DNA of 59,841 nt, the filler included, from Dugesia japonica (Eukaryota): NCBI GenBank assembly GCA_001938525.1. It is 4 parts of 4 records of this genome, joined end to end, with 100 filler letters (N's around TTAATTAATTAA, not from the genome) between each part and the next. Parts side by side here need not be neighbours in the genome. Positions count along the whole stretch, not along the records: positions 27,573 to 36,871 come from MQRL01632415.1; positions 36,972 to 45,769 come from MQRL01648336.1; positions 45,870 to 59,841 come from MQRL01614038.1; 1 more part is not named here. One strand, given 5' to 3'. The translations under genes were made by a program, and so were the position numbers. Below, piece after piece: positions 1-59,841 of this stretch. The notes under the pieces are model-generated. The model was not told the DNA's origin. It searched no databases and worked only from the letters and a program-made list of their open reading frames with translations. The stretch's first letter is position 1. The number at the start of each line of letters is the position of its first letter.

Positions 1-2744
1 ATTCATGATTTCTTGCGTTCAATGTTTGTTATAAACGATCCATTTTTAATCGATTGTTATTAGCCTTTAAAAATCGATCTTTTTCGTTCCTTTAAAAAAT
101 TGAAGAAAAAGACAACTTCAAAGTACAAAATATAAGATTTTTTTAGTTAATGTTTTAATTATAAACATCTTATTTTCTGCACTTTTTCTTTACCTTAGAA
201 AAAATAAAACATCGATATTTTTTAAGATAGAAAACAACAGCAAAAATGATAAACAAAGGTAGGTTATTATTGTTATAAATAAACTTTTATATGTTTTCGA
301 TATAAAATTCATAAAATAATGCACTTATTNAAAAGTAAATATTGGAGTAATTCAAACGGTGTTTATCGTGTTCTTTTTGTTTTTGATCGTAAACTTTTTA
401 AAGTATATTTTCAAAAACAAATTTAGCTTAATTGTTTTAGACCCAAAATGCTAGAACAAAAATAAAGTAGACAGTATAGCATTGAATATCTTAGATATGG
501 ATTTATAGCATCGTCAAAAGATCAAAAATAACTTTTTTGTCTTGTTTGTCAAAATGTCTTATCAAATAGGTCCATGAAACCCTCAAAACTACGGAGCTTT
601 TGACAAATGTTCACAGTGATTTAAAAGATAAAGATGTTTCTTATTTTCATGAAGTAAAAAGAAAATATGTTAACCAACTTAAATTGAAGGATCTTTTTTC
701 AACTGGGTCAAAACAAGATAATGATGAATTACGTGCATCATAAAGAAATATCGTTATTAATTGCTAAACCTGAAAAGTCTCATAGTATCGGTGAATAATT
801 AGTTCTTCCTGCAATTTGTGATGTAATTAATACAGTGATGTACAAGCCGGTTTCATGCATTTTCAAGAAAATACCACTGATAAATAGTACAGTTCAAAAG
901 AAAATTGATGAAATGGCTCAGGATGTTGATTTTTCTCTATGTGAGTATTTACCAAGATCTTTCTTTTTTTACAATTAGATGAGTCAACACTATATGGCAA
1001 TGATGCATTCCCTTTGGCATATGTTCAATACATTAAAGATGAAAGAATATGTCAGTAATTGCTTTTTGCTTAAAATTTGACTCCAAAGATGAATCTTTAT
1101 TTCTTGTATTGAAGAAAGTTTTTGACAAGAAAGGAATACCGGTAAATAATATTTTAACAGTCGCTACGGACAGAGCGCCAGCAATGATAGGTTTTCATAA
1201 AGGGTTTATAGCTTATCTCAGAAAATTTCTTCCAAGCATTATAGCTATACATTGTGTCATTCACCGACAACATCTTGTTTCTAAAACCTTAAGTAAGCGA
1301 ATACATGAATCACTGGGTTGTTTCACTAAAGTTATAAATAAAATAAAAAGTAACTCACTTAATTTAAGATTGTTCAGTCAAATTTAAATCAAAAATTACG
1401 AAGAATTTAATCGTTTATTACTACATACTAAAATTCGTTGGCTCTCAAAAGGTTTTTGTCTTGATAAGTTTTACTGTCTCTCTTAATTCTGTTGTAGAAG
1501 TTCTTGAAAAAAGAATTATTAGTTATAACAGAAATTTATTGAATTAAGAACTGCTATTGCATACTTAACTGATTTAATTTGTAAATTTAAGCCAATGATT
1601 TAAACTTAATAAAAGCCAAAAATATTTGGATTAGTTAAAAGATTTTGCTTCATAAACGGAATCTAGGAGGAGGTAAAATTAATCAATTTTCAAATTTAGC
1701 TGCCACAAATCAAAATGAAGATGACATTCCTGCCTATTGTAATCACCTTGATCGTTTATATTCTGATTATATTCATTGATTTGCGGCTATTTTAAAATGA
1801 AAATCCCTGGTTGGGTTTTAGACCCTTTCAAAAGTGTTATTACTGAAGAATCTTATAAAATACAAGAAGAATTAATAATTCTGGTTACAAGAATAAATTT
1901 CAAAGACCTATCCCAAATGAAATCAATGTTTAATAAAAACAAAAAATATAACAAAAACAAAATTTATTGAAATCGATATTTAATGAACACAAAATCAGCA
2001 ATTTTACTAAAAAGCGAAATCTCAATGAAACCATAAACATATTTGAATCTACAAAGACTACCAATGTACCTTCGTGAATTAAATTGTTTGGTAATTTGCT
2101 CTATGTCTGCGTCTACTAATCAAATAAGTAATAATAACTAATAATAATCAAATATTATTTAATTCCATTACCTTCATTGTATTTAGAAAGGGGTTTTAGT
2201 GCGGTTACAAACCTTCTAACCAACAAAAGAAATAAACTTCAAATATCCGATCGTGGAGATTTAAGGCTTTTACTTACAAAATCAAACCTATTATTGAAAA
2301 ATTGGAAGAATCTCATCAGATATATCCATCACATCACATTTTTAATGTTAAATAATAAAATTCACTATTTTATAAATTTAGTTTTTTATCAATTTTGTTT
2401 ACGTTGTTTTAAATAAAATTAAGACTATTATATCCTACTTTGAAACCAAATTAAGCATCATGGACGTTTATATTTTGATATTATTAAAAAACATGATAGT
2501 CACCAACTTAAACATCATCCATAAATGTTTTGTTATTTAAAAACATATACATTGTATATATTGTTAAATATTATACAATAACGAAAATAGAAAATTTAAA
2601 CTTTTAATTTTTAATTAATTAATATTTTATGTGTAATAAATACATATCTTTGGTTGATAAAAGTTACAAGTATTATAGAGGGTCCATGAAAGTTTCAAAT
2701 CTTCAAAAAGAGGTCCATGGTGCAAAAACCTTTGAGAAACTCTG
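1..2744 (+). mobile_element. Buster/Charlie-type hAT DNA transposon, decayed (5' end outside the window)
   Basis: Broken transposase ~448-2330 (RQYSIEYLRYGFI, CLVC..LSNRSMKPSKL, ATDRAPAM, HCVIHRQHL, YLERGFSAV). 3' terminus TTTGAGAAACTCTG ends at 2744, followed by GTCTAAGC, which fits the NNNTANNN Buster-type target site. Confidence 0.9.
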
Positions 2745-2749
2745 GTCTA

Positions 2750-3560
2750 AGCCAACACATAAATTTCTAAAACAATATATAATTTCTAGTTTGTCAAATT
2801 AAATTTCTTAATTAACATATAAAAATTTAACCAAGAAGTTAAACTTATAATCTGTCACACTAAAATGTAGTTTATCTAATCTAACTAATAAAAATTAACA
2901 CTCAACATGTTAAATTCTAAGTTTTAACGCATAAAATTTCTATGTCAACACATAAAGTTAAAATCCATTACAATAAAACTGTAATCCAATAAATTACAAT
3001 TATATTTCTTTACATAAAATTCTAACAAAAATTAAAATCTAAACAAAAATTATAATCCTAGCACTAAAATTACTTTTATCACAGAAAAGTCTCAGAAAAT
3101 TCATAAAAATTCTGTCAGTGCATAATTTCTAGTTTGTTACATTAAATCAGCACAAAAATCCTAACCAACAACTTAAACTTATAATTTGTCACACTAAAAA
3201 TATACTTTATCAAATTGAAATTCCTAAGTAAATGCTTTAAAATTATAATCCGTCTCGCAAAAGTATAATTCATACCATACAAATTAACACTGAACAAGTT
3301 AAATTCAAGTCAACACTTACAATAACTTACAACATTATAATCTATCACACTAAAACTACAATCCATCATACAGAATTGTAACTCATTACACTAAAGTTAC
3401 ATTCTATCTCACACACATTTCATTAAATCACAGTAAAACTCCAAGTAGACACATTAAATTTCTAAACTAGTACATAAAATTATAATTCATTATACTAAAA
3501 TTATATAGAAGTCATTAAAATCACATTTACAACACATTAAATTTATAAGTCAACATGTAA
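2750..3560. repeat. Degenerate AT-rich tandem repeat region
   Basis: Recurrent variants of AAATTATAATCTRTCACACTAAA; period irregular. Confidence 0.5.
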
Positions 3561-6500
3561 AATATAGGATTCATTATTGATAATAAACACTTCAAGATGG
3601 AAAATAATCACTTTGTCATCGAAAATTATAGTTTCAACACAAAACATAGACACTTCATCATAGAATATACAGGTATCATCATTTCAAATACTTTAAATGG
3701 TAAATTATTTATTATTAAATAATTTTGTTTAAACATGATCGAAATAGAATAATTTCATATTATTTCATCATTATTTTGCCACTATAATAATATCAAGTAA
3801 GATTTTTCATTTAATTTGCTACATTATTGTTTTTATTTTAGATTATTTAGAAAACTTATTATGATTTCTGAAATATGTAAATGTAAATATATATATATAT
3901 ATATATAATAAGAAAGTGTATTATGATCAATTTTACGAAAACTTATTTTGATCAATGTTATTATAAAATTTGATAAATTATGAAAATTAGTAAGGATTTA
4001 TTTTTATTTAAATTAAATGGTACTGATTTTTGTAATTGTAATAATTTTTGTAATGATTTTATTTTAAGTTAACAATTTTAAAAATTAATAATTTCTTTTC
4101 ACTTAATAAATTGATTTTCGGATGATAATTGTATGCTTTATGAATTCTTAATGATATGATTAAAGTTATTGGAAATATGGTAACTTATTACGAATTATTA
4201 TCACTATTATAAACGTTGACAATCAGTAAGGATTTATTTTTTTTAAAATTAAATGGTAATAATTTTTATTTAAACTGTAATGTTTTTCTTAAATGATAAT
4301 AAGTAACGATTTTATGTAATGATTTAATTTAAATATTTATGTAATAACAGTTGACTCTAAATTCTAATCCATTCTGCATAATTGTATCTAGACAAATATA
4401 AGCGTTAAAGACCTACTGTTTTTATCTTAAACAGCAATGTATATTTGAGAACGGATGTGAACCGTAAAAAGCATTGCTGCCAGAGATGCACATACTTTAA
4501 TCGAGCTTAGTCTAGTTAAAACTACACAAGCTTATCGATAAGTTTAACTATGAACGAGCTCAACTGGATGCTTACGCTCCGTCAGACTGTACATGTCAAA
4601 AGAGACGACGTAATGGTATGGAATTCAATCAAAACTGTTATTGATAAAATGTATGAAAATAATTTTTAATAATATTATCGATTATTTTATTTAGAATACA
4701 AATAATATACTGGTTTCATTAATTATACTAAGACGAAGAGCAATATTACTTTAAAAATAAATATTAAGAATGATTTTCTTAAGGATAATAATCGTTTCTT
4801 CGATTGAGCAGCAAATATTTATTAAACTGGGTACATCTAATGTCAGAAGCATGAATACTTTGTTCTGTGAGTATCTTATATCGATTAAATCAAAACGTGC
4901 GTACTCATAAACATCTAATAGTTTTTACCATGTAAGAATTAATGTTTCTAACGAACATCTCAAATTACAAACCCTGAAATGTTTCACATTTAAGTCGTTG
5001 AATGAATATTAATATTGATTAGTTTAGCATTGAATAGTTTGTTCAGAAATCATAAAATGTCGAGCATCCAATAGTATGAGCCAGTGAGCATCTAATGTCG
5101 AGTGCTGTCTTTTTTAAAACAATGTGAACTGATAAATAAAATTATAAAAATAATTTATAAAAAGTTATAAAAAAATTAATGGACTAAAATGTTGATTGTT
5201 ATAAAAAATTTAGGTTTAAAATAAATTAATAAAATTTAAAAAGAATTAAAAAATAAATACATGATAAAATCAAAAAAATTAATTTTTTAATATATAAATA
5301 CATTTATTAAAACAAGTTCATTGGATCTACATTGGATTTTGATAAGTGATGGGTTTTTGAAAAGGTAATATGATGGGAAGGGTGTATGTGGTCGCTTGTG
5401 CTTTGATTTATTATTTTTTGTGGTCAAATTTGATTGGTTGATGTTTGTATGCAGTATAAGTGTGTTAAAAAATCTTTGGGAGGAACAAATGGTATGTATT
5501 GAAAGAAAATTAATTATCGGATTTTATAAAATTTAATTAAATTTTTTCTGTGGAGTGGGTGTGACGTTATATTATTTTGAAAAGTAAATGTTACATAAAA
5601 TGATGAATTTTATTGATAAATGATGAATTAAATGAAAATATGGATATTTTTATTAAATAGATGTATTTTTGAGTAGACTTCATATTTAAGTATGGGAAAA
5701 AGTGTTTTTTATATTTTTGCAGATGACAAGGATAGTTTTTGATATTTTTAGTTGAAATTTAAAGTTTTTTTTGTCGAGAAATTAAAAAAATTTATTATTA
5801 TGCTGGAAATTTAAAAAATTAATTTTGATAGGAAATTTAAAATTTTTCTTTTGATCAGGATTAGAAATTTTGGTCCTGGAAGTGTGTGTGTATTTTTAAT
5901 GTTTAAAATTTGTGTGTGTTTGAAAATTTGAGGAGATTAATTGAGGAGATTGAGTTGGTAAATGTATATGTGTGTGGTAGTGAAATTGGACTGGAGTGAG
6001 GTGTGGAGATCTTGGAAATAATTGTTTCAGAGCTTTTAGGATATGGTTGTATTAGGACTAAAATTTTGCCTATAGATTTTCTAAATAACTTATGAGGTAT
6101 GATGGATGATTCGTCCTAGTAATGTAATAGCGCACTATCACAGTCTGAGGATGAGGGTAGTTTTGATATTTTAGATAGAAAATTTTAAAAAAGTTTTTGG
6201 CGGGAAATTTAAAATTTTTTCTTTTGAGCAATCTTGATATTTTGCATGGGATGGGGGAGTCTATATTTTTCATGGGATAGGACAGTCTAAAATTTCTCAG
6301 GCATGTGTTACTGAGTTGCAACACAATTGCTTGTGAATTGCATTTATTAAAATTTCCAGGTACGTGATGCATCCAAATTGCATACATATCGCATCCCTAT
6401 TGCAACCCAATTGCATACTTATTGCATACAAACTGCATTCATTAATAAAAAACTATTTCCAATAAGAAACATTTATTATTACAACAACTATTTTTCTTTT

Positions 6501-7036
6501 CTTTTTCTTCTTTAATTTTATTTTCCTGTAGATGAATTTCTATTGGTCCATGGCATGATTCTGTTACTTCTAAAACCAATAATATTATAGTATTTTTTAT
6601 TTTAAACATATAGTTTTTAATTAAATCTTAAAATTAAATAATAATTTTTTTATTACCTTCTTGAATTGTTAGTAATATTTTAAGTTTGAATACAAACTAA
6701 TTTCTATCAATATTTTCCAGCATTTCTTCTATAATAATGTCCAAATTTATTATTAATAAACGATTACATTAAATTTGTTTATATTTAACATGCACAATAC
6801 ATGATCGCGTCATGCAAGATGCATGTTTGCAATAAAAAAAAATTATTAAAACTGATAATAAAACTTAATAATTAATAAAAACTAACAATAATAACATCTT
6901 ATATTCAACAATATACAATAATTATTAATTATACAATAATATTAATAAAATACAATAATTAATTTTGAATTAATTTATTTTTATAAAATTTTAATTGGTT
7001 AATTTTAATTCTTATTTTAACTTTAATTATTTAATT

Positions 7037-8900
7037 TAATTATTGAAAATTATATTTACTTTAGGATTGTCTTCTTTGGTTATTATTACTTCAAATTTTA
7101 TTCTATGTAGTGTAGAGATGTAGACTGTTCCTAGTGTTTTTCATGTTATGTGATGTTGTTCTAGTGAAATTCTATGTTTGTGTTGAAAGTGTTTGAAGAC
7201 TTTAATTTCTTTTTGTTTCAGATATTCCCTAATTCTTGTTCGGAAGGTTCTGCATGTTTCACTTATATATGTTTCTTGACAAATGGTGCATGTTATTTTA
7301 CAAGTGACATTATTCTTTTGCATATATTTCTACCATCACAAATGCATTTAAGACCCCAAATGATTTGTCTTGGTGTCTGTAATTGGATGCCCAAAGGGTC
7401 TTGCGTTTTGAATATAATTCTAGGATTGTGTTTGAGTTTAGAATTCTTTATTATATTTTGCATGATTTGGCAAAATTTCTCATTAATAAAAGGTAATTTA
7501 ATAACTGTATTTGTTTTTGGTTTGATTTTATTTTGTTTTGTATTTAAAGATAAATATTTCGATATAATTTTATTTGGATAGCTATTATTTAAAAATTTAT
7601 TTTTTATCAATTTGAGAGAAACCAATTTCATTTCTTTATTTGAAGATAGTATCTCAGCTCGAATTCCTTCACCTTTAATTATACCAATTTTCTGGCTGAT
7701 GATAGTATTACTACTCCAGGGTAATATATGTCCACAGTAAAATGGTTTCATATATAATTGAGTAATTAATATTTCACCAGGTTTATTTTTGGATTAAAGT
7801 GTTCAGGAAATGAATTTGAAAGTCAATTGATTTTTCTAAAGTGAATTTAATGTTATCTAAAGAAGAATTAGTTACAAAGAAAATATCATCTATGTATCTA
7901 AACCATAGATGAATTTCCTTGTTTAATTTAAGAATTATTTGATTTTCAATGAAGTTCATGAAGTTTATCGCTTGAAGTGGAGATAAATTATTACCCATTG
8001 CAAGACTATCCTTTTGTTTAAAAGTTGTTCCGCGATAAAAATGGTATCAGAAAAGAGACACATATTGATTAGACATTTGAAATCATTTTTGATGATCTCT
8101 GGAATATCTGTATGTTCTTTGTATCTTTTAAAGAAGTCACTTACAATATCAATGACCTTTTTAGGTCCTTTACTTGAAATTGATCCTTATAGATTGGTTA
8201 ACATCAAGTGAACCAAATTCATCATCACTTTTCCATTCATAATTTTTAATTCGTTCGATAAACTCATAACTGTTCTTTAAATGTATCAGAATGAAATTTA
8301 ATAGTGATTTTAATATATCTGTCAAAAGTTTGCATAATGCAGTAGAAGGAGTGTCAAAAGCGTTTACAATAGGTCTTGATTTCATTGTTTTTTGTAATTG
8401 TTAGGTACACATGACATCGATGATGGAACTGGTTCATGAAATTTAACTGATGAAAGTAGAGACTTTATTGGGTGTTCATATTTTTCTGCGATTTGGATTA
8501 ATTGTTAATTGAATTTAATTTCTTATGTAGTTGGTAGTCTTTTGTGAGCTATTGTTTCATAATTGTTTGAATGTTCAGAAAAGAATTCATTGTATGTTTG
8601 TACAGATAGATCTACCAATTTATATGTTTTATTAAATATTTTCAATTTCAGTGATTTTTAAACAAAACTGCTGAGAATTTTGCGGTGATTACTTTTCACA
8701 AATAAACATTTTTTGAAAGAATTTTCTTTCTTAAATAGGTCAACAAATTGTTTATTTGAAATGGAATTGTTTGTTAATTCCAAATATGTTAACCTGAAAT
8801 CGCCACCGTTAATACCCTTTGAAATAAATGAGGTTTTGTCATGTAAAAATCTCGAAATTCAGATTTCAGTCCTCATATCTCTGTGCCCAGATGACTGATA
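7037..8900 (-). mobile_element. Penelope-like retroelement (RT + GIY-YIG), pseudogenised
   Basis: RPIVNAFDTPS, SLDV.NLYGSI, MGNNLSP, WFRYIDDIF, and GIY-YIG CTICQETYISETCRTFRTRIREY; frameshifted. Confidence 0.9.
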
Positions 8901-10785
8901 TTGACTAAAATTTGGTATTATTTTACTCAGGAGAAAAAGTGACTGTGCAAAAATTAAAATATTGTCTCGGAAAAAATGCTTCCTAAAGAATATTTACAAT
9001 TGTATTACTGGATTTTGTAACCTTTTCAAAATAATAAAATATTCTTTATTAAATATTCATATTTTTGAAAAATTTGTAATTATTTATTGATGTTGGGTAT
9101 TCGAACTCAACAAAANATTTTATGGTTCGTTATTAATAAATAAGTTATTCACAATTTGGGTGTTTAATATATGTGTGTATGTAATACGATATTATATAGT
9201 TGCAATATTTTATATAAAATTATAGATAGGGTAATATGTGTATTTTCCTATATAAATAAACAAAATAAAACACCTTTTAAATAATAATANNNNNNNNNNN
9301 NNNNNNNNNNNNNNNNNNNNNNNNNNNNNNNNNNNNNNNNNNNNNNNNNNNNNNNNNNNNNNNNNNNNNNNNNNNNNNNNNNNNNNNNNNNNNNNNNNNN
9401 NNNNNNNNNNNNNNNNNNNNNNNNNNNNNNNNNNNNNNNNNNNNNNNNNNNNNNNNNNNNNNNNNNNNNNNNNNNNNNNNNNNNNNNNNNNNNNNNAAAT
9501 CAATTTTTTTATACAGATTTATTTGTTTTTTTATAAAGTTTATTTTAAAATAATTAATTTATAATAAAAACTTTATAAACATAATATCCTTTCTTTAATA
9601 TCTACAATTCCTTTTATTAATTTTCTCAAAAAATACCAACTACTTTTTAAATATATAGTAGTTTGACAATTAACAATAATTCACATTCTAAAATAACAAA
9701 ATTAATGTACATATAAAAATTAATCAGATTTAAAATTAAATGTTTCAACTAAAAATTGATCACAAAATATCATTGAGTTATTTACATCAAGATAACAATC
9801 AAAATCAGTTCGATAAAAGTTCAATTTGTAGTGGGCTCAATCCCAACATTGAAAATATCTCTATAATTGATTGAATAAATTAAGTATGATGAATTGATTA
9901 GTTTTCAATGTGTAATTTGATTAAAACTATGTTTTTGTAGATTAATTGAATTATGTTTTGAATAAATTTTTAAATGTGTTTTGAAAGTAAATTAGATTTC
10001 ATGTATATATTATTATGATTAAATTTAAAACTTTTTACGATTAAATTAAAATTATAATAGAAAATGTTTATCAATTATTGATTAAATTTTGAAATATGTT
10101 TAAATCAAATTAGATTTCACATGTATTTTTTAAATTAATGTTTAATTTATAATAGAAAACTTTCCTAAGTATTGATTCATTAAAATATTTTCTAAACAAT
10201 TATTGGAAATAACTCATAATTTATTGCATAAATTAAGTATGATGTATTTAATAATTTTCTAATAATTATCATTAAAAGTACATACAACTTGAATTTATGT
10301 AAAAAAAACATTAATTTTAGAAAAAGCTTTCAAATAAATAGTTAAAATTATGCTTTTAAATTATAGTAAAGGATAAATGAAAATAAAAACTTAACTCAAA
10401 TTTAAGCATCAAAGTAACTATTAGATAAAAAATTTTATGCTAAGTAAGAATAAAATGGTTAAAAATTGTCAATATTTAACCTTAATAAAAATAGTTATTT
10501 TCAACTTTTAATTTATAATAATTGAAATCTTTATTAAACATTAGATCATTTGAAATACTTTTAAATATTTTTTGAAAATAACTAATATAACTGATTGAAT
10601 AAATTTATTTGTTCCAAGTAGAGAATAAATTGGCTAATAAACCCATTATATATTTTTAATGAATTATATTATATTAAAATGAAGAATTAATCGTTTTATT
10701 CGGGTTATTTATAGTTATTTGAGTTGACTATATTGAATAAGCGATGAAACGATTAAACCTTTAAATAAATATTCAATATGTAAAT

Positions 10786-11077
10786 GATGATAGCGAGTAA
10801 TATATGTGTTAATACTTGTTGATAACGAGTATTGTGTATGTTAAGACTTGATGATAACAAGAGCTGTGTTTGTTAAGAGCTGTTGGTAGATATAGCTGTT
10901 GATAGTGAATATTGTACATGATGATACTTAATGATAACGAGTATTGTGTATTATAAGACTTGGTGATAGTTAGTATTCTATTTGTTAACTTAATAATAGC
11001 GAGCATTGTATGTGTTAATACATGATGATACTGAGAGTTGTGTATGTTAAGAGTCATTGGTTGCGAGTATTGTGTAT
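10786..11077. repeat. Minisatellite, ~32-bp unit, about 9 diverged copies
   Basis: Repeated TTRATGATARCGAGTATTGTRTRTGTTAAKAC-like units. Confidence 0.75.
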
Positions 11078-11931
11078 TTTTAGGTATTTTTCCCTTGAAT
11101 ATTAACAATTGAAACCAATTTTTACTAATTTATATGTATATATATCAATGAATTAGTGGGTCATAAAACTTATTAGTATTAGAATCAATAATTTTCACGT
11201 ATTCTTTCTTTGAGTAGTATTAGAATGTCATGTGATTACATACATATTGCACTTTTCTTACACTGGTAATGGACACATAATTTGTATGCAATCCAACATA
11301 TTACTGCATACTTCATGAAAATTTAAAAAAATATTTTAATACTTCTATAAAAGTTTTAAAAATGTTTTAATACGTCTTTACAATTTATTTAAATAAATTG
11401 TGACAACTGTACAATTTCATAAAATATTTAGAAACTTCTAGTCACTTTTGAATTTATTTTCTCACATAGGATTTTGAAAATATTATCAACTACTATAAAG
11501 TTTCAAAAAAATTTAAATCAACTACTTTGCAATTTCAGACAATTTTTATCGACTACTATGAAATTTAAGATTAAATTTCACAAGTTTTAGTAAATTTGAT
11601 ATTTCTCTCTCTTATCCGTACTTATCATTTTTCTATCTTAAAGCAAAGAAACTTACTGAAAATAAAGCAAAACCTAGATTGATTAAGACATGATTGGATA
11701 AGTATTACTTGTGTTGGTCTAAATGTTGAAAATATCAATAAAGTCTAATGTAGTGTATTGAATATATCTTATTTAATAGTCTTATATTCAATGATAAAAC
11801 AAATATTTCCATTACATAACCCACATTTTCCCGATAAAACTCATATTTGCTTTTAAACAAGTAATTTTCATTAAACCTATATTTTCAATATTGAGATCAA
11901 TATTTCTAATGATGAATCTAGTATTTTATAT

Positions 11932-13045
11932 TGTAAACATTTATTCTTTAACAATTTTGCTGATACTTTGGTATTTAAAAGTAAACATAAGCCCATAAAA
12001 CCAAGTTGAAAGCAGGGTTGTTAATGAGCAAACAAAGATGCAGAAGGATAATCAGATGATGAAAATTTACTGAAACAGTTATATTATTTTAAATAAGAAG
12101 CATTTCATTTCTACTCTTACTCACTATGACTCAATCTTATTGTTTTATCATTTTATCAATATATGACACTCTTTAAAGATTAGTGCAGTGAGGTCTATGA
12201 AAATATGAAAGGGAAATATGCATTAAACTCAATTAGAAACTAGAAACAATATAGCTAAATAGGGTAAATAAAGCTAAATATAGATAAATAGTGGTAAAGA
12301 ATGGAAGATGGTGGAAAACAAAAATTATTTCATAAAAGTAGACATATTAAGCATATTAATAAAATTTTAAAATTAAAAGTAAAAATATAGAACAGGATAA
12401 ATAATTAAATACTCATTAAACAATACATTTAGCACTAGTCATGAGTGAAGACCTGCTAATAGTGGATTAAAACCATTGATAATTAATGATCAGTGCACTG
12501 ATAGCAGAGTTTTGATGACCAAAATGTACTGCACAGCTATGAGTGTTTTGGTGCCTTAGGACTAGTGTACACAAAACTAAAGACTCGAGAAGAGTGAAAT
12601 TTCATCAAACTTCCTCTAAAAAACTACCCAAAATTAGTTCAATATTAGTTCAATTTAAAACCTCACAACTGCCCATAAGTTTGTTTTTATTATGACAAGT
12701 TATTTGATTAAAATGAAAGATGATAAAGAATAATCTATTGTATTCAAACAAATAATATGAGAATTGTTTAATGAAATAATTTAAAAATATCGATTGTAAT
12801 TCTACAAAATATTTATATTTTTAATCATTTTTCTACATAATTTCTTTTAAATAATTTATAATTTTTTAATTTTGCCGAATATAATATGTATAAATTATTT
12901 AAATTAATTTGTATGAAAAAATGTTTTATATTTTGAAAATATCCTAAGTACATTTTTTACAATAATATTTAAATGTAAAGTTTGATATAATATTTAAAAA
13001 TTAAAAATATTTCCCAGATATTGAAAATCTTTGAATCATTTTAAA
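11932..13045 (-). repeat. Probable 3' LTR of the adjacent Gypsy element
   Basis: Polypurine tract AGAGGGGGAAGA (13057-13046, -) is followed by T(T)TAAAA, read as a mutated TGTAAA. The matching inverted end TGTAAA lies at 11932. Confidence 0.5.
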
Positions 13046-15560
13046 TCTTCCCCCTCTAAAATTTTATTTAATCTTTTCCACATTTCTTTCGATCATCTTG
13101 CCTCTGAACTCTTCAGCAGATATATTTTTCATGAATCTTTTTTATCATCTCGAATGGATCTTTCTTTGTATTTTGATCTGCTTTATATTTTGATTAGCAC
13201 CTCGTATCCAACTTTAAAATGTCTTTTTCTTGTGTTCAAGTCTTCAGATTCTTCATTCTTTTCTCTATTATTGAACCATCTTTCTCTATATATCTTCTTA
13301 CCTAATATCAATTTTGCTGGACTTGTCCCCAAAGTATTCTGGCTTGTCGCATTTAGTATATATTTAATTTCTGGTATCACAACTGGCTAATTTTTATTCT
13401 TTTTATCTTTTAATGTTGTATTGATGTAAATTCTGATCGTTCTGAATTGATGTTAATATGATGATAATATGGACTTGAAAAGCAATTCGCTATATTAATT
13501 GAATCTGTCATGTCTTTGAAGGCTTTCGATTTGAAGATCTTCCCACAATGTATCTCTTTTGTGCACTAAATCTCAGTATCTATTTATCCATAATCGTTCT
13601 CTTTATTGATTCCTCATCTTGTTTAACTTTAGCTATTAAGCATATGTGTCTGCTAAATTTATCTATTATTGCACATATATATCCTTTTCTTTCTAAGGTT
13701 TCTTGAAATGGCACACAGATATTAATATAAATGCTCTCAAATGGTTCATTAGCCTTTAATATTATAGTTTTCTACGTTGTTCTAACTGCTGTTACTTTGT
13801 TCATTTGGCACGTTGTGCATTCTTTAATTACTTTTGACACGGTTTTCGCAAATCTTACATAACATATCATTTTTAAAATAGTTTATCACTTTTTCTGTGC
13901 CTGTGTGCATCAATAAATTATGCATTTCTTTTATCATTTGATTTTTTCTTTTCTGATGGAATCAATATTTTGCCGATTTTTGTATTTATTAAATATTCTA
14001 TTAATCGAAACCTTTCAAATATTCAATTTTTTAAATCATTCTTTATCTTTTCAATTTTGTCTACGTTACTTTGCAATTATTATGTATTTGAACTTGATGT
14101 ACAATTAATTGTTCTTGCCTTTATTTTTCCTTTCTTTAAATTCTCATTTTCTTTTAAACATTTAACACACATATCAAAATTCATTCTAGACAGCTTTTCT
14201 GCATTCGGATGTTTCAAAGCTCGCATCTGTATCTAGTACAAACATCTGTTTGATATTAGGAACACTGAATATTGATGCTTTTGTTAATGCATCTTTCATC
14301 TCATTAAAATCTTTATCACAACCTTCAGAACACACAAGTTTTGTACTATTACTTTGACATCGCTCTTCTAAGCTTCTAGCCTTCTTTGAGTAATTATTGA
14401 TAAACCGTCTATAGTAATTGCATATTCCCAAAAAGCTTCTCAAGTTCTTTACACATTTAGGACTTCCAAAATTTTTAATCGCTTCAATTTTTGTTGGATC
14501 GGTTCGAACTTTATTCTTGACTATGATATGTCCTAGAAATTTAACTTTTGCTCGCAATAAATGACATTTTTCTGGATTAATTCTCAATCCTGATTCTTGA
14601 ATTCTTTTAAAAACTTGGTCTAATATTCTGTAGTGCTGCTCTAAATTTTCTGAAAATATCAAAATATCATCCATGTATACCATAGTTCTTCTCAATCTTC
14701 CTAATACTTTTGTCATTAGTTCTTAAAACGTTCCAGCTGCTGCAGCTATACCTAATGGCATTTTTGTGAAACAATACTGTCCATTTTTCGTAGAGAATGC
14801 TGATTTCTCTTGTGAATCTTCATGTAACGGAACTTTATAATATGCATTACCCAAATCAATAATACTAAAATATCTTGCACCACTCAAATTGTCTAGCATT
14901 TCCTCTACATTGGGCATCGGAAATGCCTGTCTTTCTGGTATCGTATCCAGTTTTCAATAATCAAGACACAATCTAACGTCTTTCCTTTCTTTTTTCCAAA
15001 CATATATTAATGGTGTGTTCCATTGCAAATTACACTTCCTAATAATGCTATTGTCAAACAAATTTTTGATAGCTTCATCGATCTTATTTTCTAAATGCAT
15101 TGATTGTCTTCATGGTTTCGTATTTATTGGTTCTCCATTTGTGATTATTTAATGTTCTGCCATTGTTGTTCTGCCGATATCCCAATTGTCTACCATGAAT
15201 ATTCCTTTATGAATCCTTATAACTTCCTCTAAATTCTCATTTGACTTGTTAATCAATATTTTTATTGCTCTCTGTAACTCTCTTTTCAACTGTTGTACTG
15301 CGTCTATACTTTGCTTCTATATTACAAAGATACATTTCGGTATCCTCACATTTAGTCTCTCTCACCAATTGGAATCCAAACTGTTTCTGTAATTATATTC
15401 ATCCAATTAGATTTGGATGTATTTGTTTCACTACAAAGAATTTAACTGTTTCACTTTTATTCTCGAATTTTACTACTACTTTTATTGTACAGATGATTTC
15501 AAGAGGACTATTATTGGCACATCTTAAATTGCATATTCCCAAAAGGCTTCTCTACATTAG
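13046..15560 (-). mobile_element. Ty3/Gypsy LTR retrotransposon pol (RT-RH-IN), decayed
   Basis: WNTPLICI.KK, IIDLGNAYY, MPLGIAAA, VYMDDILIFS, LRSFLGICNYYRRFI, LDTDAS, and integrase remnants (HTGTEK, IDKFSR, IEYILNAT). Confidence 0.95.
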
Positions 15561-15736
15561 GCATCGGAAATGTCTGTCTTTCTGAGATTGTATTAAGTTT
15601 TCTAAAATCTAGACATAATCTAATGTCCTCCTTTTCTTTTCTCAAACACATATTAACGGAGTGTTCCACTGAGAGTTACCCTTCATAATAATGCCATTGT
15701 CAAAGAAATTCTTTAAAGCTTCGTTTCTCTTATTCT
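15560..15736 (-). mobile_element. Second Gypsy RT N-terminal fragment
   Basis: FDNGIIMKGNSQWNTPLICV, paralogous to 14910-15090; cut by a gap. Confidence 0.75.
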
Positions 15737-15819
15737 NNNNNNNNNNNNNNNNNNNNNNNNNNNNNNNNNNNNNNNNNNNNNNNNNNNNNNNNNNNNNNNN
15801 NNNNNNNNNNNNNNNNNNN

Positions 15820-15878
<59 letters not shown>

Positions 15879-15895
15879 TATTATTACCATTATCA
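15820..15895. repeat. (ATT)n microsatellite
   Basis: Direct reading. Confidence 0.95.
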
Positions 15896-16661
15896 TTGTT
15901 TAAAATTTTTACTCTCTATAAATTATTAGATTATTAAGTAAAGAAAATATAATGATATTTACAGATTGCCTAAAAAAACTTATATCATAACACTTTTAAA
16001 ATCTGACCGATCTTCAGATAAATCGAATTGTCCATATCACATTTCAATTATTAATTATATATTAAATTTTGAAATGAAATATATTATTATAGTTCTGAAA
16101 TTTTTTTTATTTTTTTAAGAAAATTGATAAATATTCTTTAATTAACTTCAAAATTCTTTGAAATAAATATTAACTAACCAAAAGTTTTTATTTTTCCAAA
16201 TTATTTATAATTTTAATTATTTGTAAACATTTTATTATTTTATGTTACGGCTGAAATATTTAATATTCTTTATTATATTTTCATTTATTTAATATTTATG
16301 TATTTGAAATAAAAAAACGCTTATTTTATTGATTTACAATTACAATAATTGCGAGAATAATTGTTGGGCGTTGATTATTTTTTAGAATTTTTTAGTACAA
16401 AAGCTTCGATTAAATTTATATTTATTTTTGTTTTAATTACAAATTCTAATTTTCAACTTTGTTTTTGTCAGGAATTGACAATATAATTGGTTTTGTATGC
16501 AAGTATATGAACATATTCTTTTTGGTTTAATTGACGATGATGGGAATAATGATATGCATTTTAAGAATAATATTAATGTCGATTAATGTTTTTCTTATCT
16601 TACTAATATACGTAAGATTATCTTTAATAGATTTTAAAAAAAGAAACCCTTTTTTATTTTA

Positions 16662-17070
16662 CAGTGGAACTGCTCAAAAGTGACCACTTTCTCAAAATGA
16701 AGTGGTCACTTTTTTTTAAGTTGACATTATTTTACAATTTATGGTAAAAACACTAAATTTATTAATGAATCAGAACACAAATTGAGTATTAAAATGTTTA
16801 TTTGAATAAAATACCCTAAAAGACTTTCTTTTTTCTGTGTTTAATTCAATTTTCCCATAATTCACTTTTTAAAATTTTCTTTTACTCTAAATTATATAAA
16901 AAAAATAAATTTCTAATTATTTTGTATTTCTAAATAAAATTATTTTATTTAACAGAAATTATTTTTTTAGCAGTAGTCACTTTTTAATAATTATTTTCTA
17001 GAATTTTGAAGCGAAACTTTAAGAATTTCTTTATACTTTTAGAAGTGGTCACCAAAATAGGGTGGTCTAA
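16662..17070. mobile_element. Possible pogo/Tigger-type MITE remnant
   Basis: TA-CAGTGGAAC start and repeated GTGACCAC/GTGGTCAC subterminal motifs; right TIR not recovered. Confidence 0.35.
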
Positions 17071-17419
17071 TTCTAAATTTTATAAAAAATGTATTTTGCT
17101 GGGCTAAAACGCAACAGCCCGGGGTAGTAATAGCAAATTATAAAATTTAACAGAAAGCAACTAATGGTGGAGCACAAAAATACATCAAAAAGAGATATTG
17201 GAGAGAGTAAAGAAGAGATTACGTGAATGAATGCTAAGCCGGATAATGAATTATATTATAGTTCAAATTGCTTGTGATGTTAAAAAATTATGAGCGCTGG
17301 GAAAGTAAAATGAAAATATTTATTGAAAATCGAAGTGGAAAATTAAATTTTTGAATCAGTCAAAAATTATTATTATTATTATTGTTATTATTTATCATCA
17401 TTATTATTATCTAAGAAAT

Positions 17420-18480
17420 GTTAAAGTTATCGTGATTTTGTAAATTGGGGATAGAGGACTCATAATTTGACTGATGTTGGTTTTTTGTTTAGGCACTGAA
17501 TTAGCAATAATTAATCACTATCTATTTGCATCATTGCATGATAAATTTTCTTTTAAGTCAAGGTGATCATTGAAATTCATCATTGTTTTTAGTTGTATTT
17601 CAAAATTTGTTAGTTTAAAGTCATCATTGTTTTGATTTATATTTTATGTTATTGTAAACTCAATCTTCTTTCAATTAAATCACTAATTATAAGATAAGTA
17701 CACCTTGAATTCTAAGTTCATTTGACCTAGGTTTATGCAGGTTACATAAAATTCGAAAATTGAAAATCGACGGTGACATACATATCACATTGAAATAAAA
17801 ATAGCTTCAAAAATCACTTTATCCCAATAATTATTAAATCCACTGCACAAGATTTTAAAATCAGAAAACCTTATTAATTTTATATATTTACTTCGTTGCT
17901 CAATAATATTTATTTTATCAATGTAAATTTAATAGGTGTAATGTCACATACATTAGACAGACTTACCGTCATCTATGTACCAGACTACAATAGCGTAGTC
18001 GAAATAATGGAAATAGTAATATTGCTGAGCATCGAAAAAATGTATAAAATCAAAAGGATTTTCTGATTTTAATATCTTGTACAGTGGATTGAATAATTTT
18101 CGAAGAAAGTGAAGTGTGAATTTTTGTTGATAAGGGCATTAATTCCTAAAATTAATGTTCAATTGACATATTCAACATCGCTTTTAAAATGATTTTATTG
18201 ATTATTTATTGAGAGTACATACTTGTGATTATATAGTCATGTAAACCTTGTAAATAATTTGTTATAATATTCATTAATCGTCTGATGATGATGGTTTTTC
18301 CGTCGAAAATGATCGCACTTCATATACCTTTTAAAAATTACTTAGTGTTTGAATCCCTTTCAATTTGACACTCATGCTGTTGTCTTAGAATAATTTCTAG
18401 AATTTTTAGTTTAATATTTATTTATAATTGATTTAATATTTCAGAACTTGAAAATCATCTGTTAGTAATTTTGCACTCTC
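17420..18480 (+). mobile_element. Penelope 3' end (GIY-YIG) with an inverted partial copy upstream
   Basis: + strand RCNVTYIRQTYRHLCTRL..SNIAEH..FNILY..LIRALIPKINVQ (17930-18192). 17831-17872 is the reverse complement of ~18055-18097, the inverted pseudo-LTR arrangement typical of Penelope. Confidence 0.75.
18271..18320 (+). ncRNA. Hammerhead-ribozyme-like core in the Penelope 3' region
   Basis: CTGATGA-T-GATGG(TTTTT)CCGTC-GAAA: intact core and stem II; stems I/III short or degenerate. Confidence 0.6.
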
Positions 18481-18503
18481 ATAAAATTTATCTATAACTG
18501 TAC

Positions 18504-18542
<39 letters not shown>

Positions 18543-18699
18543 TAATAAAATTTTGGAAAATATAAAAATCCATTTAAACAGTTTGTAACATTTAATTCGT
18601 GATTAATAATAAAAATATTGTGAACTTGTAAAGTTGTATTTCATCACGTTTTCATATCGAAATAATTAGGAATCTTTAAAAATAATTGATCATATATGT

Positions 18700-19650
18700 T
18701 TTTCTAATTTTTATAATGAAAGTACTCTAACTAAAAGTTTTTGTCTAAACTATATTCTTTATAATGTTAATTTTGATAGTCAAGTAAAGCAGAAATATAT
18801 AAATAACAATGATTTCTGAATAAACTGCAGATATTTCTATATTTTAGTTACTTTTAATTAGTTTTCTTTAATACTAAAAGAAATCTTTAAGCACTGCAAG
18901 AAACAACTCGCAGATTTATAGTAAAACTAGTTTATAAATTATTTAGGTCAAATGCTATAGGAAATGCACATTCAAAATAAAACATTTATTATAATTGTCT
19001 CTCACATTTAAAATAGGTTTTTTCTTTTTCAGATTTGATGGAGTAGGAATGTAGCTTTTCCCAGAAAGCCTACTATTTATTTCTAATATTCTACTAAATA
19101 GCGAGCTACTACTTAGTTTACTTTTGATAACTATTTTTTCATATAATGATTGTATGCCATCTTCAAAAATGTAGAGCATAAAGAAACTGCTCGATTTTAC
19201 ATTCTGCAAATTTTGATTTCTTCTTCTTTAACAAAATATTTATTCTGAATTGAATTTTAAATTGTTTTAGTTCATCAATTACTTTGTATAATTTCCCTAT
19301 TAATGTTTCCAGTAAAATTATTTCCTCATAATTGAATTTTGTTAATTCCAATTTTAATATTTAATGACATCGATATAGGTACTAATTATATTGTAGTTCC
19401 ATCAAGACTGACTCAAATATTAGTCGATCCTCCAATTTGCGTGTTTTCCTTATCTTCTAGAAATTGTTGGAGAAAATTTTCAGCATTTTAATTCACTAAA
19501 TATTCTTGTAGAACAGTATCCTTTTCTTCAATTAATTCAAATTCAATACAATTTTCAACGTCATCAGCAGTTTTTTCATTTTCAATAATTATTTCTTCAC
19601 CAGTCTTCTTCATTTTGACAATCGTTTCTAACTCATGTTAGAACGGTCAA
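18700..19650 (-). mobile_element. Polinton/adintovirus-like protein-primed polymerase B, N-terminal fragment (pseudogene)
   Basis: SGKSYIPTPSNLKKKKPILNVRDNYNKCF resembles the GSSYIPLP..KKA.IN..N.D.KCF motif of these pPolB N-termini. Confidence 0.6.
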
Positions 19651-21899
19651 ACTTTTGCTTGGGAAGGTAGAATGTCGAAAATTTGTTTTTTAAATTTTTC
19701 ATTTAAATTTTTTCGTATGAATTCGAATTTGGTTTTGATCATCTTAGAATTGAAAGGTGAACATTTTTTGTATAGGGTATGCTTCATAAATATGTTTAGT
19801 TCAAAAGATAAAAAATTGCCAGGTGCCAAGTCTCAAGGTGGATAAAAAATACGTTTTCGAGAAATATGTATGATATATATGATGCTTGATTATAATTTTA
19901 ACTCAAAATTAAAAATTGAACTTTTTTTTATATGCTTTGCTATATACAGATTTTTAGTTTCCAAGATAATGGTAGTGCAGCACTGGAACAGGTTGACTTG
20001 TTTAATAATTTACTCGACCAAAACTTATTGTATGGTCATGAAAATGATAGCACTTAATTTAAAACTAAATTCTGAACATACAGTGTATAGGGTTTGCTGT
20101 AAAAATATGCTTTGTTCGGTTATCAAATTATCATTATTTTTTAGAAGTACTTATGATAATCAAACAAATTTGGTATCGTTTAACTCATAATTTAAAACTT
20201 ATCATTTTTTCCACGGGGTAAGCTGTAAAGATATTCTTGGTTCTCTCAGAAAAGGAAGTGCAACACTAGAACAGTTTGACTTGTTTTATAGATTTCTTGA
20301 TCAAAACTTATCGTATGTGTTAGATCAGTTTTGAGAACTCATTGGATTATCAACATCAAAATTCAACTCTATAAATTTATTAAAATAAAAATTATACTTA
20401 ACACTATTTGTTTATTCAAACAAATTAAAATCCTGTGTTTTCATTGGTGATCATTATTCGAAATCAAAAAATGTAATTTATTTAAAATCATTTTAATTTC
20501 ATTTATTTCAAATATTTTATTTATTTATTTAAAATTTAAGACAAATTTTCTTAAACGTTTATAAATTTTATTAAAAGTTTAACTTCATTATCCAATCATT
20601 ATTTTTGAATTTTTAACACTGAAACTAAATTTATTTAAAATTAATTTAATTTACTTTATTTCAAACATTTTATTTATTTATTTAAATTTTTCATCAATAC
20701 TTTAAATCTTTCTTTTAAACAAAAGATTTTAAAAATATGATCACCAATCACACAAAAATTTTAACTCGCTTTTCTAAACACACTCAGAGTATGGATCAGA
20801 AAATAATAGCATTCGATTTAAAATAAAGTTATGAACATATTTTATATAGGGTTTGTTGTACAAATATAAATTGTTCAAAAGATAGAAAATTACCGCGTAC
20901 CATGCCCCTCCTTGGACAGAAAAATATTTTTCTCTAGAAATACTTAGAATAATCAAATAAATTTGGTATTGTTAAAATCAGAAATTAAATCTAAACATAT
21001 TTCACATAAGATTTGTTGTACAAATATATGTGGTTTTCGAAATAATATATAATTATATAATTAATGATAAATTATAATTAAAATGATAATAATTTTTGTA
21101 AATATTTTTAGACCCTTAAACTCAGAATAAAAAAACTAAACATTTTGTTTATAGGATTTGCTGTAAAAAAAAGCTTTCTTCTAATAATTTTATTTCATGC
21201 GTAAATTTTTATTGATGTTCATTAAATTTCAAAATTTTACAATTTATTTTAAATTAATGATTTTTCCAGTAAATGTCGAATTTTAATGATTTTGTAATAT
21301 AAATAGAAAATTTTCATATTATTTAAACAAATTGATTTTTCACCCAAATTTCCATAGAAAATTATATAAAGATTTATCCTAACTAAAAACACTGTAAAAA
21401 AGTATACTGCTTAAAAAACTTATAAAAATTCTACTCTTAAAATGTCTGAAAAATATTGTCGAATAAGTAACATAAAAATTTTCCTAAAACGAAAAATAAA
21501 AAATACTGGATCACTAAATCCGATTCCGTAAATTTCTAGACTATCAAATTAATCTTGTACACATCAATTTTGTTCGTCGCCTAAATACACATAAAAAATA
21601 CTAGATCACTTATGTAATAATGTCGTAACGAAATAAATTACATTATGTAACACACACAAATGTGGGTCGCTAACTATTTACATTGGAAAAAATTTAGATC
21701 ACTCATGTAATAATCCTATTACGTAAAGGAAGAGGTGATCCAGTCCGCTACTGTCTAATTAATTGTTATAATATAAATTTCTGTTTTAGAAATTGTTTTT
21801 TTATTAAATAACGTAAAAAACATATTTTTTTTTAAAAAAAAAATTTATTCTGAAAAATTTTCAAAAAAAAATATTCGAAAAAAAATTGTAAAAAATTTA

Positions 21900-23184
21900 C
21901 AAAAAAACTATATACAATTTAAAACATGTCAGTTGCATTATTCATTTCATTGCAATTCCAATGATATCAAATTGACTTTAATATCAAAAGTTTGATAGTG
22001 AAATGATACCAAAAAACCTTTTTAAAATTTTTTAAATATCTTTGTTTTTTTGCTTTTTAAGTATGTATTTTTTGATATGGGTTCTTGAGCCAATAAATAA
22101 GTAGTTTTTGATCCTCTATCGATTAGTATCAAATTAGTTGCAAAGATATTATTTCGTATCTTTACATAGTTTTGTAAATTTAAAATATTTAATAACTTTT
22201 CACCAATACGTCAGATTGAAATTCGAAGATAGCATTGATGTCCGTCATTTAATTAAGATTCCAACGATATCAAGTTTGTCATTATAGCACATATATGCTC
22301 ATTTTAAATTCAATTTAAAAATTTTAAAAAGTCTTTGTTACGGTGAGAAATTATTAGCCACTGTAGAAAAACCACAATTTTCACCATGAACAGACAATTT
22401 TTCGATAATAGTTCTTTAGTCAATGTATAGACACTTTTCAATTTTCTTTCATATAATTGTGATTTTAAATCGAAAAATTAAAACCCCCCATTTAATTTTC
22501 CCGCACGAAAACTGAATTTTAAAAATTGTTTTGATTTATTCTACTTTACATTTTCTATCTATTGGTACCGAAATTTCGATGATTCTAATGGAAATATTGT
22601 CATGTAGACCGTTTTTAATAAAGTTTTAAATTTTAAATAGTAAATAAGTTTTTATCAACATCTTTGACGAAGTTTTAACCTGCGCAATTACGCTTAGAAT
22701 TAGATTTTGCATAAAACTGAGAAGAGTCGTTTTCGTCTAACCTATATTTCTCATGCTACAGGGGAGGTTCTTTTTAAAGTTTTTTTGGAATTCTGTGAAA
22801 ACGTTACGGTTTACGATATAAGTAGTTTATGAAATGTATAGGTAGATTTAATTGTCTATCCAATGATACATGAATGAACTTTAAAAGATTACTAATGGCG
22901 GCTATAAACTTTCTTTGTTGTTTAAAGATTTAATTACGCTTTATCCTGTCATGTAACGGCAAATCAAAGCACACCATATTGTTCACCGTCTCATTGTACA
23001 TCCATCAACAAACGTTGTCAGATAAATAACCATAAAAGAATTTTTGAAACAAAAACCATAAAAAAAACTTTTGAATAAAAAAACCAAAAGAAATTTATGG
23101 GGGAAAAAATTCCAGTCAGGTTGGGTTGGAAATGTCTTTGTTATAGTGTGGCACTATCTACCTTCTTAAGTGTCACGCATTGTT
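21900..23184. mobile_element. Non-autonomous repeat, possibly Helentron-like
   Basis: Non-coding; ends in hairpin GTGTGGCACT..AGTGTCACGC followed by ATTGTT. Confidence 0.3.
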
Positions 23185-23872
23185 CTTTTAGAAAGGATCA
23201 ATACTTCTACACAAGTGCACTCGTCTTCATGTGACACAACTAACCCTGTAAAAATTGGACTAAACTTTGCCATTTTTTACATTTATATTATTCCCCAAAC
23301 TCTTCGCCAACCAAGAACTATNTTGTCAGGAATATCAACAACTTCCGCCCAAAACGAGTACATCGACTCAAGAACTCTGAATTTTATTTTACCAAAATTC
23401 AAAAATTTATTTGTCGTTGGTAAATATGTGAAGATACTAATGTATTTTATTTCAATTAATAAACTTTATTACGAAATTAATTATTTGCTTTTTAAAACGG
23501 ACTTTAATACCAACTTAATAATTTCTCTTTTAAATTCAAATATTAACAATTACATGATTTAAAAATTTTTTAACAATTAAGAATATTTATTATAATGTGA
23601 TATTTAAAAAAAATTCAAAATTTTCAAAATTACGAAAATAAACTAAGACGTAGATCAAAAATGTTTCTAAAAAAGGTTTCTTTTTAAAATTTTTATTAAA
23701 GAAACAAAAAAAAATTCATAAAAAGCGTTTTTTATTTTTTTCAAATTATCGATTTTATCTTCTTCAGGACTTTTTGAAATTTGAGATAAACATAATTTAA
23801 CATTAATAAAAATTTAACCAAGGAATAAAATATAGAAAATAATAAATTTATTATTAAGAAGTAATTTTAAAT

Positions 23873-24686
23873 TTAAAACTTGGAATCTTCTGCTTTATAA
23901 TTGTAAACTGCATGTGTTTTGTTTTTCGGATTCTCTGATGATTTCTGAAATTCTTTAAAGATCATTTGTTTTAATTGACTGAATTTCATATCTGGTCTTT
24001 CTTTTCTCAATTCTCCCATTCTTCTTTCTTCAAATGATGTAAATGCAGATTTCATTCGTTTTTCAGCATGTCTTTCAAGTTCATCTTCGGTTCTAATTAT
24101 AAAACATTAAAAGAAATAGTTAATAAATTAAATAATATTATTAAAATTTAATTGATTAATGAACATTAATTAAATAAATTTTTATGTCATCAATAACATA
24201 CTTAAACATGTTGATGGCATCATCAATATTTCTAGCATCACAAATATCAAATTGAAATTTATTTTGTGGGATATCTTCAATATTTTCTTTGATTTTATTA
24301 ATAATGTTATTATTATTAAATATTTGATTTGGTTTTATTTTCATTTTTTCTAATTCATAATGAGTAATTTTGCTGGTAATTTTATTTTTCATATTCATTT
24401 TATTCATTTCACTATCAATTAGATTTTCACGTTCTTTTTTCTTTTCTAGTTGTAGTAATTTTTTCTCATCTTTCTCCTCCTAATTTTAATGAAAATTATT
24501 TAGAATATCATTTGAAAATAAACATTATACTTTTCGTTGAAGTTTTTTATTGGTGGTTTTATCGTAATCTTTCCAATATTCATCTTCAATTTGCTTTTGT
24601 TTAGCGTCTCTTTCGTTTTGTTTTTTTTCATTTTTTCGAGCTTTTGTTTCAACAGCTTTAGTGTTTACTGACATCTTTTTAGGCAT
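23873..24686 (-). CDS. CCDC124: Coiled-coil domain-containing protein 124 (Lso2/CCDC124 ribosome hibernation factor); exons 24686-24531, 24479-24202, 24092-23873
   Basis: MPKKMSVNTKAVETKARK..EDEYWKD; DARNIDDAI; ERHAEKRMKSAF..FEE..SQLKQMIFKEFQKSSENP. GT-AG introns of 51 and 109 nt keep the frame. Confidence 0.95.
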
Positions 24687-25149
24687 TTTTTGTGTATTAT
24701 ATTTGTTTATTTAATTAAATATATCAAAACAAAATTTAATTTACGGAAAAAAAATCATTAATTTATTTATAAATATTTTATTTTTATTTTGTCGAAATGA
24801 ATTGTATAAAAATATATTTTTTTCTGAAATAAGTTTAAATATTTTTCGAAAATAAATTTTATTCTAAAATCACTATTATTGGTTGAAAGTTTTAAATAAT
24901 AAAAAAAGTTATTTAAAAAATTTATTTCATAATTAATCAAAAATAAATTTCTAATTTATTTATTATTAAAATTTACAGTAAATTTATTAATTAATATTTA
25001 AAGACCATAAATAATAATCTAAAAACATGGATTATTAAATTTAAATTTTGTTTAATATTACGTTGCTCCATGAGACAATTTGATGTCGAAACATTGTAAA
25101 GTTTTAATTGGCTGTTGATTATTAGTTAATTTTATTTTTGTTTGACTCG

Positions 25150-25850
25150 ATTTTTTATAATTATAATTAAATTTCTATTTTTAATTTTTTGTAAGTAGTG
25201 CTGTTCAGTAACTAAAATTCAGCATTTCTAATCATTCTTTTTTGCTAAATATAATCAGACGTTAATTCCACCGGGTTTTATGCGTTACATTTCTAATTTA
25301 TTATTTATTTATAAATCAATTTAACCAATTCTCTGTTAGTTTTATGTATTTTATCTTTCAAACAAGGTTCATTTACATTGTAAGTCATCGCTGTTTATTG
25401 AAGAATTAATTAAATTCAACCAATTTCACATTTCTAATTTTTTTTTAGATTAATTTTTCTTGTATCTTAACTTTATACGCCGTTTATTTTGATAAATTTT
25501 ATTTTGTTTGTATCAATATGCAAATGATTCATTCTTGAACTATGATATTATTCCCCAAATTTTAAGATATCCGGGTCCTGAATAAAAAAACAATACGTTG
25601 AAAGAATTTCGATGGAAATATAAATTTAAATTAGTTACAGATATTGACAAGTTATATTTCCCAAAATTTTGAGATAATACCTTTTGACGATGGCTGCAAA
25701 AAAAGGTGTTATGTTTTTCTCATCAAAGCTTGTAGAACATGAAAGATAGAATTGGTCTCAATAAAGTTGGCGTTGTTATTGTTTACGCTAATTTTTGTAT
25801 GTATCACTCTTTGCGTTTCTAGAAAATGTAATTGCTATATTACCGCTATT
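25150..25850 (-). mobile_element. Decayed Penelope-like ORF, N-terminal region
   Basis: Broken frame with a KE*LEMLNFS segment (cf. L.KGLNF); a degenerate hammerhead-like motif lies on + at ~25066-25100. Confidence 0.4.
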
Positions 25851-26299
25851 CGTTAGATAGTGAGCATATTGAAGTTAAGAAGTTATCAAGCCAAAAGTGA
25901 TTCTTTGAATTTGTTAGCTAGATATCAAAACAGATGAAAATAATATGTGTCGTTATCTGGAGTAAGATGAATGTGGAATCACATTTTAACCAAGATCTAT
26001 AATAGCTGCCTTAGTAATGTTAAAGGTATGATCAGAAGAGTTATTTTGCTATAAAATGACGTGATGATTTCTGTCCAGTCTTTTATTTTAGTTGCGAGAT
26101 AAGCGTTTACTTTTTTTTCGTATTTTACCCTTTGGAATTTATATTACTAGTGTTAGAAGTCTGTTTCATTACTATAATATTTTTTACAAATGACAATATA
26201 AAAATGGGAAATAAATATATAAATAGTTATGATTTGAGCAACCAACATACCTCATTCAGCAAACAAACATTGATCTGTTATGCAACATACAGGTTTAAT

Positions 26300-27200
26300 A
26301 ATCATTGATAATATTTATAAAATATTCTCACAACTAGCTTTACCAATAATCCACTCAAAGGTTTGAGATAAAGTCGGTACATTAATCCCTAATCTTGATG
26401 AAGCAGCAATTATAAGATACTTGTGATTAATTGTCTTAGTGTAGTCACAATTAGTAGTAAATAATCTAAACAGTTGTACAATACTTTGACAATGGTAATC
26501 ATCAAGAGGATCAATACACCCCACTCCTCCATTTCTTTTGTTGTATAGAAATAATCAATTTCATAATGTTCTGGTAGATTCATCATTTTTCGAAGTTGTA
26601 TTAAAAGTTGTTTAGTAGAACTAAAATTACATCTACTGTTACCAAAACGAATGGATAATGCACTCGTTTTGATTTCACCGGTTGTAAACGGAAAAACAAA
26701 ACGAGAATGTAAAAACAATTTTTTAGTTTTCAATTTTTGCCAACCAAACAATTTCTTGCTAGTTTTTCGGCCTAAGTTATCAATTTTCGAATAGGATCAT
26801 ATGGTTTTTAATGATTACGATCTCCAATAGGAACACCAATATATTGATAAAATTCATTACAAAATAATTTTTTTAACTTGATATCATAAATGTTTATAAC
26901 ACTAGGGATGTTAATATTTGTAGATTGAATGTAAGTACAATTCTCCGGACAAAATGTCATATCAATAACCTTAGTGACTTTAATAACTTTATTTACAAGG
27001 GTTTGAAGATCATCAGTATTTTTAGCAATTAGAGCTGTCAAATACATAAACAAGTATCTGAATAGAAGAAGTATTTATTACAAAAGGTGATATTAGACAT
27101 GTTTTAGTGGCTTCAAGAACAGGATTCATAGAAATGAAAAAGAGAATCATAGATAGTAGACAATCCTGTTAACTGCCTTTTTTAATTTGTGTGTTGCTTG
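26300..27200 (-). mobile_element. R2/NeSL-clade non-LTR retrotransposon RT fragment
   Basis: KKGS*QDCLLSMILF (GVKQGCPLS-like), ALIAKNTDDLQTL, YQYIGVPIG, LP..YFY....MGCID..D. Confidence 0.75.
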
Positions 27201-27472
27201 TAAGAATAGGACGGCAACTATAAAAACTATTTTTATCAGCGTAACAATTTAAGAATATTAACAAAATCATGACTCACTACTACTGCTTCTATTTTAATGG
27301 TCTTATTTAATAGACCAAATAAATCGTAATATTTCTTTATATTATACTAACAATTTTATAAATAGATTTCATATTGAATTTTCCTTGTTATAAATATTTA
27401 TAATTATTTAATTAGTATTAAATTTTCTTTACGATAATTATATTTAATATATATCTAATGCAACATATTTAG

Positions 27473-27572
27473 NNNNNNNNNNNNNNNNNNNNNNNNNNNN
27501 NNNNNNNNNNNNNNNNTTAATTAATTAANNNNNNNNNNNNNNNNNNNNNNNNNNNNNNNNNNNNNNNNNNNN
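27473..27572. other. Artificial contig-join linker (44N + TTAATTAATTAA + 44N)
   Basis: Exactly 100 bp; six-frame stop oligo centred in Ns; three identical occurrences. Confidence 0.95.
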
Positions 27573-28216
27573 TTTTTAAAAATTTTATTTGGTGTTTTTT
27601 TATAGATATAATTTATGTTATTTTAAATACAAAAATAACATGTTATACAAAATATGTTATTTTAAAAAAATTATTTTTTAAACATTTCTATTCTATTATT
27701 TTTTTTTTAAAAAAATTTTAAAAAATTAAATAACAATTAAATAAATTAAAAAATTAAATAAAAATTTAACAATACATTGAGTAATTAAATTAAATAATGA
27801 ATTAAATAATGAATGAAATGAAAATGTAGCATGTAATAATAATAATTATTAAAATCTGCCATCATTCAAAGTAAATTAAAACAGAATTTCTCATAAATCA
27901 AATAATAATTTGATTGACAGAATATAATTTGCATAAATTTACACAAAATAATTTATTTATTAAACGCGTTTGTTTGTTTATATTTCGTCATATTAATGAT
28001 TCATTTCCTATTAAAATTTCCGGTTTCTAACACAATCCAACGAATAATTGAATCAATTTCACCTNNNNNNNNNNNNNNNNNNNNNNNNNNNNNNNNNNNN
28101 NNNNNNNNNNNNNNNNNNNNNNNNNNNNNNNNNNNNNNNNNNAATTAATTAATTAATTAATTAAATTTATTATCTTTAAACATTTACACACTACAACTAA
28201 TAAATAAGTCATTTAC

Positions 28217-28797
28217 TTTATCGTATCTCTCAAATTCATCTCTCTCGCTCTGCGAACAGTTCCTGCCAATAGGAGAAATATTTACCATTCCCGTTCGATA
28301 CTCAACAAATGTTCCTCGTTTGATCGGAAGTCGAATATTTGATAAATATTTCAGTGAATAATTAATGAAATTTTGCAAAGTTTCTTCTCCTAAAACTTCG
28401 ATGATACTCTTTAAAACAATGTAACTTTCGTTAATGAAAATATTTATTTACTGTTTGACTAACAAGTTCCCCAAATCTATGATATAATAAACCATTTTCT
28501 GAAAACACATATTCAATTTTTTTTAAATCTATAAACACTCTTTTGAGAATATTATTGCTATAATTATTACTGTTCATTCCACCAAGTTGTTCTAATATTT
28601 TACTAAAATCTGAACCTCCTAGAACTCCGATTTTAACTTTCTTTTGCAATCTTTCAAGTAAATTAAGCATTTCATTGTTGATTACCTTGTTGAATAATAT
28701 AAATGAAATTTATAATAAGAATTTTATAATTATTTCAAACATTTCTAGGTTTAGTAAGAGTTCCATCAACGTCAAATAAACAAATTGTGGAATCCAT
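28217..28797 (-). CDS. PMM2: Phosphomannomutase (HAD IIB, PMM/Sec53), first four coding exons; 3' exons not visible
   Basis: [76 protein letters not shown] introns of about 42-54 nt. The C-terminal GGQISFDVFP/FGDKT motifs were not found. Confidence 0.95.
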
Positions 28798-29570
28798 CTG
28801 AAAAAAATATTAATTTTTAAGTATTTGAAATAAGCTAATAATTGAATAAGTTTTTATACAGAAAAAATAATTTAAATTTAGATTTAAATAAACCACTTAA
28901 AACATGCAATATTTTAAAACAAATTATTAATAAGTTTAATATACTTGGAATGAAATGATTCTTTTAAACACTTGTTTAGAAATCAAATTTATTTCACAAT
29001 AAAAGTTTCATTTAATTCTTTAAGACTAACATTTTATCATTATTACTATTATTATTATCATTATTATGGGTAAGACAATATATGGTATTCATTTAACTTT
29101 AGACTATTAAAGCCAAGATTTTTCAATTTTTTTGCGGAAAAAGCTTTAATTATACATCAAACAATATTATTTACCTACATGTAAAGATAATATCAGTAGT
29201 ATTCATGTGACTACCGTAAGAGTGTTAAGTAACTAAAATATATTGATATTATGAATGTGAGGAAATAACTAGTAATGAAAATATAAAGATCAATTATCTA
29301 ATATTGATATTAAAATTGTATATAAATTAAATTGTTGAGTTATTGGAAACACACGTTATTAATTATTTTTCCTAGAAGTGTATTTGAGCTTCGGGGTATT
29401 TACGTTTAGTCACGTAAGAGTTTTTATCTATTAAGAGATTTTTTAATTGTAGTTAATTGGGTGTGAATTATTTAAATTATTTACGAATTGTAATTAATAA
29501 ATTGTAAATTATTATTTGTAGAAGGAAAAATACGGCTGAGGAAAAGGCAGCTCTCAAGGGACCCGTTCAA

Positions 29571-29668
29571 GAATTTACCTAACGTCCCTTATTAGGTCTT
29601 CGGTATAGAGCGGTTGACTTCCATCATTTATTTGAAGTACACACTCGTATACCTTTATCTTCGGGTTC
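29571..29668. ncRNA. Conserved structured RNA motif, copy A
   Basis: GAATTT-[ACCTAA/TTAGGT]-CTTC-[GGTATA..TATACC] enclosing GTTG[ACTTC/GAAGT], then GGGTTC. Confidence 0.7.
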
Positions 29669-29735
29669 ATTATCTTATTTACAAAATAAATTAACAACAT
29701 ACTATCATCTATTATTAAGATTTATTTTTATCTAA

Positions 29736-30097
29736 CTACATGTAATCTAGGGCACCAGGGTCTAACCACTGGATAGGCTCTCCAAACATGAAACTAAATG
29801 CTGCTTCGTCGTCGTCGCTATTCCATCGCGTCAATGTCTGTTGCTCAAGGCGGTGAGCTAAATCAGCAATGTACTGCTGAAGGAATTCGATTTTGTGTCT
29901 AACGATTTGTTTGGTGTTTTCCACCAATTCACCTTGTTTTTAATTGATAANATCTAATTTTTTAATTAAATGACTCCTCTAAATTAGATGACGTAACAAT
30001 GCCCACTCATTTTGTCGTTTAAAATTGCGCTTGAGTAGTAATTTCTGAATACATCAATGACAACGACGGAGACTATTAGGTAACAGAATTCTCGGCA
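29736..30097 (-). pseudogene. Cassette A ORF4, unassigned helical protein ending WLDPGALDYM
   Basis: Acceptor TTTTCAG|TG CCG; internal stops; stop followed by AATAAA; homologous to 33677-34048. Confidence 0.75.
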
Positions 30098-30257
30098 CTG
30101 AAAAGAAATAGACAAGTAAAAGTTACTCAAAACCTATCATAGGTATTTCAATTATTCAAATTATTATAAATGAAAGTGTCAGGATGGATATCATTCATTG
30201 ATTATAACTAAAATATTTTATTTCATACATAAACAAGAGCATAACACACTATGGCCG

Positions 30258-30607
30258 TTAAGTTTGAGTCGACTTATCCACCATCAATGGTTCAAGTTGC
30301 ATGCGTGTTCTCAATTCTAAGACATCTGCGACCAGTTTATTTTCACGGTCATGGAGGGACTGGACGATCTCAGCAAAAGACTCTAGTTGGCTTTTCCAGA
30401 GTCGCTCTTGCGAATGAGAAGCCTCGGCTTCCTTGCGAAACGCGATACATTTGTTATTGTAGCGTTTTACCTTGCTCTCGGCAGCAGCTGTGTCGTCTTC
30501 CCATCGGCGTTTATCTAACTGATATAAGTTCCAAGTCATAGAGATTTCATCGCTTCTTTCTCTCATCTTCTTCGTTGGTACAACAGAGCGACTTAGAGAA
30601 GAATGCA
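30258..30607 (-). CDS. Cassette A ORF3, unassigned coiled-coil protein ending VDKSTQT
   Basis: Acceptor TTTTCTAG|TG CAT; open 116 codons; homologous to 34160-34480. Confidence 0.7.
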
Positions 30608-30763
30608 CTAGAAAAGTAAAATAAACTCAATGACCTCGGAATTTTACATACCAAGCGTTTTACTTGTATTTAAGAAAGGATAAGTTATTTTAACGATTAT
30701 CTAAAGTAAGCAATTTAATGAATCGACACAAAACAGTAAAATAATAATACAATGAGACTTTTA

Positions 30764-31165
30764 TTATAAACTACATAAAGGACGCCTTAACTTATTCTCT
30801 GAGCCTCTTTTTCGGTCCAATATATTATCGATAAACTCTCCCAGTCCAGAGAAAGATGGCAAGTGTGAAGTAGATATCAGAACTACAGACGGACCCTTAC
30901 GCCACTCTCTTACTGTATACAAATCGCCATTACTATCTGGAGAGGTAATTGTATCAGCATGATACACCTCACGAGCTTGATTGTGACAGCACCAATCATA
31001 ATAGGCCTGACGCTCAGTGGCGTCCCAGTGCTTTTCATCATTCTCTTCCTCGGTGATTAGATTGGATCGATCTACAAGACTAACAGCGTCTCTATTGTAT
31101 GGGTTCTTGTATCGCTTGAAAATAGTTCGGCATGTCTTGCCGTTCAGTAATAGCTCCCACTTCCA
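30764..31165 (-). CDS. Cassette A ORF2, unassigned ~133-aa protein
   Basis: Acceptor TTTTCAG|TGG; open frame; N-terminus KW......RTIFKRYK shared with copy B; AATAAA overlaps the stop. Confidence 0.6.
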   Translation of the reverse strand, partial: WKWELLLNGKTCRTIFKRYKNPYNRDAVSLVDRSNLITEEENDEKHWDATERQAYYDWCCHNQAREVYHADTITSPDSNGDLYTVREWRKGPSVVLISTSHLPSFSGLGEFIDNILDRKRGSENKLRRPLCSL

Positions 31166-31252
31166 CTGAAAATTCAAATTAGTATAGATTATTAAGGTCG
31201 AAAAAAGTAAAACATATTAAAAAAGGATTGAGAGTAATTTTATTTAAACCTA

Positions 31253-31485
31253 TTAAACACTAGGATTAGATGAATGTATTGACGTATCTGAATCCAAATC
31301 AACGATGTGTTTCAAAAGGAACATCTCGAAAAAGTGCTGTAAATCGAATTCATCGGGGTGTTCAATTTATCCTTGTGATAGGATATGGGCTTATAATTGC
31401 TACAGACGGGCTTTACGTCTTTCTTTTCGAATTCCTCTTAAATTGTTCATCAGAATATCGGGCATGGTGGTGGGAAGTTGAAACC
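31253..31485 (-). pseudogene. Cassette A ORF1, unassigned protein
   Basis: MPDIL..RL*QL*AHILSQG*IEHPDEFDLQHF aligns with copy B RLRQLITHFLTRGKIEHPD*TDLQCFAEMF. Confidence 0.7.
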
Positions 31486-32012
31486 CTGAATAATAATTTC
31501 TTGGATAAATGAAATTATTGACTGCCTATACCAAATGTTTAAGACCCTATTTATCATAAATAAACTGACATCAACACCAATATTAACAAAACAATGATAA
31601 AGGTAACTGCAATGATACAAGCACCAATGGGAATAGTAGCAGTAATATTAATGGTCTGATTTGTAAAATTATTGATGAAAATATTAGAGCAATTAATCGT
31701 ACTACTAAATAAGGACTTTAATAATGATCAAAACAGTAACGAAATTAATGACGGAGAAGCTATAAAGATACTAATAATATAGTAATAAAGATGGTACTAA
31801 AAAAAGCAATGGAATTATTAGCAATAGTGATAATAATCATAATGTAATAAAGATAATATTAATAGAAATTAATGGAAGTACTAATAAAAATAATAATGAT
31901 ATTGTTGGGGTTTTACCCTAGGTGGGTTGATTTCTTATATGATTAAATCTGGAGGGGTTGAACTTTATATAAAATTAAGTCTAGGGTAATTGAACAGGTA
32001 AAACCCCGCGAT

Positions 32013-32110
32013 GAATTTGAATCTGGTATCCCCCAAAAAATCCAGATCTTCGGAATGAAGCCGTTGACTAGTAACTTGAGTACACACTCGCACTCCTTTG
32101 GTTCGGGTTN
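32013..32110. ncRNA. Conserved structured RNA motif, copy C
   Basis: GAATTT-[ATCTGG/CCAGAT]-CTTC-[GGAATG/CACTCC]..GTTG[ACT/AGT]..GGGTT. Confidence 0.7.
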
Positions 32111-32575
32111 GTTTTACATGATACTCGCTCGATTTACTTATCACAATTAGCCTTTACAATTATTCACTTATAATTTTCCGTTTTGTGGGGTGTTTCTTAA
32201 TTCGGTCACTCTATATTTGATTATAATCTTAAAAGCTATATTATCAATTCGGAAAAACAAAAGAATTTGTAAGTGAAAAATATATTATATGATTTAAATT
32301 TCACTTGGTGTACAATAACCTAACAATTAGCATAATTAAAAAAACTAACGTAACCTGGATCCCGATCCGGAGTAAGCACAAGAGCATAACATCCATTCCA
32401 TTCGTGTTCAATAGTGACTCCCGAGCTACTCCGTAATAATAAGTCATAGCAATCCAGTCGGAAATCGTTGCATCATCAATCGAATCGCATAAATAATCAC
32501 CTTTTGTGTTAATTTCGTTTTAATTTCCGTATTTCCTTGATAAAAAGTGTATATGTTTTGTGAAAATTACACCGG

Positions 32576-32716
32576 TATTTATACCAGTTTCTTTTCACAC
32601 CCCCATTCCTTTCATTGGTTATTTGAAATCGTACGATTTTTCTGACGCTTTCATTGGCTTGAACGTCACGTGAGTTCTTTTTATTGGTAGTTATTTTAAG
32701 ATTCCAAAATTATTGG
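32576..32716 (-). promoter_or_regulatory. Pol II promoter: four CCAAT boxes + E-box + TATA
   Basis: ATTGG at 32614, 32653, 32683 and 32712; TCACGTGA; TATAAATA (-) at 32583-32576. Confidence 0.6.
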
Positions 32717-33499
32717 TCAATCTTCAAAACCTTATAGCTTTTTTCTGGATCTTGCTACGACTTTCTAACCATTATTTTTGAATTCTCCGATTTTTCTTGA
32801 CCAGAATCTTTTTAATTGTTAATTTTATTCACCATAGGAAGTTGCCTTTTTTTCCATATTTCACAAAATATTTAATTTTCTTTTAAAATTATATTGTTTT
32901 AATTTGTTCGATTTATTTTATTTAAATAAATAAATTATTTATTTTATTTTATTCCAAAATTTTAATTCGATGTCCATTTATTTGTTTTCTGATCCGAAAT
33001 TAATTTAATTCTGCTGTTTTCTTTCACTAATTAATTCATTTAATTTATTTTCTGTAAGTTGATTATTTCCTTTGACTTTCTTTCTTTTATTTATTGAATT
33101 ATTTTCTTCCGTTTTTTTCTCTTCCAACATTTTTTTTCTTCTTTCGTAACTCACTAGGTTACGGATCATTTCCCATATTTAGTTCCTTTATTTCGGTTTT
33201 TCTTCAATTATTCCTTTCGGTAACTGGTCTAGCTCCTTCATTTGTCTGTGTTCTTCGTTTTTTTTGTGACATCCTTTCAAATTTCAGGTGTACCTAATCG
33301 CTGGTTTATTTTCCATTCTCAAGTGTTTGACCCCAACAATATTATAAATACAAAATCAATGGAATTACTAACTAAATAATAAAAGTAATACTGATAATAG
33401 TAAGTATCATAATAATAATATTAATAGTGTTGGGGTTCCACCTGAGTTGGGTGAAGGGAGCGTGGCTGGGGAAAAACAGCCCTCAGGGAACCCTTTCAA

Positions 33500-33599
33500 G
33501 AATTTAACCTAACGCCACTAAGTTAGGACTTCAACGTATAGCGGTTGACCTCTTGCTTCATGGGAGGTGCCCACCCATGCGCTTTTTGGATTTGGATTC
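33500..33599. ncRNA. Conserved structured RNA motif, copy B
   Basis: GAATTT-[CCTAAC/GTTAGG]-CTTC-[AACGTA/TGCGCT]..GTTG[ACCTC/GAGGT]..GGATTC. Confidence 0.7.
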
Positions 33600-33676
33600 A
33601 TTATTTTTACCCATTAATCTGAAGTTATTAAATGTTAGAATGAGCCAAACATGGTAACCTTTATTTTATATAATAG

Positions 33677-34048
33677 CTACATAAGATCCAATGCACCCGG
33701 GTCAAACCACTGGGCCGGATCTGTTGTTGAAAAATTGAAAGATGCGGAATCATCATTGGATCCAAGTGGGATTACCGAGTTGGCGTGAGAGGTCCGAGAT
33801 ATACTGCTTCAGGAAATCGATTTTCCGCTGTTTTAGTAATCTGGTTTCTTCTTCCAGAGTTTTGGTTTGGATTGCCAACTCACTCTGTTTCCTAACCACT
33901 AGATTTAGTTTCTTTATTAATTCATTCCTTTGGTCAAGGTGCTTAAGTAGAGCACTGTCGGCCTTTCGCTTAAAATGTCTCTCTATGAAAAGACGGCGCA
34001 TGATTCGATGGCATCGACGTAAATTTTCAGGAAAGGTGATTCGAGGCA
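33677..34048 (-). pseudogene. Cassette B ORF4 (ends WFDPGALDLM after one frameshift)
   Basis: TTTTAG|TG CCT; PRI..P..LRRCH; KIDFLKQYISDL; stop followed by AATAAA. Confidence 0.75.
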
Positions 34049-34159
34049 CTAAAATAAATTACATTAGTAACTAGGTAACAAAAGTTGTGAAACACTACAG
34101 CAATAACTACATTCATGAGAATGATTAAATAATATTTTTATTCAAGAAAACGTGGGTTG

Positions 34160-34554
34160 TCATGTCCGTGAGGTTTGAGGGCTTTTCTCGATCATTAACG
34201 GCTCGAGAGGTATCTTCTTCTTGAGGCTTAAGACATCCCCAACCAGGTTATTTTCTCGGCCATGGCTAGACCGGATAATTTCCGCGAAAGACTCAACTTG
34301 TTTCTTCCGCGCCCGTTCCTGTGTTTGGGAGGCTTCGGCGTCCTTTTTGTACATTACACACTTTTCCGGTATCGAAGCACTTTACTATTCGCCGTGGCTA
34401 TCTCTGCCTTCCAGCAACGCTTTGCAAGGTGATAGACGTCCCAAGTTATTTTTTGGTCCTCACTGGTATCTCTCATCTTTTTTATCGTTTTATATCTCTT
34501 AAACACGGTGCGTCCGGAATTAATATCGATACTCCCTTCCCATTTATATTCCAT
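34160..34554 (-). pseudogene. Cassette B fused ORF2/ORF3
   Basis: MEYKW..RTVFKRYK joined directly to KKMR..ESFAEII..LEPLMIEKSPQT; one frameshift. Confidence 0.75.
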
Positions 34555-34657
34555 CTATAAAAATAAACATATTTAACATGATATTTACAAAATTGTTTCA
34601 ATAACAAAGAAATAAGACATAAGATTTATTCTGCACCAGCTAATATAACACGTAATT

Positions 34658-34847
34658 CTACTTATTATTCTTCATCCAAGTCTAGTTTATTGTCGTGTTG
34701 AAACATCTCGGCGAAACATTGGAGATCGGTTTAGTCCGGGTGTTCAATTTTACCACGAGTCAAAAAATGGGTTATCAGCTGTCTTAAACGAGTGGTCTGG
34801 CGTTGCTTCTTTATCAATCTCAGGGCATTTCGCAACCTTCTCGGCAT
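34658..34847 (-). pseudogene. Cassette B ORF1
   Basis: MPRRLRNALRLIKKQRQTTRLRQLITHFLTRGKIEHPD*TDLQCFAEMF..DLDEENNK*, then AATAAA. Confidence 0.7.
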
Positions 34848-36502
34848 TAGCTAAGGAAAAATAACTAGTTATAGATAGTAAATTCATGGGTTAGTTCTCC
34901 TGAATTATTTAACGGGGAATTATTAGTAATAATGACACTCCTTGTTTGGACATGCGGGGGGCCATAATTGAGAGGTGCAACCTGGTTAGTATGCCATCCG
35001 ACCCATGAGTATGTAATAATGGGGTGGAGTAATAACTCGAAAGAGGAAAAATGGGGTTATTGATAATATGATTCAACCGTTTATATATATTAATCAAGAT
35101 AATCGTGCCAGTATGCTCAGTAGTACTGACGGGAATCGTAACGTTAACTACGAAATTCTCATCATATAGATAATACTAATAATACCAATAATCAGGTTGA
35201 TGATAATAATGATAATAGTAATAACAACAATAATAATAATACAATAAGAATAATAATACTAAGAGTAATAATAATAATGATACCATTACCAAAGTTAATA
35301 ATAGTATTAGCAATAATATTCATAATAATAATAAATTGAATATTACTAACAAAATAGAACTAATCTTATAAGTCGATCCTAGTGACAATGATAACAACTA
35401 AATGCGATAAAATCATTAACTATAGTAGTTGGGACGAGAATCGGGGTGTGAAATAATAAATAGACTCTGGCAACAATGATGCCAGTTAGCGTCGCGCAAC
35501 TCAGGTAAATGAGATCGACATTCATTAAGGACAAATATCTGGAGTAACAATAATTCTACTGCTGGTAAATATCCCATATGACTAATCTTGTGTAAATATG
35601 TAGAAATAACCCAATATACCGCTTCTCAANNNNNNNNNNNNNNNNNNNNNNNNNNNNNNNNNNNNNGTATTTTTGATTTAGAATACTTCCACTTTTGACT
35701 CCAATTACTACTAACGAGGTCAAGTAAAGGAATCTATGAGTAGTACTAAGAATGTTTGTGATTAGTGTGCTGAGCATATTAATCTCATCATAACAAATTA
35801 GATACAACACAAAAATTTGATTGGCATTATTAGTCGTTGAATCATGGGATAGTGAAAATGAGCATTGCGCAGGCCACATACACATACAGAACTGTTAACT
35901 GTAACAGCCCGAGTTGTCAATATCAAAAAATTGATTATATCACTTCTCAACGATTTCTATCTAGAGGTGATTTGAACTAGTTCTGGTTTAGTTACAGAGT
36001 GTAATAAAAAGGAGGCAGTCATTACCAACAAATGTCACTCAACTTATATCAGTCATCTGAAATTGTTAAATGATAATTAACAAAATTTTAAAAGTTATAT
36101 TTCAATATACATTTCCATATTTATTGAACGAAATTATTGAACAAAAAGAAAAAATATTTTTACTTTTCGTGAAATGAATTAATTGATTGACGATTCTGCA
36201 ACGAGATGAGTATCTAACAATAATTCTCGATTATCAAATTTTTCTTCCCTGATTCTGATTTCCTGAGTTTTCTTTCGTTCAGCTGCGGCTACAATTATTT
36301 TTTCTTTTACTATAAAATGAATAATCGATGAAAAACTCTTTTACAAACAATTATCCGTTTACGTAGTAGTTTCAAATTTTTTGGGATACCTGATAGTAAT
36401 TAGCAGACGATATTTTTCCACAAATTTGACTGTATCCTGAACACTAGTTAATGAGTAAAAAAGTGACATGAATTGCTTAAAATCAGGGGGGTTTAAATAT
36501 CG

Positions 36503-36693
36503 TTTTATAAGACACCCTGACCTGTTCGGCATTGGCTACTTATTTTTAGTTTAAGCCTTCCGTTCTTGATTGGTTTTGGTGCCAATTTTCTGTAATTTTT
36601 TCAGAGTTTTAGAACTCTAATTGGCAGTTATTTTTAAAACCTCATGTGATCGATGGTGCTTTGTCTTATTTTTATTTTCTGAATCCTTATTGG
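36503..36693 (-). promoter_or_regulatory. Second CCAAT-array + TATA promoter
   Basis: ATTGG at 36531, 36569, 36620 and 36689; TATAAAA (-) at 36509-36503; a decayed ORF starts ~36468 (-). Confidence 0.45.
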
Positions 36694-36871
36694 CCAAATC
36701 CTTGGATCCAGGTAGCACCCTTCTGAGTGAAGGTATGATTTTTCAATTATAAAATTTAGATGCGCTGCCCTTCATTCTTGTTGAATTTTTTCTCGCTGAA
36801 CTCCTGTGATTTCCTGGAGCCAAGTTATTCTCATGAAATGAATTGCGGCCTAATTTTAATTTATTTTAACC

Positions 36872-36971
36872 NNNNNNNNNNNNNNNNNNNNNNNNNNNNN
36901 NNNNNNNNNNNNNNNTTAATTAATTAANNNNNNNNNNNNNNNNNNNNNNNNNNNNNNNNNNNNNNNNNNNN
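36872..36971. other. Artificial contig-join linker
   Basis: 44N-TTAATTAATTAA-44N. Confidence 0.95.
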
Positions 36972-36974
36972 TAA

Positions 36975-37030
<56 letters not shown>

Positions 37031-37949
37031 GGATACTATATAATACATTATTCAAACAATTTATGTGAACAAATATTTTCAGTCTATATTTTTTGATTTA
37101 TATGTTAAAGAAATGTTATTTTAAATATTGAATGTGTTTTTAAGTTTATGTTGATCATTTTATCTTTCATTTAAAACAATAATTTTCCATTCTTTCGAAA
37201 ATATATATGTTCATTAAAAATTCTAGATTAGTAAAAATATTGGTTTTTGCATTTTCTTTTTTTATAGAGAAATATAATAGAGGTTCAATTACACTGATTA
37301 TATTAGTTTTTCATTACACTTTATGAGGAAACATTTAGTAACTATCTGAAACTCGACTGAAACGTAAACAATTTTTAATTTTATGTCATTATATTATTAA
37401 AACAAACGTATTATTCTATTCTATTATTTATTTGAATTATTGAAATTTTAATTATGAATAAATAAAAATATTTATTTCTCGTTAAAAATATAAATATTTC
37501 TGTTGCATATTTCTAACATGTTTATTTCAAAATCAATTCGATCTTGAATGTACTCGAGAGCCAAAATGGAATTATATGTTGGTGGCTGTTAGTGTCTCTT
37601 TTACTTTTTAGATTATTCTTTCAATAAATCAAAAGGTTTTTTATTATAAATTAAAAAAAGATTGAAAATTTATAAGATTTGTAAAATTTTTAAGACGGCT
37701 GTTTCCTTTATATGTGTTGACAAACCATATTCAATCTTTTAATTTGATAAAGGGCCGTTCATTATGGCAACAAAATTGGTGGGGAGTGGGGTTCAAAATT
37801 GCTTGATATAATAAATAGACAGCCCCTAAGTTACTTTTTTGAGGGCGAAACATTTACCATTTGTTAAACTTTAAAGGTTATCATGGTTAACACACATAGG
37901 CTAGTATTTAATATAACATTCTATAGAGCCGGTAGTATAATTTGTTACG

Positions 37950-38560
37950 TTATCAGTCCTTTTAAAATGTCTGTGACAGACTTTGCAACATAACCAAGGG
38001 CATTGTGATGCAGCAAGATCCTTTCCCTATGCCTAACTCATAATTTAAGTTCATTATTTGATGTTCATATAGATTGCAAGTAACTGTTTTTCCTGGTTTC
38101 GGCAGAATACGTTTTAGATCTCAACACGCGCACACAATAACACTTTTTTCCAGGACAATTGTGTTTTGTGATTGAATCTGATGGCTGGCTTGGATCAACC
38201 CACGGTTTCTTTACTTTAAGATAACCAAAATAAACACATTTTTATCTTCTTTATATTCTTTATTTGTTTCTTTCTTTCTGTCAGTTTTTAAGACATACAC
38301 TTTCTTTCCTTTTGAATCTTTCTCATATCGCGTAAGTGTTTTAAAATAGCTCGCTGAATTACATTAAGTAAAACAGCTAATTTACTCTTGCGTTTGAGCA
38401 TCTTTTTCCTTTAATAACGCTTTGCAGTCTTGAAATCTCTTATCGTGTACACTGAAGTCTGCGGTTGTGAATCTTTGGAATCATTCTCAAAATCGATAAC
38501 ATTGATAACACTTTTCATCAAATTGAACATTAAAAGTAATGCTTCGCGCAAACGAAGTTT
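37950..38560 (-). mobile_element. mariner transposase remnant
   Basis: KVKKPWVDPSQPS..K....GKK, resembling the mariner W V.PGQP..K...HGKK segment. Confidence 0.6.
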
Positions 38561-39119
38561 TTATTTATATATATTTAATTACTAAATGTTGAAGTCATAC
38601 TTGTACATCTAATAAAAAAATAAACTACTTGATTTTTTGTAATTCTTTGGGAATTCATTAGAAATTCAAACAAATTTAACTGTGAAGTAATTTGACTGTA
38701 AAGTTTGAATTCATAAAAATATATGTATTAAGGCTATAATTAATTAACAAATTAATCAAATAATTTAAATAATATATGTGTGTGTATTTATATTTGTATG
38801 GATTTCATTAAATTACATGATTCGTTCAATATTTTTTATGTTTTGATCAAACTTTTTAATTTAATGAAATCTCAAATACGATCAATGGTTAAGTCCAATA
38901 CTTATTTTCGCAATAATTGTAATTTGAAAAATATGTATTGATATTTATATTTGTGTCCCATAATTCTTTTCTTAAACTATTCGATAAGATAATTAATGTT
39001 CCATTTTATGTAATAATAAGAATTGAAATTACTATGCGTATCATAATTTAACCTATGCTATGTCAATTTAATTCTGTATAATCAACCTAATAACTTTAAT
39101 TTTAAAAATATTTATTTAG

Positions 39120-39579
39120 ATTTTGAAAACTCTATTGATAATATGACTACTTCTACAAATGGTGTTTTCATTGGAAAAGCCCTAACCAGCGCTAGAGTTT
39201 TATTCAACAGTGATACAAGAACAAACGCCACAAAAACTGTGATAATAATTATTGATAGTGAAATTACAGATAGAAATGTGACATTTAAAGAGGCCGAACT
39301 TTTGAAAAAATCAGGAATCAAAGTGTTTACAATTGGTTTAACAGGAAAGACCTCTGAGTAAATTGTTTCATTCTGTTTATTATCAATTGTCAAATGTTCC
39401 ATTTTTATACAGTTCAGATTTGAAATTGGTTGCCTCGCCTGATAAAGCATTATTCGTTGACAACTTCAGCAATTTACAAAAGTATAACGCCTATATATCA
39501 TCTGAGTTATGTGATGGTAAGAATTTTAGTAATTATAGATTATATATTAAAAACGAAAATAAAATTAAAATGCTATTAA

Positions 39580-39646
<67 letters not shown>

Positions 39647-39709
39647 NNNNNNNNNNNNNNNNNNNNNNNNNNNNNNNNNNNNNNNNNNNNNNNNNNNNNN
39701 NNNNNNNNN

Positions 39710-39775
<66 letters not shown>

Positions 39776-42700
39776 CAGTAGTAATGTTATAACTGGTGTT
39801 TATATTAACATTTTAATTTAGTTATTCGTGGAACAAATAAAGAATGCAGTTCTAAACAGTTAGACATTATGTTTGCTCTTGATTCCTCTAGTAGTCTTGG
39901 TGAAACAGAATGGCAATATGAAGTAGAATTTGTAGAAAGAATAGTAAGAGATATGGACATTAGTGAAGGTTTNACTAGAGTAGGCGTAGTAACATTCAAC
40001 ACTTTAGCAAAAAAAGAATTTGGACTGGAACAATATTATGATAAATACGGTAAATAGTTGGTTGTAAATGGTAATAGCATAATTTTCACAAACTGTATTC
40101 CCATTTTAATTTCCCATTTAGATTATACCATTAATTATGGAAATTTATTTTCTGAGAAAATATTGATGTCAAATATTAATAATTATTCTCATAAATAAAA
40201 AATCGAATATAAATTCTTTAAACTACAGCCATATTTATTTGCCTGTAAAACTATATACAGGCGTCACTCGTATAACACAGTTAATTCGTACCATGTTATA
40301 CAAAACTTTTTATTTAATTATTTAAACTAAGATATAATAAAGAATAATATAATTTAAACTTAGATATAACATAAATCAACGCAATGTGTGCCGTGTTGTA
40401 TCGAAACCTTGCTTTGTGTTATATCGAAACCGTCTTATAATAAACATTAAAATAATATAAATCAGGTCAATGTGTACCGTATTATATCGACATTAAGTCT
40501 TAAGGTGTAAAATTTTATGATAGCCGAAATTTTGTTCCAAATATGTATATAAAAAGTAAGTTAACTTTAACAAGTTTTGATTTTAAAAAATATGAAATTC
40601 AACATTATGATGAAATACAAAAATGAAAAATACAACAAAAAACGTGTACAATTTACATGAATAACCTCTTATTTCAACCAACAGCTTATTACGATCCCGA
40701 AAATTATTTTTTATCATCTCTCTCATCAAATATTAAAACTGATCTATTTTTTCCTCAAAGTTGGTTGAAACTCCTCTTCACTAGTTATTTCTCCATTATT
40801 ACAAAAGTTATCTGACGTAGTTTCAATTATCAATCTGTTTCAATTTTACGATTCGGTTAAAATTTCTCTATAAAAAGCTAAAGAACTTTGCAATTCTGCT
40901 TTAAATTTTCCGCTACGTACTACTGAAGGATATTTTTCAACGAAAAGATTTTCTTTTTTTTTAGCTAAAGCAATTCTTTTTTGCAGATCAATTAAATTTA
41001 AATGATGAACCAATATAATTGTTACAAATGTTTTTCAAATCATCGGCGTAGTGGATGTATTTACTAGTTCAATTAGTTCTTCCTCATTCAAAGTTTGTTC
41101 TTCAAAAGGTTCACGAACATTATCATCATATTTGACAATCAGTTCCCTTCGAAATTAGAAGCAACCAATTTTATTCTGTTATATTCTGCTTTTTCAAATG
41201 AGGCAAAGTTTTCTTTCTTGACCATTTTTGGGTAACAAAGATTTCCAGCACACATGAAATGTAGACTTTTTTAATTCATTGCAAGTCAAAGCTATAATTG
41301 CAACACCATCTAAAATAGAAAACTCTTTCCAAGCTTGAGTAAGCGTTACATTTTTATCGTTTTCTCGTCTTTCGAAAATTTTTCGGCATACTAGTATGAT
41401 GTAGTATACCTTCAGTGTTTCAATGATCTTTTGATCTCATGGTGGGAAGAATGATGTACAATTTGGTGGATTAAACATAATTTTTACATTAGGATGATTC
41501 AACTCTTTACTGTGGCTACCTGCGTTATCAATGAGAAATAAAACTTTAAAGCTGAAATGTTTTTTCTTCCAAAACGTTTTTACTTCTGGAATAAAACAAT
41601 TTTTAAACCAGTCTTCAAACAAATTTGCATCATCCAGCATTTTTTTATTTGCTTGCCAGAAGACTGGTAGATGATACTTAGGTTTTTCATTGCTCTGTAC
41701 AATTTATTATCATTGGTTTTACTACAAAATTTTCCGATAGGTTACTACACATGTGAAGAGTAACAAGATCTTTGTTGAGCTTATAACCTAGTTCGTGCTT
41801 CTCAATTTTTGAAATAAAAGTTTAAGACGACAGCTTCTTCCAGTATAAAGCTGTTTAATTGGCTTTGAAATTTGATCTGTAAAATATTCTCCATCTTCCA
41901 TAGTTTATGGGCAGCCTCTACATCTGCTGAAGCTTGCTCTCTTTGAAATTTTAAATTCCGCCAAGAAAATTCATCTTTCTTTAAATGTGTGTAAATCCAG
42001 AGTGCTTTTTGTTTGATAATATTCGTACTCAAAGAGATTTTTTTATCTTATAAATCTTCTACCCATATCATAAGAGCCTGTTCTATGTTTACGATATTTA
42101 TATCTCGTTTGCGGAAAGACGCTTCGCCCTTTGCGAACAACCACCGGCAACATATTTCTAATTTCTCTTTCATTTTATAATATAGTTCGAAATAGTAGCT
42201 TCATTAAAACTTAATGATTTTGCAATCGATGAACTCTTTTCTCCAAATTTGATGCGATCTAAAATTTTGATTTCTTCTTCAAATGAAATAAATTTTGCTT
42301 CTTGATCTTGTTAGAGATTATCTAAATTTAGTGTTAAAAATTAGATTTTTTATAAATGTTACAACTTAATTTATTATTGATTAATTTTTTATCGAACGCA
42401 ATTGAAAGATAATCCCATGGAATACATATTCCATTTCTTGAAATCATGTTACATTAATCTGAAGTCTTATACCGTGTAATATTGAAACCGTGTTATGCGA
42501 GGGACACCTGTATTCCATATTCTAGTAATATTGATGTTAAGTCTAAAGGTATAATAAAGTTTGTTATGATTTCGTTTAATTTCGGTCTATTTTTGATAGA
42601 TTATTTGTTTTGTCATTATAAATTGTTTTTAATAAATTTCTGTACAATCTGAGAATAAAGTTGTAAAGATTTTCTTTTACATATTTTAGTTATTTATTTC

Positions 42701-44164
42701 ACAGTTACGTTAATAGTTACTCTGTGGTATTTTAATTATACAAAAATTTCAGTTAAATCTATTTGAATTCACATTAAAAACGTGAGTGGATACCGATTTA
42801 CTAATATATCAAATTAGGGATATATGAAGGGTAGAGCAATGGGGCCTGCACATTTTGGGCTCACTTATGCTTCTATTAATCAAGTAAGCGTGATGAATTA
42901 CCCAGATCAATTTCATTACAATACCGGTTTCATAATTATTTACAAATATTCTTCTCTATTTTTCCCTAACAATAAAGTAATTCCCCGAATTAAATCCTTT
43001 TCCTAACGTTTTTTGAATGTTGTTTCAGCAATAACCGAGAAGAAAAAATGTTATTTTATTTTTATTTTAAATTTTTATATTTATTTTAGTTATTTTAGTT
43101 CTTTTATTTTTTCCCTAACTAAATAACTAAATGGATTCTTAATAAAATATTTTTAAAAAGAAAAAAAATTATATACTTTTGACTTTTTGTACATATAATT
43201 CATCAAATTTTAGGGATCCCATGGTGGCATATTCCCTCCTAACGCCACTGTATTTTGATACTTTCAATTTATAAATTTAATTAGATAATATTTTGTATTA
43301 TTTTTTTGTTATACTATTCTAATTGCAACATCAATAATTTTAGCATTAATATCCGCGGTGAAGAAAATACCTTTTGATGAAGGAACAACAGATATTGGTG
43401 AAGCCTTGAGGGAATGTAAATGGGAATTAATGAACAGCACAAGGAGAGAAGCTCCTAAAGTTATTATATTAGTTACAGATGGTGTATCAACTGGAAGCGT
43501 GTCCCCTGAAATTGAAAGTGTTATCATTAAAAAACAAGGAATAAAAATAATAGTTATTGGAATTGGCGATTCGATATCTCCGTAATTATTGTTTCCTTAT
43601 TTTACAAATATATTTTAATTTATTGTTTTATAATTTAAGCTCTCAACTGAAAAGTCTTTCTACTTCTGGTACGTTTTATAGAGTTTTGGATTTCAAAACA
43701 ATCAAAGACTACGATACAACCTTTATAACTCGGGAAAGTTGCAAAAGTAATATGATATAACAAGTTTTTTTACGAGAGGTGTCAAACACCTTTTGTGTTT
43801 TTCTGGCCCGTGAATCATAATAAAATTTGATGTAAAGGTATAAGTATATATTAGCATTAAAACAGTTTGTTAAATCTTCGAAAATATAATAATATCTAAA
43901 TTTTTTATTTAGCATATGAGTAAATTTCTGTTATTACAGAATTATTAGCGGTAATGAATTAATAATGTATTTTTACAATTCTAAATAATTTTTATTATTG
44001 GCCCGTGAAATTTTCAGAAAATTATTTTTTTGCACACGCCTTCAAAATGTTTGACACCTCTGATTTATACTAATTATTTTAATTAACTAATTTATTTATT
44101 GATAATTTATTGAGTAATTATTACATTGATTTACGTAATAATTTCAGTTGGAAAGAAATCATAA
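39120..44164 (+). CDS. Tandem von Willebrand factor A (VWA) domain protein (matrilin/collagen-VI-like), 5' exons missing; exons 39120-39357, 39413-39516, 39822-40049, 43344-43581, 43640-43746, 44148-44164
   Basis: DIMFALDSSSSLG (MIDAS DxSxS), TRVGVVTF, GTTDIGEAL, PKVIILVTDG, GIKVFTIG; phase-consistent GT-AG introns. Confidence 0.88.
39581..39775. repeat. (ATT)n microsatellite spanning a gap, intronic
   Basis: Direct reading. Confidence 0.9.
40258..42510 (-). mobile_element. Full-length Tigger/pogo DNA transposon (transposase pseudogene) in a VWA intron
   Basis: TIRs CAGGYGTCMCTCGYATAACAC with TA TSD; LFLIDNAGSH, PPNCTS..DQ, ASADVEAA. Confidence 0.92.
43774..44062. mobile_element. hAT-type MITE in the last VWA intron
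   Basis: TIR (C/G)AGAGGTGTCAAAC; internal GGCCCGTGA; imperfect 8-bp flanks TTTTTTAC/ATTTATAC. Confidence 0.75.
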
Positions 44165-44637
44165 ATTTCCAATTAAATTATCAGTAATGATTGAAGAAAA
44201 CAAGAAAACATTGTTATAATAAAGAATAAATCATCGTGATTTTATGTTGTTTTTTATTATTTGGTTACGTAATTTTAATATGGATTCTATTCGTTGTTTT
44301 AATCGCAAAGAAACTGTTTTTTTTAAATTACTAATAAAAATACTTGAAAAGTAAACGACTTCTCATACGTTGCTAAATAGAATAACGACAAATAATATTT
44401 CGTTTTAATTCTTTAAATGTTAAATTAAAACAAATGTTAATGAATAATTTAATAAAACATAATTTTTTTGAAAGTTTATACATACCTTAATTAACGATAA
44501 GAATTCGCAGATCGAAATTACTTTATTTTTACAGGTTAAAATATAGCTTTTCATTTTTTTATGTAGGACGTATCACTATTTTGAAATTACAAAATGAACT
44601 TTCACTAGAAATGATTTTATTTACCATATTAATAATA

Positions 44638-45480
44638 CATCCAAATCGCGTATAACGCGGGAGTTAGGTTCCTCAGAATGTGTGTTATGCAAATCGCATG
44701 ATTTGCGAGACTAAGTTCCAGTACAAATAGATGAGATACGTTCTAATTGATTTTGATCAGAGAAAATTAATTTTTATATATAGAGTTATTTAAACAATAC
44801 AAACAAAAAATAATTTTTATTTATTTTCAAAAATTAAATTTAGCAAACAATAATTATTAAAACTGATATAAAACTAAACTAATAGAAAACTAAATAATAT
44901 TTCTTCATTTTTAATATGCTATTTTTCTAAAAAATACACTGAATAATTTAAAAAAGATTTTAATTTTTAATTTTCACTACTACTACTTTTGTCGAAAGCT
45001 AAATTCTCCTGATTTTCTTTATTTCATATGTGTCGGATGTATTCTTCACTTGAAACTACTTAATCACTTGATAAAATAAAACTTTCAGCTTCTTTGGATT
45101 TTTCTTTCGGTTTAGATATTACAAAATCAGTTATATGATATTGCTTTGTGTTTAATTGAAATTCATTTTAGATTTCATAATATGGCGCTATCCAACTTTT
45201 AAATTTTCCGGATCGCTCAACTGACAGATCGTTATTTGTAAAATAATTTGTTAAGCTATTGGCCAAGTGTAATCCTGTTCTTAAATCTTTTATAGTAAAA
45301 CATTTACTAGATGCATCAGAATTTTCAGCTGCGCTTTGGTCGCTGTTAATTTTACAAGTATTACTTGGATCAGATTCATACGATTAATTGTTTTAGTTTA
45401 TCTTCATTTAATTCTGGTACTTCATCGAATAATTTATAAATATCGTCATTAACCATATCACTAACTCAGTTTCCACCTAA
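44638..45480 (-). mobile_element. 3' part of a second Tigger/pogo element
   Basis: TA-CA..AAATCGCGTATAACGCG terminus; C-terminal remnant similar in style to 40800-41100. Confidence 0.55.
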
Positions 45481-45489
45481 AGAGTGTGC

Positions 45490-47190
45490 CAGGCATATTA
45501 TATGAAGGTTTTCGTTTAAAACTGCAGGCCATATTGCAACCGTAAAGCTTCTTCTAATCTGGATATCCGGTCATCATATACATTAAGTCTTTTCTGCCAG
45601 TCTTTTGGTACTGACCGATACTTATCTTGTTCCACATGTGTCATTAATTGGTTTTCATTTAAAATATCAGGCGTTTCTATTGTTTCCTCTTCCTTTGTTA
45701 CGTGTAACATACACAACTTGTTTGATCTTTCTATTATTATAGCTAAGTCTTCACTACTTGCTTTAAATCNNNNNNNNNNNNNNNNNNNNNNNNNNNNNNN
45801 NNNNNNNNNNNNNTTAATTAATTAANNNNNNNNNNNNNNNNNNNNNNNNNNNNNNNNNNNNNNNNNNNNTACTGGTAGTTCTATCAACCTTTTACTTAGC
45901 TTGTAAAAATATTCTTTATTTTCATCTGTCCACTGAACTTTGTTTTCTTTCTTTAACATCGAACTGAGAGGTTCTGATAAATTTGCATAATTTTTTATGA
46001 ATCGCCTATAATAAATACAAAACCCTAAAAATGTTTGAAGTTCTTTTCAACATTGAGGAGTATCCCATTTTTGGATTGCCATTATCTTATCAGGATCTGT
46101 TGTGATTCCATTTTTAGTTATTATATGTCCGAGATATTGTATTTTTTCCTGTAAAAATTTACATTTATTTGGTGCTAATTTAAGTCCACCTTCTCTTATT
46201 CTTTTTAATATTCGATCCAGTCTTTCATTGTGCTCTTCTACTGTTTTACCGAATATTAAAACACCGTCTAAATATATTGCACACTTATTCCTATTTTCAT
46301 TTCGCAATACAATATTCATAAGCCGCTAAAATGTCGCTGGTGATGAGCATAATCCAAACGGCATTCTGGCAAATTCGTCTTATTCAAACGTTGTGCTAAA
46401 TGCAGATATTTCCTGATCTTGTTTAGCTATCGGCACTTGGTGATATCCACTCGAAAGGTCTAGAGTAGAAAAATAGTTAGCTCCAGCAATACTGTCAAAT
46501 ATTTCCCCTAATAATCGTATCAGAAATATTGGTCGGTTTGTTTTAGAATTCAGTACACTGCATTCAATACACATACGGTTATCACCGTTTTTATTTTTCA
46601 CCACTGCAGTTGAAAGTTTCCACGGTTTACAACATCTGCATCTACCAAATCTTTTACCATATATTCTACTTCTTCTTTAAGTCCTTTTGATATTCTCCGT
46701 TGTTTGAAAGCAGTTGGTCTGCCATCGGTTGTTTCTATTTTATGTTCAGTCTTTGCGGCTTTGCCCACATCCATCTTATTTCGACTAAATACATCTTTAT
46801 TTCTTTCAAGTATTGCTAATGTTTTGACTATATCATAGTAATTGTTTGCAGCTTTCATATCATTCCTAATTGTCTGCAGTATATTGTCTGTAATTTCTTC
46901 TTCTGTTCTTTGTTTCTCAGTGGACAATTGTCTGAGTGATAATTTTTCAAACACTTCTTCATTTTGCTTAAACTCTTCTAAATATCCGAGTGTAGTTCCG
47001 GTGTGTAAAGTTTACATCTTCATTCTAACATATATACTCTTACCTACATGTATCAATTATTATCGATTGTAATTACATCTGTCAATAAATGTTTCCGCAC
47101 GGCCATTTTCTCTTTATCTCCAGTGAAAATTCATTCTTTTCTCGTGTCATAAGTAATTTTCTGATCTGAGTGGTCCATTTTCATGCCTCT
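45490..47190 (-). mobile_element. Gypsy gag/pol fragments (spanning a linker)
   Basis: [68 protein letters not shown]. Confidence 0.9.
45770..45869. other. Artificial contig-join linker
   Basis: 44N-TTAATTAATTAA-44N. Confidence 0.95.
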
Positions 47191-47196
47191 GCTAAA

Positions 47197-47800
47197 CTAT
47201 TCACCAATTCCACTTACATCTACGTTTTCAAATACCGGAATTCTATAACATTGATTATCATTATAAATTTCATGAGTCTCTGTTTTCCCGAATCCCGTAT
47301 TACAGCTCATTAACACGGTCGGTGTTAGTTTTTTATAGCCTTTAAAGAAAAAAAGGATTCCGCCAGAGGAAGATACAAGAAATTGGTATAGTTCAAAGTA
47401 CATCAAGTCAAAAACATTTTTGCTAAAGATCGGCGATTTGAGCCAAGTTAATCAACGATCAAATGAAAGGTGTAAGAATTTTGCTATTAGAGTGAATAAG
47501 TTTGTAAGAGAAGTTTCAAAGACATCTATTTCAATATGTTGTAGAATAAATTTCTGCCAATTCAAAATCAATTGCAATCGAAAGTGTTTCCAATTCTGCA
47601 TTCAAATTGAGAAATTTTGATGGAGTTTTTGATATGCTTGTTCGGTTCTTTCAGATAGTAAAACCAACACTGCAGAAAAAATTTCAATCGTGTATGGTAC
47701 AAAGTTGAAGTGTTTTTGTCCTCATACTATTTTTTCCGAACCATTTTGTCATCATACCATTTTGTTTGTACTATTTTGCAAGAAGAGTATATAATAGAGC
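47197..47800 (-). mobile_element. MULE (Mutator-like) transposase fragment
   Basis: IAIDFELAE motif; 47516-47615 is near-identical to 54563-54663. Confidence 0.6.
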
Positions 47801-47819
47801 AAAATTGTTACCTGAGCCT

Positions 47820-48086
47820 GAATTACTACAACTTCAACCAGTGAAATGTTATTGTTGTGGTGAGTCCGGTCATGTCAGAAATAACTGTTCATTGAATAAG
47901 TGTTGTTTGCTATGTGGTAAGGACAATCCTTTTTTTAATAATTGTTGCTTATTGCAAAGTAACACAAGAAAGGTTCAGTGTATTCATGAAGAAAATAATT
48001 CAGACGATCTAGCATATGGTTATGACGATATGAAACATGGTGAAAGCAAAGAGGCCATCTGTTTTTCAAGGAAAATAAATATATGA
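47820..48086 (+). mobile_element. Gag CCHC zinc-knuckle fragment
   Basis: CYCCGESGHVRNNC plus a degenerate second knuckle. Confidence 0.65.
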
Positions 48087-48759
48087 ATTATATATTTATT
48101 AATGGCGATCGACCAAATATCATTCCTCAATCAACCGGTAGATCTCGATCGACGTTATTGACACCCCTGATAGATATTCATTCGTATTATATTTATTATA
48201 CTCTGCAATAATTTTCAAAACTGTAAGTTATTTATTTAACTAATTTTTTATTTTAATCTATCATTTAGAATATTCAAAAACAAATAAGGGAAAATGTTGA
48301 TGAAGTATTGGCAAATGATAAAAACTTTGCATGTAACAAATAGATGAAAACCCTAGTCAAATGTTGATAGAACTAAGGGGTAAGCATGAAAGCCTGCAAA
48401 ATGATTACTGCAGAGCAATGCAAGTAGCAGATAACCGACAAATCAAAATAAAATATCTACAAGACAAACAACAGAAGATTAGAAAATTTTTATTTGAAAT
48501 AAAGTATTTAATGTTTTGTTATTTATTTATTATTTTTATCAAAGTGTTTTTGTTATTATCTTTTAACATTTAACTTTTTACTATTATCTTTTATTATTAT
48601 TATTAGAATGTGGTGATTATTATTAAACATATTAAAAACAAAGATTAATAAAATGTATAAGAATAATAATAATGTAATATACTATCTTAAAACTTTAAGA
48701 AAAATAATTAAATGCAAATAATTTAATATAAAAGATTTTATATAATTACATATAAAAAT

Positions 48760-51560
48760 CAATAAAACTTACGTTTTGTAATAAAAGTATCATAACTTAT
48801 AAACATATCTTTATTCTTGGACATAACTACATAATTCATTTGATTAACATTATTATTCTTTGTCATAGATACAATATTTTTGGTAATATATACACCAGCC
48901 ATATTCTATAAATAATAATTTTGCTTACCAAGTCCTATTTAATGATCCGTTAGTACAGACGATTCTACTCGAACTCTTCTAACCATCAATTTTGTATCAA
49001 GTAATACAAATTTAGGTTCTCCAGTTGCATTCATTCTTTTTGCTGCTCTCTTCATTCGAATGTACACATTTACCCCTGGAATAAGATATTTTTGTTGATC
49101 CATGAAATCCAGTTATAAAGAATCTCATAAAGACAACGTTTTTGATAATTTAATTGATCTTTGTATATCATCTTTATCTCCCCAAACACTTGCTGCCAGA
49201 CCAATTTTCTTACTATCTCCATTATAATTAAAAAATATTTTAATTATAGCCTTTTGAATATAAATTTCATTACTCCATTTGATCTTGGTATTATCAAATG
49301 AAAGGACAACATCTTTAAACCGAGTGTGAAACATAAAGTTGTTCTGTACTACTTCAGACTTTTCACCCAAGTCTTTTCCAAATTTGTCAACAAATATTTC
49401 TTGTACATACAATAAAGTGCCATTCAAATCCAGATAATCAATTTGCGATTAACGTATAAAAATCTCTACATTATTTGTACTTTCAGAAATTGAATTCATT
49501 AGAAACACATATTCAAATGATCTATATTTAATAACACCTTGATGAGTTGGACGATGAAAATACATAGTTCGGTTTTTCGGATTATAGAATTAAATAATAT
49601 CTTTATTTATTGAAGTGGCAACTGGTTAATACATTGGATTCTTGATTATAATCTAAGCTACTTGATCCTTTAGATAATTCTCCAACCATACAGATTTCAA
49701 CAAAGAAACATTAACATTACTAACAATTATAGGTCCAACAATATTACTATAGATAAAAGTTTGATGAGGATTAGTGATTAATTTTGGATATTTAACTCCA
49801 AGGAATTCAATGTGGACTATATTTCTATAATCACGAGTATAAGTTTGTCTGTCTAATCTTAAAGATTTTGCCAAGAAACTGTCGAACGTAACACTTTTAA
49901 TAATTTCTAACAACGAAAATCGGAATGGTTTATCATTTTTTATAGTAAGTGTTTTGAACACAGACTTGCACATTTTTGTGATGAAACGACTAAATTGATC
50001 CAAATTTGATGTAATATTCGTTTTGTAAAGATATGAATTTATTATTTTCTATTGAAAACACTAATTTCATTTTCATAACATCAATCGAATCATCGTCTTT
50101 AAAGTCTTGATATTGTATGGTAGAATCCTATTCTATATTATTCCTTAAAGTATTAAATCCAAATCTTTTGGCATCTTATAAATTTCCAAATATTAAAACA
50201 TAAGCATGATGTATTAATGTAATTAACAATGACCTTTTATCAATTATCTCAAAGTCAACATCATGAACCAACAATATCTTTTTGTTATTGATTATGATTT
50301 CTACATTAATCTCATAATCATCACTTGTTACATATTTGATATATGATTTTTTATATATATAAAGGCAGAATATATAAAGGAAGAATTTATCAAGCTACTT
50401 CTCATTGTTCATTCAAGTAAAAAGGATTTTTAAGTGTAACAATGCTTTATTATCGGTATGAAAATGTAGACAACTATTACTCGGTAATATTGTATACAAA
50501 TTATTCTTTTTGTTAATTTTTCTTCTGCNNNNNNNNNNNNNNNNNNNNNNNNNNNNNNNNNNNNNNNNNNNNNNNNNNNNNNNNNNNNNNNNNNNNNNNN
50601 NNNNNNNNNNNNNNNNNNNNNNNNNNNNNNNNNNNNNNNNNNNNNNNNNNNNNNNNNNNNNNNNNNNNNNNNNNNNTGAAACTATATTTGCGGAAAAACT
50701 GAACTATGGATTTATGATCGTCTAAATCCTCAAGATGCTATAAAATATGGATCATTTAAAGATGTGTTTCTAATAAATTCAATTTCTGAAAGTAGAAGTA
50801 ATGTAAATTCTTTTAAATTGTTCGCAAACTGATTACCATTTATCTAATTTGATTTTTCATATCCATGCCTCATTACATATAATTGTTTATATTTAAACAC
50901 TTCATCACTCCAATCACTATCGAAATTCTTGATGAATAGGGAAGCTGATATCTTTGAGATTCTAATATCATCATCAACTTTATATTTTGGTTTCTTGATT
51001 ACTTTAAGTTGTTGTCTCAAAAGCCATCATTTCATTGAACCATCAGATGATACATCAACGGGTCTTGCTTAATTTAATCCTCTGTGACTTATATAATTAC
51101 AACTATCAATCACTTTCGGTAATAAATGTATTTAGGTTTCATTACCAGTATGCACAAAGTACTTTTTCAATGCATCTCTCAATATTCAATTAAATCTTTC
51201 AACGTTTGCAGCTTTTTATTGTGAAAATACAGAATAATGATCAATCTTGAGATGATAAATAATATTTTTGTCATTTGAATTATAAAATTATTTCCCTAAA
51301 TCGGTTTGCAAATTATCTGGATGTCCCACTTTAAACATTATTTTGACTGTAGCTTCCATCTCATTAGCAGATTTTGATTTTATAGGTACCTCTCTTGCAA
51401 ATATGCTAATTACATCAACACATGTTAAAATATACTTGTATCTCTTATTAATTATCGAATAAAGTATCGATTTCATCAAATCCATTTGCCATAAAAAATT
51501 AATACCAAATGTTTTATATGGTCTTTTTGGGAAGTTTTTCAACATTGGATTGTTCAGACT
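48760..51560 (-). mobile_element. Polinton/adintovirus-like segment: rve integrase, penton-like and major-capsid-like genes, decayed
   Basis: Integrase LWQMDL..YKYILTCVDV..PIKSKS..LQTDLGK..VERFN, and PKYKVDDDIRISK. Penton-like FIYSNIVGPIIVSNVNVSLL. MCP-like DFMDQQKYLIPGVNVYIRMKR. Confidence 0.8.
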
Positions 51561-51809
51561 GTTCTATTCCTTCTTGTGTTATTATTTGTATGAGGAAAAA
51601 ATGCTATTCGCAAAATATATTCTTTTAATTCGTTTTTAAGATGTTATAATGAAAATCNGTACATACATGTGATTTTAAATAATATAGTTTAAATTAGTGT
51701 TGAATACTTTAATAAATTAAACTGTCAAACAAAAAATCGATTTCAATAAAGCGAAAGGTTTGTTCAGTGTCATAGCAGTCATATCACACAACATTTATGT
51801 TCATATCTC

Positions 51810-54261
51810 AAGAGATTCCAAACTGAATATTCAAATATTTGATATTCGAATATATTTATGTGTTTATTGACTATTTGATATTCGAATATTTGGAAAAAAT
51901 ATTCGAATATTAATGAAAGATACAAAATTATAAATTGTAAAAGTTCAATCAAAGTAAGCTTTGAAAAAACTTTCAAAAAATCGCATTTTGAATTTTCGTA
52001 ATGTGTTTTGTGTGACATTATTTTAGTTGGCTTTTGAAAAACAGTTCAAATAAGTAATTGTTATTGTTATTAAAAATTTTAATGATTAAAATAAATCGTA
52101 ATCAATTGTTACATTAATTTCTTTTGGATATTTCTTATATTTGAAAGGTAAATTGAAGCTTGTTAGATTATCTTACATAATTACATATTTAAATTGTTAG
52201 CCATATCCAAAAATCCGAAGTGTGGAAGTTTTTTAAGAAAGACGAAAAAAAATTGATGAAGCCACACGTAGTACCTGTAACGCAAACGTAGGGTATAAAA
52301 GTTCAACCACCCTATGATTAATCATTTGAGGTTACGACACAACATATTTATATCTAAATCTGTTTCAAGTGAAAATTATGAAAAAAATAATGTTCCGCAG
52401 AAAAAGCCAAAAATTGAAACAAGTACCATTTTGAACTTTGAAAAAAACAGTCTTTAAATTAAATATTGTCAAACATNNNNNNNNNNNNNNNNNNNNNNNN
52501 NNNNNNNNNNNNNNNNNNNNNNNNNNNNNNNNNNNNNNNNNNNNNNNNNNNNNNNNNNNNNNNNNNNNNNNNNNNNNNNNNNNNNNNNNNNNAAAATGCA
52601 TCATCAGCGTTTATAAAGAAAAATGTATTGAACTGCGAAATAAATTTGAAAAATTTAAAAAACATATCCTAAATTGGCTATTACTGTGGATAAATGAACA
52701 GATTGCACCATCTTACGTTATGTAAATGTAACAGTTTGTGTACTTAGAATAGAATCAAATAAAGTTGAATGCTATGTACTGGATTTAAAGGAAATAGTTA
52801 AGCAGGAAAATGCAGAAACTATTAATCATTTAGTTNAAGCTAAGCTAGCAAACTTTAGCATTTCTTTAAAAATTGATGTTATTGCATCAAATAACGACGT
52901 AGCAGCTGTAATAAAAAAATACGGCAAAATATTAAATGTTTTAAATCAACTTTGCCATAATCATGCACTCCATTTGGCCGTAATGGACTGTTTTTTATGT
53001 ACCAATAAATTCTACAACTAATGAAGCGTTGGACTTGAACGATATCGAATTTTGTTGATAATGGAATTGAAGATGATGTAGAAAGAAGAAGTATGATTAA
53101 AAGAAGGATGAATGAAAGAAGAGATCCAGTTGATGACACTTATAAAATATTTACATGGTAGAAATGTACCAAGTTTCAACAATTATTNTCAATATTCTTC
53201 AGAAAATGCAGCAATTTCATTTGCTGAAAATATTATGGAACAAATATATCCAAGAATATTCATTGAAAAAAGTAATAATGATGTTTCCACATCATCTTCA
53301 ACTGATTATGTAATATAATTATCACTACAAGCTGGTTTACGAAAGGAATTGCAACATGCAATAAGTTCCATTATAGAAACANNNNNNNNNNNNNNNNNNN
53401 NNNNNNNNNNNNNNNNNNNNNNNNNNNNNNNTTGATGACACTTATAAAATATTTACATGGTAGAAATGTACCAAGTTTCAACAATTATTTTCAATATTCT
53501 TCAGAGAATGCAGCAATTTCATTTGCTGAAAATATTAATGAACAAATATATCCAAGACTATTCATTGAAAAAAGTAATAATGATGTTTCCACATCATCTT
53601 CAACTGATGATGTAATATAATTATCACTACAAGCTGGTTTACGAAAGGAATTGCAACATGCAATAAGTTCCATTATAGAAACATGTAATGTTAATAATGA
53701 AACAAATAAAAATATAATATTCAAAAAACGGTCGGCAACGCTGGATATCTTATATAATGCATTGATTACTATACGACCTACCTCAACAGCATCAGAAAGA
53801 GTGTTTTCAACAGCAGGTGCAATAAAATCAAAAAGGAGATCAAAGTTAAATTTAGAAACTTTCAATTCTCTTCTATTTTAAAATATATNNNNNNNNNNNN
53901 NNNNNNNNNNNNNNNNNNNNNNNNNNNNNNNNNNNNNNNNNNNNNNNNNNNNNNNNNNNNNNNNNNNNNNNNNNCTAAAACTTCCCGTTTCAGATTCAAC
54001 CATCCTTCGTATCACTGATTAATTACTAACTGATACAAATCAGAAAATCAGTTTTGACGTTAGAATTAGCAGATATTTCTATAACAAAAGCAATAAAAAT
54101 AATTAACCGTTTTTTTAATAATTTTATTACTATAATATTTATTTTTGATAATGTTTTTTAAAGTTTTAGTAAATTATTGAATATTCGAATAATCGAATAT
54201 TTAAAAACATTTTCTATTCGCTATTCAAATAGTTGAAAACCTTGAATAGTTGGAATGGCTA
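51810..54261 (+). mobile_element. hAT transposon (BED finger, hATC), internally deleted and gapped
   Basis: SEVWKFF..C..NHLRLRH; PTSTASERVFSTAG..KRRSKL. TCGAATAT subterminal repeats. Termini ..ATTCCAA with an 8-bp TSD CATATCTC/AATATCTC. Confidence 0.85.
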
Positions 54262-54269
54262 AATATCTC

Positions 54270-54663
54270 CCAAAAATGTGATATTAACACGGTTGTTGTA
54301 ATCAAGTACCATACTGCAAAGTACTTTGTTTATGCAATTGTAGATTTTATTCTTATTTCCAGAAGTTGAATACATTATGCCAACCCTTGAGTGTATTATT
54401 GCCGCAAAGAAGGTTATCAAATACTTTGGAATATTGATTCCACATCTGAATCGAAATTCTTGGCGGATCTCTTCTTTCTCTACTTTGTCTTCTAATAAAG
54501 TTATCCTCAATATAATCACATTTTACTTCGATTTCTCTGTATGCTGGATTTGCAGTGAGAATTTCAAAGATATCTATTTCAATATGTTGTAGAATAAATT
54601 TCTGCCAATTCAAAATCAATTGCAATCGAAAGTGTTTCCAATTCTGCATTCAAATTGAGAAAT
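54270..54663 (-). mobile_element. MULE transposase C-terminal fragment
   Basis: IDFELAE; PPRISIQMWN..NNTLKGWHNVFN (cf. RTNN.LEGWHN.FN). Confidence 0.7.
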
Positions 54664-54871
54664 NNNNNNNNNNNNNNNNNNNNNNNNNNNNNNNNNNNNN
54701 NNNNNNNNNNNNNNNNNNNNNNNNNNNNNNNNNNNNNNNNNNNNNNNNNNNNNNNNNNNNNNNNNNNNNNNNNNNNNNNNNNNNNNNNNNNNNNNNNNNN
54801 NNNNNNNNNNNNNNNNNNNNNNNNNNNNNNNNNNNNNNNNNNNNNNNNNNNNNNNNNNNNNNNNNNNNNNN

Positions 54872-55600
54872 ATTTTTGTAACATTCCTTTGTGTGGTGTT
54901 CTTTCTTGTTGCATCTGGAACAACTAACTTTGGTACAGTCTCTACTTAAGTAGATCCACAAGAATAGCACTTTTTTCCTTCCTTGAAAACTTCTGCTTGC
55001 ATGACCTATTTTGTTACAGGTCTAACACGTGATTTCTCGTCTTTCATTGTTTCTGTTCTGTTGTATTCCTTCATTATGACTTTAGTTGAGATTTCTTTGC
55101 TCTTGACTTCTGCAAACTGCATCTCTGTAGTTACGAATTACATTTATTTTTTCAGTTTTTATTTCGTCTTTTAGGTCTTCCCACTTTTTAATTGCTTTAC
55201 ATTCATCTTCTTTTTCTATTTTTCCTGGCTGAATCTTATATTTAATCTTTCTATCATTGCAACTATTTATTATTAATTCCTTTGTTAAGTCATCTTTGTT
55301 CCATTTATGAGACATACCTTTTTACCAATCCTTCAATCTTCTTATAAATATTTATATGCTCTTCATTCCATCGATAATCTAGAGCTTCCTCCATATCTTT
55401 AATCATTGTTGATGGCCTAAAGAAAGCTTTTCTGAATCTTTATTCAAATCCCAATGCATTGTCTTCATTTGCATAGATTTCCAGTAAATTTATGAAACCA
55501 ATCGCAACCAAATTCATGACTTTTCTTTATTCCGTATAGATTACAAAATTTCGTTGTCTTCAGAATAATTTTTTTCTACATCAACGCCCATTTTAAAAAT
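54872..55600 (-). mobile_element. Gypsy gag remnant
   Basis: CYSCGS..SRDC and CSRCNKKEHHTKEC zinc knuckles. Confidence 0.65.
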
Positions 55601-57201
55601 TCTAGGGTGCATGGCTTCCTTTAGCAAATCCCATGAAAATTCATGATGATAATAATTTTTTTCAAATANNATATTATTACATTTTTTAAATTGATTGAAT
55701 TTATCAATATTTGAAAGCATGTATTATAATGTTTAAACATTTTATTTTGGGTCGTCTAACAGACAAGTACCAAATTTTCATAAAAGAAATAATAGTAAAA
55801 AAATTGTCATAAGTAGAATCAAAAATCGTTGTTTTAGTTTTATTATATACATATATTAATATTACACTAGAAAAACTTTAAATTATTATAAAGTTATTTA
55901 TGGTTTTTTTTTCAAAAACAAAAGATAATTTATTATTTATAATTTATTAATAACATTTTATTTAAAAATACGGAAACGACGCGAGGCCTTGTGTGGTCAC
56001 ATCGTTTTTACCGGCATCATGTCGGCCCTGTTTATATCATTATAAATATGAATATATTGTCCGTTTTCCAGATACCCAAACTATGATTAATTCTTTATGC
56101 TGTATGCTTTTCTGCTTGTTCATTTAATTATTACATCTTGTCACCCGGTGTTCCAGTCCAACATCTAGATCATATTAATATTTATTTTTATACAAGTAAA
56201 AAGATAAATGAAATATTAGTAATAGTAGGAAATTGAAAATAATAAATAGGAAGGGTAAATAAATTAGTAATGTGATTATTAAATCAAACAAAAATTAACA
56301 TATTAAATAATGGTATATGAAAAACTTAGTAACTTCAACGTAAATTTATTGTAAATAGTAACCTGCAAATGTTACCTGCATTGAATTTTTAAATGTTTTT
56401 TGTTAATAACCAACGATTAATCAGATAAATATTCGACGAATTCATTACTTACTACATTACTTAAAGCTGTGCAAGACAAATTCAGACGATCAGTTGAATA
56501 AGTCAAATATTCTTGATGAATCTATTATTATCATTTATTAACATTCATTATTAGTAATCTATTGATTATCTCACTGTTCTAAAGATCTACAAAAAGTTAC
56601 AAATCTTATGCATCTATAAATTAAGTTGTTAAAGAATAATTAAGACAAATTAAGATAAAAATGAATTGAAACAATTTTTTTAGAGCATATGAAAAATGAA
56701 ATTTTCTTGATTCCAAAGAAAATTAGCATTTGCTTAGTTAAGAATTTCTGATTCTACTAAGCTCAGTTTATCAGACAAATTTATTTCGTGTTGATTAGAA
56801 ACCAATAAAACAATAATAACAAAATTTAGAGATTGAAAGTTTCGTTTTAAAAAGCAAGAAAATAATATCTTGTTATTATTAATTATAATTCATGTTTATT
56901 TGCCAATTTTATCTAGGCAATTATTTATTTTGACTATTTATCTAGTTTTATTGACTTGTTTTACTCAATCAATATCCATTAATGACAACTTAAATGATTC
57001 TGGATTTATTATTTGTTATTAATTTGTTTAATGAATTTTTAATTAAAATTGTAATTATTTATTTGTAATAATTGAATAATCAATTTATCAAAATCTTTAA
57101 GCTTTTGGCATAATATTATTAAATAAAATAATAATAATGGCAATAACAGTAATAATAATAAAAACAATAATAATAATTAAGAATAGTATAATAACATTAA
57201 T

Positions 57202-57494
57202 AATAGGGGTTTCACCTATACAGCTCAGTTTTAAGTTATGCCTAGGGTAATGCATATAGTGAAACTCAGCGATGAATTTAATTTGGAGTCCACATTCTAG
57301 ATCTTCAGAATAGAGTTGTTGACTCTCAACCCGTAGTTCGAGTGCATGCTCATATTCCTTTGGTTTGGATTCTTACTGTTCTAATACTCACTTTGGTCCT
57401 CATTAACTAATTGCGTGAATTACTTTTACAATCTGATATTGGTCGACAACCTCGCCATCTTTATTATCATCTCGTTAATCGTTTGAAGATTCCT
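57202..57494. mobile_element. Terminus of LTR-like family copy D, including the RNA motif (57274-57372)
   Basis: GGGGTTTCAC..GTGAAACT hairpin, then GCGATGAATTT..CTTC..GTTGACTC..GAGT..CCTTTGGTTTGGATTC; closest to copy C; cut by a gap. Confidence 0.75.
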
Positions 57495-58279
57495 NNNNNN
57501 NNNNNNNNNNNNNNNNNNNNNNNNNNNNNNNNNNNNNNNNNNNNNNNNNNNNNNNNNNNNNNNNNNNNNNNNNNNNGTTTAATAATTTTCCTATTTATCA
57601 TTAGGGATTAAATCTATTAGGTATTTTTAGAAATGTGTAAATTTTTTATTATTTTTAAAATTTAATGTAATAAGGTTTTTTTAAAATCAATGTTTAATAT
57701 TTTAAATTTTTAAAATGTAAATTTAAAATTTAATTGTAGAGATTTATAAAAATCTTTGTTTGGAAAAGTTTTTTAAAGTAAATATTTAATGATAGTTTTA
57801 ATACAAATTTTTATCGGTTTAATTATTTTGAAATAATTTCATGATTGGAATTATTTTTAAATTATTTTAAATTTGAAAGTTTTATAATTACAAAATATAT
57901 TTTTAATAAANATAATAAAACTGTTTAAGTTTATTATACAAAAATATAAATTGCATAAGGCAATTTACGAAGAAACACTCAGAAAGCAAGAAGAATTTTT
58001 TAGAATTATTTCTGTTTTATTAAAGTTTTGACTTGAAATTCTTATTTTAATTGAATTAAATGAAACAAACAAATAAATCTAACAATATCGAAGCATTAAT
58101 TTAATTAATTAAGGTTATCATCATCATTATTAATTAAGGTTATCATCATCATTATTACCATTGTAATCATTACTATTAAAAGATTTATTTCATGACATGC
58201 CGCTATCTTTTGAAAAACATTATGTCCTATCACATTCTACTACTCTATATATGTCTGGAATCCATTACTAAAAGATATT

Positions 58280-58700
58280 TACTATATGGAAAGTAGTGCC
58301 TCTAAATTTTTGGACTTGAAATTAATGAATATGCTGCAAAAAGTAATGCACTACTATTATTCCTTGGCGAAGAGAGAGGAGATATTTATTTCACAAGCTG
58401 ATATCACAACCCATAGAATCTGTACTAAAATAGACATCCCAAAAGAATTAAAAATAAAACCTGTAAATTTAGAAGATTAAAAAACAGGAGAACAAATGAA
58501 ATGAGTGANGGAGATGCACAAAATAACTTCTTAAAATAATTTACTTTGAAAATTTCCCATTTGTATACGTGTGGATAAAGGATATCAATCTATGCCTTAA
58601 TTTTAGAAAAGTGAAACACTTCTAATGCCGAAGATATATTGAATAGTTCTAAATATTTAAGGTCTATTGATATTTTTCATAACGGTTATACACTTCTTTA
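58280..58700 (+). mobile_element. Highly decayed Gypsy RT remnant
   Basis: THRICT..PFVYVW..INLCLNFRKV. Confidence 0.5.
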
Positions 58701-59189
58701 GATGTTATTATCAATTGCTATTAAAATATATTTAACTGTTTAATATTCTTAATTTAATTCACATTTTTTGTATGTGGGATCAGAACAATAAAGTACCGAT
58801 AAATATTAAACAAAGAATACGATTTTGTAAATTTAAGTAAAGACAAAAACAATGCTATAAAAATAATAACGATGTCGTCAACTTGTGGTTTCATATTACA
58901 AGTATTTTTTAACTCAAACATCATGTAATAAATATTAATACGTGACATTTGATAAAGTCTTTTCAGTTTAAATCTTTATTAATTAAATATATTATTTCNN
59001 NNNNNNNNNNNNNNNNNNNNNNNNNNNNNNNNNNNNNNNNNNNNNNNNNNNNNNNNNNNNNNNNNNNNNNNNNNNNNNNNNNNNNNNNNNNNNNNNNNNN
59101 NNNNNNNNNNNNNNNNNNNNNNNNNNNNNNNNNNNNNNNNNNNNNNNNNNNNNNNNNNNNNNNNNNNNNNNNNNNNNNNNNNNNNNNAA

Positions 59190-59640
59190 AATCAGTGTTG
59201 GCATCAAATTATTATAGGAGACGAAAAATAGATTCACTGTGAAAATCCAAAACGCAAAGCATATTGTTTAAGCTAAGTAAACCCGGTATATCAACGCTGA
59301 AAGCGAATATCTATGAATCAAAAGTTATGTTGTGTATCCGGTTTGATCATAAACTGTCATACGTTATGAACTGTTAAAACCATCAAAATTCTTAACTGGT
59401 GAATGTTATCGATTGCAATTAATTCATTTGAATTGAGCTCTGACAGAAAAAAATTACAGAATGGGAGATAAAATAATTTTGTAACATGATAATGCTAGTT
59501 ATCATGTTCATTCGGTTGTTAAGAATTACTTAGACGGAGTAAATTGCAAAGGCTTGCATCATTTAGAAATCATTTGTTTTGGTCAATACAATCAGTAATT
59601 TCTGAAGAGCGACGATTTCAAATTAGGTAGATATCTGAAT
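59190..59640 (+). mobile_element. mariner transposase remnant
   Basis: ENPKRK, KANIYESKVMLC, LTGECYRLQLIHLN, IIL*HDNA. Confidence 0.75.
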
Positions 59641-59841
59641 TGGTTCTATTAGTTAAATTCAAAATCTCACAACTCTCCATAAATTTTTATTGATTATTAC
59701 AAGTTTTTATATTAAACTGAAAAAATATGAAGAACAATTCATATTATTCAAACAAATAATATGAGAGATTTTAATAAAATATTTTTTTAAAATATCGATT
59801 TTAATTTTAAAATACTTTTATTTTACATGTATCTTTAATTG

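Follow-up and report, generated by a model that had tools for sequence, protein, structure and literature searches.

A conserved, covarying motif of about 100 bases, predicted to fold as RNA, near the ends of LTR-like repeats in Dugesia japonica

Repeat elements, their ends and the associated gene

The window, i.e., the whole stretch of 59,841 nucleotides of Dugesia japonica DNA that was analyzed, contains four repeat copies (A to D) carrying a motif of about 100 bases. Their features are as follows, with a strand named where one applies.

29520..31577, element A; left end lost and start approximate, right end probably at TGACATCAACA, similar to TGACCCCAACA of B
29571..29668, motif copy A; P2 hairpin 29577-29597, P3/P4 hairpin 29602-29653 with a 6x5 internal loop
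29736..31474, minus strand, decayed multi-exon gene in A; stop 29736-29738, AATAAA 29721-29726
31580..31902, plus strand, AAT-rich tract, decayed, next to A and B; AAT 33 versus ATT 12
31903..33338, element B, 1436 bp; start TGTTGGGGT, end ACCCCAACA, inverted ends of 9 bp
31906..32008, terminal hairpin of B; closing stem of 11-12 bp, alternative pairing of 9-11 bp (31913 with 31989)
32013..32110, motif copy B; P2 32021-32047, P3/P4 32052-32096, final base N
33339-33427, 35170-35350 and 57110-57201, further AAT-rich tracts; AAT versus ATT 12/3, 30/5 and 17/4
33428..33494, element C, terminus with its terminal hairpin
33500..33599, motif copy C; P2 33507-33528, P3/P4 33533-33583
33677..34856, minus strand, decayed multi-exon gene in C, homologous to that of A; stop 33677-33679, AATAAA 33660-33665
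57206..57267, element D, eroded terminus with a terminal hairpin of 9 bp; the element meets an assembly gap at 57495
57274..57372, motif copy D; P2 57281-57302, P3/P4 57307-57358

Judged from its sequence, element B resembles a solo LTR, with TG...CA ends, a short inverted repeat and ATAT on either side, which is a target duplication of 4 bp within the 4-6 bp looked for. The left end of element C is the same as that of B and its right end lies somewhere about 35,100-35,170, and the right end of A is similar to that of B. The motif-bearing units look like solo LTRs, two of them with a spliced gene, and the AAT-rich tracts are their probable insertion targets. In the contigs of run X1, element B is abundant over its whole length (summed depth 31,000-270,000) and the stretch 31577-31783 is near single-copy depth. 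The window shows no full-length element, second LTR, PBS, PPT or linked pol, and the covariance model placed no motif close to the RT or integrase fragments in it.

The first-pass annotation had placed every copy of the motif within about 110 nt of a TGTTGGGG terminus, described as eroded in A and degenerate in D, and behind a terminal hairpin. With distances of 110 nt in B and 72 nt in C, the first statement is correct for these two elements, but D keeps just GGGG at about 57206 and A has lost its end, although contigs of run X1 join a C-type terminus to A-type sequence (joints 33448>29569 and 33455>29525). Likewise, the hairpin is present in B (11-12 bp), C (7-8 bp) and D (9 bp), but in A none of at least 6 bp is found. 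The motif keeps a fixed position behind the terminal hairpin, at the end of a TG...CA unit flanked by a 4-bp duplication, and it is conserved across families that are otherwise different in sequence.

The homologous genes of A and C differ by 111, 70 and 191 changes at the three codon positions over 288 codons, and the gene, although decayed, is apparently spliced and has been shaped by purifying selection. Its product in A is rich in coiled coils and has an Arg/Lys-rich start, and frameshifts and in-frame stops are present. Scanned piecewise, the stop-free exon pieces of this broken gene have no significant match in Pfam; no protein homologues of single exon pieces were found, atlas matches are generic coiled coils only, and there is no splice joint of the gene among the joints listed for the RNA reads. 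In A and C the gene stops 67-77 nt from the motif, with AATAAA in between. Element B possesses the motif and no alignable gene. Because the motif accompanies elements that have the gene (A, C) as well as one that does not (B), it tracks the terminus and not the gene.

These data bear on two readings that link motif and gene. The short distance past the stop codon would suit a 3'-UTR element acting in localisation, stability or translation of the minus-strand gene, which we regard as very improbable, since the AATAAA lies between stop and motif, B retains the motif without the gene, and no SECIS family in Rfam matches the motif. An element controlling export, splicing or polyadenylation (CTE/RRE/RxRE-like), by which unspliced full-length RNA would escape splicing or the poly(A) site of the first LTR, is unlikely too. 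Its reader might be the Arg-rich coiled-coil protein encoded in the LTR. In favour of such an element, a spliced-looking gene under purifying selection, with an Arg/Lys-rich start, ends so close to the motif in the same unit, and the musD MTE and the MLV PTE are precedents (PMC5767303, in part). However, the high-copy type B has the motif and lacks an alignable gene, and the protein is devoid of a Pfam family, a homologue or a specific atlas match; nor do the listed joints of RNA reads include a spliced one.

Predicted fold and covariation

Our own analysis confirms the motif at the four positions, with the coordinates and stems of the first-pass annotation. The pattern GAATTT-N14..34-CTTC-N5..9-AGYNGTTGAC has exactly four matches in the window (29571, 32013, 33500, 57274) and none in 100 shuffles, which demonstrates only the mutual likeness of the copies because the pattern was taken from them. 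A covariance model of the four copies recovers them at 95-114 bits, the next match in the window scoring 22.7 bits. In every copy, CTTC and AG are separated by a spacer of 7 nt. The motif is the sole part common to the four elements; its identity is 0.56-0.68 in all six copy pairs, while the 100 nt beside it on the inner side are at background level (0.47-0.54 versus 0.47-0.50 in shuffles). Copies of the motif differ by indels and stops, and its conservation as a coding sequence was rejected on these grounds.

P2, P3 and P4 covary, as had been claimed. Across the four copies 93.6% of 94 cells are paired, a value reached by none of 500 shuffles, and controls in slid register give 17-42%. Two-sided changes occur in 9 of 24 pairs, which one shuffle in 500 matches. 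In a hand-registered count, Watson-Crick pairs amount to 41/48 for arms of the same copy versus 79/144 for arms swapped between copies, and the true arm pairing ranks first among the 24 row permutations (41, runner-up 39); the sample behind these figures is four sequences in two clades (A/C and B/D), equivalent to about ten events and short of a formal R-scape test. One of the covarying stems includes transversions (UA/AU/CG).

In outline, the long helix and the apical stem are as first described, but in B the former contains an A-C mismatch and the latter is just 3 bp. The near-invariant linkers are kept as well, except that GAATTT and GGRTTC may instead pair with each other as a closing helix. 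Neither in this putative helix nor in the candidate pseudoknot pairs between loop and tail is two-sided change ever seen across the four copies.

Folded singly, the copies are only slightly more stable than shuffled sequences (z +0.7 to -2.3). This weak folding, the restriction to two clades and the single row permutation that reaches 39 against 41 would fit a motif without function, in which repeat homology and hairpin self-correction by template switching have mimicked compensatory change. Such an origin seems improbable in the extreme, given that three separate short stems covary around invariant unpaired linkers at fixed spacing and that the adjacent sequence has decayed to background.

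Ginger-like transposons are DNA transposons of the integrase type, and TnpB/Fanzor systems have a characteristic omega-RNA layout. If the units belonged to such transposons, the structure would mark the element end or serve as an RNA scaffold that stops at the border. The TG...CA ends, the duplication of 4 bp and the presence of introns in the gene all fit, the minus-strand order of ORF, structured RNA, element end and variable flank equals the omega-RNA layout, and the four copies are oriented alike with respect to the AAT tracts. Nevertheless, this assignment is distinctly improbable: the shared orientation comprises four cases, with a chance of about 1 in 8, the inverted ends measure merely 9 bp, the pieces of the broken gene, scanned piecewise, have no DDE, integrase or RuvC match, and folding with DNA parameters is unremarkable (z -1.2 to +0.1).

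Abundance, transcription and strand

In the contigs of run X1, summed depth peaks at the motif, reaching 270,165 in the motif bin of B versus 53,140 and 65,176 in the neighbouring bins, 37,380 in that of C versus 1,342 inward, and 4,476 in that of A versus 104 and 1,335; a single contig piece has a depth of 7-10, and the summed depth is not a copy number. Roughly, the motif is present in 10^4 copies in public contigs of the same species.

Transcript coverage had been named as a check of the first-pass annotation, and RNA reads do span the motif. Its bin in B is covered in all three RNA runs and is the deepest of 30 bins in run X10, where 94 reads continue before 32036 and 119 behind 32129, so that the motif is read through. 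Among the read-end pile-ups listed for X10, the only one (33026) is outside the motif, which, with fragmented poly(A) libraries, is a weak test of cleavage ends. Loose poly-T ends at 32912 and 32950 were discarded as low-complexity artefacts, as they are found on both sides.

The first-pass annotation had assigned no strand, and the evidence splits both ways; by a narrow preference we infer that the sense strand is minus rather than plus. For minus speak a consensus energy of -17.85 versus -12.35 kcal/mol on plus, the 5 A-C versus 3 G-U cells that P2-P4 show on plus, the A-rich linkers, and a minus-strand AATAAA 55-95 nt inward in three of the four copies. Against this, no AATAAA/ATTAAA lies within 90 nt on the minus strand of B, and at 25% GC hexamers of this kind are frequent. 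First mates of X10 (128.7 on plus versus 45.7 on minus) would indicate minus-strand RNA if the library is of the dUTP type, which this reading presupposes; the ratio is equal in plain AAT bins (62.3 versus 23.5), and the RNA runs X9 and X13 are shallow. In favour of plus, the closing helix requires U-G/U-A pairs that are workable on plus only, P2 and the terminal hairpin of D contain G-U pairs on plus, and an antisense position of the gene relative to the packaged RNA would more readily account for the retention of introns in a retroelement.

A functional, selected structure of the motif, which is predicted to fold as RNA, is supported because compensatory changes, conservation above the flanks, the peak in contig depth and transcripts coincide in a sequence that belongs to no Rfam family. 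The first-pass annotation had proposed a functional cis-RNA; the selected structure lends this partial support, and no choice was made there among ribozyme, export, packaging and priming.

Candidate functions and known systems

The motif matches no Rfam family, so the search that had been proposed does not remove its novelty. In Rfam 15, at E up to 10, no ribozyme was found in motif copies A, B and C or in 281-nt stretches of C, D and A, and the covariance models of twister-sister and hatchet gave no match; weak matches to snoRNAs, a plastid UTR and a Brucella sRNA (E 1-7) were attributed to chance. ARAGORN predicts no tRNA genes, Rfam reveals no likeness to 5S or tRNA, and an A/B box pair at a shared place is lacking. 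Scans of collections that contain little animal DNA yielded nothing credible: 12 metagenome matches, about the number estimated for chance and none with the stems (best 16.4 bits, E 0.13), 0, 0 and 9 viral matches, the nine being two sequence types with open reading frames of which none passes the model, and one prokaryote match that lies inside an open frame and fails the model. No published description of the motif was found in the accessible literature, which included few subscription papers and no repeat-library supplements.

The hammerhead core includes CUGANGA, G12 and U16.1. Motif scans and Rfam agree with the earlier statement that hammerhead, HDV-like, twister, pistol and hairpin-ribozyme cores are absent. 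A CUGANGA/GAAA/UH core was not encountered, the exact CUGANGA occurring within the motif only in D on the minus strand, with no GAAA downstream. Still, the minus-strand order of parts echoes the type III hammerhead, with two hairpins, an open stem and a YYGAAG(A) junction, and size and layout, freely covarying stems, invariant junctions and a possible pseudoknot of 2-4 bp would suit a putative new class of small self-cleaving ribozyme, which, located terminally in the LTRs of a large group of animal retrotransposons with some 10^4 copies, would process element RNA by cutting LTR-to-LTR monomers as plant-retrozyme hammerheads do. There is a precedent of an LTR that contains a ribozyme, in elements with 4-bp duplications and solo LTRs (PMC4918200, in part). 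For the present motif this is quite unlikely and has no positive evidence: G12 is absent, U16.1 is found in two of four copies, 9-11 extra nucleotides precede stem I, Rfam ribozymes are unmatched, poly(A) reads traverse the motif with no listed end pile-up inside it (a weak test), and viral, metagenome and prokaryote scans are without a homologue.

The reading that we favour, tentatively and at a little below even confidence, is that the motif is a cis-acting structure of the full-length RNA of the element, putatively bound by Gag or RT for packaging or priming. It would fold in that RNA beside one end of a high-copy repeat, likely an LTR retrotransposon, and its likely binding partner, Gag or reverse transcriptase of the same element, would thereby package the RNA and start its reverse transcription. 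If minus is the sense strand, the motif would be part of a U5 domain of about 200 nt that follows the AATAAA at the end of the LTR-borne gene and that, in a full element, would immediately precede the primer-binding site. A short pseudoknot might arise from pairing of the C-run of the P2 loop with the GG in the tail, and protein or tertiary contacts may be made at the invariant internal loop (6x5) and the linkers.

The Ty1 5' pseudoknot near the PBS and the musD transport element are also structured cis-RNAs of LTR retrotransposons with possible tertiary pairing (PMC5767303, in part). In contrast to them, the present motif, which has no likeness to them in sequence or in Rfam, is about 100 nt long, lies wholly within the terminal unit and is common to families that differ elsewhere. 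Plant retrozymes likewise have a compact conserved RNA in an LTR-like unit, a 4-bp target duplication and solo copies, but their LTRs measure 300-400 bp (PMC4918200, in part) versus units of 1.4-2.1 kb here (1436 bp in B), which lack the hammerhead core, reside in an animal host and in two copies carry a gene, so that they do not qualify as retrozymes, which are non-coding. The TRIMs Cassandra, Helenus and Ajax possess a conserved block of small-RNA size inside the LTR, as is the case here, and animal Helenus elements have 4-bp duplications; conservation in TRIMs centres on promoter motifs (PMC10886601, in part), whereas that of the present motif, which has no tRNA/5S likeness or consistent A/B box pair, centres on base pairing. 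Burro/GYPSM1, a giant Gypsy element of planarians, is similar by description in its AT-rich animal host, thousands of copies and accessory ORFs, and the portion of its account that was available gives no LTR RNA structure (PMC6431247).

Should the motif act in packaging or priming, it would show how such elements select their own RNA and retain a gene with introns in the terminal unit; if self-cleaving, it would represent a new ribozyme class. LTR sequence usually drifts fast, and to our knowledge conserved RNA folds inside animal Gypsy-type LTRs have rarely been described. A 100-nt fold across families, in thousands of copies, constitutes an unusually deep natural alignment.

Conserved fold and covariation of the motif

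Four copies of the motif, a predicted RNA fold of about 100 nt, were found where the first-pass annotation had placed them, each in an LTR-like unit (element) of the same letter:

29571-29668, copy A
32013-32110, copy B
33500-33599, copy C
57274-57372, copy D

All four copies show the order GAATTT, hairpin P2, CTTC, a 7-nt arm of stem P3, AGYNGTTG and hairpin P4 (AC...GT), followed by a conserved 8-nt stretch, the P3 return arm, a T-rich linker and GGRTTC. Pairwise identity of the motif is 0.56-0.68 for all six copy pairs, the 100 nt next to it are at shuffle level in the same comparison, and the 70 nt preceding it are similar only in A/C and B/D, and weakly in C/D.

The stem covariation claimed earlier is borne out on four sequences from two clades with about 10 events, as both partners have changed in 9 of 24 pairs (1/500 shuffles). 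In the final register 93.6% of 94 cells pair (0/500 shuffles as high), and pairing falls to 17-42% when partners are slid out of place. By hand count, P2 and lower P3 are Watson-Crick in 41/48 cells within copies versus 79/144 across copies, one column being UA, AU and CG among copies; the 78 cells of P2-P4 comprise 68 Watson-Crick, 3 G-U, 5 A-C and 2 other. Single copies fold only modestly. The closing helix (GAATTT with GGRTTC) and the pseudoknot proposed between the C-run of the P2 loop and the tail GG never change on both sides in the four copies, and both are unproven candidate pairings. C occupies position 33517 in 24,790 of 25,326 depth in contigs of the sequencing run X1, showing a C-run in the P2 loop that is kept family-wide. 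We regard the motif as a real, selected and uncatalogued RNA-type fold at the terminus of an abundant LTR-like family; that it has no function is highly improbable.

Elements, coding region and surroundings

31903-33338, element B, with inverted ends of 9 bp (TGTTGGGGT...ACCCCAACA), flanked on either side by ATAT
33428 (start), element C, same end as B
element D, with an eroded end
element A, left end lost, right end B-like, near 31577
31580-31902, 33339-33427, 35170-35350 and 57110-57201, AAT tracts
29736-31474 (A) and 33677-34856 (C), minus strand, multi-exon, coiled-coil-rich gene

In B, C and D a terminal hairpin that covaries starts some 5 nt inward of the element end. The four units are probably solo LTRs; no primer-binding site, polypurine tract or partner LTR is visible. 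All four elements sit within or next to decayed AAT tracts that share one orientation, and three of the elements form one cluster; the elements possibly target such microsatellite tracts. In B the 5' arm of the terminal hairpin can also pair, over 9-11 bp, with a second and partly exclusive partner (31913-31989), possibly forming a switch. The motif is preceded by small internal hairpins whose loops read GGG(A/T)AA, and in B a near-palindromic TATA-like stretch (31964-31981), readable on both strands and absent from C, is found about 40 nt before it.

Six coding blocks with AG acceptors after pyrimidine-rich stretches are common to A and C on the minus strand, and B has no alignable copy. Differences by codon position are 111/70/191 over 288 codons (chi-square p 5e-14); the gene was under past purifying selection, and in both elements stops and frameshifts now interrupt it. 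Its protein pieces match no known family, and it is unusual for a probable retroelement to retain introns. The gene ends 67-77 nt ahead of the motif with AATAAA in between (A, C), an arrangement in which the motif could be taken for a 3'-UTR element; the fold tracks the element terminus and not the gene, and this account is improbable. The third coding block closes with a stop, after which comes another acceptor; this may point to alternative last exons. A weak covariance-model match in the first coding block of A (31286-31362, minus strand; 22.7 bits, E 0.0085) fits just both motif ends, is not kept in C and is probably due to chance.

The window as a whole is AT-rich, gapped eukaryotic DNA with AAT tracts and 21-34% GC per 2 kb. 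The host is probably an animal and, judged by base composition, perhaps a planarian; Schmidtea, according to the available part of its description, has an A/T content above 70% and carries giant Burro elements (PMC11410931).

28187-28800, minus strand, host phosphomannomutase exons (Pfam PMM), beginning about 700 nt from element A
23876-24479, minus strand, host Ccdc124 exon(s)
39047-39358 and 43289-43582, plus strand, two host vWA-domain exons
14189-15223, 45966-47011 and 51291-51563 (minus strand), 41440-41703 and 53621-53878, decayed Gypsy-type RT, integrase, DDE_1 and hAT fragments
19680-21180 and 10770-11080, two degenerate direct-repeat arrays with units of about 150-160 bp and about 90 bp

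An AG acceptor stands immediately before the apparent start codon of the phosphomannomutase exons. In the window, no motif copy lies near the Gypsy-type RT, integrase, DDE_1 or hAT fragments.

Abundance and transcription

Four of 24 listed public runs (X1, X9, X10, X13) were aligned to 29300-35500 at 80% likeness, with copy D outside this range; for X1, possibly the source sample, the kind of data is not on record, and the other three are RNA. Summed contig depth in X1 is 270,165 in the motif bin of B versus 53,140 and 65,176 in adjoining bins, 37,380 versus 1,342 inward in C, and 4,476 versus 104 and 1,335 in A, single pieces having a depth of 7-10. This suggests about 10^4 motif copies, depth not being copy number, as the tool warns.

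The first-pass annotation had made its proposal depend on transcript cover, and RNA reads lie over the motif in 3/3 RNA runs; most are less than 90% alike and therefore derive from other copies. A one-base deletion at 32019 occurs in 97/159 reads of X10, 6/10 of X9 and 6/17 of X13 versus 158/561,493 in X1, and 32390 C>A in 40/44 reads of X10 versus 42/36,643 in X1. Among the variants listed (40 of about 1,290 rows; joints, 15 of 77), those at 32019, 32390, 32394, 33513 and 33522 are common or near-fixed in RNA of three studies and rare in X1 contigs, which suggests that few subfamilies or loci are expressed; part of the effect could come from differences between strains or from the way reads were aligned.

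Strand, proposed function and known RNAs

The minus strand is slightly favored as the sense strand. Its consensus energy is -17.85 versus -12.35 on plus, A-C cells outnumber G-U when read on plus, linkers are A-rich and AATAAA lies upstream in 3/4 copies. First mates of X10 favor plus (128.7 versus 45.7), as expected of minus-strand RNA if the library is dUTP-type, but AAT bins, too, give this ratio. For the plus strand speak the U-G/U-A pairs of the closing helix and the G-U pairs of copy D; introns would also be kept more easily with the gene antisense. In a minus-strand reading the domain would occupy U5 and lie immediately before the primer-binding site; in a plus-strand reading it would form the start of U3, beside the polypurine tract.

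Rfam 15 gives no match at gathering scores in the whole window and chance-level matches only at E up to 10 in the motif regions, in agreement with the earlier description of the motif as unrecognised. ARAGORN finds no tRNA, the motif does not fit the Pol III box patterns, and viral, metagenome and prokaryote collections yield chance matches only. The literature searched holds no description of the motif, subscription papers and repeat libraries being beyond reach. The core patterns of the hammerhead, twister, pistol, hairpin and HDV-like ribozymes fail on the motif, as had been stated earlier. The minus strand has a hammerhead-like order but lacks G12 and stem I geometry. A self-cleaving ribozyme of a new class is rather unlikely. 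In X10, 94 reads continue before 32036 and 119 behind 32129, with no read-end pile-up inside the motif among the matches listed. In the available parts of their descriptions, the plant retrozyme hammerhead (PMC4918200) and the small-RNA blocks found in Cassandra, Helenus and Ajax elements (PMC10886601) are similarly placed, although by the membership tests of each the motif falls outside them.

What is shown of the motif is its structure, position, abundance and transcription. The fold follows the terminus and persists between families, which is what one would predict for a signal that the replication proteins of the element read. Our favored but tentative reading, somewhat short of even, is that it would serve as a packaging or priming signal in full-length element RNA. 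That the motif controls export, or poly(A) addition and splicing, is unlikely, if a little less so than the ribozyme, and a DNA-transposon end or an omega-RNA-like scaffold is slightly less likely than either. As a packaging or priming signal, the motif would act in the manner of the Ty1 pseudoknot or the musD element, as far as the available part of PMC5767303 describes them.

Follow-up and report, generated by a model that had tools for sequence, protein, structure and literature searches.

We analysed a window of 59,841 nucleotides from the planarian Dugesia japonica (assembly GCA_001938525.1), which is ~75% AT and holds short introns and many transposon fragments. The window consists of four parts, a TTAATTAATTAA linker lies between N runs at 27473-27572, 36872-36971 and 45770-45869, and the order across these runs is uncertain. 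The part at positions 27,573 to 36,871 (MQRL01632415.1) carries, on the minus strand, two copies (A and B) of a cassette of short frames, each preceded by an acceptor-like AG and followed by an AATAAA signal, together with a solo-LTR-like element located between the two copies.

The cassette locus adjoins the host gene for phosphomannomutase (PMM; 28150-28797, minus strand), identified by its Pfam match. RNA reads from two runs confirmed three introns of 42-55 nt in this gene. In addition, 20 reads of a single run begin, at the first PMM acceptor, with a foreign sequence. It matches nowhere in the window with up to seven mismatches allowed and has ATG at its end once the acceptor G is included. 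Since a foreign leader absent from the window sits on a PMM acceptor, the host performs spliced-leader (SL) trans-splicing. We take this sequence to be the planarian spliced leader, and a search for it in the printed literature returned no match. The Macrostomum leader likewise ends in ATG (PMC8629364).

Other features in the window include a three-exon host gene (23880-24684, minus strand), presumably CCDC124-like, whose middle exon has no Pfam match, and the VWA-domain exons of a host gene (39047-43585, plus strand; Pfam), interspersed with decayed DNA-transposon-like sequence. An integrase-core fragment (49125-51563, minus strand; Pfam), with two further frames nearby, is in our guess a possible Polinton-like remnant. 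Decayed gypsy-type pol fragments lie on the minus strand at 13100-15700 and 45870-47200, with reverse transcriptase matches at 14186-14722 and 46047-46676; neither is contiguous with the cassette, and no gag-pol linked to the cassette was found in the window. An Rfam scan of positions 28000-37000 yielded no match.

Organization of the two cassette copies

Copy A comprises four modules on the minus strand. ORF1 (31253..31485) follows the acceptor AG before 31485 and is followed by AATAAA at 31244; its main frame is in phase 1, which is uninformative because its own ATG (31465) sits 20 nt past the AG. ORF2 (30764..31165) has 133 open codons in phase 0 without a Met, and its AATAAA (30765) overlaps the stop codon. 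ORF3 (30258..30607; AATAAA 30222) is open over 115 codons in phase 1; its first Met is at codon 14 and its sequence is coiled-coil-like. ORF4 (29736..30097; AATAAA 29726) is in phase 1 without an early Met. A previous sequence-only reading had placed a row of four ORFs here, each starting directly after a T/C-rich AG, and this holds at four of four starts; its statements that ORF1, ORF3 and ORF4 are in phase 1 and that three exons start with AG|TG agree with the copy A sequence, the three being ORF2, ORF3 and ORF4. ORF1 and ORF4 are not open reading frames, however, as each has three internal stops and ORF4 also contains one N, leaving only ORF2 (133 codons) and ORF3 (115 codons) open in this copy. 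Upstream of copy A ORF1 is an ATT-rich, low-complexity stretch (31555..31902, minus strand) that would translate to hydrophobic residues; copy B has a similar stretch at ~35170-35400.

In copy B, also on the minus strand, ORF1 (34627..34850; AATAAA 34630) has its own ATG at 34847 and is decayed. The next module (34160..34554; AATAAA 34142) begins with AG|ATG, and ~21 codons resembling the start of ORF2 continue directly into ORF3, with one frameshift. ORF4 (33677..34048; AATAAA 33665) has 97 open codons in phase 1 before a frameshift. Thus, the proposal that copy B keeps the order and signals of copy A was correct in that every module retains an acceptor and an AATAAA, whereas it missed that only three modules remain, with ORF2 and ORF3 fused. 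Stops or frameshifts interrupt ORF1, ORF3 and ORF4 of copy B. To judge from these lesions, copies A and B are both pseudogenes, a point missed earlier, and the description of the locus as four ORFs overstates it because ORF1 and ORF4 of copy A contain three internal stops. A donor-like GT occurs at a matching position inside ORF4 of both copies (29932 in A and 33883 in B, minus strand).

Two further candidate modules, each known from a single copy, lie upstream in copy B on the minus strand. The first (36125..36309) follows an acceptor ranked in the top 1.6% and is open in phase 1 for 42 codons; its stop is at 36181-36179 and its AATAAA at 36125. The second (35340..36056) opens with AG|ATG (36056) and continues as a long frame, decayed and rich in Cys and hydrophobic residues, that spans a 36-N gap and contains four stops in 185 codons, as compared with 15 and 12 in the other frames. 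An imperfect inverted repeat at 36132-36180 (80% over 50 nt) covers a donor-like site upstream in this copy.

Coding history and putative processing signals of the frames

A comparison of the two copies revealed amino-acid identities of 57% for ORF1 (49 codons), 56% for ORF3 (102 codons) and 52% for ORF4 (91 codons), with ORF2 comparable over only ~19-21 codons. Over 253 usable codons, the pN/pS between A and B was 0.33 (bootstrap 0.27-0.40), whereas the sequence-only reading had named a dN/dS near 1 as refuting its proposal. The mismatches at codon positions 1, 2 and 3 numbered 101, 61 and 175 over 261 aligned codons, with synonymous sites saturated. The other two minus-strand frames gave pN/pS values above 1, and the antisense mirror frame gave a low value (0.16), as expected. 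As the codon blocks had been picked by tblastx, which favours low pN, we also counted a block found by blastn, in which the mismatches at positions 1, 2 and 3 were 6, 6 and 22 (p 5e-4). Among 40 of the 1,273 differences from other copies that were listed, nine fall within coding parts (a further one located in a stop codon and two that precede an ATG were excluded), and all nine are at position 1 or 2; we read these as private decay at family-conserved sites, which alone would be no proof of selection. The substitution patterns between A and B indicate that the cassette frames were once protein-coding and under purifying selection.

We scored the acceptors with a simple, purpose-made score against all 2,672 minus-strand AGs in the window. 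The four in copy A rank in the top 15.7%, 8.7%, 0.6% and 0.04%, and the three in copy B in the top 1.1%, 2.3% and 5.5% (Fisher p 3e-5 and 1e-3, respectively); these p values are optimistic because the ORF ends were chosen post hoc, and the ends of ORF3 and ORF4 are backed independently by the A/B homology. As a control, the PMM trans-splice acceptor ranks in the top 0.6% and the three PMM cis acceptors at just 18-61%, which shows the score to be crude.

The AATAAA signals begin 9, -1, 36 and 10 nt downstream of the stops of copy A ORF1 to ORF4, and ~32-35, 18 and 12 nt downstream of those of copy B. All seven modules therefore have, as had been proposed, an AATAAA within 45 nt past the stop, as compared with 0.19 per minus-strand stop in general and 16 of the 72 minus-strand frames of at least 60 codons. 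The spacers are 74-85% AT, in line with their earlier description as AT-rich, and the distance from AATAAA to the next AG is 76-158 nt. None of the three A/B spacer pairs aligned better than shuffled sequences, yet every spacer, although diverged, keeps its AATAAA and AG.

These observations bear on the explanation that the locus is an ordinary multi-exon gene, or that its motifs arose by chance. The window is ~75% AT, 19% of stops have an AATAAA within 45 nt, and ORF4 of both copies shares a donor-like GT. Nonetheless, the signal follows seven of seven modules, the conservation of ORF3 and ORF4 reaches up to their stops, and, among the top 30 donors, none common to both copies precedes those stops. 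We consider this explanation very improbable; the sequence-only reading had likewise argued against an ordinary gene.

The protein, structure and contig searches gave no homologue of the cassette proteins. In Pfam, the cassette frames gave only weak coiled-coil-type or other sub-cutoff matches, the former including ORF3, and no gag, pol or env family matched, as had been expected from the sequence. The start of ORF2 looks WW-like, without Pfam support. Word-seeded protein searches with ORF3, ORF2 and copy B ORF4, the last against longer proteins only, found no homologue; a full phmmer search with ORF3 and ORF4 against 1.84 billion proteins gave no match; neither ORF2 nor the long copy B frame matched PDB sequences; searches of metagenome and viral contigs gave no match; and a run index lookup listed no RNA holders. 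Planarian repeats are probably absent from the protein, structure and contig collections searched. Atlas comparisons gave a best value of 0.88 for ORF2 and 0.92 for ORF3, the latter to generic coiled-coil clusters with low recognition, and serve as leads only. The predicted ORF2 fold is meaningless (pLDDT 38), and the open part of copy B ORF4 is predicted to form one long helix. Oligomerising or scaffold roles are our likeliest guess. Paralogy among the ORFs was rejected, as 13 of 13 non-matching pairs scored at chance.

An LTR-like element and its putative promoter

The solo-LTR-like element (1,436 bp; 31903..33338, minus strand) has TGTTGGGG...CCCCAACA ends, a 9-bp terminal inverted repeat and ATAT on either side, a 4-bp flank that may match by chance in AT-rich DNA. 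It contains four CCAAT boxes (32716-32618) and TATAAA (32583), with no AATAAA behind the TATA box. A frame of 72 open codons with a hydrophobic end (32304-32519, minus strand) lies behind the TATA box and has no credible Pfam match. The Metaviridae LTR end pattern described in PMC3601003 fits these ends.

Both cassette copies end in DNA of the same kind. The 200 nt behind ORF4 are alike in A and B, and both resemble the 3′ end of the solo LTR. In copy B, the U5-like end (33428..33660, minus strand) terminates, ~250 nt behind ORF4, in the CCCCAACA that it shares with the neighbouring solo LTR; it is 79% identical to the U5-like end of copy A over 90 nt and more weakly similar to the solo LTR end, still above all shuffles. 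In copy A, the U5-like end (29520..29700, minus strand) is non-coding and lacks the terminal motif, and DNA contigs of other copies link this stretch to the terminus seen in B. The TG...CA ends and short inverted repeat are thus both present in the solo LTR, at the 3′ end only in B, and not in A. A fifth ORF behind ORF4 was rejected, as the A/B alignment there contains single-base gaps, and these gaps suggest that the stretch is a cis element rather than a gene. A further U5-like end (57230-57370, minus strand), 67% identical to the solo LTR end, is followed by an ATT-rich stretch. ATT-rich DNA lies behind three of three intact-looking LTR ends in the window, which might reflect a target preference or a part of the element. 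A tandem arrangement of short-LTR units found no support.

Upstream of copy B is a promoter-like region (36389..36700, minus strand) with four CCAAT boxes (36693-36535) and TATAAA at 36509, ~1.65 kb upstream of copy B ORF1. Past the TATA box, an ATG (36469) and then a donor-like GT (36389) mark a candidate leader exon, which ends in phase 2 here. Windows with at least three CCAAT boxes occur in four places on the minus strand; two of them, the solo LTR and the region upstream of B, have four CCAAT boxes followed by TATAAA, and the similarity between these two promoters is weak (p 0.017). This promoter, like the candidate modules upstream, escaped the sequence-only reading. The last AATAAA of copy B lies ~240 nt from the LTR-type end, as placed by motifs only. 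Copy B thus reads as promoter, cassette and LTR end in order, with its 5′ end (the TG start and target duplication) falling in a gap.

The cassette is repeated DNA. The word depth in DNA reads, which does not equal copy number, reached 223,000 in the solo LTR as compared with 11-20 in flanking bins, and reached 1,300-7,700 in the ORF bins, with 34-261 in those of copy A ORF1 and ORF2. The locus is no assembly artefact, because contigs of single-copy depth show only 5-11 differences from it in 270-390 bases. ORF3, spacer and ORF4 stay linked in a contig that has diverged further (24 differences in 255 bases), and other DNA contigs include deletion variants of the cassette. The earlier proposal that the cassette sits inside an LTR-like element is supported by the repeated DNA and the LTR features.

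Two other parent elements would account for part of these observations. Under one, which we regard as unlikely, the cassette would be the 3′ accessory region of an env-bearing retroelement, B would be an internally deleted element instead of one long LTR, and the genes would be expressed from spliced subgenomic RNAs. The long, decayed, Cys-rich and hydrophobic frame upstream of copy B ORF1 fits an order of env followed by accessory genes, the DNA contigs include several cassette deletion variants, and dugesiid Burro elements have env homology and accessory ORFs (PMC6431247). However, there is no U5-like copy behind the copy B promoter (11 of 12 comparisons were at chance and one gave p 0.01) and no CCAAT cluster ahead of the terminal U5, so that two LTRs are not seen in B; moreover, searches of Pfam and PDB with the long frame gave no match. 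Under the other, which we regard as quite unlikely, a host or viral gene cluster would have been captured either by a DNA transposon of the Ginger type or by an element that is not autonomous. Orphan genes bearing host-like signals might be captures, and TG...CA ends with a 4-bp AT-rich duplication fit Ginger2 as well (PMC2836005), but the terminal inverted repeat of 9 bp compares with 40-270 bp in Ginger (PMC2836005), a transposase is absent, and no relatives were found across the collections searched.

A predicted expression mechanism and its relation to known systems

We put at about even odds the reading that the locus holds decayed genes in a repeated element, likely a Ty3/gypsy-type LTR, and that these genes probably served as alternative last exons. 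A single promoter and a short leader exon would feed all the frames, the leader exon is predicted to splice to a different AG in each transcript, and each transcript is predicted to end at the AATAAA right behind its own gene. In full-length RNA, the inner poly(A) signals would have to be leaky or suppressed by an upstream donor, because such RNA must read through them; suppression of a poly(A) signal by an upstream donor is a principle known from retroviruses. Splicing, cleavage, leader identity and parent element are all inferred here. That the whole multi-gene unit lies within an LTR, where one promoter and leader would serve four to six orphan genes with a separate poly(A) site for each, is a tentative extension.

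In the RNA data, sense reads over ORF3 reached a depth of 6.07 versus 0.22 in one oligo-dT run, in the same orientation as PMM. They stem from other copies, since at one listed site none of the 16 reads agrees with the window. No junction to a cassette AG was found among the 15 of 91 joints that were listed, with a raw-read depth of 0-2 in the acceptor bins.

The reading frames bear on the two mechanisms originally put forward, a shared cis-spliced leader and an operon resolved by trans-splicing. ORF1 of both copies, copy B ORF2 and copy A ORF3 have their own Met. By contrast, the A/B similarity of ORF4 sets in directly behind the AG, with the first codon, and in either copy in phase 1, and its first Met lies at codon 103 in A and codon 16 in B, with none shared. 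Its start must therefore lie in an upstream coding exon. The ORF4 start would be accounted for by a cis-spliced exon that is coding and has a phase-1 end, for which reason we favour a shared cis leader.

In the operon explanation, a single transcript would be cut at each AATAAA and the host SL added at each AG. The host trans-splices, as shown by the 20 PMM reads with a foreign leader; the 76-158 nt between AATAAA and AG resemble the Macrostomum intergenic peak near 100 bp (PMC8629364); cis and trans splicing often share flatworm acceptors (PMC12582326); and a leader AUG would be in frame (phase 0) with copy B ORF1, copy B ORF2 and copy A ORF2, the last of which lacks a Met. However, an AUG-ending leader sets phase 0, whereas ORF4 needs phase 1 in both copies. 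The leader AUG would open a wrong frame, unconserved at ORF4, of 4, 37, 21 and 11 codons at copy A ORF3, copy A ORF4, copy B ORF4 and copy A ORF1, respectively, so that ORF4 in A and B starts with neither its own AUG nor that of a leader. Furthermore, a cis donor upstream outcompetes the leader (PMC4558846) and B has a donor-like site, and no cassette leader end was found among the 24 of 1,879 loose ends that were listed, at an acceptor-bin depth of 0-2. We therefore assign the operon a minor share of the probability; the shared cis leader is the better fit, and the operon clashes with the phase of ORF4. A mixed system of cis and SL splicing is possible, because flatworm acceptors often accept both kinds (PMC12582326).

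Several observations also stand against the favoured cis leader. The candidate leader exon in B ends in phase 2 rather than phase 1, and the phase-0 frame of copy A ORF2, which lacks a Met, could not be started by a phase-1 leader. The phase of copy A ORF2 may reflect decay, as its start differs from that of B by a short indel. The weak resemblance between the promoters of B and the solo LTR, the lack of a linked gag-pol in the window and the donor-like GT shared inside ORF4 likewise speak against this reading. Against placing the unit in an LTR, the span from the promoter to the last AATAAA is ~2.8 kb, far longer than published R regions of 10-150 bp (PMC3601003). Animal Metaviridae LTRs share the TG...CA ends, the short inverted repeat, the TATA-like box and, close to the 3′ end, an AATAAA with T-rich DNA behind it (PMC3601003). 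Here, by contrast, several AATAAA signals and coding frames lie within the ~2.8 kb between TATA and the end.

The nearest described system is that of the Burro/GYPSM1 elements, giant Ty3/gypsy elements likely from the same host family. These LTR elements are likewise present in high copy number and have accessory ORFs, Smc-like coiled-coil regions and tandem repeats, and decayed copies are reported in D. japonica (PMC6431247). They differ in that the extra domains lie inside a polyprotein of 4,900-5,100 aa, with an accessory ORF upstream of it, and the description of them in PMC6431247 mentions no row of separately signalled LTR ORFs. The MATH, BIR, BCL2 and ankyrin domains of the giant Burro gag-env-pol polyprotein were not found in 14 cassette, LTR and upstream frames scanned, the internal region being outside the window.

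The predicted working mode of the cassette, splicing included, resembles the adenovirus major late unit, which has one promoter and leader with several acceptors and several poly(A) sites; adenovirus is an unrelated DNA virus with no sequence relationship. HIV nef and MMTV sag are examples of accessory genes that lie next to the 3′ LTR or within it. Accessory RNAs of complex retroviruses use the single LTR poly(A) site, whereas every frame here has its own poly(A) signal. In other respects, complex retroviruses (for example, the foamy-like fish ERVs in PMC6431247) are similar, with small orphan genes near the LTR and spliced RNAs. Flatworm operons resolved by SL addition share the same-strand genes ~100 bp apart and the trans-splicing host (PMC8629364, PMC12582326), but they consist of host genes, and the ORF4 phase misfits an AUG-ending leader.

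Retroelement accessory genes are known; the layout seen here is real and was once under selection, and the processing design, as predicted, would be unusual. No description of a serial acceptor and poly(A) design in an LTR was found in a search of the openly available literature, Repbase and the first Burro publication excluded; the latter may already show LTR ORFs in its figures or supplements. If the predicted design is true, each solo LTR would amount to an expression cassette for several genes that is complete in itself, comparable to the adenovirus arrangement but housed in a retrotransposon. This raises the question of how full-length RNA passes through four or more internal poly(A) signals, and would offer a natural test of cis versus SL splicing at shared acceptors in a trans-splicing animal. 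It would also add four orphan proteins with signs of past selection to a lineage, the planarians, in which transposon control governs stem-cell differentiation (PMC8532177).
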